Notes under the pieces: model-generated
The model's input: the letters and a program-made list of their open reading frames with translations, nothing else
What the model was told of the DNA's origin: nothing
Databases searched by the model: none
Shown here: positions 1 to 64,000 of the stretch, one piece after another
Numbering within the stretch: the first letter of the stretch is position 1
How the letters are laid out: every line of letters starts with the position of its first letter
Origin: a virus
Virus record (IMG/VR): IMGVR_UViG_3300010396_000002
Coordinates: 1-64,000 of that record
Length of the DNA: 64,000 nt
Strand: one strand, 5' to 3'
Translations under genes and position numbers: made by a program

Positions 1-464
1 AGCACATAGTGCAGCGACTTCTCGAACTGCACGCCGCGTGCGCCGAGCGCGTAGTTGCGCGGGCCCTGTGGCCACTGCGCGGTGTACCAATACTCGAACC
101 CAGGCGCCTCCGCAGGGTTGAGCTGAGCCGTCGTGAAGCCGTAGAGCTGGGTCACCCCATCCGCGGCGTAGGCCGCCGGCGTGATCCAGCTCACGGTGAT
201 CTCGGGGTCGCCGTTCGTCCCTTCGATGTGCGGTGGCTGGACAGAGCCACCAGGGCCGGGCGGGAAGACGTGCCCGATCACGAGGTCAGGCAGCGGCGCT
301 GCTACACCCGTCCCGATGCGATGCCCCCCGTCTGCCGCGGTCCAGAGCTGGGAGCGAAGCACCAGGGGTACTTGGTGCATCCCCACGAACCCCACGAACC
401 CCCGCAAGATGGCGAGCATGGGGCGGAGGATCGGGGGGAGCAGCCCACGGGGCGGCTCCGCCAT
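1..464 (-). CDS. Putative virion (head-closure/tail-completion region) protein, runs off left edge
   Basis: ATG at 464 with GGAG RBS; open frame MAEPPRGLLPPILRP... to the edge; follows structural genes; probable 1-nt indel near 60. Confidence 0.45.
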   Translation of the reverse strand, partial: MAEPPRGLLPPILRPMLAILRGFVGFVGMHQVPLVLRSQLWTAADGGHRIGTGVAAPLPDLVIGHVFPPGPGGSVQPPHIEGTNGDPEITVSWITPAAYAADGVTQLYGFTTAQLNPAEAPGFEYWYTAQWPQGPRNYALGARGVQFEKSLHYV

Positions 465-478
465 CGCTCATCTCCAGG

Positions 479-2338
479 TCAGGGCAGGACGTGGATCAGG
501 CCCGTCGGCGCCGCGTTGTTGATGTGCCCGTTCACGCACGTCGTCAGGTTCGTGGCGAGCGTCTCCGAGGAGCCGAGGTCCGTCGCCGTTGCCGCCGTCG
601 AGGTGTTCACGACGTCGTTCACGATGTGGAGCTGGTTGCCGCTGACCGACTGGCTCAGGTGCGCGTTGAGCGCCGTCTGGCAGGCGTTCAGGAGCGCGTT
701 CGCCTGGCTCTGCGTCGCCGGCTGCGTGACCGCTGCCACCAGCGTGAAGGCCGCACCGGCGGTGAGCCCGAGGCTCGCCAGGATGTCGCTGTCGCCGGAG
801 ACCACGGAGGCGGAAGGCACGGGCTGGCCAGCGCCGGTCGTCGCGTTCGTGACGATCTGCACCTGCCCGCCGACCACCTGAGCGTAGCCGCCGGTGACAT
901 CGGTCGGCAGCGCCGCGGTGATGGCCGCAGCGAAGAGAGCCGCCGTGTTCTCGGTGCCGGCGAAGGAGAAGGAGACCTGCTTCGGCCCCTGGATCGTGTT
1001 GAACTGGAGCGTCAGCTTGTGGGTCGAGTTGACCGCCGCGAACGTGCCGCCCGAGCCGGTGATCTGCGCCGGCAGCTTCATCGACTGCGTGACCGGCAGG
1101 AGCGGCGACAGGGTGGCGTACGAGATCAACGCGGCGTTCGTCGTGTCGGCCGCAACGTGCGCGCCGCCCGAGTGCGGCTGACCCGTGAGCGGCGCGTCGG
1201 CGAACATGACCAGCATGACCGAGCGGATGTTCTCGGCCGCGGTGACGACCTGCGCCAGCGTGGTCGGCGTCGGCGCCGTCACCTGGATGGCCGACGCGAA
1301 GACCGGCGCCTGCGGGTTGGTCGGGATGCTGGTCGAGTTCGGCGTCACGTCGTAGTGCGCGTAGGACGACATACCGGGGGTCAACACGTTGCCGGTCGAC
1401 CCCGCCGTGCCCGCCGTGCCACCGAGCGCTGCGGTGCCGCCCGCGCCGCCCGCTGCCGTGATGCTGCCCGTGCCCGACCGCTGGCGGGCGTAGACCACCA
1501 CGGTGCCACCGCCACCGCCACCGCCACCGCCGGCGTCGTGAGCCGTCGAGACCCCGTTCCCGCCGGCTCCACCGTCCGCGCTGATCTTGCCGTTGTTCAC
1601 GAGGATGTTGGTGGCCATGATGAGGACGCCACCGCCACCGCCGCCACCGCCGCCACCAGCGTCCGCGTTGTCGCCGCCACCGCCGCCACCGCCCGACCCG
1701 CCGCCGAACTGGCTGAAACCAGAGGCCCCGAAGGTGCCGCCCGAGAGCAGGTTGATGAGCCGGCGTGACGTACCCTTGGATGCCGCGAGAGCGGTCCAGG
1801 TGCCCGCGGTACCACCGAGGTCACCGCCCGAAGCCTGGCCACCAGCGCCACCGCGCCCGGTCCCGCCAGGGAAACCCGCCGCCTCGTTGGTGCCGTTGCT
1901 GCCTGCGGCTGCGCCCGACCCGCCCGCGCCGCCCGCAGTCCCGCCGAGCAGCGAGCCGGTGGCGCCCGCCGTGCCGGCCGTGCCGCCGGTGCCCGCAGAG
2001 CCGTTGCCGCCCGCGCCGCCGTTGTTGCTGATCTTGCCCGTGGCCGCGACCGTCGTCGTGCCCTGTACGAAGGGGCCCTCGAAGCCGGCCATGTTGAGCG
2101 TCACGCCGGCGTTGATGGTGAGGCTGGTGAAGTTGAGATCCTTCGCCGCCGTATAGACGCTGCCGGAGGGCACCATGCCAGCCACGGTCGTGGTGCCGTC
2201 GAGCACGGCCGCGCCATCGCTGCCATCGCCGAGGAAGTCGGTCGATGGGTCGCTGCGCGCCGCCTGGCGAAGGTTGGCGTTCATGGCGACGAGCAGCGCG
2301 TAGAGCAGGCCGGGACCGTTCTGGAGGATCATGGGCAT
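479..2338 (-). CDS. Gly-rich virion structural/decoration protein
   Basis: 619 aa; poly-Gly and GGGGG-V-x-x-x-A...G-x-I-x-A-x-GG repeats; Thr/Ala-rich beta-type C-terminus; position in structural module. Confidence 0.6.
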   Translation of the reverse strand: MPMILQNGPGLLYALLVAMNANLRQAARSDPSTDFLGDGSDGAAVLDGTTTVAGMVPSGSVYTAAKDLNFTSLTINAGVTLNMAGFEGPFVQGTTTVAATGKISNNGGAGGNGSAGTGGTAGTAGATGSLLGGTAGGAGGSGAAAGSNGTNEAAGFPGGTGRGGAGGQASGGDLGGTAGTWTALAASKGTSRRLINLLSGGTFGASGFSQFGGGSGGGGGGGDNADAGGGGGGGGGGVLIMATNILVNNGKISADGGAGGNGVSTAHDAGGGGGGGGGTVVVYARQRSGTGSITAAGGAGGTAALGGTAGTAGSTGNVLTPGMSSYAHYDVTPNSTSIPTNPQAPVFASAIQVTAPTPTTLAQVVTAAENIRSVMLVMFADAPLTGQPHSGGAHVAADTTNAALISYATLSPLLPVTQSMKLPAQITGSGGTFAAVNSTHKLTLQFNTIQGPKQVSFSFAGTENTAALFAAAITAALPTDVTGGYAQVVGGQVQIVTNATTGAGQPVPSASVVSGDSDILASLGLTAGAAFTLVAAVTQPATQSQANALLNACQTALNAHLSQSVSGNQLHIVNDVVNTSTAATATDLGSSETLATNLTTCVNGHINNAAPTGLIHVLP

Positions 2339-2362
2339 GGCGAAAGTCCTGTGGTGATGGCG

Positions 2363-2821
2363 CTACGTGGCGCCGTGCGGGTTCGGGGAACGATCCCGGT
2401 ACATCTGAGAGAACGGCGTGGTGACCGTCGCGCCAAAGGCGTCGACGAGCGGCGAAGCGTCGAGGATGGTGGCCATGCGGAAGATGAGCCGGCGCCCCTC
2501 GGCGCAGAGCATCACGCGACCACGGGCAGGGTCGATCCGCGCCTCGTCGGCCGAGCCCATCATTGCCACCTGCCACTGCATCGTGAGCGCCGACTCGATC
2601 GACATGAGGCCGTTCGGTGGCGCCGTGCCGACGACCGGGTAGGCGAGGAGCCCTAGGAGCCGGCGTACCTCGTTCTCGGTGTCCTGGGTCGGCATGATGC
2701 CGCCCTGCCCGTCGCCGATCATCTGGATGCGGTCGATCTGCGAGTCGTAGCGCGGCTCGGTATGACCCGGCGGCCACCCCATGTACGCCCTGATGGCGAC
2801 GCGCTCCGGCTCGGTGATCAT
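2363..2821 (-). CDS. Putative head-tail connector protein
   Basis: 152 aa, starts ITEPERVAIRAYMGW, helical, two genes downstream of capsid gene. Confidence 0.5.
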   Translation of the reverse strand: MITEPERVAIRAYMGWPPGHTEPRYDSQIDRIQMIGDGQGGIMPTQDTENEVRRLLGLLAYPVVGTAPPNGLMSIESALTMQWQVAMMGSADEARIDPARGRVMLCAEGRRLIFRMATILDASPLVDAFGATVTTPFSQMYRDRSPNPHGAT

Positions 2822-2876
2822 GTCGACGACGGGCCCTCTTCAGGCGGTACTGATGACGGGTCGGAGAGCCCCTCGG

Positions 2877-3494
2877 CTACTCGGCGCCGCCCGCGCCGGC
2901 GGGCACTCCTTTTGGGCCCGCCGTCTTCTTCTCCGGCTGAGCCGGAGCGGCCGGGGGCATGGCAGTCTGCGCCTCGATCTTCTCGAGCCTGGCCAGGAGC
3001 GCGGCCATGGTCTTCTCCTGCTCCGCCGTCTTGGCCTTCAGGGCTGCGTTCTCGATTTCGAGCGCGGAGGGCTCGGGCTTCGACTGCGCCTTGAGCTGGG
3101 CCTCCAGCTCCGCTTGCTTCGCGAGAAGGACCGCCATTGCGTCGACCTTGCCGCCGGCGGTCACGCCGGTCTCGAGCATGATCTTGCGCTCCATGTCGCC
3201 GAGCGCCGAGGCGCGGGCCAGCGCCTCGGCGATCGGGAGCTTCTCCGCGCCCACCTTGGTGAGCTGCGGCGCGATGCCGCCGACGATCTGCCCGCCGCGC
3301 CGCGTCTGGATCGCGTTGTCGTAGATCGACAGGAGCGGCCGCTCCTCCTTCGGCTTGAAGGTGAGCCGATAGTCGCGACCAGGCCCCATGAAGAGGCGCA
3401 CGACCAGATCGTGATCGGTATCGTTCCGCCAGAGCGTGAACTCGAAGTCGGCGGGCATCCCCGGCATTCCGGGCATTGCGGGCGTTTGCATCAT
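2877..3494 (-). CDS. Hypothetical protein with coiled-coil C-terminus
   Basis: AGGAG RBS, good codon bias, directly downstream of capsid gene. Confidence 0.6.
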   Translation of the reverse strand: MMQTPAMPGMPGMPADFEFTLWRNDTDHDLVVRLFMGPGRDYRLTFKPKEERPLLSIYDNAIQTRRGGQIVGGIAPQLTKVGAEKLPIAEALARASALGDMERKIMLETGVTAGGKVDAMAVLLAKQAELEAQLKAQSKPEPSALEIENAALKAKTAEQEKTMAALLARLEKIEAQTAMPPAAPAQPEKKTAGPKGVPAGAGGAE

Positions 3495-3564
3495 GAGAGG
3501 AGGCTCCTGGGCCAGGTGCTCCTAGCCCCGTCAGTTGAGTCGCGCGCGAATCGGCGCCCCTCGG

Positions 3565-4611
3565 TCACGACTCCGAGATGTCGGAGATGATCGCGACCGC
3601 GTTGGGGCGCTTCACGCGGAGCTGCACGTAGGTGTAGACGTTGTACTTCAGGTTGTTGCCGGTCTGGGCGAGCGGCTGGACGACGATGGGCAGCGTGTAC
3701 TGCCGCTTGAGGTCGAGGCCCATGCGCTGCACGTAGGGGTTCGTCGGCACGCTGGCGACGGGGATGAGCGTGCGCGGGAACACGAGCTCGACCTCGGCCG
3801 TGTTGAACATGAAGAGCAGGCCGGACGGCGCACGCGCGGACCGGACGATCGGCATGTTCGACCAGAAGAGGTCGTTGGTGCCCATCGAGAGCACGGTGGG
3901 CATGGTTCCCGGCGTCATCACGCGCTGGATCGGCGTGAAGAGCCCGGCGTACTTGCGATGCACGTTCGCCGTCGTGAGGATCATGTTCGGCGGGTTGCCG
4001 CCGGCGTTGAAGATCGCGACCTCCGCCTGGCGGAGCAGGTCGTCGGTGAGCGGCCGCGCCACGCCCGAGTTGCCGATCACGTTGCCGGCCCACTGCGAGT
4101 AGGTGCCGCGGTCCAGGCCGGCATACGTGCCCGTGGCGAGCGCCGCGCCACCGTCGAAGCCGACGATGTTCGGGTTGCCAGAGATCGAGTCGGTGCCCGT
4201 ACCGACGTACAGGTCGATGGCGATCTGCTTCGTGATCTGAAGCAGCGAGTCACGGAGCTCGACGTCGACGAGCTGGCGGAGCTCGTCGGGCGAGCCGGTG
4301 GCGTCCGCAGCGAGGATCGCTGCCAGGTCGCTGATCTCGGCCGGGCTCCGGTAGTTGCCGAAGTTGAGGACGGCCGAGGTCTTGGTGGTCTTGTTGTACT
4401 CCGAGGTCTGAACGTCGGAGCCCTCGGCGAAGTACGTCACGGCCTTCGTGCCATCGAAGCGCACGCCCCACGCCACGTTCTTGCCCGAGTCGTTGGGCAC
4501 GACCGGGATGGCGCCAAGCTCGATCGCGTCCATGTTGCGCTGATCGGCGAGCAGCGCCGTGTAAATCTGGGACAGCGTTGCGGTGATCGTGGAAAACGTC
4601 TCGAAGGCCAT
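3565..4611 (-). CDS. Major capsid protein (HK97 fold)
   Basis: 348 aa; FAEGSD, YVGTGT...IVGFDG, PPNMILTT, C-terminal LAQTGNNLKYNVYTYVQLRVKRPNAVAIISDI; follows scaffold. Confidence 0.85.
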   Translation of the reverse strand: MAFETFSTITATLSQIYTALLADQRNMDAIELGAIPVVPNDSGKNVAWGVRFDGTKAVTYFAEGSDVQTSEYNKTTKTSAVLNFGNYRSPAEISDLAAILAADATGSPDELRQLVDVELRDSLLQITKQIAIDLYVGTGTDSISGNPNIVGFDGGAALATGTYAGLDRGTYSQWAGNVIGNSGVARPLTDDLLRQAEVAIFNAGGNPPNMILTTANVHRKYAGLFTPIQRVMTPGTMPTVLSMGTNDLFWSNMPIVRSARAPSGLLFMFNTAEVELVFPRTLIPVASVPTNPYVQRMGLDLKRQYTLPIVVQPLAQTGNNLKYNVYTYVQLRVKRPNAVAIISDISES

Positions 4612-4649
4612 GCTGGCTCCTGTCGTGCGCCGTCAGGCGCGGCTGTGGG

Positions 4650-5543
4650 TCATTCCCCGGGCAGGCCGCCGCCGAGGCGCAACGTTGCGCTGACGGCGTC
4701 CGTCACGTCCTGTTCCCAGGGCCTGGATCCGTTGTTCATGTTGCTGCCGCCGCTCGGACGGCTTCCTCCGCCGCCCGGCTTGCGAGCGGGGATGAAGTGC
4801 TTGGCCTGAGCGGTATCCCGCCACTGCTTCAGGCCCGTAGCGAGATCCTGCTCCTCCTGCTCGTCGCCCTCGCCGGTGACGAAGACCAGGGCCGTGCCCT
4901 TGCCGTTGTCGGAGTAGCGGACGCGCCCTTTGCGCATGAGATGGTCGAAGGCCAGCTCGGCGGAGGTGCCCGCAGGGATCCCGACGTACTCGGTGAGCGC
5001 CTCGAGCGTCCTCTTCTCGAGGGACTGGGCGCGCGACTCCTGCTCCGCCTTCTCGCGGGCCTTCTGCTCCGCGTCGGCGCGCTTCTGGAGGCCGTCGGCC
5101 TTCTTCTTCGCCTCTTCCGCCTCCTTCTTGAGGGCGGCCTGCTCCTGCTCGAACTGCTTCAGGCGCTGCATGAAAGGATGGTTGTCGGGCAGATCCGGGA
5201 TGGTCTCGGCGGCGACCGCTCCCGCGCCGCCTCCCTGCGGTTTGGCCGCGCCGCCACCGCCAGCGATCAGCTCCTTGACGCGCGCCTCGTAGGTCTGGAG
5301 GCTCTCGCCGCTCTTCTTCTCGACGTCGGCGAAGATGCTCTCGCGAAGCTTGGCCTCGCGCTCCTCCATCTCCTTCGCGAAGCTGGTTTTGAGCTCCTTC
5401 GCGCGCCCCGTGAACGCCTTGTTGAGCCAGGCGTTGGCCGCCTCCTCCGACTCGAAGGTGAAGGGCTTCGCCTCTCCGCCTCCGCCTTCCTTGTTGGCCT
5501 TCGCCGCGAGCTCTGCCGGGGTCGGCGTCTTCGTATCTGCCAT
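4650..5543 (-). CDS. Capsid scaffolding protein
   Basis: 297 aa, charged coiled coil, C-terminal HFIPARKPGGGGS, immediately upstream of capsid gene. Confidence 0.75.
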   Translation of the reverse strand: MADTKTPTPAELAAKANKEGGGGEAKPFTFESEEAANAWLNKAFTGRAKELKTSFAKEMEEREAKLRESIFADVEKKSGESLQTYEARVKELIAGGGGAAKPQGGGAGAVAAETIPDLPDNHPFMQRLKQFEQEQAALKKEAEEAKKKADGLQKRADAEQKAREKAEQESRAQSLEKRTLEALTEYVGIPAGTSAELAFDHLMRKGRVRYSDNGKGTALVFVTGEGDEQEEQDLATGLKQWRDTAQAKHFIPARKPGGGGSRPSGGSNMNNGSRPWEQDVTDAVSATLRLGGGLPGE

Positions 5544-5673
5544 GTGTCACCTGTTGCGCGTAGGGCCGCAACCGCCCTGTCCGTGAGGGTGGATCCCTGT
5601 CCACGATCGGCGTGGATGCCGTGCTCTCGGTGCTGCGTGCCGGTCCGTCGAGCCGTTTCGGCCCGGCAAAGTC

Positions 5674-6264
5674 TCAGTCGTCGCCGCTGGTGCCGCCGCC
5701 CATCAGCTTGTAGACGTGCATCACGACGGCGTATGGCTCGTCGTACTCGTCCCAGTGCGGCATCACCGCTTCCTTGGCTCGCTCCCAGGTGTCCTCGTCG
5801 TCGATGAACGAGGGCGGGTTGTCGTCCCGGTCCGCGTTCTTTGGGTCCTTGTCGACCCATGCCTGCTCGTGCGGGGCGAGCGGAGGGAGCGCGTCCTCGT
5901 CGACCTGTGGCGCTGGCGGCGGGGGAGGGACGCTGCCACCGCTCGAGGACTCGATGCGCGACAGGCCGCCCTTCTGAGCGTTGTGCATGTCCATCCAAGG
6001 GCCTTCCTTGGTGGGCACGTCGAGCACGAAGCCGATCGGGTCGCGGCCGAGCTGCTCATCGGCAAGCACGCGATGATGCCCGTCGGCGACGTGATGCACA
6101 CCATCTGGTGTCTGAACGAAGACGCTCGGCTTGAGCTCGCCGCCTCCTTGCACCGTCCTCACGAAGTGAGCGACACGGTCTGGCTCCGCCGTAGCGGTCC
6201 ACTTCGCACGGCCCGACATGTCGATCTCGTCGAACGGGACGACCTTGGGTCCTCTCCAGCCCAT
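5674..6264 (-). CDS. ParB/Srx-like domain protein with small helical C-terminal domain; possibly C-terminal half of a fusion with 6264-6944
   Basis: VPFDEID...LKPSVFVQ...HVADGHHRVLA ParB-N motif; C-terminal DEDTWERAK...YAVVMHVYKLMGG; TGATG overlap with upstream gene. Confidence 0.65.
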   Translation of the reverse strand: MGWRGPKVVPFDEIDMSGRAKWTATAEPDRVAHFVRTVQGGGELKPSVFVQTPDGVHHVADGHHRVLADEQLGRDPIGFVLDVPTKEGPWMDMHNAQKGGLSRIESSSGGSVPPPPPAPQVDEDALPPLAPHEQAWVDKDPKNADRDDNPPSFIDDEDTWERAKEAVMPHWDEYDEPYAVVMHVYKLMGGGTSGDD

Positions 6265-6944
6265 CAGACCCTCAGCGTCCCGTCGGCGTCGGTGGTGATC
6301 TCGGAGGCGTCGGTCCCGAACCGCGACGCGCGCGCAGCCTGCGAGGCTGCCTGCGCCGCGCCCATCGGATCGCTCCGAACCCAGGCGAGCGCCTCGGACG
6401 GGAAGTCCTCCTCGAGCTGGGCATAGACGCGCTCGGTGACCTCGGAGGATGTCGGAAGGCCAGCGCCGACCTTCCAGGACCAGACCGCGAGCGCCTGCTG
6501 GACGTTCATCACCTCGTTGGCGAGGGTGTGCGCCTTGACGCTCTCGAGCGCCTCGATCGCGTCGCCGCAGAAGCCCATCACCTGGTCGATGCGGTTGCAC
6601 ACCAGGTAGCCGAGCACGGGGAAGGTGAGAATCCCCTTCGGCCACGGCCGGAGACGGGTGCCCTGGGCGAGTTCCTCGACGGAGCCCGAGGACTCGGCCC
6701 CGAGCGCCTCCACCATCTCGGTGACCTTGTCGGCCTGGTCGACGAGGTCGTGGTACACGTCGTCGAGCAGCTTGTGGTTCGCCACCGCGTCGCACGAGCG
6801 CACGTTGTGATGCGCGCGCGTAACGCCGAGCTGGAGCGCTTGGAGATCGATCCCGAGCTGGTCCAGCACCGCGACCGCCTGCCGGCGTGCGTCGTCGCCG
6901 AGGTACGACCAAGGCGATGGGCGGAGAGGGGAGATGATCGGCAT
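6264..6944 (-). CDS. Dps/ferritin-like domain protein
   Basis: H-x11-H-x3-D-x10-D-x3-E (HHNVRSCDAVANHKLLDDVYHDLVDQADKVTE), the Dps ferroxidase spacing. Confidence 0.75.
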   Translation of the reverse strand: MPIISPLRPSPWSYLGDDARRQAVAVLDQLGIDLQALQLGVTRAHHNVRSCDAVANHKLLDDVYHDLVDQADKVTEMVEALGAESSGSVEELAQGTRLRPWPKGILTFPVLGYLVCNRIDQVMGFCGDAIEALESVKAHTLANEVMNVQQALAVWSWKVGAGLPTSSEVTERVYAQLEEDFPSEALAWVRSDPMGAAQAASQAARASRFGTDASEITTDADGTLRV

Positions 6945-6953
6945 CGGTCAGGG

Positions 6954-8786
6954 TCAGGCTGCGGCTTGCTTCGCGGGAGGCTGAGGCGGCTGCGGAGGCG
7001 TCTTCGCGCCAGGCGGAGGTGGGGGGGGCGCAGCGGGCGCCTTCGCCTTCCCAGGTGGAACGGGCGGTGCCGGAGGCGTTGGGGGCTTCGGGCCCGCCGG
7101 CGGGGTTGGTGCGCCACCGGGCGGAGGCTGCTGCGCGAGCGCCGCGGCGGCTGCCGTTGCGGCTGCGGCGTCCGCCTCAGCCTTCTCGATCGCGGCCACG
7201 GTCTCTGCGCGGACCTGGGCCTGCGTCTCCGGGGTGAGTCCGGGGAGCAGCTTCAGGTAGGCGCGCATCACGAACTCGACCTTGGCAGTCTTCGAGAAGA
7301 ACGTGATGCCGACGCCAGGGCCCGGCATCGCCGGCAGCGCGCGAATGAGCTCGTCGATGACGGAAGCGCGGTCCTCCTCCGGGTCGAACGAGTCGAGGCC
7401 GTGGACGACCCACTTCACGTCCTCCTCGCGCGCGGTCGAGAGGATCGTGTAGATGCGCCGCGCCGCGTCCCGGAAGATAGCGCCGAGCGCCTTCAGGACC
7501 ACGCAGAAGTCGCCGTTGTCCTCGGCCTTGCTCTCGCCGCTCCGCCCGAGCGCCGTGCTGGTGTTCGAGATCGACGAGGCCATGCGCCCGGAGCACCGGA
7601 AGATTTCGTCGACGAGATCCTTGAGCTGGCCATCGACGACCGTGAAGGCATCGGTCGGCGGACTGATGAACCGGAGGTCATCCCCCGCCACCATGGCCTT
7701 CCAGCCCTTGGACTCGTAGTCCTTCTTCGGGTCGTTGCCACGGGTCGGGTCCTCGGCTTGCTGCGCGGGGATGGGCCCCTGGAAGGCTCCCGTCTGCGGG
7801 CCCAGGAAGGCTACGGGCAGGACGAAGAGCGCCTTGATCTGGCTCGCGAGCAGGCAGGATCGGCGCTGCCAGAGCTCCCGGCACATCGGTCCGATCACGT
7901 TCCCGATCCAGAGCGGCTTCGGAAGCTTGATCTCGACGATTGGGATCTCGGCGAACGTCGTCTCTACGGGCCCCTCCTTGACCGGCACGTCGGCGTCGGC
8001 GTTCGGTGGCCCCTTCTTCTCATCGATCTCGATCTCGTACAGCGACCAGGAGACCTTGCCGGTCTCCGGGTCGCGCACCCAGATGCGATACTCCTCGAAC
8101 GTCTTGGCCGGCTCCTCCGGAGTCGGGTGCCGCACCACGGTGCGCTTGACGATGCACCAGGCGAACTTGCCGACCGAGAAGCGCACCCGGAGCGGCTGGC
8201 CATTGCTGTCGTTGCCGAGGTCCGCCGCCCTCGTGAACTGCGACGCATACTCCCACGAGGTCAGCTCCTCGACGGGCATCTCGTAGACGTACGGCTGGTC
8301 GACGCCAGACGCGTCGGAGTCGGCGCGTGTGCCCTCGTCACCGGCCGGCGGGAAGTCACAGGCGACGAGTGCTTTGCCCTTCACCAGCGCGGTCGTGAAG
8401 GCCTGCTGGAGCACGCCGGGGAACGCGCACCCCTGAAGGTCGGCGTCCTTGGCGAAGCCCTGCCAGACGTCGGGCTCTGGCAGCGTGCCAGGGGTGTTCG
8501 GATCGTCGGCGTCGCCGGCTGGAACCACCGTCAGCGGCTGCGCGAACGCGGCCGCCGAGTACATGTTGACGATCTGCCCGAAGTATCCGGGATAGCTCGC
8601 GATGGCGAGCCGGTCGTTGTACCGCTTGCCGTTCTCACCATCGACCTGCGGTAGATACTCCTTCGCCTTCTCGAGGATCTGGAATCCGCCCTGGTACAGG
8701 TCGTCGCAGACCGACCACGTCGCCGCGTCGTACCCACGATCCGTCTTCGTGGCGGCCGTCGTGGCTGCGAGCAGCTTGTATTTCAT
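6954..8786 (-). CDS. Portal protein
   Basis: Probable start MKYKLL at 8786; YLPQVDGE...YNDRL..ASY, IPIVEI, DLRFISP, RSGESKAED motifs; Pro-rich tail; upstream of scaffold/capsid. Confidence 0.85.
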   Translation of the reverse strand: MKYKLLAATTAATKTDRGYDAATWSVCDDLYQGGFQILEKAKEYLPQVDGENGKRYNDRLAIASYPGYFGQIVNMYSAAAFAQPLTVVPAGDADDPNTPGTLPEPDVWQGFAKDADLQGCAFPGVLQQAFTTALVKGKALVACDFPPAGDEGTRADSDASGVDQPYVYEMPVEELTSWEYASQFTRAADLGNDSNGQPLRVRFSVGKFAWCIVKRTVVRHPTPEEPAKTFEEYRIWVRDPETGKVSWSLYEIEIDEKKGPPNADADVPVKEGPVETTFAEIPIVEIKLPKPLWIGNVIGPMCRELWQRRSCLLASQIKALFVLPVAFLGPQTGAFQGPIPAQQAEDPTRGNDPKKDYESKGWKAMVAGDDLRFISPPTDAFTVVDGQLKDLVDEIFRCSGRMASSISNTSTALGRSGESKAEDNGDFCVVLKALGAIFRDAARRIYTILSTAREEDVKWVVHGLDSFDPEEDRASVIDELIRALPAMPGPGVGITFFSKTAKVEFVMRAYLKLLPGLTPETQAQVRAETVAAIEKAEADAAAATAAAAALAQQPPPGGAPTPPAGPKPPTPPAPPVPPGKAKAPAAPPPPPPGAKTPPQPPQPPAKQAAA

Positions 8787-9093
8787 GGGCGGTCGGAAGA
8801 GGGTGGGTAGGGCAAGCCGGGCTGTCTCCAGCCCGTGGTGCGATGGGGCGTCGCTGGAACTCGCGTCTGACCCACGGTGCAGCGACGCTCGCTGGGCGCT
8901 CGTCTGCCGCGCCCGAGAAATCGCACGGTTTTCGGGCAGATCCTTGTCGTTTCTTGTCGGATCGACAGGCGCAAGATCCGCTGGGTCCGAGGCTCGACGC
9001 GACCGTGCACGCGCGTCTCGCGTCGCCGATCCGCGGCATGTCGTGCTACCGTGCCCTCGGACGATGGGGCGCCGCTGGCGCCGAGGAGCGTGC

Positions 9094-9372
9094 ATGGCCA
9101 GGCCGATCGGGTTCCGCGAAGGGGTTCAAGCCGTTCTCGATGCGAGGGACATGACGCGCGCCGATCTCGCCAAGCGCATGGGCGTCTCCGCTGCCCGCGT
9201 GACCCAAGCCCTCGCCCCCGATGCGAACCCAACGATCGCGACCATGGCAGCAATCTCCTCGGCGCTGGATCTCGAGGTGCACGTGCTCCTCCTCCGGCGT
9301 CGCGGGTCATGCCTGCTCGGTTCGTGGGACCCGAGCCCCGCTCGCGAGCCAGCGCTCGGCCTTGCCGCGTGA
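9094..9372 (+). CDS. XRE-family HTH transcriptional regulator
   Basis: MTRADLAKRMGVSAARVTQ...NPTIATMAAISSALD; GAGGAG RBS. Confidence 0.8.
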   Translation: MARPIGFREGVQAVLDARDMTRADLAKRMGVSAARVTQALAPDANPTIATMAAISSALDLEVHVLLLRRRGSCLLGSWDPSPAREPALGLAA

Positions 9373-10034
9373 GCGAGGACGAGCTCAGACCGCCCATCAT
9401 CGCCTGGCTCCATGAGGCCGGGTTCGACCCAGGCGTGTTCCAGGAGGTCGAGATCCGCGGCGACATCGCCGACATGGTAGCGGTCGCTGGCCCACGGCTC
9501 GCCGTCGTCGAACTGAAGCTTCAGCTCTCGTTCGAGCTGCTCCACCAAGCACGACGTTGGCGCGGGCTCGCGCACCAGGTCTTCGTCGGCGTCCCCTATG
9601 CGCGACCGAGTGAGGGACGGCGCATGGCCTTCGACGTGTTCGACACCTACGGGATCGGGGTGCTCGAGGTCACCGAGGGGCGCTGGAGTGGGCAGACCGA
9701 CGTCGAGGAGCGGGTACGGCCTGCGTTCAATCGGAACGCGCGCACCGACATGATCCGCCGCAAGCTCTGCGAGGAGCAGAAGACGTTCGCCGCAGCAGGC
9801 TCACCGACTGGTCGGCGCTGGTCCCCCTTCAAGGCGACCTGCAAGCGGGTCGCCGACTTCGTGCGGGAGCATCCCGGGGCCACGCCGCGAGAGATGATCG
9901 AGGAGCTGGGCAAGCTCCACTACGCCAGCGACGCCGGCGCGCGGTCCAGGCTCCTCGCGTTGATCCGCCGCGGCGTCGTCGACGGGGTGCGCCTCGAGCA
10001 GGACGGCCGCCGCTGGCGGCTCTACCCGGTCTAG
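9369..10034 (+). CDS. PD-(D/E)XK nuclease-like protein (MmcB/DUF2161-like) with C-terminal wHTH-like region
   Basis: EDELRPPI...FQEV...ADMVAV...VVELK...LLHQA...GIGVLEV. Confidence 0.65.
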   Translation: MSEDELRPPIIAWLHEAGFDPGVFQEVEIRGDIADMVAVAGPRLAVVELKLQLSFELLHQARRWRGLAHQVFVGVPYARPSEGRRMAFDVFDTYGIGVLEVTEGRWSGQTDVEERVRPAFNRNARTDMIRRKLCEEQKTFAAAGSPTGRRWSPFKATCKRVADFVREHPGATPREMIEELGKLHYASDAGARSRLLALIRRGVVDGVRLEQDGRRWRLYPV

Positions 10035-10339
10035 AGCTTCGCCAGGGCCTGCCCGTACCAGGCGTCGACGGCGTCGCTGCTCTCGCCCTCATGGTAGTGC
10101 TTCCGCATCGCCTCGCTCTGGAGGTCGTACACCTGCCGGCGCACCGTCTCTTCGGCCTGCGGCCCTTCGCGGGCAACCCGCGCCCGGATCGCCGCTTCGA
10201 CGATGGTCTGCCAGCGAGCGTTCTGCGCGGCGATGCGCGCCTCCTCCTCGCGGTGTCGCGCCGCTTCGGTCTCCTCGAGCAGCGCTTCGATGTCGGCGCG
10301 GAGCTTGGCGATCTCTGCGGCTCGATCCTCCTCGCTCAC
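10031..10339 (-). CDS. Hypothetical protein
   Basis: GTG start coupled to upstream stop; coiled coil. Confidence 0.5.
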   Translation of the reverse strand: MSEEDRAAEIAKLRADIEALLEETEAARHREEEARIAAQNARWQTIVEAAIRARVAREGPQAEETVRRQVYDLQSEAMRKHYHEGESSDAVDAWYGQALAKL

Positions 10340-10707
10340 CGGCGCTTCGCCTTGCCGCGCTTGCGATCCTTGGCGCGCTCGCTCAGCCGCTTCAAGCCGA
10401 GAGGCTTCTTGCGGAGGTCGAGCCAGCGAAGGAACTCCCAGTCCGTCGTGGTGACGACGCAGCCCTTCTCGTCCCCTAGGATCGGGCACATCGGGTCGGC
10501 ATGGGCGAGATCGGAGAGGTGCTGCCGGCTAGTCGGGCCTCCATGCTTCGCCGAGAATGGAACGATCTCCTTCCAGCCGACGAGCTGCTTCGGGGCCGGT
10601 GGCTGATACGAGACGATGTGCGGCGTCGGCACGAGCATCTGCCACGGGCTCGCCATCGGCGCCGGTACCACGGCGAGCGTCAACGTGACGAAGCCCGTTT
10701 GGATCAC
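10336..10707 (-). CDS. Hypothetical protein (possible DNA-binding)
   Basis: GTGA-coupled; LVGWKEIV motif, basic tail. Confidence 0.45.
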   Translation of the reverse strand: MIQTGFVTLTLAVVPAPMASPWQMLVPTPHIVSYQPPAPKQLVGWKEIVPFSAKHGGPTSRQHLSDLAHADPMCPILGDEKGCVVTTTDWEFLRWLDLRKKPLGLKRLSERAKDRKRGKAKRR

Positions 10708-11657
10708 CGGCCACCCACGAGCGAGGCGACGCGAGACCGCGCCGGCTTGGGCTTGGTATGCGCGATTAGGTCGGCCTCGCGATCGGCTTGCAGTTCTTGT
10801 CGCAGCTCCCGATACCCCTTCGCGCTGAGCTTCCCCTTGGCACGGAGCCTTCCGTACACGGGGTCTTTCAAGCGCTCCTTCTCGTAGAGCTTGCGGGCCT
10901 CCTTGGTCAGTCGCTCCGCCTCGCGCTGGAGCGCTCCCACCGCTGCGCCATCTCCGCTCTCGACGAGCCTGACCAGGAACCGCTCGCGCGGGGAAAGCAT
11001 CCGCAGCGGACGCTCTGGAGTGTCGACCTCCTCGACGGTGACGGCAATGACCCGGGCTAGCCCACGGATGCACAACGAAGAGACCCTGCGGGCGCACCGC
11101 GCCGCATCGCCGCAAGCGGCCTCCCCCGTTGCCCATGTCGCCGACGAATGCTGGTCGCCTCGGTCCGTGCAGGCATAGGTACTGAGACACGACGCGTCGC
11201 GCCCTGGCGCCGGCATCTTCTTCGGTTCGGGCTCTTGCGGCGGGGCGATGCTTCCGCAGAGCAAGAGAACGACGCCGAGGTGCTGGCCGAACTCCTCATC
11301 GACCAGCGTTCCCTTCCCCCGGTACCCCTCCGCCTCGTCGATCAGCCGGGCCCACGGGGTGCAGCCATAGGCGGCCTCCAAGATGTCGACCCACTGCGGG
11401 CCGGCAGCGTCACGTGGAGGCAGGGCATGCAGCGCCTGCCTCATCATGTTCGCGTGCCGGAGCGCATCGCGGCGATGATCGAGCCGGGAGACCATCCTAC
11501 GGTCGGGGTCCGGCGACCCTCCGGCGCCTCCCTGCGCGATGGCGGTGAACGTCGCCCAGCTTGAGCAGAGGCCGGAATCTCGCTCGACGGATGCGAAAAG
11601 AGCGGTCAGCTCATCCTGAGTATGGTCCGGATCTCGGCCGCGACGCCCCTCGCGCAT
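10704..11657 (-). CDS. Hypothetical protein
   Basis: 317 aa open frame, coupled to downstream gene. Confidence 0.55.
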   Translation of the reverse strand: MREGRRGRDPDHTQDELTALFASVERDSGLCSSWATFTAIAQGGAGGSPDPDRRMVSRLDHRRDALRHANMMRQALHALPPRDAAGPQWVDILEAAYGCTPWARLIDEAEGYRGKGTLVDEEFGQHLGVVLLLCGSIAPPQEPEPKKMPAPGRDASCLSTYACTDRGDQHSSATWATGEAACGDAARCARRVSSLCIRGLARVIAVTVEEVDTPERPLRMLSPRERFLVRLVESGDGAAVGALQREAERLTKEARKLYEKERLKDPVYGRLRAKGKLSAKGYRELRQELQADREADLIAHTKPKPARSRVASLVGGR

Positions 11658-11752
11658 GCCCGGAGCATACGGGATCGCGGGCGTTTGTGCAGGGCGTTCT
11701 GCTAGGCTGCTGGCCGGACGACACGCTCCCGACTTCGGGCGCAGGAGGAGCC

Positions 11753-12763
11753 ATGCCCGCCACCCTCATCCGCGGCGACTGCCGCGCCATCCTCCCTACG
11801 CTCGGCGTAGGCCGTTTCCGGTGCTGTGTGACGTCGCCGCCGTACTGGAAGCAGCGCCAGTACCTGCCCGACAGCCACCCCGACAAGGCGCTCGAGATCG
11901 GGCAGGAGGCAACGCCGGAGGCATACGTCGAGGCGCTGGTCGACGTCTTCGGGCTGGTGCGTGAGGCGCTCACAGACGACGGGACGCTCTGGATCAACAT
12001 CGGGAGCGGCTACGCACGCAAGTCGACCAGCGGTACGCTCATCGGCTCGACACTGGAGGGGTCACAGCGCTCCCAACTCGCCTACCGCGGGTCGAGACCG
12101 GGGAAGACCTCCGGAGTACGGGCCACGCGCGCAGGCAAGCAGGGCCGGTGCATCGGCGTGCCCTCTGGCTTCAAGGACAAGGATCTGCTCCCCTTCCCGT
12201 GGATGCTCGGACTCGCGCTCCAGCGTGACGGCTGGTACCTGCGCGCCGACAACATCTGGGCGCCGGCCTCGGCGATGCCCGAGAGCGTCACCGACCGGCC
12301 CACGCACGCCCACGAGTACGTGCTGCTCCTGAGCAAGTCGCCCCGCTACTTCTACGACGCCGACGCGGTGAGGCAGGCGCACCGGATGAAGCCGCAGCGC
12401 CGCCCGACGGGGAAGGCTCCGTTCGTGCGGCCTGGCAAGCCAGACCAGACATGGAGCATGTCGACGCGCTCCGAGCCAGGCATCGACGGCCATCCATTCG
12501 GCCGCAACCTCCGCACGGTCTGGGACGACATCGACACGGAGCCCAGCGACGGCGGCCACGTCGCGCCGATGCCGCGAAAGCTCGCCCGGCGCTGCATCCT
12601 CGCCGGGTCCGCCGCCGGCGACCACGTCCTCGACCCGTTTGGTGGCTCCGGAACGGTCGGCCGCGTTGCCGAAGAGGAGGGGCGGCGCGCTGTCCTCATC
12701 GACCTCGACGAGAGGGCCATCGAGCAGGCACATGGCGCCACGGCGCAGTGCGGGCTGTTCTAG
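11753..12763 (+). CDS. DNA methyltransferase, N4-C/N6-A beta class
   Basis: VTSPPY catalytic motif precedes VLDPFGGSGT SAM motif; MPESVTDRPTHAHEY; AGGAGG RBS. Confidence 0.92.
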   Translation: MPATLIRGDCRAILPTLGVGRFRCCVTSPPYWKQRQYLPDSHPDKALEIGQEATPEAYVEALVDVFGLVREALTDDGTLWINIGSGYARKSTSGTLIGSTLEGSQRSQLAYRGSRPGKTSGVRATRAGKQGRCIGVPSGFKDKDLLPFPWMLGLALQRDGWYLRADNIWAPASAMPESVTDRPTHAHEYVLLLSKSPRYFYDADAVRQAHRMKPQRRPTGKAPFVRPGKPDQTWSMSTRSEPGIDGHPFGRNLRTVWDDIDTEPSDGGHVAPMPRKLARRCILAGSAAGDHVLDPFGGSGTVGRVAEEEGRRAVLIDLDERAIEQAHGATAQCGLF

Positions 12764-12765
12764 CC

Positions 12766-13038
12766 GTGATCCAGCTCCTGCTCTTCCCTGCCTTCGAGGC
12801 TGCGCTGGCCTTCGAGCACTGGCTAGACAGGGCGCGAGGCAGGGACCGGCGTAGCCCGGCTCGAGGCTGGCTACTCCGGCAGATCGGCGCGAGCCGGTGT
12901 CAGTTCCTGTGCCGCTTCCTGCCCAAGGACCAGCGCTGGCCCGCCATCGGCGACAACGACGGGAAGCCCATCTGCGAGCACTGCTCGCGAGCGATGGCCG
13001 ACCACGACTTCGACCCCGGGAAGCCGGAGAGCGGGTAG
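12766..13038 (+). CDS. Hypothetical Cys/His protein
   Basis: GTG start right after MTase; CQFLC...CEHC. Confidence 0.4.
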   Translation: MIQLLLFPAFEAALAFEHWLDRARGRDRRSPARGWLLRQIGASRCQFLCRFLPKDQRWPAIGDNDGKPICEHCSRAMADHDFDPGKPESG

Positions 13039-13155
13039 GGCCGTTCATCAGCGACATGACCTCGACGGCGAGCAGGATGGGGCAGCCGGCCTGCTCCTGC
13101 CTCCACGCCAGCCACGCCGCGGCGTCGGCCTCGAGCGCCTGGAGCTGCTCGCGGG

Positions 13156-13542
13156 TCATCGAGATCCGAGACGGCGGGCGAGGTCGAGGACGTGGGAGTG
13201 CGGCCGCATGTTCGGGCAGCCAGCGATTCCGCAGGCGCCACGCGGCCCCGGAGGATGCGGCCGCACGCCGGCGCGGATGGTTGCCTCGATCCGGACAGTG
13301 CGCTCACGCGTCACATGCAGTGGCTCGACGCGTTGTTTCGACGACGGCGGCTCCGCCCGCGGCCCATCCGGGTTTGGGCCCGTCGACGGCGGCTCCTCCT
13401 CGGCTACCTGGGCCGGCGGTGCGACGCCATGCGGTTCGACCACGGGCGGCGGGAGTAGCCCGCTTGCCTTGGCGAGGAGGATGGTGAGCAGGCAGCCGGC
13501 GAGCATCCCCCCGGCAAGCACCAGAAAGAGCCAGTGGATCAT
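13156..13542 (-). CDS. Membrane-anchored hypothetical protein
   Basis: N-terminal TM helix, Pro-rich linker, CxxxxC..HxH tail; ATGA-coupled to CHAP gene. Confidence 0.55.
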   Translation of the reverse strand: MIHWLFLVLAGGMLAGCLLTILLAKASGLLPPPVVEPHGVAPPAQVAEEEPPSTGPNPDGPRAEPPSSKQRVEPLHVTRERTVRIEATIRAGVRPHPPGPRGACGIAGCPNMRPHSHVLDLARRLGSR

Positions 13543-14162
13543 GCGCCTGGTCCGTCGAGGCTGATCACGCCCACCAGCGGCTCGTTCTCGTCGTACAGGG
13601 TCCTGGTCTCGCGCGAGACCGCGTTGTTGCTGTTGCCGCTGATGACCACGTAGCTGAGCCCCCCGGTCGAGACGCTCTCCACGATGGCAACGTGCCCCTC
13701 CCCGCCGTTCCTCGGGTCGTGCCCGGCCCTGCCGAAGATCGCCAGCATCCCCGGAGCTATCGTCGCCATCCCGCTCTTGATCGCGGTGACGTCGAACCAG
13801 GTCTTGGTCTCCTTCGCGTCGACGACGAGCTCGGAGACGGCGGCCCGGTACCCAACCGGGGGGATGTCCCACGGGTGAATCGGCTTTGGCCATGCCAGCG
13901 CGTCGGGCTCGAAGTCCTGCGTGCGCCCCGAGGCCCACGCCGACCAGATGCACCAGGAGGCGAAGCTTGCACACCATTCCGCCGCGGTGAGGCCGAGGAG
14001 CGAGCCGTGTCTGACGCAGTGGGACAGGTACTCGCGGACCTCGGGCCCCGTGTTCGAGCCGAAGGGCTCCTCCTTCACGCCGGCGGCGAGCGCGGCCTGA
14101 GCACGCGCCAGAGCGGCAAGGCCGAGGGATGGGGGAGCGGCTACGGGGTCGCTGGTCGTCAT
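13539..14162 (-). CDS. CHAP-domain peptidoglycan hydrolase (endolysin candidate)
   Basis: GVKEEPFGSNTGPEV..Y, WCASFASW (Cys), GHVAIV (His), ISGN. Confidence 0.85.
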   Translation of the reverse strand: MTTSDPVAAPPSLGLAALARAQAALAAGVKEEPFGSNTGPEVREYLSHCVRHGSLLGLTAAEWCASFASWCIWSAWASGRTQDFEPDALAWPKPIHPWDIPPVGYRAAVSELVVDAKETKTWFDVTAIKSGMATIAPGMLAIFGRAGHDPRNGGEGHVAIVESVSTGGLSYVVISGNSNNAVSRETRTLYDENEPLVGVISLDGPGA

Positions 14163-14254
14163 GTCGATCCTCCTGGTCGTCCGCCCTACGCGGCACCGAA
14201 ACCCATCGGCTTGCGGTTCCTCGTCGGTCCCGCCGTTGGGCCTCTTGGCCAGAG

Positions 14255-14620
14255 CTACTGCGCGACCGCCTCGGCGTATGCCTTGGCGGCGAGCTGCTTC
14301 GCCTCCTCGACCTCGTCCGGCCAGCACCAGCACATCCCGAGGAACGGCTGGCTCTGGCATCGGCCGTAGGTCACGGAGGGCGAGTGCTCGATCTGACGGC
14401 CGTACGGATCGGTCTTCGACTGGTCCGCCACGAACACGACGTTGCAGCAGGGGGTCCAGAGCGGAGAGGTGACCCCGCGGTCCCTCTGCGCCTGCTCCCA
14501 GGCTGCGACGCTCTGACCATCCGGTCCGCCGTGGAACCAATTGGTCACCAGCGCCTCGTGCGCGATGCGGTAGCTGTCGAAGAAGATGACCGAGCAGCCG
14601 ATCTTGAACGCTCTCTCCAT
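14255..14620 (-). CDS. Hypothetical protein
   Basis: MERAFKIGCSVIFFD...HEALVT...DPYGRQIE, phage-type small protein. Confidence 0.6.
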   Translation of the reverse strand: MERAFKIGCSVIFFDSYRIAHEALVTNWFHGGPDGQSVAAWEQAQRDRGVTSPLWTPCCNVVFVADQSKTDPYGRQIEHSPSVTYGRCQSQPFLGMCWCWPDEVEEAKQLAAKAYAEAVAQ

Positions 14621-14676
14621 GGTGCCTTGCCTTCCGCGGCTACGATGCCGCGCAGGGCGGACGCACCCGGAGGGTA

Positions 14677-15402
14677 TCACGCGCCTTGGGGCTGGGTCGA
14701 CGGCGGAGCCTCGGCGGCCAGCCAGGGGACCAGGAACCGCTTCGCGACATCGGGGAGGACGACCTTCACCTGGTGGATGTGGGCCGGGCCGTCGATGTTC
14801 GCGCTCGGGCTCGAGACCACCGTGAAGTCGCCGAGGCTCGCTTCGCCGCCTGGCCCTGGGGGCGTCAGGCCGGCACGCTCGCAGAGCATCGCGGCCGTGT
14901 GCGTAGTGCTCTCGTATCGCTGCCCCGCGGGCAGGTTCTCCATGTACTGCATGGCAGTGTGCGTCACGATCAGGAGTGAGCCGCTCCCGAGCTTCGCGCG
15001 GTCCACCATCGCGTACCAGGGGGCCATCTGGGCGGGGAGCGGTGGGACCGAGCCGGAGATCCCGTCGAGGGCCACGGCGCCCGAGATGATCTCGTGGTCG
15101 TCGGACCGGAGCTGCTCGCGGACGGCCTGACACCCCGCACTCCAGCCCATGAGGACGATCTTGCCGACCTCGAACTCCCCGCAGTGCTCGTGGGCGAAGG
15201 CGACGACGTCCTCGATCGGGTCGACCCCGCCGTGACCAGGCGCGGCCGCGAAGCGCCCGTGGGCATCGTCGAGATCCTGGAGGAGGCAGACGTCCTCCCC
15301 CAGGATCTCGGGGAGGTCGGTCTCCACGTGGAGGGTGTCGCAGAAGTACCCGAGGATGATGTGTCTGCGCGGGCCGGTGCCTGCTTGGACGAGCTGGAGC
15401 AT
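14677..15402 (-). CDS. Alpha/beta hydrolase fold protein
   Basis: LMGWSAG nucleophile elbow, VALDG, C-terminal His (AHIHQ). Confidence 0.7.
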   Translation of the reverse strand: MLQLVQAGTGPRRHIILGYFCDTLHVETDLPEILGEDVCLLQDLDDAHGRFAAAPGHGGVDPIEDVVAFAHEHCGEFEVGKIVLMGWSAGCQAVREQLRSDDHEIISGAVALDGISGSVPPLPAQMAPWYAMVDRAKLGSGSLLIVTHTAMQYMENLPAGQRYESTTHTAAMLCERAGLTPPGPGGEASLGDFTVVSSPSANIDGPAHIHQVKVVLPDVAKRFLVPWLAAEAPPSTQPQGA

Positions 15403-15539
15403 GTCCAGGAAGGTATCACTCCTCGGGGTAGGCGATCTCGGCCGTCTTGTCGTGCAGCCACACCGCCCACCACGCGTCTCCCGTCAGGAAGAGCAGCGGG
15501 TGGGCGATGCAGTTGTGCAGTAGCGGACTTGAGCGAGGC

Positions 15540-15755
15540 TCATCGCGACGGGTAGACGATGAAGGTGAACGTCGGGCACGTGCAGGGCCAGTCGATGCCG
15601 GCCGCGAGCGGCAGACGCTTGCGAGGGCAGTCGTCGCTGTGGCGCGCGCGCTCCTGCTCCAAGCACTCGGCGAGCAGCTTCGGATCCGGGCGCGTCTCCC
15701 CGATCCAGACGTCGCCGAGCGAGATCGGCTGGAGGCCAGGCGACTCGATGTTCAT
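15540..15755 (-). CDS. Hypothetical protein
   Basis: ATGA-coupled; HSDDC...CTC. Confidence 0.45.
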   Translation of the reverse strand: MNIESPGLQPISLGDVWIGETRPDPKLLAECLEQERARHSDDCPRKRLPLAAGIDWPCTCPTFTFIVYPSR

Positions 15756-16366
15756 GCCTTCGGCTCCCCGGTCACGGTGACCTTGAGCGGCTCCGACGCG
15801 GCGAGCGCCTTGGCGGCGACCGGCGCCGTCGGCGAGCCCACGAGCGAGATCCCCACGTGCCCGATCCCGAGCGCGAGGATCCCCGCCGTCACCCCCTTGC
15901 CGATGGCAGTTGCGATGTCGTCTCCTCCGAGGAGCGCCGTGCACGTCCCCTGTGCCAGCCCCACGACCCCGCCGACCACCATGGGCCAGCGCCCCGGCAA
16001 CGACGTCCAGAGGGGTTTCACCCGAGGGTCCAAGGCGAGCCCGGCGAGGCCACCGACGAGCGGCGCCAGGTGGGTCAGGAAGGGCAGCCAGCCCGGACCG
16101 CCGACCACGGGCACGGTCTGCGCATAGGCCGGCGACGCACAGGCGAGGAGCGCGACGACGCCGAGGGTGGCGCCGGTGGTTCCACGACGTGCGCCGGCGA
16201 CGAGGAGCACGAGCCCAGCCCCGAGCAGGAGCGCGATCGTCGCGATGGCGATGCCCACGTCGAGGTTCGACGGCACCGGCTCGAGGACGGAGCTGTCGGG
16301 CACGACGTCGGCGAAGGCCGTAGAGGCGAAGAGGAGAGCGGATAGGGCGAGCAGGAGCTTGACCAT
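15752..16366 (-). CDS. Multi-pass membrane protein (holin-like candidate)
   Basis: Signal peptide plus several hydrophobic segments; near CHAP hydrolase. Confidence 0.5.
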   Translation of the reverse strand: MVKLLLALSALLFASTAFADVVPDSSVLEPVPSNLDVGIAIATIALLLGAGLVLLVAGARRGTTGATLGVVALLACASPAYAQTVPVVGGPGWLPFLTHLAPLVGGLAGLALDPRVKPLWTSLPGRWPMVVGGVVGLAQGTCTALLGGDDIATAIGKGVTAGILALGIGHVGISLVGSPTAPVAAKALAASEPLKVTVTGEPKA

Positions 16367-16384
16367 GGAGCCAAGCGTACACGA

Positions 16385-17056
16385 TCAGCCCGGCGGGGGC
16401 TGAGGGGCCGCGTCGAGCGCCTTCTTCCGGAGCTGGATGAGCTTCGGCGGCGCCGGTTCCTTCTTCTCGCACTTGTCGGCGCGATAGGTCCGGCAGATGT
16501 CGGGGCGGTCCTTGTAGATCGTGCACCAGCCGGTCTCCTGGTCGAGGAAGACGCAGGCCATCGGCACCGCGTCCCCTTCGTACTTCGCCGTGCCGGCCCC
16601 CTTGTACGGCACGCGCTTGAGCTTGCCCACGTAGCCGGCAGGGTTTGGTTGAGGGAGAAGCTCGACCGCGGAGCGAGCGGTCCGCTTGCCCATCCGCGCG
16701 AAGTCCACGGCGTTGACCCCCACCAACTCGAAGACGCGCGCGCAGCACGCGCTGGTGCACTCCGCGCAGATCGCCTGCGAGTCGAGCAGCACGCCGCGCT
16801 CCTTCACCCATCGCAGCATGGCGTTGTTCACCTCCGCGACAGCCTGGCGCAGGTATTCGGGCTGCCGGGGGGAGTCGAGGCGGGCCGTCTCCGTCAACTC
16901 GCTGATGCCGGCGCCGGCGTGAGGCACGTTGAATGTCACGGTCGCCGTCTGCCCGGGGGCGTCGATCGTGACGGCGGCGAGGTCGATGAGCTCGAGCTTG
17001 GAGAGGGTGTCGTCCTTGGTCATGAGGACCGACTGTATGACAGTGCGCCGAGCCAT
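16385..17056 (-). CDS. YkgJ-family cysteine-cluster protein
   Basis: CAECTSACC...CVFLD...CTIYKDRPDICRTY. Confidence 0.85.
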   Translation of the reverse strand: MARRTVIQSVLMTKDDTLSKLELIDLAAVTIDAPGQTATVTFNVPHAGAGISELTETARLDSPRQPEYLRQAVAEVNNAMLRWVKERGVLLDSQAICAECTSACCARVFELVGVNAVDFARMGKRTARSAVELLPQPNPAGYVGKLKRVPYKGAGTAKYEGDAVPMACVFLDQETGWCTIYKDRPDICRTYRADKCEKKEPAPPKLIQLRKKALDAAPQPPPG

Positions 17057-17064
17057 GCTACCTT
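17033..17064 (+). promoter_or_regulatory. Operator-like box overlapping a putative sigma70-type promoter
   Basis: CTGTATGACAG (17033-17043); ATGACA-N16-TACCTT upstream of 17115 gene. Confidence 0.55.
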
Positions 17065-17114
17065 CCGGTTCGGACGACTACCGGCGCGCCGCTGCGCGAC
17101 CGAAGGAGGATCCC

Positions 17115-17672
17115 ATGCCCACGAACATCCGTACGCTCAGGACCGAGGCGAAGACCGCGCTGACGGAGATGGCGAAGCGCCTCGTCGCACTCGCCGACGA
17201 GACCGGAGACCTCGTCACCGAATCGCGCCGCATCCTGCTTCTTACCAACGACCCCGGGCTCTGGCCGCATGCAATGGTCGAAGGCCCCAGCACCGATCAT
17301 CGCGCACTCGACCGCGCCCTTTCGATCGTCGGGGAGGTGAGCAGTTTCCTGGACAACTGGGCCGACTGCTCGCGGGACCGGAGGCCGACCCCGCAGGAGC
17401 AGTCGGAGGCGTACGGCAACGCGGCCGCGCTCGCGCGTGATCTGGCGAAGTTGTTGGACAAGAGGGGGCTCGTCGGTCGAAGCCAGATCGTCAACGACGC
17501 AGCGCCGTTGCTGGAGGAGCGTCGCCAGGAGCTGTTCGAGCAGGAGGAGCCGGAGCGCGACCGGCGCGGGCGAGAGTTCGCCGAGAACTTCCTGGAGCCC
17601 GCCGTCCAGGCGACCAGCGCCGCGGTCAAGGCCCTCTGCGCGCTCGCCGACGCGCTCTGCACGGAGGCGTGA
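17115..17672 (+). CDS. Hypothetical protein
   Basis: AAGGAGG RBS; first gene of rightward operon. Confidence 0.65.
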   Translation: MPTNIRTLRTEAKTALTEMAKRLVALADETGDLVTESRRILLLTNDPGLWPHAMVEGPSTDHRALDRALSIVGEVSSFLDNWADCSRDRRPTPQEQSEAYGNAAALARDLAKLLDKRGLVGRSQIVNDAAPLLEERRQELFEQEEPERDRRGREFAENFLEPAVQATSAAVKALCALADALCTEA

Positions 17673-17674
17673 CC

Positions 17675-17980
17675 ATGGGCATGTCGATGAACGTCGTCGG
17701 CATCAAGCCGGCCGATGAGAAGTACCAGCGAATGATCTCCGCACGTGACGCATGCCGTGCCGCCGGCGTTCCGATCCCCGAAGAGGTTCGCGACTTTTTT
17801 GGTGGGGATCCAGACGAGGCCGACCCGAGCGGCGTCACGATCTACTTCAAGCCGGGCGCGTCGTACCCGCCCCACGTCGGCGTTGTCCCCTACCAGTATG
17901 GCGAACGCCAAGGCTTCGAGGTCGACCTGCGAAGCCTCGACCCCGACATCAAGATCCTGCGCTTCTACTGCGCCTGGTGA
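17675..17980 (+). CDS. Hypothetical protein
   Basis: GGAGG RBS; MGMSMNVVGIKPADEKY. Confidence 0.65.
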   Translation: MGMSMNVVGIKPADEKYQRMISARDACRAAGVPIPEEVRDFFGGDPDEADPSGVTIYFKPGASYPPHVGVVPYQYGERQGFEVDLRSLDPDIKILRFYCAW

Positions 17981-17989
17981 GGAGGGACC

Positions 17990-18475
17990 ATGCCCGACAT
18001 CGAGAAGATGAGCGAAGAGGAGATCCACAAGCACCTGGCCCAGCGCGCAGAGACGAGCGCACTGGCAGCCACACGCGAAGCCGGTGAGCGCTACGCCGCC
18101 ACCCACCCCGTCGTGGGTCGGTGGCGGGTCACCACGGAGGGGGACGTCGAAGGGAGAACCACGCGCGACCTCGGCGTGCATGTTGGCCACGTCGCCGACA
18201 TCGCGGCCACGCTCGCACCGCTGGTGCACTATGGGCTCGACTTCAGGCCGGAGCCAGAGCCGAAGACGCCGACGCTGCGCGGAGGCGCGGACATCTCCGT
18301 CGCCGTTCACGTTCCAGACGCTGGGTCCGCGTTCGATCAGATGACCCCGGAGCACCGGGCCGTCTTCGCCCGCGCCTGGTTCAGCCAGGCCACGGCAAAG
18401 CACGTCGTCACGCTGGAGGTCCGCGAGAGCAACCACTATGGCTGCGTGCTGCTGCGCATGAGGCCCATCCGATGA
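17990..18475 (+). CDS. Hypothetical protein
   Basis: GAGGAGG RBS; GRWRVTTEGDVEGRTTRDLG. Confidence 0.65.
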   Translation: MPDIEKMSEEEIHKHLAQRAETSALAATREAGERYAATHPVVGRWRVTTEGDVEGRTTRDLGVHVGHVADIAATLAPLVHYGLDFRPEPEPKTPTLRGGADISVAVHVPDAGSAFDQMTPEHRAVFARAWFSQATAKHVVTLEVRESNHYGCVLLRMRPIR

Positions 18476-18945
18476 GCACCATGGATCCACGGATCGACCC
18501 TTCGCGATACCTGCGCAACTCCGCGATCGAGGACTTCCGCACCCACCAGCGCCACCATCGCCGCAGCCTCATCTTCGGCGCGCTGATGGCCGCGTTCTGC
18601 GGCTACTCCACCATCTTGAGCGCGCAGCGCGATCCGTGGTGGGCCGGTGGCGTCAAGACACTGATGGTGCTCACCATCGCCGTCGTGGTCGTGCGCGACG
18701 TGATCACGGGTCGCCGGGAGTCGCGCATGCTCCTCCGGCGGGCCGTGATCGCCGTCCTCCGCGCCGACGGCCCGGCCTATGGCCTCGAGCTCCGCGAGAA
18801 GATCGGCATCGGCGCCTCGATCTACCCGTACCTCTGGGAGATCGAGGCCGAGGGCCTCGTGACGAGCGAGGAGCGCGAGGGGCTGCCCTGTCGAGGCGGA
18901 CGACCGCGTAGGTACTACCGGCTCGCCGAGAAGGGAGGCTCGTGA
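18472..18945 (+). CDS. Membrane-anchored PadR-family wHTH protein
   Basis: Two TM helices then PAYGLEL...ASIYPYL..IEAEGLV...GRPRRYYRL..KG. Confidence 0.75.
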   Translation: MSTMDPRIDPSRYLRNSAIEDFRTHQRHHRRSLIFGALMAAFCGYSTILSAQRDPWWAGGVKTLMVLTIAVVVVRDVITGRRESRMLLRRAVIAVLRADGPAYGLELREKIGIGASIYPYLWEIEAEGLVTSEEREGLPCRGGRPRRYYRLAEKGGS

Positions 18946-19457
18946 TGGGCGCACACCTCACGCCCCAGGGCAAGTTCAAGAGCGACAAGTACCCCGAATG
19001 TCCCGAGGGCAAGGTCCCGCTGAGCACCAAGTTCGCCCGCGTCGGTGTCGCCGTTCTCGTCCGCCGCGGTGACGGGGCCCTCCTCATGGAGCTTCGCAAG
19101 GGGGCCCACGGCGCAGGAACGTGGAGCGTGCCCGGCGGCAAGCTCGAGCGCGGCGAGTCTGTCCTCCAGTGCGCGGCACGCGAGCTTCTGGAGGAGACCG
19201 GCCTCGCGCCAGCGGGCATCCGAGAGACCGGGGTCTACACCCTCACCCACTTCGAGGGCGGCGACTCCTGGGTCACGCTCTACTGCTGCGTCGATCTTCC
19301 CGGCTACCCGGTCGCGCAGGTCACCGAGCCGGAGAAGTGCGCGGAATGGCGGTGGGTGCCGTGGGTGCCGCCCGGCCCTGCGCCGGAGACGCTGTTCTCG
19401 TGCTTCGCGAGCCTCATGCGCGTCGCGCACCCGTGGACGCTTGGGAGGAACCGATGA
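18942..19457 (+). CDS. NUDIX hydrolase
   Basis: Nudix box PGGKLERGESVLQCAARELLEETGL; EPEKCAEWRW. Confidence 0.9.
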   Translation: MMGAHLTPQGKFKSDKYPECPEGKVPLSTKFARVGVAVLVRRGDGALLMELRKGAHGAGTWSVPGGKLERGESVLQCAARELLEETGLAPAGIRETGVYTLTHFEGGDSWVTLYCCVDLPGYPVAQVTEPEKCAEWRWVPWVPPGPAPETLFSCFASLMRVAHPWTLGRNR

Positions 19458-19678
19458 TCGACGACGATGATGTCCGTGACTTCGCGCTGCTCAGCAACCC
19501 GCAGACCAAGCTCGGAGCGATCCTCACGCTCATCGTGCTGGTCGTGCTCGCCGTGATCGCGAGCATGAACGATGACGAGTGCGCGCAGCGGACGTGCCCC
19601 GCTGGGCAGACGCCGAAGCTGATGAAGCACGAGTGCCTGTGCGTCACGATCGCGAAGGAACCTGGCGCAAGGCCATGA
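19454..19678 (+). CDS. Small membrane protein with Cys-rich tail
   Basis: One TM helix, four Cys; GGAGG RBS. Confidence 0.55.
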   Translation: MIDDDDVRDFALLSNPQTKLGAILTLIVLVVLAVIASMNDDECAQRTCPAGQTPKLMKHECLCVTIAKEPGARP

Positions 19679-20106
19679 TCACGCACCGGGAACGCCAGAA
19701 GCTCCAACAGATCCGCTTGCAGGTCTATGGCGCCGTCCCTCGCGTCGTCTGCAAGGGGCTCTGCACCGCAGCCTGTGGCCCGCTCTTCATGTCGATGCTC
19801 GAGGCCAAGCAGATCGAGGCGGTGAGCGGCAAGGCCCCGCACGTGACCGAGGATGGGACCTGCGGGCACCTCGTCGCCGGCCGATGCTCGGTCTACGAAC
19901 ACAGGCCCACCGTGTGCCGGATGTACGGGGCGGCGGACGGCCAGATGGTCTGCCCGCACGGCTGCGAGCCGCAGCGCAGGCTCACCAAGCCGGAGGCCAC
20001 CGTGCTCGCCGCCACCGCGGAGAAGCTTGGCGGCGGCCGCGCCGTCAGCATCGGTGGCCTCGAGTACCTGGAGCGTCGCGTCGCCGAGATGCACGGCTCC
20101 GACTGA
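19675..20106 (+). CDS. YkgJ-family cysteine-cluster protein
   Basis: CKGLCTAACGP...CGHL...CSVYEHRPTVCRMYG. Confidence 0.8.
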   Translation: MITHRERQKLQQIRLQVYGAVPRVVCKGLCTAACGPLFMSMLEAKQIEAVSGKAPHVTEDGTCGHLVAGRCSVYEHRPTVCRMYGAADGQMVCPHGCEPQRRLTKPEATVLAATAEKLGGGRAVSIGGLEYLERRVAEMHGSD

Positions 20107-20117
20107 CCCGCGCGCGA

Positions 20118-20161
20118 CTGTCACACAGTCGCTTGACCCATCCCGATCGCTGTGTGACAGT
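20118..20161 (+). promoter_or_regulatory. Promoter flanked by two operator-like boxes
   Basis: CTGTCACACAG 20118-20128 and CTGTGTGACAG 20150-20160; TTGACC-N17-GACAGT. Confidence 0.7.
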
Positions 20162-20202
20162 CGTCCAAGGCGTCGATCTTGCGATGCCCGAGGGAGATCA
20201 TC

Positions 20203-20451
20203 ATGAACGTTCGCCATGTCATCGCGGTTGGTGTTGTCTCGGCTTTGCTTGCGCTCACCGTAGCCTCGGGCTGCTCGTCGTCGACGACCAACCCTGGCTG
20301 CCAGACGTCGGCCTGCTCCAACCCAACCTGCCCGTCAGGATGCGTCGCGGATCCGTACACCTACCTCGGTCAGTCGTGGTGGGAGTGCGATCCGGACGGG
20401 AGCGGCGACACCACCGCGGATAGCTGCCCGACGTGTGCGGCGTGCCAGTGA
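20203..20451 (+). CDS. Cys-rich lipoprotein
   Basis: Signal peptide with ASGC lipobox followed by multiple Cys. Confidence 0.65.
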   Translation: MNVRHVIAVGVVSALLALTVASGCSSSTTNPGCQTSACSNPTCPSGCVADPYTYLGQSWWECDPDGSGDTTADSCPTCAACQ

Positions 20452-20636
20452 GGCGCGAGATCGGCGACGTGATGCAGTGCGAGGCGCATGACCTCGTGCG
20501 GACCGAGGACGACGCGGTCGACATCCGCTGCCCCAACATGGGCCGGGTCATCCGCGAGCGGGACGAGTTCGGGCACGCCAGGCTCCGCGCCGTGTGCATG
20601 GCGCATGGGCTCGCGAGCGCGATGACCGTCAACTAG
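20448..20636 (+). CDS. Hypothetical protein
   Basis: GTGA-coupled; four Cys/His ligands. Confidence 0.4.
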   Translation: MRREIGDVMQCEAHDLVRTEDDAVDIRCPNMGRVIRERDEFGHARLRAVCMAHGLASAMTVN

Positions 20637-20645
20637 GATCTGCCC

Positions 20646-21632
20646 ATGCGGGTCCTCCTCCTGCACCTCGACGGTAAGCTCCCGAACCTTGCCCTGATGC
20701 GTCTCGCCGCGCATCACCGGGGCCTCGGCGACGAGGTCGTGCTGCGTCATGCTCCAACGGAGCGCGCCGTCGAGCCGGAGATTGGGGACGCCTTCGACCG
20801 GGTGTTCGCCTCGGCAATCTTCGAGCGCACGCGCCCGGTCGCTGAACGGCTTCGCGCCATCCGGCCCGACGCCATCATCGGGGGCACGGGCTGGGATCTG
20901 CGCGCGACGCTCGAGGACGTCGGCGTGCCGTCGCGAGGCCCGCTCGACTACAGCGTCTACCCGCGCTTCGCGGCATCGGTCGGCTTTACCCAGCGTGGAT
21001 GCCGCCTCCGGTGCGAGTTCTGCGTTGTCCCTCGCAAGGAGGGCGCCGCGCGCGAGGAGAACACCATCGCCAACATCTGGCGCGGCGAGCCGCACCCGCG
21101 CCATGTGCTCCTGCTCGACAACGACTTCTTCGGCGTGCCGGGCTGGCGCGACCGCATCGATGAACTGCGCTCGGGCGGCTTCCGGGTCTGCTTCTCCCAG
21201 GGCATCAACGCCCGCATGTTGAGCGAGGAGGCCGCGCTCGCACTGGCCTCGGTCGACTACCGCGACGACTCGTTCAAGGCGAAGCGCATCTACACGGCAT
21301 GGGACAGCCGCGAAGACGAGGGCGTGCTCTTCCGAGGGCTCGATCGGCTCGCCGTGGCCGGCGTGAAGCCCGATCACGTCATGGTCTACATGCTCATCGG
21401 CTTCTGGGGCGGCGAGACGCACGCGGACCGTGAGCATCGGCGCCAGCGCCTCCGCGCATGGGGGGCGCGCCCGTACCCGATGCCCTACCACCGCACGCCG
21501 GAGCTGCTCGGCTACGCACGCTGGGTCATCGGCGCGTACGACAAGGGCATCCCGTGGGCCGACTGGGTGGCGGCGCGGTACCAGCCCGCGGGGCTCGGCG
21601 ACCGCTCTGGCGCGCAGGAGAAGCTGTTCTAG
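20646..21632 (+). CDS. Radical SAM protein
   Basis: LPNLALMRL N-terminus; TQRGCRLRCEFC (CxxxCxxC); LLDNDF; SQGINAR. Confidence 0.9.
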   Translation: MRVLLLHLDGKLPNLALMRLAAHHRGLGDEVVLRHAPTERAVEPEIGDAFDRVFASAIFERTRPVAERLRAIRPDAIIGGTGWDLRATLEDVGVPSRGPLDYSVYPRFAASVGFTQRGCRLRCEFCVVPRKEGAAREENTIANIWRGEPHPRHVLLLDNDFFGVPGWRDRIDELRSGGFRVCFSQGINARMLSEEAALALASVDYRDDSFKAKRIYTAWDSREDEGVLFRGLDRLAVAGVKPDHVMVYMLIGFWGGETHADREHRRQRLRAWGARPYPMPYHRTPELLGYARWVIGAYDKGIPWADWVAARYQPAGLGDRSGAQEKLF

Positions 21633-21961
21633 GGGCAGGCGTCGACCGCGGCACAGGACGGCGCGGCGATGCGGCAGGCGAGGTCGTAGCGGGCGATCCC
21701 GTTCTGGGTCGCCTCGCACCTATCCAGGCAGGTCTTGCCCTCGGGAGAGGGCTTCGCGCCGGGGCATCCCCCATCGGGAACGAGCGCCAGCAGGTGGGCG
21801 CAGTACACCGCGCAGGGCGTCATGCCGTCGGGCACGGTGACCACTGCGGGGGAGGGCTTGCCGGCGGCCGGCGCGCTCGAGGATGGCGACGGCGCAGCGC
21901 CGCGTGCAGGGCAGCCGGCGCAGCCAGCAACGAAGAGCAGGAGCAGAACGGAGCGGATCAC
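21629..21961 (-). CDS. Cys-rich lipoprotein
   Basis: MIRSVLLLLFVAGC lipobox; CAVYCAHL...C...CLDRC...C. Confidence 0.65.
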   Translation of the reverse strand: MIRSVLLLLFVAGCAGCPARGAAPSPSSSAPAAGKPSPAVVTVPDGMTPCAVYCAHLLALVPDGGCPGAKPSPEGKTCLDRCEATQNGIARYDLACRIAAPSCAAVDACP

Positions 21962-22431
21962 GGGGCCTCCTTGGCGGCGATGTTGGCCTCGAGCGCAGGG
22001 CACCCGGGGACGCAACCCCAGGCGCTGACGTCGCCGACCTCCGCGCTCGTCGCCGGCGACGCGCACCCGGGGTGGTGACCGAAGGCGGGCACGCGCGCGC
22101 TGTTCGGCGGCCAGTCGCGCGTCTCGGCCACGATGCGCTGACCGTACGCCTCGACGAGGCCCTTGAGCTTGAACGCGTCCTCCTTTGACAGGCACGGCAC
22201 GTACTGGTCATCGGCGGGGTTCGGTCCGTCGAAGCTCAGGCCCCAGTGCGTTCCGGTTTCGTCGACGTTCTCGGTCACGAGCAGAGCGCCGATGGTGACG
22301 GGATCGACGTCGCCGATGGAGAACGAGCGCTGGATGGACGCCATCCTGTGGGTGCAGAAGAGCGTCGTCGCGCCGCACTGCTCGCACGGCAGAAGCATCG
22401 GCGGGGGCATCGGGTGCGCGGGCGGCATCAC
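21958..22431 (-). CDS. Hypothetical protein
   Basis: Coupled at both ends; Cys/His clusters. Confidence 0.5.
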   Translation of the reverse strand: MMPPAHPMPPPMLLPCEQCGATTLFCTHRMASIQRSFSIGDVDPVTIGALLVTENVDETGTHWGLSFDGPNPADDQYVPCLSKEDAFKLKGLVEAYGQRIVAETRDWPPNSARVPAFGHHPGCASPATSAEVGDVSAWGCVPGCPALEANIAAKEAP

Positions 22432-23336
22432 GCGCCTCCCCTCTGGAACATGGGCACGCGCTTCACGATCGTGAGCTGCGTTCCCACGTCAAGCACGTAG
22501 CCATGGCTGAACCAGACGTACGCGAACGGGCCCTCGCCCCAGCTCATGTGCACCTTGAACGAGATCGAGCCGTCGGCCTCGGTCCGGTGCCCGACGATGT
22601 GGAGAGCGTGCCCGCCGACCACCTGCTTCGGCGACGGCGCATCGACCGCCACGTTCGGGTCGAATGCCTCGTCGCAGAACGGCTGGCTCACGTTCACCCC
22701 GATGAGGGGGCTGTGCTTGTCGACGGCGAGCGCGTGCACGAGGTCGAGCAGACGCTGGTCCTGGCTCTCATCGTCGATGCCGAGCACGACGAGCTCGCCG
22801 CGGTTGTCGAAGCCGAGCCGCTCGGCCTCCTGGTCGGGCCGGAGCCGGTACTTGCACGTCGGCCCGTCGTTCGCCGGGTCGTAGCTCGGGTCGTATGGCC
22901 ACGCGCTCTCGGGCGGCAGGCCCATGGCACTGATCCCCGCGCACACAGAGGCGTGCGAGGAGCCGGCGTCGCTGTCCTGCCTCTGGAACTGCGCCATGAA
23001 GGTGCCGCTGGCGCCGGCGACGCTCATGTAGTCGTAGTAGCGGCCCCAGAAGTAGAGGGCGTACGCCGATGAGCGCACGACATTCTGCCTTGCCTGCTCG
23101 AGGTTGGCGCCGCCGACGACGAGCGCGGCCACGTCGCCGTTGATGATCGCCTGCGATGTCGAGACGCCCGTGCACTGCCCAAGCGGGCCTTGGTCCGCCG
23201 TGCCGAGCACGTCGAAGGACGAGATGTCGCTCGTCGGCGGGAGGCCGGTGAGCAGCGCGCCCCGGGGGGCCTGGTACCGCTTCGTGGTGCGCTGCGCCGG
23301 CTTGTCGCGCAGCCAGCCGAGGCCGCGGGCGCTCAT
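22428..23336 (-). CDS. Papain-like (C1) cysteine peptidase
   Basis: GLGWLRD; DQGPLGQCT (Gln, Cys); GGHALHIVG (His); HMSWG where NSWG is usual. Confidence 0.8.
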
Positions 23337-23683
23337 GCTGCCCTCGGATCGTCGGCGACGAGATCGCCCGTAGCGGACATGTAGCAGACACGCTGGCAGC
23401 GGTCGCAGAACGCGTCCTCGTCGGAGTTGATTGTGCGGGCGACGAGCTCGTCGTCCTGGTGGCAGAACGGGCAGAGACCAGCAAGCGCTGCCCGCGCCTC
23501 GTCGTCGGCCGGGTCGTAGGTGCGCGCGAAGATGTCGGGCTTGCACGGGTACTGCTCGCCCTTCACCCCGGTGATGATCCAGTCCCCAGGTTCGGCGCGC
23601 ATGGTGCCTTCCAGGGTCTGGATCTCTTCGGCCACGACCGCGCGCCGCGCCTCGATCACGACCGGCTTCTTGCGGAACTTCAT
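23333..23683 (-). CDS. Conserved phage protein (PGDYG-like domain)
   Basis: [11 protein letters not shown]...[32 protein letters not shown]. Confidence 0.8.
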
Positions 23684-24042
23684 CGGGCACCTCCAGCGAG
23701 GTGCAGCGCCATCACCGGCGGCCGCGAGACGTCCGTGGTGCCGTCGGGGTACCGGCCGGCGAAGGCGCGCTTCGCGGCGTGCCAGTCGGTGCCGGAGTAG
23801 ACCAGTTCCGCCGTGAGCTGGATCCGATGGCGCATCTCCGGCGAACCGGAGGGCAGCGGCCGGAGCCACCTGTCCTTCTCGTCGGTGCCCGTCTCCGTGG
23901 GCCAGCGGTAGACCTCCCACCGCGCCGGCAGGAGCGGGCCCCAGACGCGGAGGAGCTGGTGATGTCCGTGGAAGTCCTCCTGCGCGAAGCCGAACGGCGC
24001 GAGCCCGACGACGCGCAGCCAGCGGATGATGCGGTCCATCAT
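23680..24042 (-). CDS. Hypothetical protein
   Basis: ATGA-coupled, GGAGG RBS. Confidence 0.5.
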
Positions 24043-24374
24043 GCGCCTCCCTTCTCGGCGGGCTCGTCGTCGAGCGGCATGACCTTGACGCGCCCCATGC
24101 CGCGGCAGAACGAGCACGGCGTCGGTGGCGTGTGCTCGCTGGTCCCGTCACCGTGCCAGACCGACCGGCCGTCGAGGTGATGCCCGAGGCCATGGCAGTA
24201 CGGGCACGGCACGCCGCGCGCCACCGGGTCATCCTCGACGCGCCGGATGATGCCGGGCGGCTTGCTGAAGCCCGCCAAGGATGTGGTCTGGCGAAGCTCC
24301 GACTCGAAGAGACGGCGCGCGGCAGATGACGCGTCGACGAGAGCCCCCTCCAGGTGAGCCGGGAGATGGTTCAT
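24039..24374 (-). CDS. DnaJ-type Zn-finger small protein
   Basis: CPYCHGLG...CSFCRGMG. Confidence 0.6.
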
Positions 24375-24952
24375 CGACGCACCCCCCTGGCCCTGACCTG
24401 CTGCTCCCGGATGATCGCCCGCTTCTCGGCGGCCAGGATCAGCGCGTGGAGCTCCGGGCAGGCCCACTGGTGGAGCGGGTCGCCGGGGATCGGGGTTGCG
24501 ACGCAGTGCGGGTCAACCTTGAAGTGGGCGTGCCGACGCGGGGCAGCAGCCAGCACGGGAGCGCCGGCGTCCGTGAGCGCACCGCCATCGGGCACGCTCG
24601 CGACGGGAGCTGGCGCGCCGGCGTCGACGGGCTCGACCGTCTCGGCGGCGACGATCTCCTGCTCCACGGCTGGGCAGATCAGCGCGATCAGCCCGCTGAA
24701 GGGGCCGACGAAGGGCACCGGCGCGAGGTCCGGTCCGAGGCTGGCGCAGAGCGGTCCGGCAATCGCGTTTGCCTCGACGGCTTCGGCTAGCGAAAGACGG
24801 CAGGCCGCGGCGCCGACGGCGAGCACCACGGCGGCCAGGGTGACGTGGACCCAGAAGGGCCACCGATGCGGGGTGACCTCACGCGGGCGAGGGGCAGGGA
24901 CACGGTAGGGGGACGGCACATGGTCCTTTCCGGCGCGCGTGAGGGCGCGCAC
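24371..24952 (-). CDS. Putative lipoprotein/secreted protein
   Basis: Hydrophobic stretch ending AAAC; DAG/DGG low-complexity region; start uncertain. Confidence 0.5.
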   Translation of the reverse strand: MRALTRAGKDHVPSPYRVPAPRPREVTPHRWPFWVHVTLAAVVLAVGAAACRLSLAEAVEANAIAGPLCASLGPDLAPVPFVGPFSGLIALICPAVEQEIVAAETVEPVDAGAPAPVASVPDGGALTDAGAPVLAAAPRRHAHFKVDPHCVATPIPGDPLHQWACPELHALILAAEKRAIIREQQVRARGVRR

Positions 24953-25131
24953 AGCCGGAACGTACCATGTGCCCGCCCTGGGCGGGATCAGGGGTAGTGC
25001 CCTAATTTGCCTCCGAGTGCCCTAATTAGGGCAGGATCCACGCATCCGGGCGCATGCTGCAAGCGCCGCCCCGAGCCGTTAGCGCGACCCGGGGCGACTT
25101 GACGCAACCTCATACCCCGAGGGTACGCCCG

Positions 25132-25455
25132 ATGCTCAGACTCGTTCATCCGCCTCCGGGCGGCAACGGCTCCCCTGCGCCCGCTCGGCGCAAGGGCCGT
25201 CCGTCGCCCGCTCTCTCCCTCACGCCCGACGAAGCGCGCGCGGTCCGTGCCGCAGCCCACAACATCGCCCGCTCTCACTTCGGCACCCTGCGCAAGCTCG
25301 CCGCCGCGCTGGGGGTCTTGCCGAACACGCTCACGCGCAAGGACAAGCGCCCCTCCCCGGGGCTTGCGGTCGCGCTTGCTCGCGTCTCGGGCCTCTCTGT
25401 CGACGTCGTGCTCGGGCGCTCCGGGCTCGCCTCCCTGCCCGGGGGTGCGTCATGA
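25132..25455 (+). CDS. HTH DNA-binding protein (IS passenger)
   Basis: TLRKLAAALGVLPNTL...RPSPGLAVALARVSGLSVDVVL; TTGACG upstream. Confidence 0.7.
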   Translation: MLRLVHPPPGGNGSPAPARRKGRPSPALSLTPDEARAVRAAAHNIARSHFGTLRKLAAALGVLPNTLTRKDKRPSPGLAVALARVSGLSVDVVLGRSGLASLPGGAS

Positions 25456-25676
25456 GCGAGCGTGTTCCTGCGAGCGCCTTCTGCGAGCTGACGATCGTTG
25501 ACCTTGAAGGACGCGTCCGGGTCTGCGGCGGGCTTGCGGTCACGACCCGCACCGTCAACGGGCGACGGTGCTTCGTCTGCGCTGCGTGCGCTCCCTGCCG
25601 TGACAAGGGCGAGATCCGCAAGGCCGTGCCGATCAAGCTCCCGCCCCCGAAGGGGCCGCCTCGGAGGCGCCGATGA
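25452..25676 (+). CDS. Small Cys-rich protein (IS passenger)
   Basis: ATGA-coupled; multiple Cys. Confidence 0.5.
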   Translation: MSERVPASAFCELTIVDLEGRVRVCGGLAVTTRTVNGRRCFVCAACAPCRDKGEIRKAVPIKLPPPKGPPRRRR

Positions 25677-25864
25677 ACGCCGCACGAGACGACGGGCACT
25701 GTCACGGGCCCGAGTGCTTCCGCAACGACGGCGAGCCCGTCGACGTGTGCGCGTGCGACTGCGATCGGTGCGTCGCCGCGCGCGAAGCCTTGCTCCGTGA
25801 GCAGGGCGAAGCCGACGAGCACGGCGACCCTTGCGGCTGCGGCTGCGGCGGGCCCTGCCTGTAG
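25673..25864 (+). CDS. Small Cys-rich acidic protein (IS passenger)
   Basis: ATGA-coupled; CACDCDRC, CGCGCGGPC. Confidence 0.5.
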   Translation: MNAARDDGHCHGPECFRNDGEPVDVCACDCDRCVAAREALLREQGEADEHGDPCGCGCGGPCL

Positions 25865-25873
25865 CTCCCCGCC

Positions 25874-27016
25874 TCACTCATCCTCCCCGAACAGCGACAA
25901 CTGCGACCCGAGCGGCGGCAACGGCTTCGCCGCCCGGGGGCGCCACGCCAGCAAGTCCAGTTGCCCGCTCGCGTCTGCCTGCGGAGGCATCGGCGCGGCC
26001 GGTGCAGGCTCGACGGGCGGAGGGCTCGGCGGAGCGGGTGCAGGGCCCCCAGGCGTCGAGGGCACGACGCGAAGGAAGCCCCGGCCCGACGGGAGCGGGC
26101 GAGCCGTCGTGACGGGCTCCCGGTAGGCGAGCGGCTTCGCCCGAGGCTTCTCCCCGGCAGGCTCGTCCAGCGCAAGCACCATCAGCTCTTCCACGCTCCA
26201 CACGTGATCCGTGATGCCAGCGGCCATCGCGGATGTCTCGCGCATCTCGCGCGGCGTGCGAGGGATCCAGCACAGGTTCCGGTACACGTACTGCAAGTCG
26301 ACCGCTGCGGCGTGCCGGTCAACGCGCTTCGAGAAGCACAGCGTGCGGCGCACAAGGCGACTGTTCCAACAGCGATTCGTCCCGTTGCCGCGCTCGATCG
26401 CGAACGTCGTCGCAGCGTCGAGATCGGGAGCACCGAAGATCACGCGCTTCTCAATGAAGCTGACGCCGCTCCCGGGGGAGAACTTCTCAGCAACGCCCGT
26501 GCGGCCTCCGCCTCGCGCGGATAGGCGTTTGACTTGCTGCGCGTAATCGACACCGTATCCGAAGTGCTTCGCGATCGGTTTGACGTATAGCTCGCATCCG
26601 TCGGTTGTGATCTGCGGCATCGTCGACAGACGCGAGCGCGCATCGGCGACAACGATATCAGCGCTCTCAGCATCACGCTTCCCGACGTGCCATGCCACAG
26701 TCAGACGCGACGTCCGGCAGAGTGCCGCCCACGACCACTGCTCACCTGACGTCGACTCGTCATGACGGGACGGGTCAAGGTTCGGTTGACGAACGCCACA
26801 CCATGAGTGCTGTTCGTCTAGGTCAAGGTACGAACATGCGATGTCACGCACGAGCCTGTCATGTAGGCGAGCACAGCCGACTCCGACCGCGAAGCCGAGG
26901 CGACCGATCGTGTCCTGATGACATCCGGTCAACCGAGACGTTGCCCGGTTGCCGTTGCCGTTGACGAGCGCTGTCAAAACCTCGACGCGCTTCTCGTGCG
27001 CGAGCACGTTCGCCAC
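25874..27016 (-). CDS. IS1-family DDE transposase
   Basis: N-terminal HTH; LDEQHSW, WSWAA...VGKRD, TTDGCELY, IERGN...RLVRRTLCFSK; probable GTG start 27016. Confidence 0.88.
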   Translation of the reverse strand: MANVLAHEKRVEVLTALVNGNGNRATSRLTGCHQDTIGRLGFAVGVGCARLHDRLVRDIACSYLDLDEQHSWCGVRQPNLDPSRHDESTSGEQWSWAALCRTSRLTVAWHVGKRDAESADIVVADARSRLSTMPQITTDGCELYVKPIAKHFGYGVDYAQQVKRLSARGGGRTGVAEKFSPGSGVSFIEKRVIFGAPDLDAATTFAIERGNGTNRCWNSRLVRRTLCFSKRVDRHAAAVDLQYVYRNLCWIPRTPREMRETSAMAAGITDHVWSVEELMVLALDEPAGEKPRAKPLAYREPVTTARPLPSGRGFLRVVPSTPGGPAPAPPSPPPVEPAPAAPMPPQADASGQLDLLAWRPRAAKPLPPLGSQLSLFGEDE

Positions 27017-27535
27017 AGGGGAGCCCTTGCCTTGCCAAGGCCGTAGGGGCATCCTCCGGATGCGGACGTCGGGCGCCCCTAGCGCTCGGCACTCTGTGAC
27101 CCCGGCGGCGCTTGCAACACCGTCGGGGTCTTCTGCTTCGGGGGACATCCCCGAAAGCAGGGCTAGGATCGCACGGTAGAGCGCGGGAAGCAGGGGAAAG
27201 AGGCGAGCGGGCGGACATTACGGGTCCGCTCGGGGCGAGACGGAAGGGGCGGGGAGGAGGACTCCCGCGGACGGGCGCGGGGGCAACGCATCCGCCCGCG
27301 GGCACGGTCCTAGCAAGATAGAACGGCCCCCGTCTTGCTTTTCAGCACCGAATGCACCGTTCTGAGCCCTCCGCGAAGTCCGCTACGCACACCCCCGCCC
27401 CCCTCGCTGCGCCCGATGTTGCGGCGCAGCAAGAAAGCGCCCCGAGGCGGAGGCGATTCGGTCAGGTCATCTGGGAGCCGGTGAAACCGTGGAGATTGAG
27501 TGCGCTCGTATTGCCGGGCGGCACGCGCCTCGTCT

Positions 27536-27808
27536 TCACTTCATCCACGGGAGATGAGCCGCATCAAAAAGCATGACGTGCGAGCAGAAGTTACAGCGGA
27601 ACACGAGCATCGGAAACGTCTCACTCGCGCTCGCAGTGTTGCTCGCAGGATCGAAAGTCGGCGGTGCGATCATGCCGATGTATTGAATCTGCGATTCAGC
27701 GGCCCTGTTCTCGACGCACGCATTGCAGTTGTGGAACAACTCGTTCCCCTGCCCCCATGCCTCGTACTCCGCCTTCTGTTTGTCGGAGAGATTCTTCGGG
27801 TCGGTCAT
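27536..27808 (-). CDS. Zn-ribbon protein, lower GC (IS passenger)
   Basis: CNAC...CNFC; visibly more AT-rich than flanks. Confidence 0.6.
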   Translation of the reverse strand: MTDPKNLSDKQKAEYEAWGQGNELFHNCNACVENRAAESQIQYIGMIAPPTFDPASNTASASETFPMLVFRCNFCSHVMLFDAAHLPWMK

Positions 27809-28233
27809 TGCGAATATCCCCACCCGACCGCTTGACGGATCGATACACTTCGGGCACCATGCCCTCCGTACGGCTCATCGCTGTTCCCGGTCCGTCTGCT
27901 GGGTCGGTCTCGTCGGTCCTGTTCGAGCAGGACCGACGGCTTTTATACGCCCGGAACGGGGGATCAGCAAGCACGGCGCGTGCCTGCCCTTTCGCGCAGC
28001 GTTGCGCGCGCGGGAAGCATGACGCGGCGGCGCCCGTCAACCCCCGCCGTGCCCTGCCCGGACACGGTACGGCCGAGGCGACACGGACCGCGGCGAGCTA
28101 CCCCGCGCCCTCCCCGACCGTGCTCCCTGCCTCGCCGCCCCGCGTCATGCCCGACGGACCGGAGGCGATCCCCCGGGGGTAGGGCGCCTGCCCTAATTTG
28201 AGGCGCGCTTGCCCTAATTAGGGCACTACCGGA

Positions 28234-28713
28234 TCAGGGAGGGGGAAGCATCACGTCGGCGGCGGTGACCGTCACCACGTAGTCGAGCACGTAGGGGACC
28301 TGGCTCTCGATGTAGTCGGCGCCATCCGCGTACTCCTCGACGAGGCCGTAGAACGGCGGGAGCATTCGGCCGGGCCTGTCCCCGGTCTTCGCATACGGCG
28401 AACGGAGCACCAGTTCTACCTTCGGCCAGTGGAGCAGGTGGACGCATGCTTCACTGCCGAGGGCGCGCGCGATCTCCGCCATGATCCCGGCGAGCAACGA
28501 CCCCAGTTCGGAGCCGTCGGGCGTGACCCCGCGGAAGCACTTCCACTGGTACGCCTTCTCGGGCTTCACCGGGAACAGCACGCGCCCCGTCCCGTCGACA
28601 GCCGGGAACACGTTCGACGTCCGCGGGTCCGCCTTCGGGTCGAGCACCGGCGGGCGCCCGAGCACTCGCCGCCACGCATCGTCCACGACCTTCTGGGCTT
28701 GTTCCTGGTTCAT
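28234..28713 (-). CDS. Hypothetical protein
   Basis: GAGG RBS; stop codon lies in IS target duplication. Confidence 0.6.
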   Translation of the reverse strand: MNQEQAQKVVDDAWRRVLGRPPVLDPKADPRTSNVFPAVDGTGRVLFPVKPEKAYQWKCFRGVTPDGSELGSLLAGIMAEIARALGSEACVHLLHWPKVELVLRSPYAKTGDRPGRMLPPFYGLVEEYADGADYIESQVPYVLDYVVTVTAADVMLPPP

Positions 28714-28778
28714 CTGTCCTCGCTTTCGTGCTCCCGGGTGGTGTTCGTCCCGGGCGCTTGCGAGGACAGTACCACGGG

Positions 28779-29135
28779 TCAGGCAGGGAGCGGCTCGACG
28801 TCACCCCCGCCGCCATCGACGCCCAGCGGGATGATCCGCTCGCCGAGTTCGTGCGGGCTCCTGGTGCCAGGCTCCGGGACGGAGGACCCGTCGAACACCA
28901 TGCCGGTCCGCAGGCCGCCCTCACGCCGGAGGGCAGCGATGTCCTCCGCGTGCTTCTCGGGGTCGTCGCCCAGAATGGCGCCGGTCTCCGGGTCCCTGTG
29001 CAGGAAGAAGATCGGGCGGCCGTCGAGTCCGACGAAGGCGATCCAGCTCTTGTCGGCCGGTTCGATGTACCCGGCCCAGCCGGTGGCCTTCGGGTGCTTG
29101 TAGCGCGTGACGTGGATCGACTGCATTTCAGGCAT
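28779..29135 (-). CDS. Hypothetical protein
   Basis: AAAGGAG RBS; GWAGYIEPADKSWIAFV. Confidence 0.6.
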   Translation of the reverse strand: MPEMQSIHVTRYKHPKATGWAGYIEPADKSWIAFVGLDGRPIFFLHRDPETGAILGDDPEKHAEDIAALRREGGLRTGMVFDGSSVPEPGTRSPHELGERIIPLGVDGGGGDVEPLPA

Positions 29136-29269
29136 GAGGGGGCTCCTTTCGAGGTGGAGCGCTCCGCTCATCCCGCGACGCGCGAGAGCCAGCCTACCAT
29201 CAGCCGGGACGTTGGTGCTAGCCTCCGGGTCTGGACGACACCGGCGCGACGGCGCCGAGAGGAGGACCC

Positions 29270-29905
29270 ATGTCCGACGAGAAGAAAGAGGTACCGCTGC
29301 GCGCGGCGGAACTGCACCTGCTTGCCAAGAACGCCCATGCCTTCGCACGAACCGGCGACCCAGAGAGGAACGTCGAAGCGCGCGCCTGGTGGATGCGGCT
29401 CATCGGCGAGGCCTGGAGGCTCCGGGCCAAGGTCCGGTACCAGGCGCAGCGCATCCGGGATCTGGAAGGCGGCACCACGACCGACGCCATCATCAAGAAG
29501 CACGAGCGAGCGCTGAGCGCGATCGATCGCGAGAAGCTCGCCAAGTACCCCGGCTGGCTCGACGAAGCGCTGCGCGTCGGCAAGGAAGCGGCGGCGAAGT
29601 GCGAGGCGCTCGAAGCCGACCTGAAGGAAGCGCGCGAGGCGATGGCGGTCGTCCGCGAGGTCTCCGACTGCCCCATCGGCACCGACATGCGGGCGCACAT
29701 CGTGACCATGGTCAGAGAGATTGACCGGGCGCGGGCAGGCCAACCGATCGCAGAGCCGCTCCTCGCCGAGCTGCACGAGATGGCGCAGACCTGGGACCAG
29801 CGCGGGACGCCATCCGAGTCGTGCGTTCACGAGCTCTACGACTGGGTGAGCCGGATGCGGACGCAGACCACTGCCACGCGCGATGCTGCCGCGGAGAAGG
29901 AGTAG
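29270..29905 (+). CDS. Hypothetical coiled-coil protein
   Basis: GAGGAGG RBS. Confidence 0.6.
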   Translation: MSDEKKEVPLRAAELHLLAKNAHAFARTGDPERNVEARAWWMRLIGEAWRLRAKVRYQAQRIRDLEGGTTTDAIIKKHERALSAIDREKLAKYPGWLDEALRVGKEAAAKCEALEADLKEAREAMAVVREVSDCPIGTDMRAHIVTMVREIDRARAGQPIAEPLLAELHEMAQTWDQRGTPSESCVHELYDWVSRMRTQTTATRDAAAEKE

Positions 29906-29908
29906 GCC

Positions 29909-30268
29909 ATGCCCAACGACCCGACCGACCACCGCGAGCCATTCGCTGGGCACTTCTTCGGCATCTTCAACGTCGAAGGAGCCGACCCGGAGCCCCTGGC
30001 GCTGTTCAACACCAAGGCCCTAGCCGACGGCTTCCTCGAAGCCTGCCGCAAGCTCCCCGAGGACCACGACGATCACCTCGACGAGCACCACCATGTCTTC
30101 CCGGCGGATCTCGTGGGCGTCTGGTGGAACAGCTACGACCCGTACCCGCGCGCCGAGCCGCTCTCGGCCGAGGAGACGATCCGAGCGTACGAAGGCAACG
30201 TGGTCGACTCATGGGGCGATGGTGGCGGAGCCCTGGGGGAGTGCATGCCAGGAGGGACAACGCCGTGA
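29909..30268 (+). CDS. Hypothetical protein
   Basis: AAGGAG RBS, acidic. Confidence 0.55.
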   Translation: MPNDPTDHREPFAGHFFGIFNVEGADPEPLALFNTKALADGFLEACRKLPEDHDDHLDEHHHVFPADLVGVWWNSYDPYPRAEPLSAEETIRAYEGNVVDSWGDGGGALGECMPGGTTP

Positions 30269-30983
30269 ACGTCGCCTGCCTGTCCTACTGGTTCCCCAAG
30301 CTCGCCGCGACCGGCGTCCCGGTGCCGGAGACCCGGATCGTCACCACGGACCTTCCCCTGTGCATGCTGCTCGACGGGCCCGAGCAGAAAGACGTCAGGC
30401 TCGAGGACTGGCAAGCGTTCGTCGCGGAGGTCCGCAGCGCCGCGAAGGAGATCGGCGGCTTCCCCTGCTTCCTGCGGACCGGGCACGGCAGCGGCAAGCA
30501 CGACTGGCGGACGACCTGCTACGTGCGTGACCCCAACGCGCTCGGGCAGCACATCTTCAACCTGGTCGAATGGAGTGAGATGGTCGACGTGTTCGGCCTG
30601 CCCACCAAGGTCTGGGCGGTCCGCAAGCTGCTCCCGCTCCTGTCCTCGTTCACGGCCTTCGACGGCTTCCCGGTCAACGTCGAGCGCCGCTACTTCATCG
30701 AGGGAGCAAGGTCCGGTGCTGGCACCCCTACTGGCCGCCCGAATCCATCGACGGGCACACCGAAGACCCGGACTGGCGCCGAAAGCTGACCGGGCTCAAC
30801 GCGTCCTGCCCCGAAGAGGTCGAGCACCTCACCGCGCTTTCCGAGCGCGTCTCCGCCGCCATGAAGGGGGCCTGGTCGCTGGACTGGGCGTTCGCCACGG
30901 ACGGCACCTGGTACGCGATCGACATGGCGCCGGCGGCTTCGTCCTTCCACTGGCCGGGCTGCCCTGCCGCGGACAAGCCGTGA
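30265..30983 (+). pseudogene. ATP-grasp-like protein interrupted by a 1-nt frameshift (or assembly indel)
   Basis: GVPVPET, GFPCFLRT, ERRYFI then other frame CWHPYWP...WSLDW...WYAIDMA; one G missing near 30705. Confidence 0.55.
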
Positions 30984-31399
30984 CCAGCCCCATCGAAGCC
31001 CTGATCGACCGGACCAACTTCACGTGCGCGCTCTGCCGCAAGCAGGCCGGCACGTGCGACTGCTGGATCTCGTGCCGCTGCGGCCGGCACCGGGAGCGCG
31101 GGGAGCCGTGCAACAACTGCGGGGCCAAGCCGAAGAAAGGCGAGGGGCGCGCACGCCCCGAGTCGGAGGTGCTCGGCGAGGAGCTTGCCCAGGAGGACTG
31201 GACCGTCAGGGTCGAGCGCCTCGCCGAGGAGGTAGAGGTACTCACCAGCTCCCATGACGCGCCCCTGATGCGCGCGCTGGCCACCGCGGTGAAGCGCCTC
31301 AAGGAGCAGGACGTCGACGCGGCCGACTGGTTCCTGGACGAGGCCGCCATGCAGATCCTCGAGATCCGGGCCAAGCTCCGCCCGCTCAAGCCGGAGTAG
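30980..31399 (+). CDS. Zn-finger-containing hypothetical protein
   Basis: GTGA-coupled; CALC, CDC, CRC, CNNC. Confidence 0.5.
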   Translation: MTSPIEALIDRTNFTCALCRKQAGTCDCWISCRCGRHRERGEPCNNCGAKPKKGEGRARPESEVLGEELAQEDWTVRVERLAEEVEVLTSSHDAPLMRALATAVKRLKEQDVDAADWFLDEAAMQILEIRAKLRPLKPE

Positions 31400-31458
31400 C
31401 CACGCCCGCCCGGCCCAGTGGTACCCTCTCGGCGCCCTCAACCAGAAGGAGGACCTTC

Positions 31459-31764
31459 GTGCCCACCGAACCACCGCCCGTCAAACAGCCGTTCGTGGAT
31501 GCCGTCAGCGCCGACGGCTACAACTTCGACCACAACTGTCTGGTCGATGCCGCCAACAACCTCGTCTTCCCGCTCGTGAACAGCGACACGCATGCGTGGA
31601 GCCTCGGGACCAACGGCTACAAGCTCAGCGACGTGACCTACCTGACGCTCAAGGGAGCCATCGCCCAGACCGATGGCTCCTACATCGACACGAACAACAA
31701 GCGCTGGTGGCTCGAGCCGAACAGCCCGAGCTCGGGCTGGTGCCAGAACGTCGCCTGGTCCTGA
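31459..31764 (+). CDS. Hypothetical protein
   Basis: TACCCT -10 and AAGGAGG RBS. Confidence 0.6.
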   Translation: MPTEPPPVKQPFVDAVSADGYNFDHNCLVDAANNLVFPLVNSDTHAWSLGTNGYKLSDVTYLTLKGAIAQTDGSYIDTNNKRWWLEPNSPSSGWCQNVAWS

Positions 31765-31767
31765 CCC

Positions 31768-32466
31768 ATGGAACGGGCGAGGGTCGTCTGCTACGTCGCC
31801 CAGGTGCTCGCCAGCGCGAGCGCCGGCGCCCTCGCCCGGTCCATCCCTCGCCATCGCCCCATCACTGGCCTGCTCCTCGGCGGCCTTCTCTGCGACCTCG
31901 GCCTCCTGAGCGGGGCGCTGCCCTTCCGGCTCGAGGTCGCGCTCGGCACCGTCTACCCGTGGGCCGTGCTCGGCGTCGACCTCGTCGTGCTCGACCCGTT
32001 CAACTTGAACAAGGGGCGCCAGAAGTTGAACAGGACCACGGTCCACCGCGGCGATCTTCGCTCTTCCTGTTCGTTCAACTTGAACGTCCGCCCCACTCGG
32101 CTGAACACCGCTCTCTGCGCCGCCTACCTTGGCTACCTCGCCGGCCTCCTCGGGCTCGGCCTCCGAGGCGCTGCCCTCTCATGGGCCTACGCCGTCGCCC
32201 AGGCCGGGCTCGCGATAGCTCTCATCGTCATCGTTGCCCGCTGGAGGTCGACTCGGTCGAGAGGCCGACGGCCGACGGTCACGGAGGCGTGCGCGGTCAT
32301 CTGCGCAGCCGCCGAGATCGCCAACGCGGCGGGGCCGTACCTTCACCTGCCGCAGACATGGGCCCTCGGGAGGGTGACCTACGTCTGCTGCTTCCTCGCG
32401 CTGACGGCAGTGCAGGGGGCCGGGACATGGACCACCTTGTTCGAGCAGGATCTGCGTGGCTGCTGA
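31768..32466 (+). CDS. Multi-pass membrane protein with palindromic in-frame insert
   Basis: Hydrophobic helices interrupted by polar PFNLN...FNLN segment. Confidence 0.55.
   Translation: MERARVVCYVAQVLASASAGALARSIPRHRPITGLLLGGLLCDLGLLSGALPFRLEVALGTVYPWAVLGVDLVVLDPFNLNKGRQKLNRTTVHRGDLRSSCSFNLNVRPTRLNTALCAAYLGYLAGLLGLGLRGAALSWAYAVAQAGLAIALIVIVARWRSTRSRGRRPTVTEACAVICAAAEIANAAGPYLHLPQTWALGRVTYVCCFLALTAVQGAGTWTTLFEQDLRGC
31997..32107. repeat. Nested inverted-repeat element with two GTTCAACTTGAAC palindromes
   Basis: Copies at 31998-32010 and 32073-32085; half site 32023-32031; GGGGCG/CGCCCC and GAACAGGA/TCCTGTTC stems. Confidence 0.8.
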
Positions 32467-32738
32467 CTCACCTGTGGCTGCTCTACATCGTCTTCGGGCT
32501 GTGGGTCGTCGCGCTCCTCGCGTGGACGGTGCTCCTGCTCTACGCTTACCCGGTAGCCCGGCGACGCGAACGCCTTGCACGTGATCGCGAACGCCTTGCG
32601 TTCGAGGCCCAGAAGGCAGCGGAACGCGCTACCATCTTTCACCTGGAAGCCGCGGACCGGGCCTCACGGACCGAACGCGCGCTCGAGGCACTGATTTTGC
32701 GAGGGCGCTGGTTCGGGCGCCCTCAGGGGGGCTCGTGA
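32427..32738 (+). CDS. Membrane-anchored protein
   Basis: N-terminal TM then charged helix. Confidence 0.5.
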   Translation: MDHLVRAGSAWLLTHLWLLYIVFGLWVVALLAWTVLLLYAYPVARRRERLARDRERLAFEAQKAAERATIFHLEAADRASRTERALEALILRGRWFGRPQGGS

Positions 32739-33016
32739 TGTCGAACGAGGTGCTTGTGCTGTACCTAGTCGTCGGGCTGACGGTGATCACGCTGGTCCTG
32801 CTCGTGCTCCAGGGCGTCACGCTCGGGATCGTTCTCGGCATGAGGCGGCGGGAGCAGGACCGTGGAAGCGCTCCGCCGAAGCCGCCGCCGGCGAAGGGCA
32901 GGACGCTGCTCACGGCACGGTTCACCGCGGCTGGGGTGCGGGAGTCGGATCCAGAACCGGAGCCACCGTCGAGGCCGGCGCGTCTTCCTGCACCCCCGAT
33001 GCTTCGGGCTCGGTAG
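32738..33016 (+). CDS. Membrane-anchored Pro-rich protein
   Basis: TGATG coupling; N-terminal TM. Confidence 0.5.
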   Translation: MSNEVLVLYLVVGLTVITLVLLVLQGVTLGIVLGMRRREQDRGSAPPKPPPAKGRTLLTARFTAAGVRESDPEPEPPSRPARLPAPPMLRAR

Positions 33017-33139
33017 CCTTCACGGCGGGGATCCCGGTCGGGGTCAGGCGCCGGACGCCGGCGTTGAGGCGCCGGAGCAGCTCCAGGGTGGTGGTCGGAG
33101 ACCCGTCGCACTGGATGCTCGCATCGGCGATGTGCTGGC

Positions 33140-33652
33140 TCATTTGAGCTTCTCCTTGATCTCCTTCAGCCCGTCGTGGAGGAACCTGAGCGTCGTCAAG
33201 GCCTCCACGAGCTGGCGCTGTATCTCCCCGCGCGTTCGGCGCTCTTCGTCGCGCTCCCCCTCGAGACCATCGAGCCTACTGTGGGCCCCGCCGAGCTGCT
33301 TGACGAGGTCATCGATCTGATGCGTCACCTCGTCGACTTGGCGCTGCATGGCCTCGATCGTCGAGAGGCTCGGGAAGGAGCCCGAGAGCCGCCTCGTCTC
33401 GTTCCGCTGCTCGCGCCAGAGCTGGTAGGCGCCGGAAATTTCTCTGCCAACGTAGGTCTCGAGCTCGGCGAAGCGCGTCTCGATGGCCTGGTTCGACGCC
33501 GCCGTCGCTGCTGCTGTCGCTGCTGCCTTGTCCTTCGGCCTTGAGATGAACGCGGAGAGCACCTGGCCCACCATGGCGAGCGAAGCGACGCCGATCGCCA
33601 CGTAGGCTGGGACCTGAGATGCCGCTGTCGCGGCGACGGTAGGATCGGCCAC
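33140..33652 (-). CDS. TM plus coiled-coil protein (lysis-accessory-like)
   Basis: Single N-terminal TM and long heptad region. Confidence 0.55.
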   Translation of the reverse strand: MADPTVAATAASQVPAYVAIGVASLAMVGQVLSAFISRPKDKAAATAAATAASNQAIETRFAELETYVGREISGAYQLWREQRNETRRLSGSFPSLSTIEAMQRQVDEVTHQIDDLVKQLGGAHSRLDGLEGERDEERRTRGEIQRQLVEALTTLRFLHDGLKEIKEKLK

Positions 33653-33673
33653 GGATCTGGAAGGTACTCTAGG

Positions 33674-33994
33674 TCACCCGTCCCTGTCGAACACGCATCG
33701 GGGCGGGGTTGCCCCGCCGGGATGTTCGCTCTTGAAGAGGGCCAGGTGGTAGGGGTGCTGGCGGTTCGCCCAGAAGCGGGCGCAGTTGCCCAGGAAGACG
33801 TCGCGCTCGGGGAGCACGGTCACCGCCTCATGGTCGGGGACCAGCCGGTAGAGCAGTTCGTCATCCAGGAAGCAGCGATCGTTGCCGCGCGCGTCTCGGT
33901 GGGCTCGGATCCCAGCGCGGAGCTTGCGGACCTCGAGCGCGAGCAGGACAACGGCGACGAGCAGCACGCCGAATGCCATGATGGCGAGCGCCAT
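33674..33994 (-). CDS. Membrane-anchored hypothetical protein
   Basis: TM then IRAHRDARGNDRCFLDD...FLGNCARF. Confidence 0.6.
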   Translation of the reverse strand: MALAIMAFGVLLVAVVLLALEVRKLRAGIRAHRDARGNDRCFLDDELLYRLVPDHEAVTVLPERDVFLGNCARFWANRQHPYHLALFKSEHPGGATPPRCVFDRDG

Positions 33995-34016
33995 GGGCAC
34001 GGCGTTGTCGGGCACG

Positions 34017-34535
34017 TCAGCCCTCGCGCCGAACGAACCCGCTCCAGCCGTCGGCTTCGCTCGCCCTGCGGGCGGCGCGCAGCATGGTGAGGTGCTCGTC
34101 GGGCACCGGCTGTGGCGGCAGGCGCGCCGCGATGAACGCCCCCCTGTCGACGGGAGAGCCCCCGTCATCGAACTTGGTGAAAGGCCCGATCATCTCGGTC
34201 ACGAGCATGGCGACCGAACCATCGATCTGCTCGATGCGCGGCCCCGTCGTGACCATGGCGACGCCACAGCACTGGGCGCCATCGCTGTTCCGCGTGATGC
34301 AGTAGGAGACCGGCTCGGTCCGCAGGAAAGCCGCCTCGGGGTCCACCTCCCCCTCGGTTTTCTTGTGCAGGATCAAGTCACCGAACAGGACGTGGCGGCA
34401 CATCTCTCCGTCGACCAGCCTAGCGCCGGTCTCGAAGCGTACGTTGTTGATCCGCAGCCCCCCCGTACCCTGTCTCTCGCTGTAGAGCTCCAGGAAGAAG
34501 CACTCGCTCAGCATCCCCTTGACCTTGTCGTTCAT
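34017..34535 (-). CDS. Hypothetical protein, paralogue of domains at ~54.2 kb and ~61.4 kb
   Basis: VSYCITRNSDGAQCCGVAMV...EMIGPFTKFDD. Confidence 0.6.
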   Translation of the reverse strand: MNDKVKGMLSECFFLELYSERQGTGGLRINNVRFETGARLVDGEMCRHVLFGDLILHKKTEGEVDPEAAFLRTEPVSYCITRNSDGAQCCGVAMVTTGPRIEQIDGSVAMLVTEMIGPFTKFDDGGSPVDRGAFIAARLPPQPVPDEHLTMLRAARRASEADGWSGFVRREG

Positions 34536-34550
34536 GCCCAGACGGTACCA

Positions 34551-34594
34551 CAAAAGCCGACAGCCCCCGGGTGGGTGCCCCAGGGCCGTGGCTG
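34551..34594 (-). terminator. Putative intrinsic terminator
   Basis: AGCC-ACGGCC-CUGGG...CCCGG-GGCUGU-CGGCU then UUUG. Confidence 0.45.
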
Positions 34595-34925
34595 CCGCGT
34601 CTCTTGTTCCGTTCCTGGGGTCAGCCAGGGGCGCGGCTACGGGTCCGGGTTTAGAGGTAGTGGGCTCCGGTCAACCACTCATCTCAGCGAGCATGCCGTA
34701 TCGGTTCGACGAAGCAGCCCCAGTGGGCCGAGCGAGGTTCCACCGTAACACGTGGTGCCGCCCCCATGGAAGCCAAGAGCCCCGCTCCCGAGGGGAGGGG
34801 GCTCCTGGTTAGCCCAGCTTGGTCGGTACCTGGGACCGGCCTGTCGCCTCTGCCGAGGGGTCTTACTTCGCGGGGCCCCTTCGGTCAGAACTGCCGGCGC
34901 GACCCGGCCTAAAGCTGGCGCTGAG
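34551..34925 (-). ncRNA. Candidate large structured non-coding RNA
   Basis: Only long gap without credible ORF; consecutive/nested stems with G-U pairs on minus strand; ends in hairpin plus CUUUUG. Confidence 0.55.
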
Positions 34926-34926
34926 C

Positions 34927-35739
34927 CTAAGGCGTCGGCTGGCGCGGGGTCAAGCCAGCGGCGCGTCTCTCGTGCGCTGCCCGGAGCGAGGCGCTTTTCT
35001 TCGTTGCTGTCGCAGCGCGCTCCTCTTGGGTCTTTGCAGCCATCGTCGCCACGGCCTTCGCTCGGCCCTTGAGCGAGATCGCGCGGCGCTCCTCCGGCGT
35101 CTGCGCCGCCTTGCGCGCCTTCGCAGCTTCGGACATCCGACGCCGTGTCTCGTCGCCGATCGAACCTGGCCCGTCGCCCCCCTTGGTCCCGTTGTAGCCA
35201 AGCGAAGGATCATCAGAACCGAAGTGCTCGACCCACCACGACTCGGCATCGTTCGCCGCGCCCTGACCCTCAACCTCTTCGAGCACTTCGGGAGCAAAGG
35301 CGTTGGCACCGTGCTTCGCCATTGCAAGGTGAAGCCGAAACGTCGGGCGCGGCTGCCGTGCGTGTGACAGGTGCTCCAACCATCTTGCGCCGAGCTTGCG
35401 CCGCGTGATGCCGACGTAGCGCTTCTGGTCCGGCGCATGCGTTACGCAGTAGACGATGAAGCGTCCCTGCGCGCTCGCCTGCATCTTGTCTCGCCGGGCG
35501 TCCCTCGTCGCCGTCCTAGTCTCATTGTGGCAACTTGGGCATGCGGCGACATGCCCTTCTTTTGATACCTTGCGCAACGCGCACAAGCTTCGCACGAGTT
35601 CGACACCGCAGACGCAGCGACAGAGCCAGAAGCGTCCGCTCGCACGCGCGCCAGCGGGTCGCTCCGCTGGCCGGAGCGCGGTCAGCTTGCCGAAGACATC
35701 GCCCGTAACGTCGTGAGCACGACGGGTCCTGTGATCCAC
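34927..35739 (-). CDS. GIY-YIG endonuclease with N-terminal Zn module and NUMOD3-like tail
   Basis: IVYCVT...YVGIT...RWLEH...AE..W...GYNGTKGG; WLCRCVCG...CPSC; ETRRRMSEA. Confidence 0.88.
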   Translation of the reverse strand: MDHRTRRAHDVTGDVFGKLTALRPAERPAGARASGRFWLCRCVCGVELVRSLCALRKVSKEGHVAACPSCHNETRTATRDARRDKMQASAQGRFIVYCVTHAPDQKRYVGITRRKLGARWLEHLSHARQPRPTFRLHLAMAKHGANAFAPEVLEEVEGQGAANDAESWWVEHFGSDDPSLGYNGTKGGDGPGSIGDETRRRMSEAAKARKAAQTPEERRAISLKGRAKAVATMAAKTQEERAATATKKSASLRAAHERRAAGLTPRQPTP

Positions 35740-35750
35740 GCCTCAGCGTA

Positions 35751-37739
35751 TCACGCGAGCGGCGCTGGCGATCGGTAGGCTTGCGGCGGCATCGGCCGGC
35801 TCAGGATGGCCCATGCAATCGCTGCCGTGATGATCAGGTCGTCGTTGGCGCCGCTCTTCGCTCGGGCCTTCCCCCAGGCATCGACCACGAAGCTCCGGCA
35901 CTCCTCGAGCACCATGAGATCGGGCGTGCTCCACGCGCCCTGCCGATGATCCTGTTCGAGCAACGACAGCGCGCCCTCGCGACTCGGCCCCGAGGTGAGC
36001 CAGCCGTAGTGGCCGTCATGGTCCGTCCAGATGTGCGGGTAGCCGCACTGCCCGGCGCGGCCCCATGTCACGATCTTGGCGGCGAGTTCGGCCGACATGA
36101 TCGCTGGACCGAGATCCTTCGACGGCAGCACGCCGGCGATCATGCGTAGGTCGTGCGGGGCCGCTGAGATCGGGAAGCCGACCTTGGTGGCCGCCAGCGC
36201 GCCAGCTTCGTCGAGCAGAACGCCCGACAGCATGTCCGGCCGTACCAGCTCGTCGATGGCCGAGCAGCCCATGTTGTTGCGCTCGAGAGCGATGATCGCC
36301 TGGTTGAAGCGCAGTGCGAGCGCGACGGCGAGCCGGCCAAGCTCCTTCGGCTTCACCTGCCCATGCAGCGTAGCGACATGGCGCGGCTGCTCCCCGGCCT
36401 TCGTGACGCGCGTCCAGACCTGGAGCGCGGCGGGGTCGCCCCCTTCGCCGCCCGACGTGTCGCCTACCACGATGTAGAGCTGCTTCGGGTTGACGTCCTC
36501 GAAGATGCGCAAGCCGTACTGGGCCCCGCCACGGACCATCCGTAGCGACTTGTATGGGCGCTTCACGTCGTTCCATGCCTTCTCTTTCCTGGTCGCCTCC
36601 GCGATGAGGTGCTCGGTGATGTCCTTGTCGAGGTAGCACTCCCCCGACGCGATGAAGCAGGTGATCGGGTCGGTTGGCAGCTCCTTGTCGACGCGCATCA
36701 GCGTCTTCGCGCGCACCTGTGCCCGGAACCACTTTAGGTACTCCTGGACGACGCGGACGCGGTCTGGCTCGTCGGCGAACTTCTCGTTGAGCAGCGTCCA
36801 GCACTGCTCCTCGCGCACGCGACGCGCCTCGATCGACTGCTGGTCCGGCGTGCACGTCTCGCCTTCCTCGAGCGTGAGCCGGCGTCCAGGCAGCTCGAAC
36901 CAGGGGAAGAAGTGAGGGGTGAACTCGTCGCCCTCCGGCGATGTCGCGCGCTTCCACAGGCGGTGGAAGTATGGCCCGCCGCGAGGGTCGTTCTCGCTCG
37001 TCGAGACACCGCTCGGCGTCGTCTCGATCGTGACCTCGGTCGCCGGCGCTGGCGCCGTCACGGAGTTGAGCACGGAGTCCATCGTTGCAGCCGCGACCTC
37101 CCAGAACGCGATCTCGGTGCAGTGCAAGCGGTGCGTCGTGCCGCCACGGCCCTTCTTGTCGGCGGTCTGCTCGCTGGCGCCGGCCTCGAGCACCTCCAGG
37201 ATGCCGCCTCCGGCGATGGTAGCGAGTTGCCAGCGCCCCTTCGTGCTCGCGCGTGCTTGAAGCGGCACGCTAAGGCCCTTGCGCTGGAGGCTCTCCAGCA
37301 TGAGCTGCACCACGCGCGCGAAGTCGTGCTGCATCTCATGGTCGGACGACGTCTGGCAGACGACGCGGACCGAGACGCCCGGATGCACCAGCCAGAACCA
37401 GAGGTCCCGCGCGAGCTCGACCGTCGACATGCCGAGCTTCCTGGCCTTCAGCACGACGTCTCGCCCGGTGCGCGCTCGGTTGAACCGACGCTGTAGGTCC
37501 GTGAGCACCAGTGGTACCGGGCGCCCAGGGCGCTCGCCGTTAGGCCCGGCCTCCGCTGCGGGGACCTCGAGCTGCTCGCAGAACGCCTCGAAGTCGTCGC
37601 TGTACGTCGCCCGCAGGTGAGCCAGCGTCGAGAGCGGCTTCGTGTCGGCGACGGCGTTCGCGGCGAGCGCGTCGAGCCAGACGGACGACTCGGCTGGCAG
37701 GACCCGGACGACGGAAGCGGCTGCGGCGCGGCGGGGCAT
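35751..37739 (-). CDS. terL: Terminase large subunit
   Basis: Walker A LKARKLGMST, GRGGT, LHCTEIAFW, IETTP; nuclease VGDTSGG, LERNN, NDDLI. Confidence 0.92.
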   Translation of the reverse strand: MPRRAAAASVVRVLPAESSVWLDALAANAVADTKPLSTLAHLRATYSDDFEAFCEQLEVPAAEAGPNGERPGRPVPLVLTDLQRRFNRARTGRDVVLKARKLGMSTVELARDLWFWLVHPGVSVRVVCQTSSDHEMQHDFARVVQLMLESLQRKGLSVPLQARASTKGRWQLATIAGGGILEVLEAGASEQTADKKGRGGTTHRLHCTEIAFWEVAAATMDSVLNSVTAPAPATEVTIETTPSGVSTSENDPRGGPYFHRLWKRATSPEGDEFTPHFFPWFELPGRRLTLEEGETCTPDQQSIEARRVREEQCWTLLNEKFADEPDRVRVVQEYLKWFRAQVRAKTLMRVDKELPTDPITCFIASGECYLDKDITEHLIAEATRKEKAWNDVKRPYKSLRMVRGGAQYGLRIFEDVNPKQLYIVVGDTSGGEGGDPAALQVWTRVTKAGEQPRHVATLHGQVKPKELGRLAVALALRFNQAIIALERNNMGCSAIDELVRPDMLSGVLLDEAGALAATKVGFPISAAPHDLRMIAGVLPSKDLGPAIMSAELAAKIVTWGRAGQCGYPHIWTDHDGHYGWLTSGPSREGALSLLEQDHRQGAWSTPDLMVLEECRSFVVDAWGKARAKSGANDDLIITAAIAWAILSRPMPPQAYRSPAPLA

Positions 37740-37743
37740 GGGC

Positions 37744-40700
37744 TCAGGAGCCTTCCTTGCCAGCGTCCATCGCCTTGTGGAGCTTGTAGAGCAGGCGCGA
37801 GACGCCGGCGACGAGAGACCAGTACGTGCCGTGCCAGCCGCAGTCAGCGGTCGATGGCGTCTCGACCACGTAGGCGAAGCCGGTCAGCTTGCCGGCCTTC
37901 GCCTCGGCGAGCAGCGTCTCCAGGCAGTTCACGATGCGCTGGTCGGGCGCGAGGCGGCGCTCCTCGAGCACCACCACCTCGCGCGGAGCCTCGTCGCCCA
38001 TCACCAGACCCCGTACGTCTCGTGCTCGTTCTCAACCGCTAGCAGGCGCACGAGGCCGTACCGCGCCGGCTTCGGCAGACCGAGGCCGTGCTTCCGATCG
38101 ATCGCGGCCTGGACGGGCGCGCGCTGGCCACAGGCAGGGCAGCGCTCTGCGACCGCCATAAACGCGTCGAGGTCGGAGGTCACCTCGCCGATGGCGCCGA
38201 CACCGCACGAGAAGGCCAGTTCGCCGGCGCGAAGCGACAGGAGGCGCGGCGAGAAGTGCGTCATGGCTTTGTCAGCCTCGCCGCAGCGGCCTCAGCCTCG
38301 TCGTACGGCGTCGGGCATCCCTCAGCGTATTCGGCCGAGAACGTGATGCGGCCGGTGATGTTGATGACCCCGGGCAGCTTGGACGCACGCCGCAGCATGC
38401 AGTTGGCGCAGAGCACACCGGCGTCGGCCGGATGGATCGCCAGCCACTGCGCCTTCGGGATGAGCAGCGACAGCGCCATCGCGGCGTCATAGTCCGTGCC
38501 GCAGTCGAGGCATCGGACCGAACCGCTCCCTTGGTCGACGGCGGATGCGCGCTCAGCCGCGCCCTGCCTGCGCTGCTCTTCGGCCAGGTCGAGGATCGTC
38601 TGCGGTTGCTTGACGTGGAGCTTGGCGGCCTTCTCCACGAGGTCGGCGGCGCTCCGCTCGAAGCGTGCCGCGGCCATGAGGTGATCGCGGGCCTTCTGGT
38701 TCATGTGATGACACCACCGGAGGTCTGCGCCGGAATCTGCACGATGACGCCGAAGACCTCGGCCAGCTTCTCCAGGTCGGCGCCCGTCGCCTTCAGCGGG
38801 TTGGCGGCATCCTCGGCGCGCTGAGCCGCACGACGCGCGCGTTCCATGTTGCGGCGCCAGCTAGGGCTGACCTTGTCCATGATCCGAAGCCGGAGCGCGC
38901 TAGAGAGCTCGCCGGGCAGGGCCACTACCCCGAAATAGGCGGCTCGCCGCTCCAGTTCGACGCGGACTGCCCACCGGCGCTGGCAGCGGTTGCGAGGCCT
39001 CCAGGACTCTCGGTCGTACCGCGGGCCCTTGCGGAAGGGACGCCCGCCCGGAATCCTCGTGCGCTTCTGGTGCGTCATGACGCCGCCCTCCCATGCGCGA
39101 GGCCGAGCTTGTACCAGTGAACGGCCTGGCTGTCGGCCTCGCCGGTGCAGTTCGAGCAGCGGTACCGCTTCCGGAGCACCTTCTCCGGGGTGATGTCGAC
39201 GAAGTCGTGACCCGAGCACCCGTCGAGCTTGGCGCCGTTCGCCTTCGTCTGCTCCCAGAGCGCGCGTGCCTCTTCGCGGGTCATCGGCATCGGTCGGGTC
39301 CTTGCGCGGGCGGGACGCTGACCTCGATCATGCACGATGCGAAGTCGACCTTGCTCGTCGCCCCGCGGCCCGGGAAGAAGCGCTCCACCTGCGCGGCGAG
39401 ACGCTGGGGAGTCATCAAGTGCGGGTCCACCGGCTGCATCCAGGGAGGCGGGTCGGCCGCCATGCCCTTCGGGTAGAGCGCCTTCAGCTCCGAGCGCAGG
39501 GCCTCGAGCTGGTAGACGTCGCCGAAGCGGCGCACGTGCTCCTCGGCGAACCGCGCGCGCTCCGCGGCGGTCGTCACGGCTCCCTCACCAGCCGCCCCAT
39601 TGGCGGAAGCGGCACACCGGCGGCTGCCATCGCATCCTCGTGCCGCGCGAGGTCGATGGCAGCGTCCCAGATCCCGTGCCGGTCGCGCGTCTCGACCTTG
39701 AGGATCAGGTAGTCCTCCAGAACACGGTGATGGCGCTGCATATCCTCGGCCGACGGAGTCGTCATGCTGCCCACCGTCGGCCGGCGGCGAGCCCGGCCTC
39801 GAACATGGCCACGAGGACGCGGAGGCTGGCTGCCGTCTCGTCGTCGCAGCGGTCCACGACCACGCACGCCCAATCGGTCGGCGCGTTCGTGCGCTTCGCC
39901 TCCTCGGCCGAGGCCAGGCGCACGTGGAGGTCGCGTGCCGCCTTCGACGCGGTGTCGAGCTGCACGACCAGTGAGATCATGTCCCGCCGGCCCTCGGGTG
40001 GGCGCGATGCGAGCCGGACCGGGCACGGTGTAGCGGCTTCAGCCGCCGTCGTCCTTGGCGTCATGCCCGGCAGCGTACCAGACCGAGCGCCGGCGGTCAG
40101 CGCGCAGCGCGGCTCTTGAACGCCGCGACGGTGGCGGCGAACAGGAAGGCCATCTCCGTGAGCTGCGGTTCCTTGCGCACGCCTTCGTCCCAGAGCTCGC
40201 GCCGCTGGACCTCGACGAGCTTCTGCTCCTCGGCCGAAAGCTTTGAGTCCGCCGGCCATGCCATCGGCACGTACGTATCCGGCATGGCTACTTGTCGTCG
40301 TCCTCGGGAGGCTTGCCCTTCAGCTCCTCGCCGACCCAGTCCTTGGCCCACGTGATCAGGAACTCGGCGAGGCACAGGAAGGCGTAGGCCATGCCGAGCA
40401 GGACCAGCACGCCGCGGCTGTGACGCTTCGGGGGCTTCGTCATCGGGTGACCAGGACCAGCGCGACAGCCGCGACGAACGCGACCACGATGGCGACGGTC
40501 CACCATGCAGCACGCACCCGCCGCTGACGGCCCTTCGCCTCGGCATCGAACCAGGCCACGTCGGTGTCGAACGCCTGGACGACGCGCGCCTGTACCGGCG
40601 GCACCTCCGGGAAGCCGGCAGGCTCGCCTCGATCGACCGTGCCCGGCTTCCGGTAGGTGTCCATCCAGCTACGCCTCGATCTCGGCCTGGTAGGCGAGCG

Positions 40701-42075
40701 CCGGCGCGCCGCAGGTGCAGTGCATGCACCCGTCGACCGGGTTGTGCTCGGCGATCGGGTGCTGGCAGCGGCCACATGCACCAGCGCCCACCGCGGCGAA
40801 CTGCTTCGCCGCCAGCGCTGCGCGGTCGATGACCTCGGGGGTCGTGGTGGTGGTGTTCATGGTGCTCCTCCGGCGGGTCCTCTTGCTGCGCCTCTTGCCC
40901 AGCGACCCGCCCACACCGGGCACCGTAACCGCTGTTTGGCGGCTTGTCGAGGCACTGTGTGACAGCGCTCGGGCGCGTGTGTGACAGCGGGGTCAGGTCG
41001 CCGGAGCGGTCGGGAGCTTGGGCGGAGACTACGTCAGGCCGGAACGCGGTACCAGAGCGAGAGCGCGGTGAGCGAGATGCACCTGCCCGCCCACCCATGA
41101 CGACAGTTCTGGAGGGTCGCCATGCCCGTCGCTTCGTTGAAGCTCCGGAGCTTGTAGCGGTGCCACGGAGCCGAGCAGCGTTCGGACTGGAACTGGACGT
41201 ACTCGGCGCCGACCTCGGGCAGCGTGTGCCCGACCTCCGGCGGGTAGTGGCAGGCCATCAGAAGACCTCGACGACCCGCGCGTCTCTGTTGCCCGGATCG
41301 TTCCGCAGCAACCACCCACTGGCGTCCTCGCGGGTCTCGAAGGCCTTCACGTCCTCGTAGCGGGGATCGACGCGAGCCGCTGACGCCCATCGCCAGAGGA
41401 GCCCACCACGGCTCTCCGTCAGCACGAAGTCACCGATGAAGGTGGACTCCTCGACGCGCCAGCGCGGGACAGGGGAGACGGTCAGCACTCGTCGCCCGTC
41501 TCGGTCAGGTAGAGGTGCACCAGTTCGAGCTTGTCGGTGGACATGCCGTCGAGACCCCAGCCCTTCCGCTTCGCCGCGGCCAGCGCCCGCTTCTGCTCGG
41601 CGACGGGGTAGCTCTGGATCTCCGCGATGAGGTCCGCCCGCCGCTTCATCTGCCAGAGCGCGGTCTCCACCTTGCTCTCCGCCGCCGAGAGCGCACGTGG
41701 GAGCTCGGTGTGAGGCACGCCGGGGAAGGCGTCCCAGATCCGTTGCTGGATCTCGGCCGCATCCATCTTGCGTCTTGCGTGCGTCGACGGGGATCCGCTT
41801 GGTCACCCCGTTGTGCGTGATCTCGATCCAGTCGTGCGCCGGGGTGAGGGCCGTCGGAACAACGATGCCCATCGTCAGTACCCCGCCACGATCCAGCCGA
41901 TGCTGACGAGCAGGATCGCGAGGCCGTAGAGAGCCAGCGCCAAGCTGGTGCGGCGGGTCGTGACCTGCACGTACCCCATCGGGCGCATGTAGACCTGACG
42001 GGAGCGCTTGATCATCTGGAAGAGCGCGACGAGCGCGATGAAGGCGGCGATGATGAGCAGGATCTTGGTAGCCAT
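37744..42075 (-). other. Run of about 15 small, mostly translationally coupled hypothetical genes
   Basis: ORFs 37744-38004, 38001-38264, 38261-38704, 38701-39078, 39075-39284, 39281-39577, 39574-39765, 39762-40064, 40097-40285, 40288-40443, 40440-40664, 40669-40860, 41034-41258, 41482-41766, 41875-42075; many ATGA/GTGA overlaps. Confidence 0.55.
40924..40987 (-). promoter_or_regulatory. Leftward promoter with two upstream operator-like boxes
   Basis: Boxes 40955-40965 and 40977-40987; TCGACA-N17-TACGGT on minus strand. Confidence 0.65.
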
Positions 42076-42125
42076 GGGTCCTCCACGCGGCACACGGCCG
42101 CGGCTGTCGTCCAGCGCCGATGGTA

Positions 42126-42734
42126 TCAGAGCCCGACAGCGGCGGTCTTCTGGATGTCGCCATAGAGCGAGCGCGCGGCCGCTCGGACGGTGAGCAGATC
42201 GCAGACCCCGCCGGCGAAGGCGGCAAGCTGTTCCGACGGCGGCAAGGCCGCGCAGACCTGGCGGCTGTGCCGGATCCTGCTGAGCGCTACCCTAGCCTGC
42301 GCGCGCCGGTCGCCGCGAAGGTGGCGCGCCCTCTTGAGCTGCCAGAGCCCCTCGGACGTCTGCTGCCGGCCATCCCAGTCGCACCAATGGTCGCCCGGGG
42401 CCTGGTAGCAAGCGCCGAGGTCCACGTCCCTCCGCAGCCCGCTCTCGTGCCTCGCGACGCCCACCATGTCCCTGGCATAGAGCTGGGCCTGCCAGGCGTT
42501 CCCCTTCGCCGCCTCGGTTGCCACGGCCGCAACGTCGGCCGCGATGCTCTGGTAGCGGGCCAGCGCCTGCTCCGGCGTCTCCTCGAACCCGGGGATCTGC
42601 CGGTGCTTCTCGGGCGGCGAGAGCCTGAGCATCGCGACGAGCACCCGCTGCTCGAGGGTGGGTTCGTCGGCGGTCAGGTGAGCCGGCGAGAGCAGGACCA
42701 GGAGCGCGAAGAGGGTCAGGAAGATGGTTCGCAT
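42126..42734 (-). CDS. Secreted lytic transglycosylase/lysozyme-like protein
   Basis: Signal peptide; VARHESGL (catalytic Glu) and GLWQL motifs. Confidence 0.65.
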   Translation of the reverse strand: MRTIFLTLFALLVLLSPAHLTADEPTLEQRVLVAMLRLSPPEKHRQIPGFEETPEQALARYQSIAADVAAVATEAAKGNAWQAQLYARDMVGVARHESGLRRDVDLGACYQAPGDHWCDWDGRQQTSEGLWQLKRARHLRGDRRAQARVALSRIRHSRQVCAALPPSEQLAAFAGGVCDLLTVRAAARSLYGDIQKTAAVGL

Positions 42735-42772
42735 GGCCACGCTCTTAGCACGATCCGTAGAGCCTGGAGCTA

Positions 42773-42817
42773 CTGTCACACAGTCGGCTTGCCCACGACG
42801 GCTCACTGTGTGACACT
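42773..42817 (+). promoter_or_regulatory. Promoter flanked by two operator-like boxes at a divergent junction
   Basis: Boxes 42773-42783 and 42806-42816; TTGCCC-N17-GACACT; same layout as 20118-20161. Confidence 0.7.
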
Positions 42818-42864
42818 CGGACCTGGACGACAGCCAGCGCCGCCGCGCGCTGTGAGGAGGACCC

Positions 42865-43158
42865 ATGCCCGATCGAAGAGAAGAACCGCTGCCCACCTGG
42901 GCAACGCGCGTCATTAGCCGCACGGAACGCCACAGCACTGGCGTGAGCTACGCCGTCCTCGTCGAAGACGACGACGCCACGGACGCGCACGGCATCGGTC
43001 TCGGCGAGGGCCGCCGCTTGGCCATCTGGACCACCGAGGTGTTCTTCGGCGCGACCGACTCGCACTGCTCCGGCGGGGTCGCGTTCGTCATGGCGGCACG
43101 CGAGCAGGACCGCATCGCGACCGAGACCTGGGCCCGCCTCTCACGCGGGGAGGGCTGA
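42865..43158 (+). CDS. Hypothetical protein
   Basis: GAGGAGG RBS. Confidence 0.55.
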   Translation: MPDRREEPLPTWATRVISRTERHSTGVSYAVLVEDDDATDAHGIGLGEGRRLAIWTTEVFFGATDSHCSGGVAFVMAAREQDRIATETWARLSRGEG

Positions 43159-43162
43159 GCCG

Positions 43163-43534
43163 GTGCCCCGCGAGATCATCGGCTACGTCGTCAAGGTCGG
43201 CGACGAGTACGCCGACAACGACGGCTGGACCACGTACAACAAGACCAGGCGCTTCCAGACGACCGACAAGACAGCGGCCGACAGGCTCCGGCAGAGAGCA
43301 GCAGACAAGCGCGCGTTGGGCGCGGCGAACGTGGCCCGGGTCGTGCTCGTCGTGCGCCATCCGCGCGTCGAGTACGCAACCACGCACGCCGAGTACCGTT
43401 GGGACAGGGAGGACAAGTCGTACGACGCCCCCGACCCGGTGCCGCCGGAGGGCGATGGCTGGGAACTCAAAGCAATGGCCATGGACGGAGGGCTCGTGCT
43501 CTTCGCCTGGTCCAGGACCGTGAAAGGGAAGTGA
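43163..43534 (+). CDS. Hypothetical protein
   Basis: GGAGG RBS; PVPPEGDGWEL. Confidence 0.55.
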   Translation: MPREIIGYVVKVGDEYADNDGWTTYNKTRRFQTTDKTAADRLRQRAADKRALGAANVARVVLVVRHPRVEYATTHAEYRWDREDKSYDAPDPVPPEGDGWELKAMAMDGGLVLFAWSRTVKGK

Positions 43535-43536
43535 TC

Positions 43537-44490
43537 ATGGGACGCTCTGCAACGGACCGCATGCGAGACGGAGGCGTAGAGGCGAAGAAGGGTTCTGTCG
43601 TCCTCGTGCCGATCGACGACATCTGGGCGCCGCCTGTCGGGCACCCGCTCTGGCACCCGCGGGCTGCTGACCCGATCGACGAAGAGCTCGCCGCCGACAT
43701 CACGAAGCACGCCGAGGTGAAGAAGCCGATCGTCGTCCGCGACGATGGCGAGGTGAAGGGCAAGCGGCGCCTGACCCTGCTCGACGGGGCGAGGCGCACG
43801 ACCAACGGCAAGGAGGCCCAGCGCAGGCTCCGAGCCTCCGGCGCCCTGAAGAAGTCCACGGACAACCCCAAGGCGCTCTTCTACGTGCAGGTGGAGTTCT
43901 TCAAGGGGAGCGACGCGGAGTTCCTCCTCGAGCGCCTCCGCAGGAACAAGGAGGACCCGCTGAAGAAGGCCGACCGCGCCTCCGTCCTGGCGGCGACGGT
44001 GAAGCAGCTCAGCGCGCCCGGGATCGCAGCCCCGCTCGACGCCATCGTGGATGCGATGCCCAAGGGCGTCGGCAAGCGCGAGGTCGAGTCCCTGATGGAC
44101 TGGGACAACCTCGTCGCGCGCTGCAAGGAGCGCTTCGATGCCGGGGCCCCGCTGGTGTACCTCCGCAACGTGCTCGACGCGGCTCGGGACGAGCAGGAGC
44201 GCACCCTCTCCGTGCTGGAGGAGTCCGGCGCGAAGACCGCGGCCACCGCGACCAGGGCCCTGCGGAAGACGGCGCCGGCGACGACGGCCCCGGCCTACAA
44301 GATGCGCCCCAGCAAGCAGGTCGTCGCGTTCCGCGAGAAGCTGGAGGAGCACACGGCGACCTACGGCGACGCCAAGGTCAGCGCGGTCCGGTTCATCGCG
44401 TTCCTGCATGGCGACGACACCGCGCTCGACGCCTACCCTTCGGTGAAGCAGGCGGCCATCGACGCTGGCCTCGTGAAGGCGGAGGAGTAG
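43537..44490 (+). CDS. ParB-like protein
   Basis: VPIDDI...ELAADI...KPIVVR...LLDGARR ParB-N motif followed by helical region. Confidence 0.7.
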   Translation: MGRSATDRMRDGGVEAKKGSVVLVPIDDIWAPPVGHPLWHPRAADPIDEELAADITKHAEVKKPIVVRDDGEVKGKRRLTLLDGARRTTNGKEAQRRLRASGALKKSTDNPKALFYVQVEFFKGSDAEFLLERLRRNKEDPLKKADRASVLAATVKQLSAPGIAAPLDAIVDAMPKGVGKREVESLMDWDNLVARCKERFDAGAPLVYLRNVLDAARDEQERTLSVLEESGAKTAATATRALRKTAPATTAPAYKMRPSKQVVAFREKLEEHTATYGDAKVSAVRFIAFLHGDDTALDAYPSVKQAAIDAGLVKAEE

Positions 44491-44493
44491 ACC

Positions 44494-47455
44494 ATGGCCA
44501 CGCTCATGCTCATCTGGCTCATCCTCAAGATGGTGCTCGCGGTCCTCGCGACGCTGTCCTTCGTGACCCTCTGCATCGTCGCCAAGCAGAGCCTGCTCTC
44601 CATCGGGCGGCTCGCCGACTCCATCCGGGTCAACGTGCTGCCTGCTGGCAACGTCTCGTCCAAGCTCTGGGACGCCTTGCTCGAGTGCCTCCGGAGGCAC
44701 GGATGAGCGAAAAGACCTGCCAGGTACACAGCGGAAAGGACGTCCCATGTGGAGCACCGGCAACGCACTACACCGAGCTGCCAGCAACGGGCCCCTGGTT
44801 CGCGTGCGCTGACTGCGCCGAGAAGACGCCGCTGACGTGGACGGGGCTGCGAGGCCTCTCGTGGCGCCCGCTCAGCGAGCTGGTGGTGTTCGTGCCGGAG
44901 CAGCCCTACCCGCTGACCCTCTGCGTGCCGATGCCTGATGCTGAGCGCTGCGAGAAGTGCGGTGGGCAGCAGTTCGTCAAGCTCGAGGTGACGCGCTCGG
45001 ACTGGCGCGCCGACTCGGACTACCAGCACGCCGCGATGTGCCCGACCCTGTTCTGCCCGCACAACAAGCGCTTGGGGGCGGAGACGTGCGAAGCGTGCCG
45101 CGCCGAGGACGACCGTTGGCGGAACTCCGGCAGCGCGCTCCGCGCGCTCTGCGGCGACCTCGCCTATGCGCTCGACGAGGCGGGCACGCACTACCCCACC
45201 GACCGGCTCCGGATGGCGGAGGAGCGCGGCTACGACCGGGACGACTGCCTTGCCGAGCTTCGCGAGGTGAACGGCGGCTGGCCCGAGGCGCTTTACGCGA
45301 TCCCCACCGACCTCGGGCGCCGTGTCCGCAGAGCGCTCGGCATCCCGGGGCCGCTGGCGTTCCTCGCCGTCGGGCAGGAGCGGTTCGAGGACGTGCTCGC
45401 CAACGCCCACGCGTTCAACTTCCGCGGTGTCGCCAGGGAGTTCAAGGACGCCACCCTGGAGGGCCCGGCAGCGGTCCTGAAGCTGCTCCACAGCCTCGCC
45501 GAGGATCGCCGCTTCATCTGCGGTTCTTCGTGGGGTGAGCGGAGGGCCGAAGCCCGCCTCGGCATCGCCTGGCGGGCGTACCGAGCCTGGCGCAGAGAGC
45601 AGGTGCAGCCGTGAACGACGCGACCACGGTCATCGTAGACGGCGCAACCTGGTGTGCGTGGCTCGACACGGGGCCGGAGGGCATGCCGCGCGTGAACGTG
45701 ACGAAGGATGGCGTGCCCGTCTATGTGAGGTGGGATCGATCTACGCTACATGGGCGCCAGTCGCAGCCGATCCCGTCGGAGTTGACGGAAGCGTTCCGCG
45801 AAGCGCTGAACGGTGGCCGATCATGATCGGCCCCATCCCGCACCCCGAGAGGTCAGCCGCGCCCGCGGTCGCCGTCGTCAGCCCCTCCGCGCTCGCGCCG
45901 CCCAAGCCTCTCGTCGATGACGGCTGGCGCATCTTCGCCGACGAGATCCGTCAGTTCGACGCCGACGGGGACGAGATCCCCGACTGGGACGACGCCTTCC
46001 CGATCTACGGCGAGATCGATCCGCACCTGTTGCCGGTCGGCTGCAACGCCTACATCACGACGGGGAAGAAGAACCCCACATCACGCCAGTACGTCTGGCT
46101 CCGGATCGACTGCATCGGCGACGGGCCCGAGGATGTCGGCGAGCGCTGGATCGGTCGACGCGACGACTACCACGACGAAGAACTCCGCGAGAGCGGCTGG
46201 ACGCACATCCTCGACCTCGCTTGGGATCAGGACTGGGACGCTTGGATGCTCCGCGAAGGCATCGCGCCGGGCCAGGAGTTCCTCGTCGACATCGAGGCGA
46301 CGTACACCAAGTCGTGGACGGACTACGGTTACGAGTACGACGTCGAGTTCGCCGTCGAGATCGTCGCCAGGGCCCCGCGCTCGCCGGCTGAGGTCGTGGC
46401 GCAGTGGGTCGGCGCGCTGCCGGAGGTCGTACGGCTATGAGCGTCCCGGCGTCGTTTCGCTGCTCGATCTGCAAAGAGTGGGCGGAGATGAAAGACTTCA
46501 CCGACGGGAAGTCGTTCTGCGAGAGGTGCTGGCTGAAAGAGAGGATCACGCCGATCCTAGACCCGCGCTGCAAGGATGAGGTGCGCTGGCTCCTCGAGCG
46601 CATGCTGCCCCACTACCTCGTTCCAGTGCCTCGTGAGTCGTTGCTTCTGTTCTCATTGCGCCGCATGCCCATCGGCTACGAAAAGGCACCAGAGGCCATC
46701 CGCTGCGATGCACGGCTCTACCGCTGCCCAGCGATCGAGTGGGCAGGCAGCGTCGCCTGCACAGACTGGGACGTGCCCAGGCTCGAGGAGCAGCTCCGGT
46801 TCGCCGGCATCGCGATCCTGTTCGTCGAGGTGCTGGCGGAGCTACACGGGCGCGGCAGGGGCAACGCGCTCGCCCGGCTCGTCGACGCCGTCGCGGACCA
46901 CAAGGAGGCGTGACCATGAAGATCGACCACCATCGAGGACTTGACCTCATCTCGATCGTCGACTTCGACAAGCTTCTGCGCTTCTCCGAGGCCGAGAGCA
47001 AGCGCGCGCTCGAGCAGGTGGAGCAAGCCTACGGCAGAGACGTGCGGGAGCGCGTAGAGCGCGAGTGCATCACCATGGCGCTCAGCCGCCCGCGCCGTTC
47101 GGGCTGGATCACCGGGCTTCATCGGTGGCAGGACATCGCCGCGGAACGCTTCAAGGCGGCCCTGTGCGCCGGCGACCCCGAGGCCAACGCCATCGCCGCG
47201 CTGATGATCTTCGTCTGGCGCCTGCCGCCGACGCACGGTCGAGACTTCCGGCCGTCGTGCCGAGCCGTGAAGGCCGAGAAGTACATCGGCCACGGTGGTC
47301 GTGAGATGGTCGAGATGACGCTCGACTGCGGGCACCCGATCAGGCCCAAGGGCGTGCTCGGCCGCTGGAGCAATCGCTCCTGGCACCAGGGGCGTCTCCT
47401 CCGCTGCTTGGCCTGCCATGCGCGGAGCCTACCGCCCGTCCTGGTCGGGCTATGA
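44494..47455 (+). other. Operon of six hypothetical genes
   Basis: ORFs 44494-44706, 44703-45614, 45611-45826, 45823-46440, 46437-46913, 46916-47455, mostly overlapping start/stop. Confidence 0.55.
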
Positions 47456-47807
47456 AGCGGCCCCCGGTGCCGGAAGGCGGCTGGCAGAACTGCCGCTGCC
47501 CGTCATGCCTGTGCGTGCTGCGCGGCGTACCGATCCCGCCCGGAGTGACCTGCCCGGCACCATCGCTCGCCGAGCTAGAACCGTTCCCCGCCCTTGGCGC
47601 TCTCGCCATCATGATGCGAGGCCCCGAGCGCGGCCCCTGACGGCTCCGGCCTCGCGAGCATCTCGGCGAGCTCGTCCTGGGTGAAGATCATCGGGAGCGC
47701 GCACTGTCCAGGGGGCGGCTCCGGGATCGGCGGGCGCGTGAAGGCCAGGAACCAGGCACAGTACGAGCAGACGTCGGGACCGTTCGGGTCGCGTGGGCAG
47801 ACGAGCT

Positions 47808-48155
47808 TCACCGCGACACCTGCGCCAAGGACGTTGGAGCATGCACCGTCCAGTGCAACCAGGCCTGCATGCACGCTCGCCAGTAGTTGACGTCCCGGAC
47901 CATCATCGTCCTGTTCTGGGCTGCCAGGATCTGCTCTTGATCTGCGGCTCGCTCGTGCACGAGGTGTTCGACCGGCCATGGCGCCTTGAAGAAAGGGAGG
48001 GCCTTCCGGAGGGCGACCCTCGCGTCATGCACCTCGGGCGGTGGCCAGAGGCATCTGTCGGCGTCCTTCGCTGTCAGCAGCGTCAGGAGAGCGTCCAGGG
48101 CCAGATGGATGGCGCGGGCGGCTTCCTGCGGGTTGGTCGGGTTGGTGTCGTCCAT
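47808..48155 (-). CDS. Hypothetical protein (MDDTN start)
   Basis: Open frame; shares 21 bp at its start with 54342-54674. Confidence 0.55.
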   Translation of the reverse strand: MDDTNPTNPQEAARAIHLALDALLTLLTAKDADRCLWPPPEVHDARVALRKALPFFKAPWPVEHLVHERAADQEQILAAQNRTMMVRDVNYWRACMQAWLHWTVHAPTSLAQVSR

Positions 48156-48170
48156 GCCCGGTCCGATGCG

Positions 48171-48236
48171 CTGTCACACACCCTGGTCGCGCACTGTGTG
48201 ACAACTTGCGGATCCCCCTGCTGCACTGTATGACAG
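48171..48236. promoter_or_regulatory. Three operator-like boxes at divergent junction
   Basis: 48171-48181, 48194-48204, 48226-48236; the last contains an in-frame ATG of the RHH gene. Confidence 0.75.
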
Positions 48237-50008
48237 TGGTCATGGCGAGAGCGAAGAAGCCTGAGAAGCAGGCGGCCGCAGTCGTGCGCAAGCGGCCGAT
48301 CCTGTCGTGCACGGTGAGCCCCGAGGTCCGAGCCAAGATCGACGAGCAGGCCGAGGCGGAGGAGAAGACCGTCGCGGACGTGGTCGACGCGAGGCTCCGG
48401 ATCGGGTTCGGGATGGACTGCCCAGCGGCCCCCGTAGAGGCGCTCCCGCCCGACGTCGAGGAGGACATCGTCGACCGGGGCCGCGCGACCGGGCACGACC
48501 GGCTGACAACCATCGCGGAGCTGGTGCGGCTCGGGTTCCTCTACAACCGGCGGATGCTCGAGACGCTCGACGAGGGCGTGAAGCTGGCGACGCGCCCTCC
48601 GCCGCCAGGTGTACCGGCCGAGATCGGTTGGCACCGGCGCGAGGCCGACGCGCGGGTGCTCGGCAGCCTCCGCGGCAAGCTCGACCTTCCGGAACTGGAG
48701 GACGGCGAGGCTGAGGGCGGGTACCGCGAGGTCGACGTCGCGTTGCACCAGCACGCGGCCACGAAGTATGCCGAGGCCGCTGGTGGCGTCGCCTGCGTGC
48801 TCTGCGGCGCGCCCGTTCCGGAGTTCCCGGTGCAGCGGTCCTGCACGAAGGCGCGCTCGAAGGGCCAGACCTGCATGCGGTTCTGGGCCTGGATCCGCCC
48901 GAACAAGGAGACGGAGGCCTACGACGTCACGAAGATCGCCGAGACGATGGGCGGCCGCGCATGCCTCGTCGGCACCCGCATGCCCGTCTCCACCGTCATC
49001 TCCTGGCACGAGCAGGGCGGGTGCGCCGAGGTCCGCCAGCAGTACCCGCACCTGACCGAGGAGCAGATCCACGTCGCGCTCGCCTACGCCGAGGCGTTCC
49101 CGGAGGAGATCGCCGCAGAGCTCGGCCACTGGCCCAAGCACGTCGAGTACCCGCTCTGCGCGTGCGAGCGGTGCCAGACGCTGTACGGCCCCAACTACCG
49201 CGGGCACTGCATGTGCGACGCGACGGGCGAAGATGGGCGGTCCTTCCTCGACAAGGTCGGAACGCGGATCGCAGAGGCTCCGGCATGCTGCCATGCAACA
49301 TGGAAAGATGGCCGCTGGTGCCACCATCCGAAGTGCGTTCATGGGGACGAGAAGCCTCCGCGTCCGCCGCTCATCGTCGAGGTGCCCACGCTGCTGTCGC
49401 TAGTCCGCGACCAACTCCCCAAGCACGGTGCACCGTCGCGCGAGGACGTCGTGGCCGAGGCCCAGGAGCGACTCCGCCGAGCCAATGCGGACCGTCTGGC
49501 CAACGAGTCGACCGACAACGGGGCGACGCATCCTGCCATGATCGACGCCATGCGCCGGAAGGGCCTGCTCAAGACCGCCGACGAACTGGCGGCGATCCCC
49601 GTCGTGCACGTCACCGCCGGCCCCCATGCACAGCAGGAGATGGCTGCCCTCCGCGCGAGGGGAGTCCTCTTCACCTCCGACGAGCCAGAGCAGGACGGAG
49701 CCGACCGAGTCGGGGCCGTGCTCGACGGGGAGCCCGCATCGGGGGCCAGGACGCTGGTGCTGACCGAGCCCCTCGTCTACCAGACCACCACCGTCGACAT
49801 CGACGGCGAGGGCAAGACCACCACCACGATCGACCCGCGGCCCGTCGTGGACTTCGTGCCCGATGCGGGCCAGCAGGACTTCTACGCCGAGGAGCCCTTC
49901 GTCGAGCGCCGGGTCGTCGACTACGACGCCGACCCTCGGCGAGGCCGTGGCGAGCCTCCGCCGGAACCGAAGCCTGACCAGCGTCGTCGGCGCGGGAGGC
50001 GGGGGTGA
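48230..50008 (+). CDS. Multidomain protein: RHH-like N-terminus, DUF433-like domain, Cys-rich segments
   Basis: RKRPILSCTVSPEVRAKIDEQAEAEEKTVADVV; MGGRACLVGTRMPV...YPHLTEEQIHVALAY; start 48230 or 48242. Confidence 0.7.
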   Translation: MTVVMARAKKPEKQAAAVVRKRPILSCTVSPEVRAKIDEQAEAEEKTVADVVDARLRIGFGMDCPAAPVEALPPDVEEDIVDRGRATGHDRLTTIAELVRLGFLYNRRMLETLDEGVKLATRPPPPGVPAEIGWHRREADARVLGSLRGKLDLPELEDGEAEGGYREVDVALHQHAATKYAEAAGGVACVLCGAPVPEFPVQRSCTKARSKGQTCMRFWAWIRPNKETEAYDVTKIAETMGGRACLVGTRMPVSTVISWHEQGGCAEVRQQYPHLTEEQIHVALAYAEAFPEEIAAELGHWPKHVEYPLCACERCQTLYGPNYRGHCMCDATGEDGRSFLDKVGTRIAEAPACCHATWKDGRWCHHPKCVHGDEKPPRPPLIVEVPTLLSLVRDQLPKHGAPSREDVVAEAQERLRRANADRLANESTDNGATHPAMIDAMRRKGLLKTADELAAIPVVHVTAGPHAQQEMAALRARGVLFTSDEPEQDGADRVGAVLDGEPASGARTLVLTEPLVYQTTTVDIDGEGKTTTTIDPRPVVDFVPDAGQQDFYAEEPFVERRVVDYDADPRRGRGEPPPEPKPDQRRRRGRRG

Positions 50009-50846
50009 GCCTCGCCTCATGGTGGAAGGGCCTCTGGTCAGAGCCGCCGGAGCCGGAGAGCCCAGCGCCTCTTCCGCCGCCAGACCCAGCCGCCTTGGCG
50101 GTGAACGAGGATGGCCAGCTCCAGTTCAGGACCGTGAGCGGGCGCACCGACGTCGCCATCATCCTCCGGCTGCCGGTCACCTTGTCGCGTCGGGAGAGCC
50201 TTCAGATCGCACGCGAGATCCTCGCTGCCCAGGGCCTGGACGCGCCCAAGGACAACGCATGAGCAAGCCGATCTACGTCGACGGGGTCCCGCATCGTGTC
50301 CGGCGTGGCAGGCTCGTTCCGATCCCGGTCCGCTGGCTCGGCCAGGTCACCAGCCGGCAGACCATCAACGCGCGAGCGTCGAAGCTGACGCGCAAGCTCC
50401 GGCACCGGATGAAGGCCGACCGCTCCCGCGTGAAGCGCGAGGCGCAGGAGCGGCACGCGCTCGAGGGCTGGTAGATGCCGCTTGGCCCGGCTCCTGAAGC
50501 GAACACCAGCGCCGGACGCCGTGTGCATGTGCCGACCGGCAGGACAGCGACGCGGCCGCCACAAGCTGGCCTGTCCCCGCTCCAGCGCGTACCGACCGCC
50601 TCAGGAGCGCGAGTGACCTGGCCGCCTGAGCGGCTCGGCGCGCCACCGTCCGCTGGCGAGATCGAGGCCGTGCTGGCGGCGCTGCGCACCGGGCCGAAGG
50701 CGACGACGGAGATCGCCGTGCCGTGCCTGTCGCTCGCCGATGGGACGAAGGCGGAGATCGCCTGCGACGTCGCGGTGCTGCACTGGTTGTGGAGGCAGAA
50801 GAGGATCGCCTGGGACTGGCAGGCGCAGCGGTGGAAGCTGCCGTGA
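50005..50846 (+). other. Three small hypothetical genes
   Basis: 50005-50262, 50259-50474, 50475-50846, coupled. Confidence 0.5.
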
Positions 50847-50891
50847 AGACGGGGGCTTCCGGATCGGCTCTGCCTGTCCTATCCGGGCCGG

Positions 50892-51233
50892 ATGCCCCGA
50901 ACTGTCCTCGTGGCCGAGTCGGACCGCGATGTCTGCTGCACGCTCGCAGACCTCCTGAGCCTGCACGACTGCGGCGTGATGCTCGCCCATGACGCGATCA
51001 CCGCGCTCCACATCGCGCAGACGTCCGTTCCCTGCCTGGTCCTGTTCGACATGATGCTGCGCGGCGGCCAGGAGTTGCTGCCAGCGCTCGTGCAGACGGG
51101 CGTCCCCGTCGTGACCATGTCAACGTGGGCACGAGACCCGAAACCGGAGGGCGCCGTCGCCCAGCTCGGCAAGCCGTTCGAGCTCGACAAGCTGCTCGCG
51201 TTGGTCGCCCGCTACTGCGGGCCGGAGAGCTAG
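50892..51233 (+). CDS. Single-domain response regulator (CheY-like receiver)
   Basis: VLVAESD, LVLFDMML..G, PVVTMS, LGKPFELDKL. Confidence 0.85.
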   Translation: MPRTVLVAESDRDVCCTLADLLSLHDCGVMLAHDAITALHIAQTSVPCLVLFDMMLRGGQELLPALVQTGVPVVTMSTWARDPKPEGAVAQLGKPFELDKLLALVARYCGPES

Positions 51234-51529
51234 CGGCGGGCGGAGACGAGGGGCGGAAGCTCGTCCTGGTCCTCGAGCGAGGCCAGCCGGCGAGCGCCGC
51301 GAGGGAACGGCGTGAGGAGCGTCGGCGACGCCTGCTGCGCGCCAGGCGTCAGGATGTTGACCAGGTGCTGCGCGGCGGCCGCGTTCTCCCGGATCAGGCG
51401 CTGGAGCACGATCGGGTCGAGCGGGAAGGGGAGCGCAGCAGATCCGCCGGCCTCGGCCAGCATGCGCGCTGCGTCGAGCGCCCGCCGCATCCCGGCCGCT
51501 TCGTCCTTCGGGTAGATGATGGTGCTCAT
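51230..51529 (-). CDS. Hypothetical protein
   Basis: ATGA-coupled to 939-aa gene. Confidence 0.5.
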   Translation of the reverse strand: MSTIIYPKDEAAGMRRALDAARMLAEAGGSAALPFPLDPIVLQRLIRENAAAAQHLVNILTPGAQQASPTLLTPFPRGARRLASLEDQDELPPLVSARR

Positions 51530-54345
51530 CGGTTGCCACCATGCAGGCCGCGCGCGATGAGGAGCGCCCCAACAACGGCCGAGCATGCCGTGTCCGTGTC
51601 GAAGCGCTGGAAGGTGTCGCGCTGCGGGTCGCCGGCGCTCAGGACCATGTCGCCACCGTTCACGCTGTCCGTGTCTTCGTTGGTCTCCACCCAGACGTAC
51701 TCGACCTTGCCGAACGCCTCGGCGAGGCTCTGCTCGCCGGAGAGCGCGCGCAGCGCCTTGCGACGCTTCATCCGCTCGTCGTAGCGGCCAAGGATGGCGT
51801 ACTCGGCGCCGGTGAGCGTGTCTCCTCGCGCCTCGGATCGCATGTCCTCGTAGGTCTGCACCAGCGGCGGGATCCCGTCCGCGTCCGCGTACCAGAGCAC
51901 CGCCTCGCGGGACATCCAGCGCCCGGAACCACGCCTCGCCTCGTGTTCGTGGAGCCCGTCCAGGCATTCGGCGACGTGATCCACCGTCAGCATGTCCCGC
52001 GGCGGGAAAGGGGGTGCCCCCTCGAGCATGGCGAGGATCGTGCGGCGCCTGACCTCGATCAGCCAGGCAGGGAAGGGGTGCTCGGCCGCATCCTCGGCCA
52101 GGAGGTGCTCGACCTCGCGGGTCACCCAGAGCTCGGACTGGAGGATCGCGACGAGGACCGCGCCCATGTCGACGACGGTCTGCCACCAGAGCGCCTCAGC
52201 GGCCGCGGCGAGCAGCGCGCAGAACGCCGGCATCTGGCTCGCCGCCACGACGAAGCTCACCGCAGGCATGTGATCCATGAGGCTCCGCGTCAGCCGGAAG
52301 CACTTGGCCATGATCTCGACGCCGCCGCTGACGTAGAGCGCGACCTCACCATGCCCGCGCCGCACGCAGAGCACGGGCACGCCGAGCGCCTTGGCAGCGG
52401 TCTGCTCGATGCCATGCACGGTCGGGCCCGCGAACTCGATGGGCGCAGACGGATCGGGCATCTGGAAGGCTCGAGCCGCCCAGTTCGCATGCTCCCCCGT
52501 CGTCGGGTGCCGGACGTTGGCGAGGTGCTCCTGCTCGCAGCTCGTGAAGACCATGCTCGTGAAGACCTCGAGCCCCTGCTCCGTCGGGACCCACCACTTC
52601 GCCACGAACGTGAGCCGCGGGTCGACCTCGCCCCTGTCGTTGAGGCCGTGGTTGACGATGCAGCGGAGCAGGCCCGCCGTGCCGGCCTTGCCTACGCGGA
52701 ACGCGTTGATGCGCGCGAGCGCGGGCTCACCACGGCTGTGCGCCATGATCTGGTTGAACTGCGCGGGCGTCGTCGTCTCGTCGGTAGCGACGACCTGCCA
52801 AGCGACGTGCATGACGCCGGCGACGCTCCGGAGCTGGGCCACGAGCATGCCTTCGGGCTCCAGCTCCGTGCTCAGCGTGCGGAAGTCGAACGCAGCGGAG
52901 GGGGCCGGAGCGTCGAGACGCAGGCTGCCGTCGGGGTCGGCGAGCATGGTGCGCGGCTTCTCGACCAGCTCGGCGGCGATGTGCTTCGCCGCGGTCTTCC
53001 GCGAAGCGACGTACTGCCGGTACGCCGTGCACCGCTCCATGTGGGCGAGCCCAGCGCCCGCGGTTCCCTCGCGTACGGTGCCGCAGGCCGGGCAGACCTC
53101 GACGTTGCCGCGCTCTTCCCAGAAGGCTGGACGGTCCTGCGACGAGCCGCTGGCCACGCATCGGAGCTGCCCGTCGGACGTCTCCACGACCTGGCCAGGC
53201 GTGTATGACGCCGGGCGCGTCTTCCCGGAGCCGTCGCGCACCACCAGCGTGTTCGGCTCGACCTTGCGCCAGCGGTCTGGCTCGGCGCGCACGCTCTCGA
53301 ACGAGAGCCGGCCGCTCGTGCCAATCGTGAAGCACTCGTCGCTGGTGACCTCGCCGAGGACAGCGCTCGAGACGCCCTCCCGCTCACCGGGACGGGCCCG
53401 GATGGCATACTCCCACGTCTCGTCGACGAGCACGTGCCTGCCGTCTTCCAGCGCGACGCCGATGCACTCCCAGTGCTTGACGACGTCCGCTTTGGAGAAG
53501 ACCCAGCCAGGCCTGTCGAAGATGACCTGCTCGCCCGGCGTGCTCATGACCGTGGCGGTCCCGATCTTTGCGCGCCACACCTGATGCTGCGCCGGCTGGA
53601 CCTGGTCCTGCTTCTCCGCCCGCACGTCGATGCGCAGCACGCCGCAGCCGTTGATCTCCTGGCCCTGGGGAAGCACCCACTGCCACTTCGGGTGCTCCAC
53701 GCCTCGGTCGACTGCGCGCACCACGTCGTCGAGCGCTCCGCGCAGCACGCGCAGTCCGGCCTCGCGCGCACAGATCCAGAACGTTCCCTCGGCCTGTGCC
53801 TGTGGCCAGTCATCGCTGGTCATGCGGTGCAGCGTCAGGACGCGCGCGCCCAGCACAGGCCCCACGTCCAAGATCCGAAGCTTGTGCTCGATACAGTGCC
53901 ACACCGCGTCGCGGAGCTTGGCCATGTCTTCGCGTGAGCCGCTCAGCGTGAGCGAGGCGCGCTCGTCCAGCTTGCCGGTGATGCCCCCGGCCTTGGTCCA
54001 CTCGGCGGGCTCGCCCTCGAGCAGTGCCTCCTCAGTCGTGCCGCTCTTGCTCATGTGTGTGACGTGGCACTGCCCCTCGCACGTACGCTCGCCGTCGACG
54101 ATCTTGTAGGTGATCGTCCGAGCCTCGACGAAGGCGTCGTGGAGGCCTTCGTCCCTCCCATTCACGGTGAAGATGATCTTGCGGCTCGCCTTCCCGGGCA
54201 CAGACCACAGACTTCGGGGAGGCCGTGTCCGCTCGCGAGCGCGCCACGTTGCGACCGCGCTGGTCTCGAGGAGCTGCCCGTCGAGGTAGAGCCGCGCCGA
54301 CTCCGCGCACTCCGACTGCTGCTGGCTGTAGTTGGTGTCAGTCAC
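51526..54345 (-). CDS. Large mosaic hypothetical protein (939 aa)
   Basis: Long open frame; N-terminal paralogous domain; internal CPAC...HMERC. Confidence 0.7.
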   Translation of the reverse strand: MTDTNYSQQQSECAESARLYLDGQLLETSAVATWRARERTRPPRSLWSVPGKASRKIIFTVNGRDEGLHDAFVEARTITYKIVDGERTCEGQCHVTHMSKSGTTEEALLEGEPAEWTKAGGITGKLDERASLTLSGSREDMAKLRDAVWHCIEHKLRILDVGPVLGARVLTLHRMTSDDWPQAQAEGTFWICAREAGLRVLRGALDDVVRAVDRGVEHPKWQWVLPQGQEINGCGVLRIDVRAEKQDQVQPAQHQVWRAKIGTATVMSTPGEQVIFDRPGWVFSKADVVKHWECIGVALEDGRHVLVDETWEYAIRARPGEREGVSSAVLGEVTSDECFTIGTSGRLSFESVRAEPDRWRKVEPNTLVVRDGSGKTRPASYTPGQVVETSDGQLRCVASGSSQDRPAFWEERGNVEVCPACGTVREGTAGAGLAHMERCTAYRQYVASRKTAAKHIAAELVEKPRTMLADPDGSLRLDAPAPSAAFDFRTLSTELEPEGMLVAQLRSVAGVMHVAWQVVATDETTTPAQFNQIMAHSRGEPALARINAFRVGKAGTAGLLRCIVNHGLNDRGEVDPRLTFVAKWWVPTEQGLEVFTSMVFTSCEQEHLANVRHPTTGEHANWAARAFQMPDPSAPIEFAGPTVHGIEQTAAKALGVPVLCVRRGHGEVALYVSGGVEIMAKCFRLTRSLMDHMPAVSFVVAASQMPAFCALLAAAAEALWWQTVVDMGAVLVAILQSELWVTREVEHLLAEDAAEHPFPAWLIEVRRRTILAMLEGAPPFPPRDMLTVDHVAECLDGLHEHEARRGSGRWMSREAVLWYADADGIPPLVQTYEDMRSEARGDTLTGAEYAILGRYDERMKRRKALRALSGEQSLAEAFGKVEYVWVETNEDTDSVNGGDMVLSAGDPQRDTFQRFDTDTACSAVVGALLIARGLHGGNR

Positions 54346-54674
54346 GAGCCGCTCCCGTCCGCGGGCACGTCCTCACCGGCCCTCTTCTTCAGTGCGTCGG
54401 CGATCCACTTGTCCCCCTTGGTCAGGTCGTACTCGATGGTCGCGATCAGATCGCGCTTGGTGAAGACCCCGTAGTTGCCGCCGAGTCGTCCTCGGATGCC
54501 ATCGAGCACGCCGTACGTGATCGTCGGCTCCTGTTGGAGGGTCGGCTTCGCGTCGGGACAGAGGGCGCGAGCCTGATCCCCTCCGAGCGCGACGTGCTGC
54601 ACGACGCGTTGGTAGAGTTGGTAGAGTGCCAGCGCCTCGTCGGCGTTCGGCTTGAAGCTGTTGGTGTCGTCCAT
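54342..54674 (-). CDS. Hypothetical protein (MDDTN start), apparently leaderless
   Basis: ATGACA-N16-TACCCT-N7-ATG; operator-like box 54703-54713. Confidence 0.6.
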   Translation of the reverse strand: MDDTNSFKPNADEALALYQLYQRVVQHVALGGDQARALCPDAKPTLQQEPTITYGVLDGIRGRLGGNYGVFTKRDLIATIEYDLTKGDKWIADALKKRAGEDVPADGSGS

Positions 54675-54705
54675 GCCCGGCAGGGTACCACTGCCTGGCG
54701 CGCTG

Positions 54706-55245
54706 TCATACAGTCGACGGGAAGACCTCGACCAGTGCGACGACGTGCCGCTCGAGGTTGGCGACGACGTGCGGGAAGTGCTCCCTGAGCGCGGCCAGCA
54801 TCGACGGCGTGTCGTGCTCGCCTTCCATCAGGAAGACGCTGTTGCAGGCCCCGCGCTCGTCGCCCTGGCAGCGGTCCCACCAGGCCAGCGCGGTGAAGCC
54901 GTTGTCGAGGACGTGCCGCAAAAACTGGCCTTGCGGAAGCTCGTCGGCGTCGTAGTGAACGCGCTCGCTCTCCTCCTTGGTGGTGCCCTGGCCCTGCCAG
55001 CAGAGCGCGCCACCGTGCCGCCACCTCCAGCGCTTGGGCGCGAGCGTTCCATCCAGGTGGTGGCGATGGGCGCCGCGCCGATACCACTCCAAGCCATCGT
55101 CGTAGACCGTGCGCCCGCCCGGCGCGTGCAGGAAGTGGCCCGACTGGTTCCAGCACCCGAAGTAGTAGACCTCCCTCCACGCTGTGTGACAGCGCTGGCT
55201 GCACTGTATGACACCCGCTTGCGCTGGTCCACACAGCCGTGTCAT
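54706..55245 (-). CDS. Conserved phage hypothetical protein; start uncertain
   Basis: YYFGCW..SGHFLH...LDGTLAP...GFTALAWWDR...CNSVF. Confidence 0.6.
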   Translation of the reverse strand: MTRLCGPAQAGVIQCSQRCHTAWREVYYFGCWNQSGHFLHAPGGRTVYDDGLEWYRRGAHRHHLDGTLAPKRWRWRHGGALCWQGQGTTKEESERVHYDADELPQGQFLRHVLDNGFTALAWWDRCQGDERGACNSVFLMEGEHDTPSMLAALREHFPHVVANLERHVVALVEVFPSTV

Positions 55246-55249
55246 ACAG
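55182..55249. promoter_or_regulatory. Three operator-like boxes
   Basis: 55182-55192, 55204-55214, 55239-55249. Confidence 0.7.
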
Positions 55250-55312
55250 CGCGCTGCTCCCTGTGAAGAAGGCGACGGGCTCCGGGGGCATGGTGCTCCC
55301 GGAGCCATGTCG

Positions 55313-55543
55313 TCAGACCACCAGGATCTCCCGCTCGGTGCCGTCCTCGGCGCGCATGATGATGCGGCAGCGCTGGTCACGGGCGAGGATCAACTCCTCG
55401 TAGAACGTGAGCGCGCGCCGGATCGCCTCCGTCTTGCTGTCAGCCTCCGAGAGCGCCACCACGCGCTCGAGCCTGGCCTTCGTGCGCTCGGGCAGCTCCA
55501 GGCTGAGACGGGTCTTCGGCTCCGTGCTCGCCGGCCGCGGCAT
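55313..55543 (-). CDS. Ribbon-helix-helix DNA-binding protein
   Basis: TRLSLELPERTKARLERV...SKTEAIRRAL..YE. Confidence 0.8.
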   Translation of the reverse strand: MPRPASTEPKTRLSLELPERTKARLERVVALSEADSKTEAIRRALTFYEELILARDQRCRIIMRAEDGTEREILVV

Positions 55544-57118
55544 CTACGGCACCGCCTTGGCGAGCAGATCCCGCAGAGCGCCGGCGTAGGGAAGGTCGTG
55601 CGCGTCGGCAGGCGCGTGCTCGTCGCAGTAGAAGCAGGAGGAGAACGGGACCTTCTTCGTGGCGATGTTGATCTGCCGCCCATCGGCCATCGCGCAGCCA
55701 CGCTCCGGCTCCGCGGCGCAGGTCGGGAGCGCATCTACCACAGCGCGAAGCTGCCGAACGCGGATGCCGGCATGGACGCCTTCCGCGTTGAGCTTGGCCA
55801 CGTCGCGCTCGAGGCCAGCCGCGAGCGCCTCCGCCTCGATGGCGCGCCGGATCGCTTCATCACGGCCTCCACGCATCTCCGTCGCCTCGCGCAGTGCGTT
55901 GACTGCCCCGGCTTTGGCGGCCACAAGGTCGACCAGGCCCGTCCCATAGACGCCCTCCTCCTTGCAGAGGTCGCACTTGTCGCGGAGGTCGTAGCCGTGG
56001 TGGCAGCGGAGCTGCGCCGCGTACATCTGCTCGATCTTCCGCTCCGCATCCGCGAGCCGGGCGCGCAAGGAGGCGCACTCCGTCTCGGAGTCGTCGGCAC
56101 GGTCCGTCTCGCGCTGGATGTCGGCCTCGGCGCCCGTCTTGTAGCGATCGAACTCGGCGCGCAGGGAGGCGGTGGCGCGGGCGTGCCACATGTCGCGGAT
56201 GTCGATAGCCTCAGCAACACCGGCTGCCGCGCATCGGCCATGGTGGTCCGCATCCGGTCCAGTCCACGCGGGGAAGAGCCGACGGACGAGCGTGTCGCGG
56301 GGCTCCACATCCACCGGCACCAGCAGCGCGGCGAGCTGCGCGATCACATCGCCCCGCTCCCGCTCCGCCCTCTCCCGGGCCGCCCGCTCGTCGAGAGCCC
56401 ACGCCGCGAGGATGGCGCGCGTCACGTCGTCGGTGCAGCAGACGGTCCACTCACCCGCGATCGTCAGGGGACCCACGGGGCTCTGCCATGCATGGGGCTC
56501 GTGCCACCGCCACGGCATCATCCCGCGGTGTCCTTCGTTGGTGACGGCCACCGTCCAGACGTGCGCGCCGTACCCCGGCAGCGCCGTCTTCCCGCGCCAT
56601 ACCTCGCCCGATAGCGCCTCGATCGCCTCCAGGTCGGGCGCCTCCTCGCGCGGGGACGCCAAGCGTGCGGCGCGGGCGCGGTCATAGGCTGCGCGCGCGA
56701 TGGGATTCGCGAGAACCTGCAGACGGGTGGCCTCGAAGTCGGTTGGATCGGGCGCCTCCTCGCCGGGCCCCGGGCACGCTGGATCGCTGCCGAGCTGCGC
56801 GCACAGGACCGAGTGCCCGGCGAGGAAGGCCTCGGCGCGAGCGCCCGCGCCTCGACGGTCGACGTGAGGGTGATGAGCGGGGAGGGGCGCCGGCGGCATG
56901 GTCTCGGCGCCGGTGCACGGTTCGCCGTCTGCGTGAGCACCGCTGCACAGCGGGTGATGCTTGTAAGGGTCCAGCCCTGGGCAGGACACGCCAGGCCCCA
57001 CACCGTGCTCCGCGCAGGCGATGTCGGTCGCGGCAACCCGATGCTTCTCGTTGCTCTGGTCGATGCAGCCCCACGCTGCCACGCGCTTCTCACAGGCGAA
57101 GACCGGCTTAGTCGTCAT
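55544..57118 (-). CDS. Mosaic hypothetical protein with Cys/His clusters and coiled coil
   Basis: ATGA-coupled start MTTKPV. Confidence 0.6.
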   Translation of the reverse strand: MTTKPVFACEKRVAAWGCIDQSNEKHRVAATDIACAEHGVGPGVSCPGLDPYKHHPLCSGAHADGEPCTGAETMPPAPLPAHHPHVDRRGAGARAEAFLAGHSVLCAQLGSDPACPGPGEEAPDPTDFEATRLQVLANPIARAAYDRARAARLASPREEAPDLEAIEALSGEVWRGKTALPGYGAHVWTVAVTNEGHRGMMPWRWHEPHAWQSPVGPLTIAGEWTVCCTDDVTRAILAAWALDERAARERAERERGDVIAQLAALLVPVDVEPRDTLVRRLFPAWTGPDADHHGRCAAAGVAEAIDIRDMWHARATASLRAEFDRYKTGAEADIQRETDRADDSETECASLRARLADAERKIEQMYAAQLRCHHGYDLRDKCDLCKEEGVYGTGLVDLVAAKAGAVNALREATEMRGGRDEAIRRAIEAEALAAGLERDVAKLNAEGVHAGIRVRQLRAVVDALPTCAAEPERGCAMADGRQINIATKKVPFSSCFYCDEHAPADAHDLPYAGALRDLLAKAVP

Positions 57119-57396
57119 GCGCCACCGCCTTTGGTCGCTCGCCGTCGCTCGAGCGCACGCTGCGCGTCCGCGTCGACAGCGCTCTCCAGCTCCTCGTCTG
57201 GAAGCGTCGCGAGTAGCACCTCCTTGAACGCCTCGAGCACGGTCTTGCCCATGCCCCGATTGCACCGGAAAATGAGAACCAGGCTCTGCGCATAGCCCGC
57301 CTGGTTTGGCCAGAGCGCGAGGATCCTCTCGATCGCCTCTTCGTCGGTCATCGGCGCCCGCTGCCCGAAGCCCTCCCGCTGCCGGTAGTCGTCCAT
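57115..57396 (-). CDS. Hypothetical protein
   Basis: GGAGGAGG RBS, downstream of six-box array. Confidence 0.6.
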   Translation of the reverse strand: MDDYRQREGFGQRAPMTDEEAIERILALWPNQAGYAQSLVLIFRCNRGMGKTVLEAFKEVLLATLPDEELESAVDADAQRALERRRATKGGGA

Positions 57397-57416
57397 CGCT
57401 TCGTCCCTCCTCCGTA

Positions 57417-57564
57417 CTGTCACACAGTACCGTGGCGTCGTGTATGACACAACCGGCCGGCGCTGTCACACAGTGCGCTCAGTTGCCGCGAGCTCGCTTC
57501 TTCTTCGCTGTCATACAGACCTCCAGCACTCTGTCATACACCAGCCGCAGCCGCTGTCACACAG
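57417..57564. repeat. Array of six 11-bp boxes with 23-bp period
   Basis: Starts at 57417, 57440, 57463, 57508, 57531, 57554. Confidence 0.9.
57479..57514 (-). CDS. Candidate 11-aa basic micropeptide MTAKKKRARGN
   Basis: GGAGG-N5-ATG; fills the 45-bp gap in the box array. Confidence 0.35.
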   Translation of the reverse strand: MTAKKKRARGN

Positions 57565-58288
57565 CGGACGGTGGGGCCCCTGAGCCAGGTCCCTGCCCGC
57601 CCTGTCCAGGCGGCTGCGGGACGGGGAGGCCGTGCTTCTGCGCCATGTGGGCCAGGAGCTTCGCTGTCGCCTCCGGTCCAAGGGCCTCCCGGACGCCGGC
57701 CAGGAACACCTCGGACTGGTGCCGGAGCACTTCGGCCTCGGTCACGGAGGGCGGCGGAGCTCCGGGGATGCCGGCCCAGTCGTCTGGGTAGTGCCGCTCG
57801 AGTTGGCGCCGCATCTCGGCCGCGCTGCCCTTCGATAGCTGCTGGAGCATGATGGCCCAGAGGTTGTGGCGGGTCGAATCGACATGCCTCCAGAACTCCA
57901 CAAACGCCTTGAACGGCTGCTTTGCCTTCACGGGGAAGCCGTCGTTCTTGTGGTCGGTGCCCTCCACGAACCAGAACGCCAAGGTCGCCAGGGGCACGCC
58001 TTGCTGCTGGAAGGCTGGATTGCGCTTCGCGCCTTGGATGAAGAGCGACGCCGCCTTGACCACCGCTTGGAAGTCCATGGTGAGCGGGTGGCCGACCTTG
58101 CCATCCTTGGCCTTGAAGGCGGCCTCTAGCTCGCCCCTGAAGTTCTCCTCGTGCTTCTTTTGGGCGGCAAGGATGCCCCTGAACTCCGCGTTGAGGGGAT
58201 CTTCGGGCTTGAACGGGTTCTCGAGGAAGTCTGACCAGTGCGGGTCGGCCTTTCGCTTGCGCTTGGTCTGGCGGGGCTTCTGGGGCAT
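57557..58288 (-). CDS. Putative terminase small subunit (HTH type)
   Basis: GHP...G...GVPLATLAFW..G...FVEFW..V...LERHYPDDW pattern recalled for TerS-like proteins; upstream of terL on same strand. Confidence 0.55.
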   Translation of the reverse strand: MPQKPRQTKRKRKADPHWSDFLENPFKPEDPLNAEFRGILAAQKKHEENFRGELEAAFKAKDGKVGHPLTMDFQAVVKAASLFIQGAKRNPAFQQQGVPLATLAFWFVEGTDHKNDGFPVKAKQPFKAFVEFWRHVDSTRHNLWAIMLQQLSKGSAAEMRRQLERHYPDDWAGIPGAPPPSVTEAEVLRHQSEVFLAGVREALGPEATAKLLAHMAQKHGLPVPQPPGQGGQGPGSGAPPSAV

Positions 58289-58313
58289 GGCTTCAGGAAT
58301 GCGGGTTTCGGGG

Positions 58314-60338
58314 CTATGTGGCACGCGCGCGCGGCTTCTCGGCCGAGTAGGCGTCTGCCAGGACGAGACGGGAGCGGCAGTTCGAGCAGGTGACCTTGGG
58401 GCGGTCGCGGGTGACGGTTCCGGCGTCGGCGATCCGGATCGCGGCTCGGCCGGAGCAGCACACCGGGAACCCCCGGGTAGCCACGACGATGCCGTGGGCG
58501 GCACTCCTCCACCGCAGGGGGCCGGCGTAGTGGGTTCTCGGGCCGGGCTTGGCCGGTGCGGGGGTCGGTTCGTCGGCGGTCCCCATGCGTTCGTGGAGTC
58601 GGCTGAGCTCGAGGTCGATGCGGGCGGGAGGGAGGCCGGCGGTGGCGAGCCAGTGCCGGAAGCCGTCTTCGGAGAAGAAGGTGAGGGAGGTGAGGCGGTC
58701 GTGGGCGGTGGAGGGGGGGAGGCCCTTGCGGATCTGCTCGGCGACGAGCTGGGCGCCGGAGGCGAAGGCTTCGCGCTCGTGTCGGGGGGTCCAGGTCACG
58801 GGGTCCTCGACGGGCAGGGCGGCCAGCCGCTCGGCCTTCGTGTTCATTGGTCGGCCCTCCGGCATCTGCACCAGTCGCACTCAGGCTCGACGTGATGGCA
58901 GCCGTGCACCTTGCCGGAGCGGAGGACACAGCCGGTGCAGCCCTGCGCGTAGGAGCACGGGGTGCCGCACCAGCCGCTCTCGTGAACGGCGGGACGGCCG
59001 CATGGGCAGACGTCCGCGGTCGAGCCCGTCGCCGTGAGCCGGAGAACGGCGGCAGGATCCTTCGCGCGGAGCTGCTCGCCGATCGAGGCGGACGTCGAGG
59101 GACGGTGCTGGAGCATGTCGTAGGTGACGAAGGCCCGGTCGACGGCCTCGCGGCGCATCATGAGGGCGGGGACGTCGACGATGCGGCGTCGGCTCATAGT
59201 TGCACCTGGAAGGCGTCGGCGAGCGGCCGGAAGCCTACCCGCTGGCTGAGCATGGCGACGAGCGCACGGCCGTCAGCGGCCAGCTTGACCGTCATGCGGG
59301 CCACGTCGTCAGGGCTCAGGTCGAGCCCGGAGAAGGCGACCGCCGTCATCGTCAGGAGCGAGCCCAGAGACAACAGCGACAGCCGAGGAGACACGCGAGG
59401 CTTGGGTGCGTCGTCCATGATCTACCTCTACCACGTAGGACCGATCGTTGAGTCACCACGCCCGAGCATCTCCTGTTCGCGACGCTTCTCGTCCGCTGCG
59501 ATGCCCTTCGCGATCTTGTCGAACATGATCTTGGCATAGTCGGGAAACGGCCCCGTCAGCGCATCGACGGGGAGGGAGAGCGACATGCGGCACGGCTTGA
59601 CCTCGGCCGCGTCCATCGGCGCGCGCTCAGGTTCTTGGCGCGGTTCGGGCTCCCACGGCACGACACGGACCGCGACGCACGGAACGCCGCCGGGAATCTG
59701 GCCGCGGTGCGCCAGCGACATCCGGCCCTCAACCCATCGTTCGCCGTCCCATTCGAGCGGAAGTGCTGCGCTCAAGAAGAGCTCGGTCACGCGCCAGACC
59801 CCGACGCGTCCTGGGATCTCCACCGGCTCCCGTGACCTCCCGGCCTCAGCCGCGCGGAAGCGACTTTCGGTCCATGTGCCCTTGCGCTTGGGCACGAAGA
59901 GAATCGGCTCGCGGAAGCCGATCCCCAGGTAGAACCCGTGCTCGTCGTAGTCCTTCACCGCTTCGAGCTTGCCGACGAGCACTTGCTCGACCATGATGTC
60001 TTCCGCAATCTGCTTGATCCAGTCGTTCATCGTGAGCCCTTGGTCTTGTCCACGACCTTGTGCTTGCCCGCGGCGACGTCGGCGGCGAGCTGCTCCAGCT
60101 TCTTGCGCTGCTTGTCAAAGCTCTTCTTCTTCGCCTCCACCATCTGGAGAACGCGGGCCCGCGCCGCTGCCTCGCCGCGGTGCCAGTCCTTCGGGGCAAG
60201 GCCCAGCGGGTTTGCTTGGCGCCCGCCGATCGGGAAGGCCGTGCTTCCAATGATCTCGACGCGCACCAACTCGATGCCGCGGGCGAGCGCGGACTTGGTC
60301 ACGTAGACGACGGCGATCTCTCGCTCGGCTGTGGGCAT
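58314..60338 (-). other. Five small hypothetical genes
   Basis: 58314-58847, 58844-59197, 59194-59418, 59428-60030, 60027-60338. Confidence 0.55.
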
Positions 60339-60378
60339 GCCCGTACTGTATGACAGAAGCTGTGCCGCTGTCACACAG
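60339..60378 (-). promoter_or_regulatory. Leaderless-type promoter overlapped by two operator-like boxes
   Basis: Boxes 60346-60356 and 60368-60378; GTGACA-N18-TACAGT-N6-ATG. Confidence 0.65.
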
Positions 60379-60380
60379 CG

Positions 60381-61729
60381 TCAGGCGTTCGACCACGAAC
60401 CGTTGCGCCACACGAGCGTCGAGGGCCACAGCGCGACGGCCCCCCGCTGCCCTGCTCTCGTCCGGTACTCGTCGATGGTCTCCCCTTCGTTTGGCTTGAG
60501 CAGCTTGAGCCTCCCGCTCTCGTGCAGGACGGCGATCTCGTGGAGTCCGAGCAGACCACCACCTCCAGGCCGGAACCAGCGATGCGGCGGCGTCTGCTCC
60601 TGCGTCCATCCGGCTCCGCGGAGCGCTGCTTCCAGATCGCCGCGCGTCATCTGGCGCCGGATCTCCATAGCCTGCTCGGGCGTCGTCTTGCCATCCAGCA
60701 TTGGAACGGCCGCCTGCGGCGCCTCGTCCTTGTACCCGGGCAGGCAGTCCACTCCCACGGTCGCGACCTTCGCCGGCCTCCAGACCAGCCCGCAGGCAAG
60801 GTTCTGGCAGGCATGGTCCTTATGGGCCTTCGTCGCGAACGCCCCGACGTCGACGTGCTTCGTCCTGCACAACGGGCACCAGAGCAGCATCGGGATCGGC
60901 GCCGCGTCGGTCTTGCGCATGGCGCGATTGAGCCGGTGCACCCAGGCAAACAGCGGCCCCCCGCCGAGGATCTCCAGCACGCGCGCTGCGAGGTCGGTCC
61001 TGCCATCTGCGTACCCGCGGTAGTACGGCTCTGCTTCCGGTGCTCGCTGGTCCGCCGCCTCGCACGCCTTCGTCACCTCGTTGAGGAGAGCCGCGGCCCC
61101 CTCAAGCTTGTGGGCCTCGTCTCCGCGTCGGTCAGCTCGGCGCGCACGGCCTCCTGGTACACGGCAAAGAAGCTGTAGGCCCTCGCGTCGTTCCCCTTCT
61201 GCCAGACCCGGTTCATCGCCGCGTCCACGGCCTTGCGCACGGCCTCGCTCGGCTCGACGGGCGCTGGCGCGGCCTCCTCCGCCGGGGGCTCCTCGTCGTC
61301 GAACCGCGTCAGCGGCCCCTCCAGCTCGAAGTTGGCGAGCTCGCCATCGTCTTGAACGCCCACCATGCGCGCCGTCCCCGTGCACTGCGCGCCGCTGTCC
61401 CGCCTCAGCCGGTACTCGACGTCATTGCCGACGCTTGGCGCGCTAGCTTCGGACGGCAGCGTGAAGCGGATGCGGCGCACCATGACGGCAGGCCCCGGGC
61501 CGGAGCCGCCGGGCACCACGCTGGTCTCGAGCTTCGTGATACGGGTCCGCAGGTGCCCGTCGAGTTCCAGCATCATGCCGGGCTTCGATGGCCCGCTAAT
61601 GCGTTCCCGCAGCGCCTCCACGGTGCGCCCCACACACTCCCTCCAGATGGGGCCCGTGCTCTCTTTCGTGAACTCGTCCCAGACCGCGAGCATGTCGCGC
61701 ACCAGATCATCAAGGCTCTTCTCGCCCAT
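60381..61729 (-). CDS. Hypothetical protein, probably one gene with a 1-nt frameshift near 61115
   Basis: One extra G joins ...DAETR to AHKLEG...; contains paralogous domain and CPLC...H...C...C module. Confidence 0.5.
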
Positions 61730-61806
61730 GGGCTGCTCCTCCACGGCGTCGTCCAGTCGCCGTGAGCCCGAGGCTACCACGAGAGGGGCATGGTAGGCTC
61801 ACGCGC

Positions 61807-62121
61807 ATGGACGACCCCTTCCGCGTGAGGCCACACGCGTGCATCGTGTACGCAGTGAAGCGACCGCGTGCCACTGGACGCTTCGATGCGCAGTACAACC
61901 TCGTACGCGAGGACGTGCTCACCTACGTGAGCGGCGGCGAGCTCTACGAGCAGGAGGCGGCATGGTTCCGTGAGCACGGCTCCGTCGAGCAACAGGAGGA
62001 GCAGCGGGCTCGGGCGGAATGGGAACGCGACGGCACCGCACCGCTGGCGCGCGGTCAGCGGGCTCGAGCCCGGAGACCTCCGGGTGCTGCTCGCCAAACC
62101 CTGGCTTCGCCTGCGCGCTGA
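61807..62121 (+). CDS. Hypothetical protein, 3' end uncertain
   Basis: TAGGCT-N7-ATG; codon quality drops near 62040. Confidence 0.35.
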   Translation: MDDPFRVRPHACIVYAVKRPRATGRFDAQYNLVREDVLTYVSGGELYEQEAAWFREHGSVEQQEEQRARAEWERDGTAPLARGQRARARRPPGAARQTLASPAR

Positions 62122-62191
62122 CGCACTTCGCAGGGTTCGAGGGGGACGACATCCGCGCCGTCCGCCTCGGGCTCGTCCCATGGGAGCGCGG

Positions 62192-63337
62192 CTAACTCTT
62201 CAGCGTCAGGGCCTCGACCGCCTGAGTAGCGTACCCAAGCGCTGCCACACGGTCCTCTTCGGCGATCACCCGCTTGTCGCCATCCTTGATGGGGGCGAAG
62301 ACCTCGAGCCCGAGCCGCAGACACCGGATCCCGATGTCTTCGGGCCGGCTGTTCTTGTCGGTCGCCCTGGTCGCCAGGAAGTCGAGGTTGCTCTGGAGGT
62401 AGAGCGCGCCGTCGATGTACCCGACCTCGCCGTAGGTCGTCACGGGAACCGAGAGGCAGTCGGCCGCCGCCACGGCCGTGTCCGGCGAGTCGAAGACCAT
62501 GACCAGGAAGTAGGAGGTCAGATCGCGCGTCGCAAACGCCTTCTTCAGGTTCACCTGCCGTTCGTTGGCCTTCTCCATCGCCGCGGAGAGCGCCATCGTG
62601 TCCTCGCCCTTCTTCAGGGCCTCGCCGGTCGCGCCAAACATCTGGTAGAGCGCGGTCGTGTCGAAGCCGATCGCCTTCTGCTTCACGCCGGGGCGCTTTA
62701 CCAGCGTGCCCAAGAGGGCCATGTCCCATCCGCCCTGGGACGCCGCGTTGTTGAGCGCGATCATGATCTCGATGTGCTTGTCCTCGTCGACGTCGATTAC
62801 CGAGACGTTGACCAGGTAGGCCCGCCCGCTCTTGCTCGTCTTGTCGAGCACCTTCATGCGCTGGTGCCCGGCCACCATGCCGAGCGGCTTGCCGTCGGTC
62901 CAGAGGCGCTTGTTCCAGACGATGGATGGCTCCACGAGCCCGTTCTCCACGATGCTGTCGGTCAGGAGCTGAAGGCCCTCGATGGAGATCCAGCGTGGGT
63001 TCTGCGCGTTCCCATCGCCGAGGATCCGACGATCCATCTCGACGATCTCATACCCTTTGTCGAGATGATGGTGCTGGACGTCCTCCGACCCGATCGCAGG
63101 GAGCACGGCCTTCTTCGTGACGCCGGCGCGCTGCACCGAGCACGTCTCCGCGCACGGAACCTTCGGCAGCGCCTTGCACTCCGGGCACTCGTCGGCAAGG
63201 GTCGGCTTCTTCTTCCGCCTGCCGCGTGGCGCCGGGCAGTTGACATGGCATTCGACGGTGGGCGCGCTGCCGCAGTTCGGGCACCCGTCCTTGATCGTCA
63301 GCTTCTTCCCCGTCGCCTTCGCGGACGTGTCGCCCAT
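62192..63337 (-). CDS. ParB-like nuclease domain protein with N-terminal Zn fingers
   Basis: QNPRWIS...L..SI.ENGLVEPSIVWN...MVAGHQR...ALNN...QGGWD; CPNC and CPEC modules. Confidence 0.85.
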   Translation of the reverse strand: MGDTSAKATGKKLTIKDGCPNCGSAPTVECHVNCPAPRGRRKKKPTLADECPECKALPKVPCAETCSVQRAGVTKKAVLPAIGSEDVQHHHLDKGYEIVEMDRRILGDGNAQNPRWISIEGLQLLTDSIVENGLVEPSIVWNKRLWTDGKPLGMVAGHQRMKVLDKTSKSGRAYLVNVSVIDVDEDKHIEIMIALNNAASQGGWDMALLGTLVKRPGVKQKAIGFDTTALYQMFGATGEALKKGEDTMALSAAMEKANERQVNLKKAFATRDLTSYFLVMVFDSPDTAVAAADCLSVPVTTYGEVGYIDGALYLQSNLDFLATRATDKNSRPEDIGIRCLRLGLEVFAPIKDGDKRVIAEEDRVAALGYATQAVEALTLKS

Positions 63338-63353
63338 GGCCGCGGAGCGTAGC

Positions 63354-64000
63354 CTACGCGGTGATCGAGTAGAAGCGACGCCGGGCCACGACGCTGAAGG
63401 CGAACGGGAAGTAGTGGCAGAGCTTCTCGAAGTCGCGGGGGAACGTGTCGTAGAGCCAGAGCAGGCTCGGCGTCGACAGGTCGATCCCCGTCGCATTGCG
63501 GCCGGAGCTCACCGGCATCGGGATGCCGTTGGCGGCAAGAAACGCCTCGACGTCGACGCGAAGCCACTTCTCGATCGGATGGAACACTTCCTGGTACTGG
63601 ACGGCCTTCAGGTTGCGGCGACGCCACATCGAGTCGGAGGCCTTCGCGCCGGTCAGCACGAGCGGGATGCCGGTATCCCCCAGGACGAGGTCGTAGCAGT
63701 CCCGGAGGGTCCACTCTGGAACCGCAGCCAGCACATCCTCCGATGCCGGCGGCCGATACACACCGTTGCGGATGAGGCGCGAGAGTAGCCAGTGGGGGTA
63801 CTGGAGCACCTTGAAGCCCCAGCGACGCTCGGCTTCCGCGAGCGCCGTGTCGACGCACTCGAGGTTTGGCACGAGGTACATGAAGAAGCCGACGACGTGC
63901 TCGAAGGTCCGCACGGCGAGCTGGGCGATGACCCGACTGTCCTTGCCGTCGCTGTAGCTCACCAGCGCCTGCGACTTGCCTGTGCGGGCGATGACGTGCT
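63354..64000 (-). CDS. PAPS-reductase-family (PP-loop) protein, 5' end beyond window
   Basis: VSYSDGKDS PP-loop; LTGAKASDSMWRR; HPIEKW. Confidence 0.85.
   Translation of the reverse strand, partial: HVIARTGKSQALVSYSDGKDSRVIAQLAVRTFEHVVGFFMYLVPNLECVDTALAEAERRWGFKVLQYPHWLLSRLIRNGVYRPPASEDVLAAVPEWTLRDCYDLVLGDTGIPLVLTGAKASDSMWRRRNLKAVQYQEVFHPIEKWLRVDVEAFLAANGIPMPVSSGRNATGIDLSTPSLLWLYDTFPRDFEKLCHYFPFAFSVVARRRFYSITA

Follow-up and report, generated by a model that had tools for sequence, protein, structure and literature searches.

The uncultured high-GC phage G000 carries, dispersed in 10 clusters through its 155.6-kb genome, 25 copies of an 11-bp box that are probably the operators of a phage-encoded ribbon-helix-helix (RHH) regulator; our candidate is the gene product of g82 (48242-50008), through its N-terminal domain. 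The window examined here is the stretch of 64,000 nucleotides at positions 1 to 64,000 of this genome. The initial annotation had proposed that one phage regulator controls many scattered operons, with the protein at 48230 as best candidate, and this proposal gains support from a corresponding network in the sister phage G011, from orthology of the RHH domains of the two phages and from the scarcity of the box in genomes of the likely host family.

All 22 boxes previously listed for the window were recovered at their coordinates (22/22), and a motif scan against shuffled sequence showed strong enrichment. In the window, exact matches to CTGTNNNACAG number 14, with 0.73 expected, and CTGTCAYACAG at one mismatch or fewer has 21 against 1.3 expected, a count reached by no shuffle; the 22nd box, at 57440, has two mismatches and scores 14-15.5 bits by PWM scan. 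Three further boxes lie beyond the window, at 116881, 116904 and 116936. The core TGTCAYACA is invariant in all 25 boxes, and the extended consensus is cgCTGTCAYACAGt. Gene starts and divergent junctions had been named as the preferred locations; indeed, each of the 10 clusters either precedes a gene start or occupies a divergent junction, and, with gene interiors making up 84% of the genome, 22 of the 25 box centres are located outside them (binomial P = 3e-15). Neighbouring boxes are 22 (three times), 23 (six times), 32 (three times), 33, 35 or 45 bp apart, so the spacings described as predominant, 22-23 and 32-33 bp, occur nine and four times. Spacing is unrelated to box orientation, and all four orientation combinations are seen among pairs, along with single boxes. 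Of the helical phasing that had been read into these values, the values themselves stand; phasing as their sole cause does not, because 22-23 bp is also the centre-to-centre distance of -35 and -10 elements and promoter geometry explains the spacing equally well.

The first cluster is a single box (17033-17043) at the divergent junction of g21 (16385-17023, minus strand) and g22 (17115-17672, plus strand); on the minus strand, box plus T gives TACAGT 8 nt ahead of the g21 ATG, and on the plus strand ATGACA-16-TACCTT spans 17037-17064. Boxes 20118 and 20150 (20118-20160, plus strand; 32 bp apart) flank TTGACC-N17-GACAGT (20133-20161) 5' of a small ORF, not in the gene calls, that starts at 20203. 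Some 95 nt 5' of g66 (40669-40860, minus strand) are boxes 40955 and 40977 (40955-40987, minus strand; 22 bp apart), with TCGACA-17-TACGGT immediately 3' of them. Boxes 42773 and 42806 (42773-42816; 33 bp apart) separate the divergent g71 (42126-42740, minus strand) and an ORF at 42865-43158 (plus strand), with TTGCCC-17-GACACT rightward and GTGACA-18-GATCGT leftward, the latter 9 nt ahead of the g71 start. The fifth cluster (48171-48236) has boxes at 48171, 48194 and 48226, with spacings of 23 and 32 bp, between g82 and divergent g81 (47808-48155, minus strand). The single box at 54703-54713 (minus strand) provides the -35-like ATGACA of ATGACA-16-TACCCT-7 nt-ATG for leaderless g89 (54342-54674, minus strand). 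Boxes 55182, 55204 and 55239 (55182-55249, minus strand; spacings 22 and 35 bp) lie 3' of g91 and 5' of, or inside, the uncertain 5' end of g90 (54706-55245, minus strand), with TGGACC-17-TACAGT at 55203-55231. The largest array (57417-57564, minus strand) comprises 6-7 boxes, that at 57440 being degenerate, in two 23-bp-period triplets 45 bp apart; it heads the g93-g92-g91 operon and abuts the g94 stop. Boxes 60346 and 60368 (60346-60378, minus strand; 22 bp apart) contain GTGACA-18-TACAGT-6 nt-ATG of leaderless g99 (60027-60338, minus strand). The cluster outside the window lies in a long operon at 117 kb, with g189 downstream.

Comparison with G011 (162.8 kb, DTR), whose TerL is 65% identical to that of G000 (only 79 of 239 proteins are common to the two phages), revealed a homologous network with an altered site. 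TGTCAYACA has 0 copies in G011, and a variant box, TGTCTAGCA, is present in 45 exact copies (49 by PWM), the two box types being mutually exclusive between the phages. The G011 consensus, CTGTCTAGCAS, has the arms of the G000 box and a changed inner 3 bp. Its centres lie outside gene interiors in 48 of 49 cases (P = 2.5e-36), at 28 loci, and most boxes form pairs 19-25 bp apart. Conservation in this relative thus extends to the network and the arms but not to the exact box. Orthologs tend to coincide among the operons headed by boxes in both phages (5/7; Fisher P = 0.02). We propose that in G000 ~12 operons, roughly 55 genes, are headed by box-bearing promoters, including that of g82 itself; the earlier description of these as accessory operons is roughly right, except that the long operon at 117 kb also contains a cluster.

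That the boxes are sites of a host regulator exploited by the phage is very improbable. Phages sometimes carry such sites, and CTGTCAY resembles a Pho-box half-repeat, but the boxes lack the 11-bp tandem repeat of Pho boxes and G011 uses a different box. Five Polyangiaceae genomes (12-14 Mb), from a host family that is itself only inferred, contain 0-3 copies each, no more than the reversed control, a result that does not support a match to a known host regulator site.

The candidate regulator g82 (48242-50008, plus strand, by codon-model gene call) is a protein of 588 aa from ATG 48242, or 592 aa from ATG 48230, comprising an N-terminal RHH domain, a DUF433 domain, a Cys/His-rich stretch and a basic tail. 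It lacks a Shine-Dalgarno sequence, and no full-length homolog was found among 5.8 billion proteins. A box had been described as overlapping the 5' end of this gene, which is true of the first ATG of the ORF (48230, contained in box 48226); the start supported by homology, from alignment with the G011 protein h131, is ATG 48242, 5 nt past that box. The RHH domain (48275-48421, plus strand; residues 16-64 counted from 48230) consists of an extended strand, RPILSCTV, and two helices, and occupies the first 12% of the multidomain protein. Matching its family profile to the PDB returned the RHH structures 8U12 (E = 3e-4) and 4HV0, AvtR (E = 0.014), and Foldseek searches with an AF2 model (pLDDT 78.5) gave top matches that are nearly all RHH proteins: Arc, CopG, AmrZ, TacA, NikA, AvtR and omega. 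The domain itself has no Pfam match at any threshold tried; such sub-threshold Pfam matches as its family members have all belong to the RHH clan, and two members (P0020 and P0024) are tandem-RHH proteins. The RHH fold of the domain is assigned from this model and from the profile match to solved RHH proteins.

In G011, this domain has an ortholog in h131 (reciprocal best hits, with E = 2e-5 against a database of 239 proteins; 49 aligned residues, 43% identical), with a beta-strand of SPMLATTVS against RPILSCTVS in g82. In both phages the gene directly follows a three-box cluster, with 5-7 nt between the end of the last box and the aligned ATG; the remaining parts of the two proteins are completely different. 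The RHH domain is the sole recognisable DNA-binding domain common to both phages among the matches listed, a tally that covers 25 of 40 Pfam families of common proteins, structural block aside, and that could miss a weak-scoring common DNA binder. A variant box in the sister phage together with an orthologous RHH domain behind a three-box cluster points to the phage's own RHH protein as the binder. We propose from these two genomes that box specificity co-evolves with the RHH protein. The HTH-like DUF433 domain of g82 (48929-49090, plus strand; residues 234-287, E = 4.4e-13) has no counterpart that we could find in G011; its absence from the sister regulator makes it probably not the box reader, and we judged this role improbable.

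A second RHH protein, g91 (55313-55543, minus strand; 76 aa), had been named as the alternative binder; it would autoregulate through the 6-7-box array in front of its operon and also govern the remaining clusters. It clearly matches Pfam RHH_1 (8.9e-6) and the phrog 'transcriptional repressor', its operon stands behind the largest array, and it lies directly 5' of the cluster at 55182-55249. We nevertheless consider it quite unlikely, as g91 has no G011 homolog although G011 has a homologous network; its sole match there, h128 (E = 0.1), has no basic strand and was not identified as an RHH protein. Nor is there a box within 5 kb of its 14 chromosomal homologs (77-aa proteins, Polyangiaceae).

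It is also unlikely that some other phage protein reads the boxes. KorB-type ParB proteins bind dispersed operators, and ParB-like g102 and h160 are found in both phages (55% identical), but g102 has no recognised HTH and no Pfam match, and its own promoter has no box cluster. Lineage-specific readers could be the HTH-like g189, Xre-type g9 or a PadR protein in G000, and LexA-type h134 in G011. Of these, g189 is downstream of the 116.9-kb cluster and has weak HTH matches, and h134 strongly matches LexA_DNA_bind, E. coli LexA being a reader of CTGT. This reading needs two unrelated proteins for two clearly homologous box systems, and the site is short for an HTH dimer, being 11 bp long with its half-sites 6 bp apart. 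No counterpart of g189 was found in G011. As common binders we rejected the Fis-type HTH of h219, which is missing from its ortholog g138, the LexA-type domain of h134, which has no G000 counterpart, and the Xre, PadR and HTH_28 proteins, which are confined to G000.

The relation of the boxes to promoters bears on how they would act. Overlap with -35 or -10 hexamers, as first annotated, was confirmed in G000, where, among 19 intergenic promoter-like pairs, 7 have a hexamer that falls within a box, and the layout box-TTG(A/C)CC-N17-GACA(G/C)T pointed out at 20118 and 42773 recurs at 116904 (in general form, box-N4/5-TTG(A/C)CC-N17-(G/C)ACA(G/C)T). A Shine-Dalgarno sequence is missing from 6 of 7 genes that start within 45 nt downstream of a box in G000 (P = 0.006) and from 6 of 11 in G011 (P = 0.04); measured from the start codons of these genes, box centres are at 11-15 or 31-38 nt, where leaderless promoters have their -10 and -35 elements. 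Counting against promoter overlap, few G011 boxes overlap sigma70-like hexamer pairs (3/22). No clear promoter could be drawn in the upstream region of g82.

These positions, the 22-23 bp spacing and the presence in the box of (A/G)TGACA one way and (T/G/C)ACAGT the other would also suit promoter elements read by RNA polymerase, possibly with a phage sigma factor or activator, rather than repressor sites. We regard this as improbable: one 11-mer fills -35, -10 and sites 5' of a separate TTGACC -35 in either orientation, arrays of 3-7 boxes occur, the Pfam matches listed for the phages include no sigma factor or RNA polymerase family, and the sister phages, which presumably share a host RNA polymerase, have different inner 3 bp. 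RNA hairpins, terminators or recombination sites are extremely unlikely. Of the neighbouring pairs in G011, 13 of 20 are inverted repeats in convergent arrangement, with the potential for stems of 9-11 bp, but divergent pairs, equally foldable, never occur there, direct pairs are present in both phages, G000 has single boxes and pairs of every orientation, and no T-tracts follow the repeats.

On the operator reading that we favour, each pseudo-palindrome, CTGTC-A-YACAG, would be bound by an RHH dimer whose two-stranded beta-ribbon enters the major groove. The boxes overlap or adjoin the -35 and/or -10 hexamers of sigma70-like promoters, several of which are leaderless, and when occupied they would block RNA polymerase; pairs 22-23 bp apart cover -35 and -10 together, and those 32-33 bp apart flank -35 and cover -10. 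Given this overlap, autoregulated repression appears the most likely mechanism: the g82 protein would bind the boxes, repress rather than activate, and control its own gene through the three-box cluster 5, the proposed autoregulatory operator. Paired boxes fall on about the same helix face, which would allow cooperative binding. Known RHH arrays have centre-to-centre spacings of 7-11 bp; at the far wider 22-33 bp, any cooperativity would have to involve the regions outside the RHH domain, and these are entirely different in the two proteins. No integrase or lysogeny module was detected in G000, and the role of the network may be temporal shut-off of operons dependent on host RNA polymerase.

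Among known systems, Arc and Mnt (Salmonella phage P22 immI) and CopG (pMV158) resemble g82 in the RHH fold, being among the top structural matches of the domain model, in operators that overlap promoter hexamers and in an autoregulated regulator gene, as proposed for g82. Each of these proteins works at a single locus, where dimers bind a 21-22 bp operator about one helical turn from each other, whereas the boxes are spread over 10 loci in G000 and 28 in G011, their centres separated by 20-33 bp, and the RHH domain is the first 12% of 588 aa in G000. As with omega (pSM19035) and ParG-type RHH proteins, a dimer would read a short asymmetric unit, direct or inverted, at several promoters. Omega heptads are contiguous with a 7-bp period, in a system tied to plasmid partition; the G000 units are 11 bp, spaced 22-33 bp, with no ParA partner seen. 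AvtR (Acidianus filamentous virus 6, PDB 4HV0), itself a tandem-RHH protein, and SvtR (SIRV1) are likewise virus-encoded RHH proteins acting over several viral promoters. Among PDB sequences, the g82 family profile ranks AvtR second (E = 0.014), a marginal relationship, and, unlike g82, both serve viruses of archaeal hosts with far fewer sites.

The stoperator/operator network of cluster A mycobacteriophages (L5 gp71, TipsytheTRex repressor; PMC9283540, PMC6550527) also has more than 20 copies of one short site dispersed at promoters and intergenic gaps, a phage-encoded binder (here a candidate) and a site that changes together with the repressor between relatives. The cluster A repressor is a monomer with an HTH and a second domain that reads a 13-bp asymmetric site oriented with transcription (PMC9283540); in contrast, the G000 candidate is an RHH protein, its 11-bp pseudo-palindromes stand in either orientation, mostly in pairs or arrays, and neither an integrase nor a lysogeny module was found in the phage. 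The principle of dispersed phage operators is familiar; this regulator family and its scale are previously undescribed.

The 11-bp box CTGTCAYACAG forms a dispersed, intergenic network in the phage genome (G000). In the 64-kb window, CTGTNNNACAG occurs in 14 exact copies against 0.73 expected, and CTGTCAYACAG at ≤1 mismatch in 21 copies against 1.3 expected. The enrichment over background anticipated in the initial annotation is thus present, and all 22 boxes that it reported are real, the one at 57440 being the sole degenerate box. A whole-genome PWM scan identified 25 sites in 10 clusters, the tenth at 116881/116904/116936. The core TGTCAYACA is invariant among these sites, with flanking C and G in 20 of 25 and a T following in 13 of 25. 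Box centres fall outside gene interiors in 22 of 25 cases, with interiors making up 84% of the genome (P = 3e-15), and the placement at gene starts or divergent junctions, first described for nearly all boxes, holds for every cluster. Neighbouring boxes are spaced by 22–23 bp (nine cases), 32–33 bp (four), 35 bp (one) and 45 bp (one), in all relative orientations (++ 4, −− 3, +− 4, −+ 4), and single boxes may point either way with respect to the gene downstream. These spacing classes hold whatever the relative orientation of the boxes, so the geometric midpoint of the site is also its functional centre. The largest array (57417–57564) comprises two triplets of 23-bp period, 45 bp apart; a basic micro-ORF of 11 codons on the minus strand, MTAKKKRARGN, lies in the gap, with its ATG inside a box. 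Box cluster 2 is followed first by an ORF missed by the gene caller (20203–20451, plus strand), whose N-terminus, MNVRHVIAVGVVSALLALTVASGCSS, resembles a lipobox-containing lipoprotein signal peptide; its product may be a surface or exclusion protein, with predicted box control.

G000 is a complete virus record of 155,559 bp with direct terminal repeats and ~69% GC, in which a codon-usage model trained on long ORFs of the same genome called 239 genes. The head module (0.5–9 kb), the large terminase gene (35751–37739) and, beyond the 64-kb window, the replication and tail modules are recognizable; the virion and replication modules are box-free, and proteins around the boxes and the candidate regulator g82 are mostly orphans in Pfam and PHROGs. 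No cultured phage with DNA-level similarity was found, the best capsid match being 26% identical. Searches of viral contigs with the proteins g92, g88, g1 and g188 gave no relatives or distant ones only, a capsid-protein search gave only a 12-kb structural contig without boxes, and a double-box DNA pattern retrieved unrelated 24-bp tandem repeats in contigs of lower GC. Among metagenome contigs, an RHH alignment had no matches and a terminase alignment found relatives at ≤34% identity only. A Pfam tally of 150 G000 proteins includes DpdA (E = 2e-85), a Mom-family protein, DUF5131, PAPS-reductase-like proteins and a ParB-like protein, a set that suggests DNA hypermodification of the 7-deazaguanine or Mom type.

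A large-terminase search retrieved a complete sister phage (G011; terminase 65% identical) of 162,811 bp, with terminal repeats and 68% GC, to which 79 of the 239 G000 proteins have a match. TGTCAYACA is absent from G011 (0 copies), and the 9-mer most over-represented there is TGTCTAGCA, present in 45 exact copies and in 49 by PWM (consensus cACTGTCTAGCAs). These 49 sites form 28 clusters, mostly paired, with centres mostly 19–20 or 23–25 bp and also 33 bp apart, and 48 of 49 lie outside gene interiors (P = 2.5e-36). The boxes align as CTGTC-AYA-CAG in G000 and CTGTC-TAG-CAS in G011, equal in length and alike in their arms, with a different inner triplet, and the two types are mutually exclusive, G000 being without any copy of the G011 core. 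Conservation in a related phage, proposed as a check on the network, is thus found as a variant that is likewise intergenic and paired. To judge from the two genomes, the network is a conserved trait of this phage group whose sequence has drifted, as expected of a site co-evolving with a phage-encoded binder and unlike a host site or a core promoter element. Both genomes strongly avoid CTAG, with 67 copies in G000 where ~449 would be expected and 129 in G011 where ~480 would be, and yet 45 of the 129 G011 copies are inside its operator boxes.

We also compared the box with likely host genomes. Homologs of the small RHH_1 protein g91 (55313–55543, minus strand) are almost confined to chromosomes of Polyangiaceae (Polyangium, Sorangium, Byssovorax), with GC as in the phage, which makes Polyangiaceae the probable host group of G000. 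The box occurs in 0–3 copies in each of five Polyangiaceae genomes of 12–14 Mb, no more often than a reversed control pattern, against 16 exact copies in the 155-kb G000; the possibility, raised initially, that it matches a known host regulator site is not borne out in these genomes of the likely host family. Members of the g91 family (77 aa, ~55% identical; loci L020–L033) follow, in chromosomes, an apparent small hydrophobic protein gene, which suggests a host origin for g91. Three further readings of the boxes were rejected: a Pho box, as tandem 11-bp repeats are lacking; a restriction or modification target, because the boxes are biased to intergenic DNA; and a replication or packaging site, given 10–28 separate loci.

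Several clusters place the box directly on promoter-like hexamers. The layout box-N4/5-TTG(A/C)CC-N17-(G/C)ACA(G/C)T had been described at 20118 and 42773; it is present at both and at a third cluster (116904), with the second box over the −10. The box supplies a hexamer for g22 (ATGACA-16-TACCTT), g89 (ATGACA-16-TACCCT, 7 nt before its ATG) and g71 (GTGACA-18-GATCGT, 9 nt before its GTG), and g99 has both hexamers inside its two boxes (GTGACA-18-TACAGT, 6 nt before ATG). Altogether, a box contains at least one of the hexamers in 7 of the 19 intergenic promoter-like pairs of G000; a consensus promoter scanner found nothing at this GC content. Genes starting ≤45 nt from a box centre commonly lack a Shine-Dalgarno sequence, both in G000 (6 of 7; background 32%, P = 0.006) and in G011 (6 of 11; background 25%, P = 0.04). 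The box centres lie 11–15 or 31–38 nt before the start codons of these genes, which would be −10 and −35 positions for transcripts that begin at the start codon itself. From the hexamer overlap and these positions we read the boxes as promoter operators: they would cover hexamers of host-type promoters, many of them leaderless, and a protein bound there would exclude RNA polymerase. The spacings of 22–23 and 32–33 bp had been ascribed to helical phasing; the distances themselves stand, but 22–23 bp is also the distance between −35 and −10 centres, so it is accounted for no less well by promoter geometry. In the 32–33-bp class, the −10 would carry one box, and the other would lie upstream of the −35. 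Neighbour pairs in G011 are convergent in 13 of 20 cases and never divergent, and the leaderless cases point to one box at −35 and an inverted box at −10 contributing GACAGT. Only 3 of 22 G011 boxes overlap a recognizable sigma70-like pair, so the occlusion model is less well supported in that phage.

By parsimony, the protein that reads the boxes should be present in both phages and differ between them. Residues 16–64 of g82 (48242–50008, plus strand) and residues 26–74 of the 136-aa G011 protein h131 are reciprocal best matches at 43% identity (E = 2e-5 to 8e-5 in databases of ~240 proteins; tblastn 1.4e-6). Each gene stands directly behind a three-box cluster, with 5 nt (g82) or 7 nt (h131) from the end of the last box to the aligned start codon and no Shine-Dalgarno sequence before either. 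The N-termini align (MARAKKPEKQ and MPTPKKPAKQ), which places the g82 start at 48242 and not at the ATG inside the box. All three boxes fall in the 71 nt that precede the g82 start, the last centred 11 nt before the ATG, a leaderless −10 position; the same arrangement precedes h131, where 13 nt separate the centre of the last box from the ATG. No convincing −35/−10 pair could be drawn for the own promoter of g82.

Most other DNA-binding proteins fit these expectations less well. The initial annotation named g91 as the alternative regulator, a proposal now judged unlikely: blastp and six-frame tblastn found no G011 counterpart of g91 or of g189, a protein with weak HTH matches, the best g91 match there (h128, E = 0.1) is without a basic strand and not recognized as RHH, and boxes are absent from the Polyangiaceae chromosomal loci that encode g91 homologs. 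Among 49 G011 proteins with G000 homologs, from outside the structural block, the only DNA-binding Pfam families in a listing of 25 of 40 were HTH_8/HTH_7. The Fis-type HTH (HTH_8, E = 5.6e-11) was located by eye at the C-terminus of h219 (G011 146289–146939, minus strand); its G000 ortholog g138 (87213–87818, minus strand) aligns over the T5orf172 domain only, without the HTH C-terminus, and this HTH was rejected as the shared binder since it is confined to the G011 copy. Both orthologs are T5orf172/GIY-YIG-like proteins. G011 further encodes a 132-aa protein, h134 (97212–97610, plus strand; L043:17212–17610), with a LexA-type winged helix (E = 4e-21) and no counterpart in G000; it has no apparent peptidase domain and lies 1.1 kb downstream of the G011 RHH regulator. 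G000 encodes an Xre/Cro-type HTH protein (9094–9372, plus strand; HTH_3 E = 9e-7), divergent from the portal gene with no boxes nearby, and by Pfam tally one PadR-like protein and one of HTH_28 type; blastp against the G011 proteome matched none of the three. The ParB-like protein g102/h160, common to both phages and 55% identical, is a less likely candidate for the box binder. Parsimony favours the g82-type RHH protein as the candidate, on covariation from two genomes. A 102-aa protein, g11 (10031–10339, minus strand), resembles the strand and first helix of h131 (43% over 35 aa, E = 0.001 in a small database); with an acidic ‘strand’ and no second helix, g11 may be a paralog that has decayed, or the similarity may be fortuitous.

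The shared domain probably belongs to an RHH subfamily whose further members are of metagenomic provenance. A profile of the 51 shared residues found 11 further members among 1.84 billion representatives, all from metagenomic sequences and mostly 56–117 aa long; two of them (P0020, on an 81-kb contig, and P0024; 115–117 aa) carry the domain twice in tandem, as would single-chain pseudo-dimers. Pfam matches of the family are sub-threshold and nearly all to the RHH clan (RHH_5, FitA-like RHH, RHH_1, RHH_3, CcdA, NikA-like), and g82 and h131 themselves match no Pfam RHH model even at E ≤ 10. Against the PDB, a nine-sequence family profile (A6) matched the antitoxin Rv0298 (8U12, E = 3e-4), AvtR, a regulator of an archaeal virus (4HV0, 0.014), and VapB26 (0.066). 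An AF2 monomer model built on the nine-sequence alignment (pLDDT 78.5) shows an extended segment and, after it, helices at 27–40 and 44–55; a first run on two sequences (pLDDT 59) was too uncertain for use. The top Foldseek PDB matches are nearly all RHH proteins (Arc, CopG, AmrZ, TacA, NikA, NikR, AvtR, omega, ParD), with target-normalized TM of 0.64–0.83 and rmsd of 1.5–2.5 Å over ~40 residues, and E-values that are weak because the domain is so small. As modelled, residues ~16–64 of g82 have the strand-helix-helix topology of RHH (MetJ/Arc) proteins and superpose on solved members. The predicted ribbon differs between the phages and the helices are better conserved: RPILSCTVS in g82 accompanies the AYA triplet of G000, and SPMLATTVS in h131 the TAG triplet of G011, in two genomes only. 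Such a ribbon change would fit an altered inner triplet between conserved arms, with the assignment of residues to bases inferred. In 121 genomes of the order around Sorangium, the RHH profile found ordinary VapB-like antitoxins only and not the g82 subfamily.

The choice of g82 as best candidate, made for an RHH/DUF433 protein, therefore stands for its RHH domain, which is common to both phages and behind three boxes, and less so for DUF433. That domain is real (PF04255, residues 234–287; 49.3 bits versus a cut-off of 23.6, E = 4.4e-13, full model length) and is probably not the box reader, because h131 is without it and G011 offers no match to g82 outside the RHH domain. No full-length homolog of the 592-aa g82 architecture was found among 5.8 billion proteins, and its extension had no matches in the ESM Atlas.

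A simple operon model places ~55 G000 genes and ~120 G011 genes in box-headed operons, with 5 of 7 orthologs box-controlled in both phages (P = 0.02), or 6 of 8 counting the regulator pair. We propose that the network most likely serves to shut off a class of early or accessory operons at a set time. It may alternatively serve immunity in a non-integrating lysogen. No integrase or recombinase was found among 150 G000 proteins (E ≤ 1e-4). Box spacings of 20–33 bp are long for RHH dimer contacts, and outside the RHH domain g82 and h131 are unrelated. A bolder reading, which we hold to be rather doubtful, is that g82 represents a new master-regulator architecture, in which an RHH domain of an uncatalogued subfamily reads operators doubling as leaderless −35/−10 hexamers, and a 500-residue extension (HTH-like DUF433, a Cys/His-rich putative metal site and a basic tail) bridges boxes 22–45 bp apart or senses a signal, so that a single protein would set when roughly a quarter (G000) to half (G011) of all genes are shut off in a 155–163-kb non-integrating Polyangiaceae phage.

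Dispersed operator networks of HTH repressors are well studied in mycobacteriophage L5 and also in P1 and phiC31, and an autoregulated phage repressor that occludes promoters is a textbook principle. A bacterial-phage network of 25–49 sites read by an RHH protein would, if true, be a new case, and the two phages would be a natural pair of orthogonal RHH/operator specificities, a ready-made contrast in which orthologous domains differ at few β-strand positions and boxes at three base pairs. It would also give a first regulatory map for large, orphan-rich, uncultured phages probably infecting Polyangiaceae. This family (the Sorangium/Polyangium group) includes important natural-product producers with few genetic tools. 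Orthogonal repressor/operator pairs and the compact leaderless promoters of such phages could serve as useful parts.

The stoperators of cluster A mycobacteriophages are >20 asymmetric 13-bp sites bound by a monomeric HTH repressor, with orientation tied to transcription (PMC9283540). The present networks resemble them in having many intergenic sites dispersed genome-wide (25 in 10 clusters in G000; 49 in 28 clusters in G011) and in a site that co-varies with its putative repressor among relatives, here two genomes only. They differ in that G000 box orientation is not tied to transcription direction, and in that the candidate binder is an RHH protein and not the monomeric immunity repressor of a temperate phage, built of an HTH and a second domain, in a phage with no integrase among the proteins tallied. 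P22 Arc and Mnt and CopG share the RHH fold and the logic of promoter overlap, but act at single-locus operators of 20–22 bp with dimers about one helical turn or less apart, whereas box centres are 22–23, 32–33, 35 and 45 bp apart in G000 and 19–25 or 33 bp in G011. Comparable operator networks have been noted in unrelated phages, one of them with the box GTGCTAGCAC beside an Arc-like protein. Omega likewise reads a short asymmetric unit in either orientation, although its heptads are contiguous. What appears new here, on comparison of the two genomes, is an uncatalogued RHH subfamily, fused in G000 to DUF433 and a long extension, together with a genome-wide box set that has changed in specificity between the sister phages.
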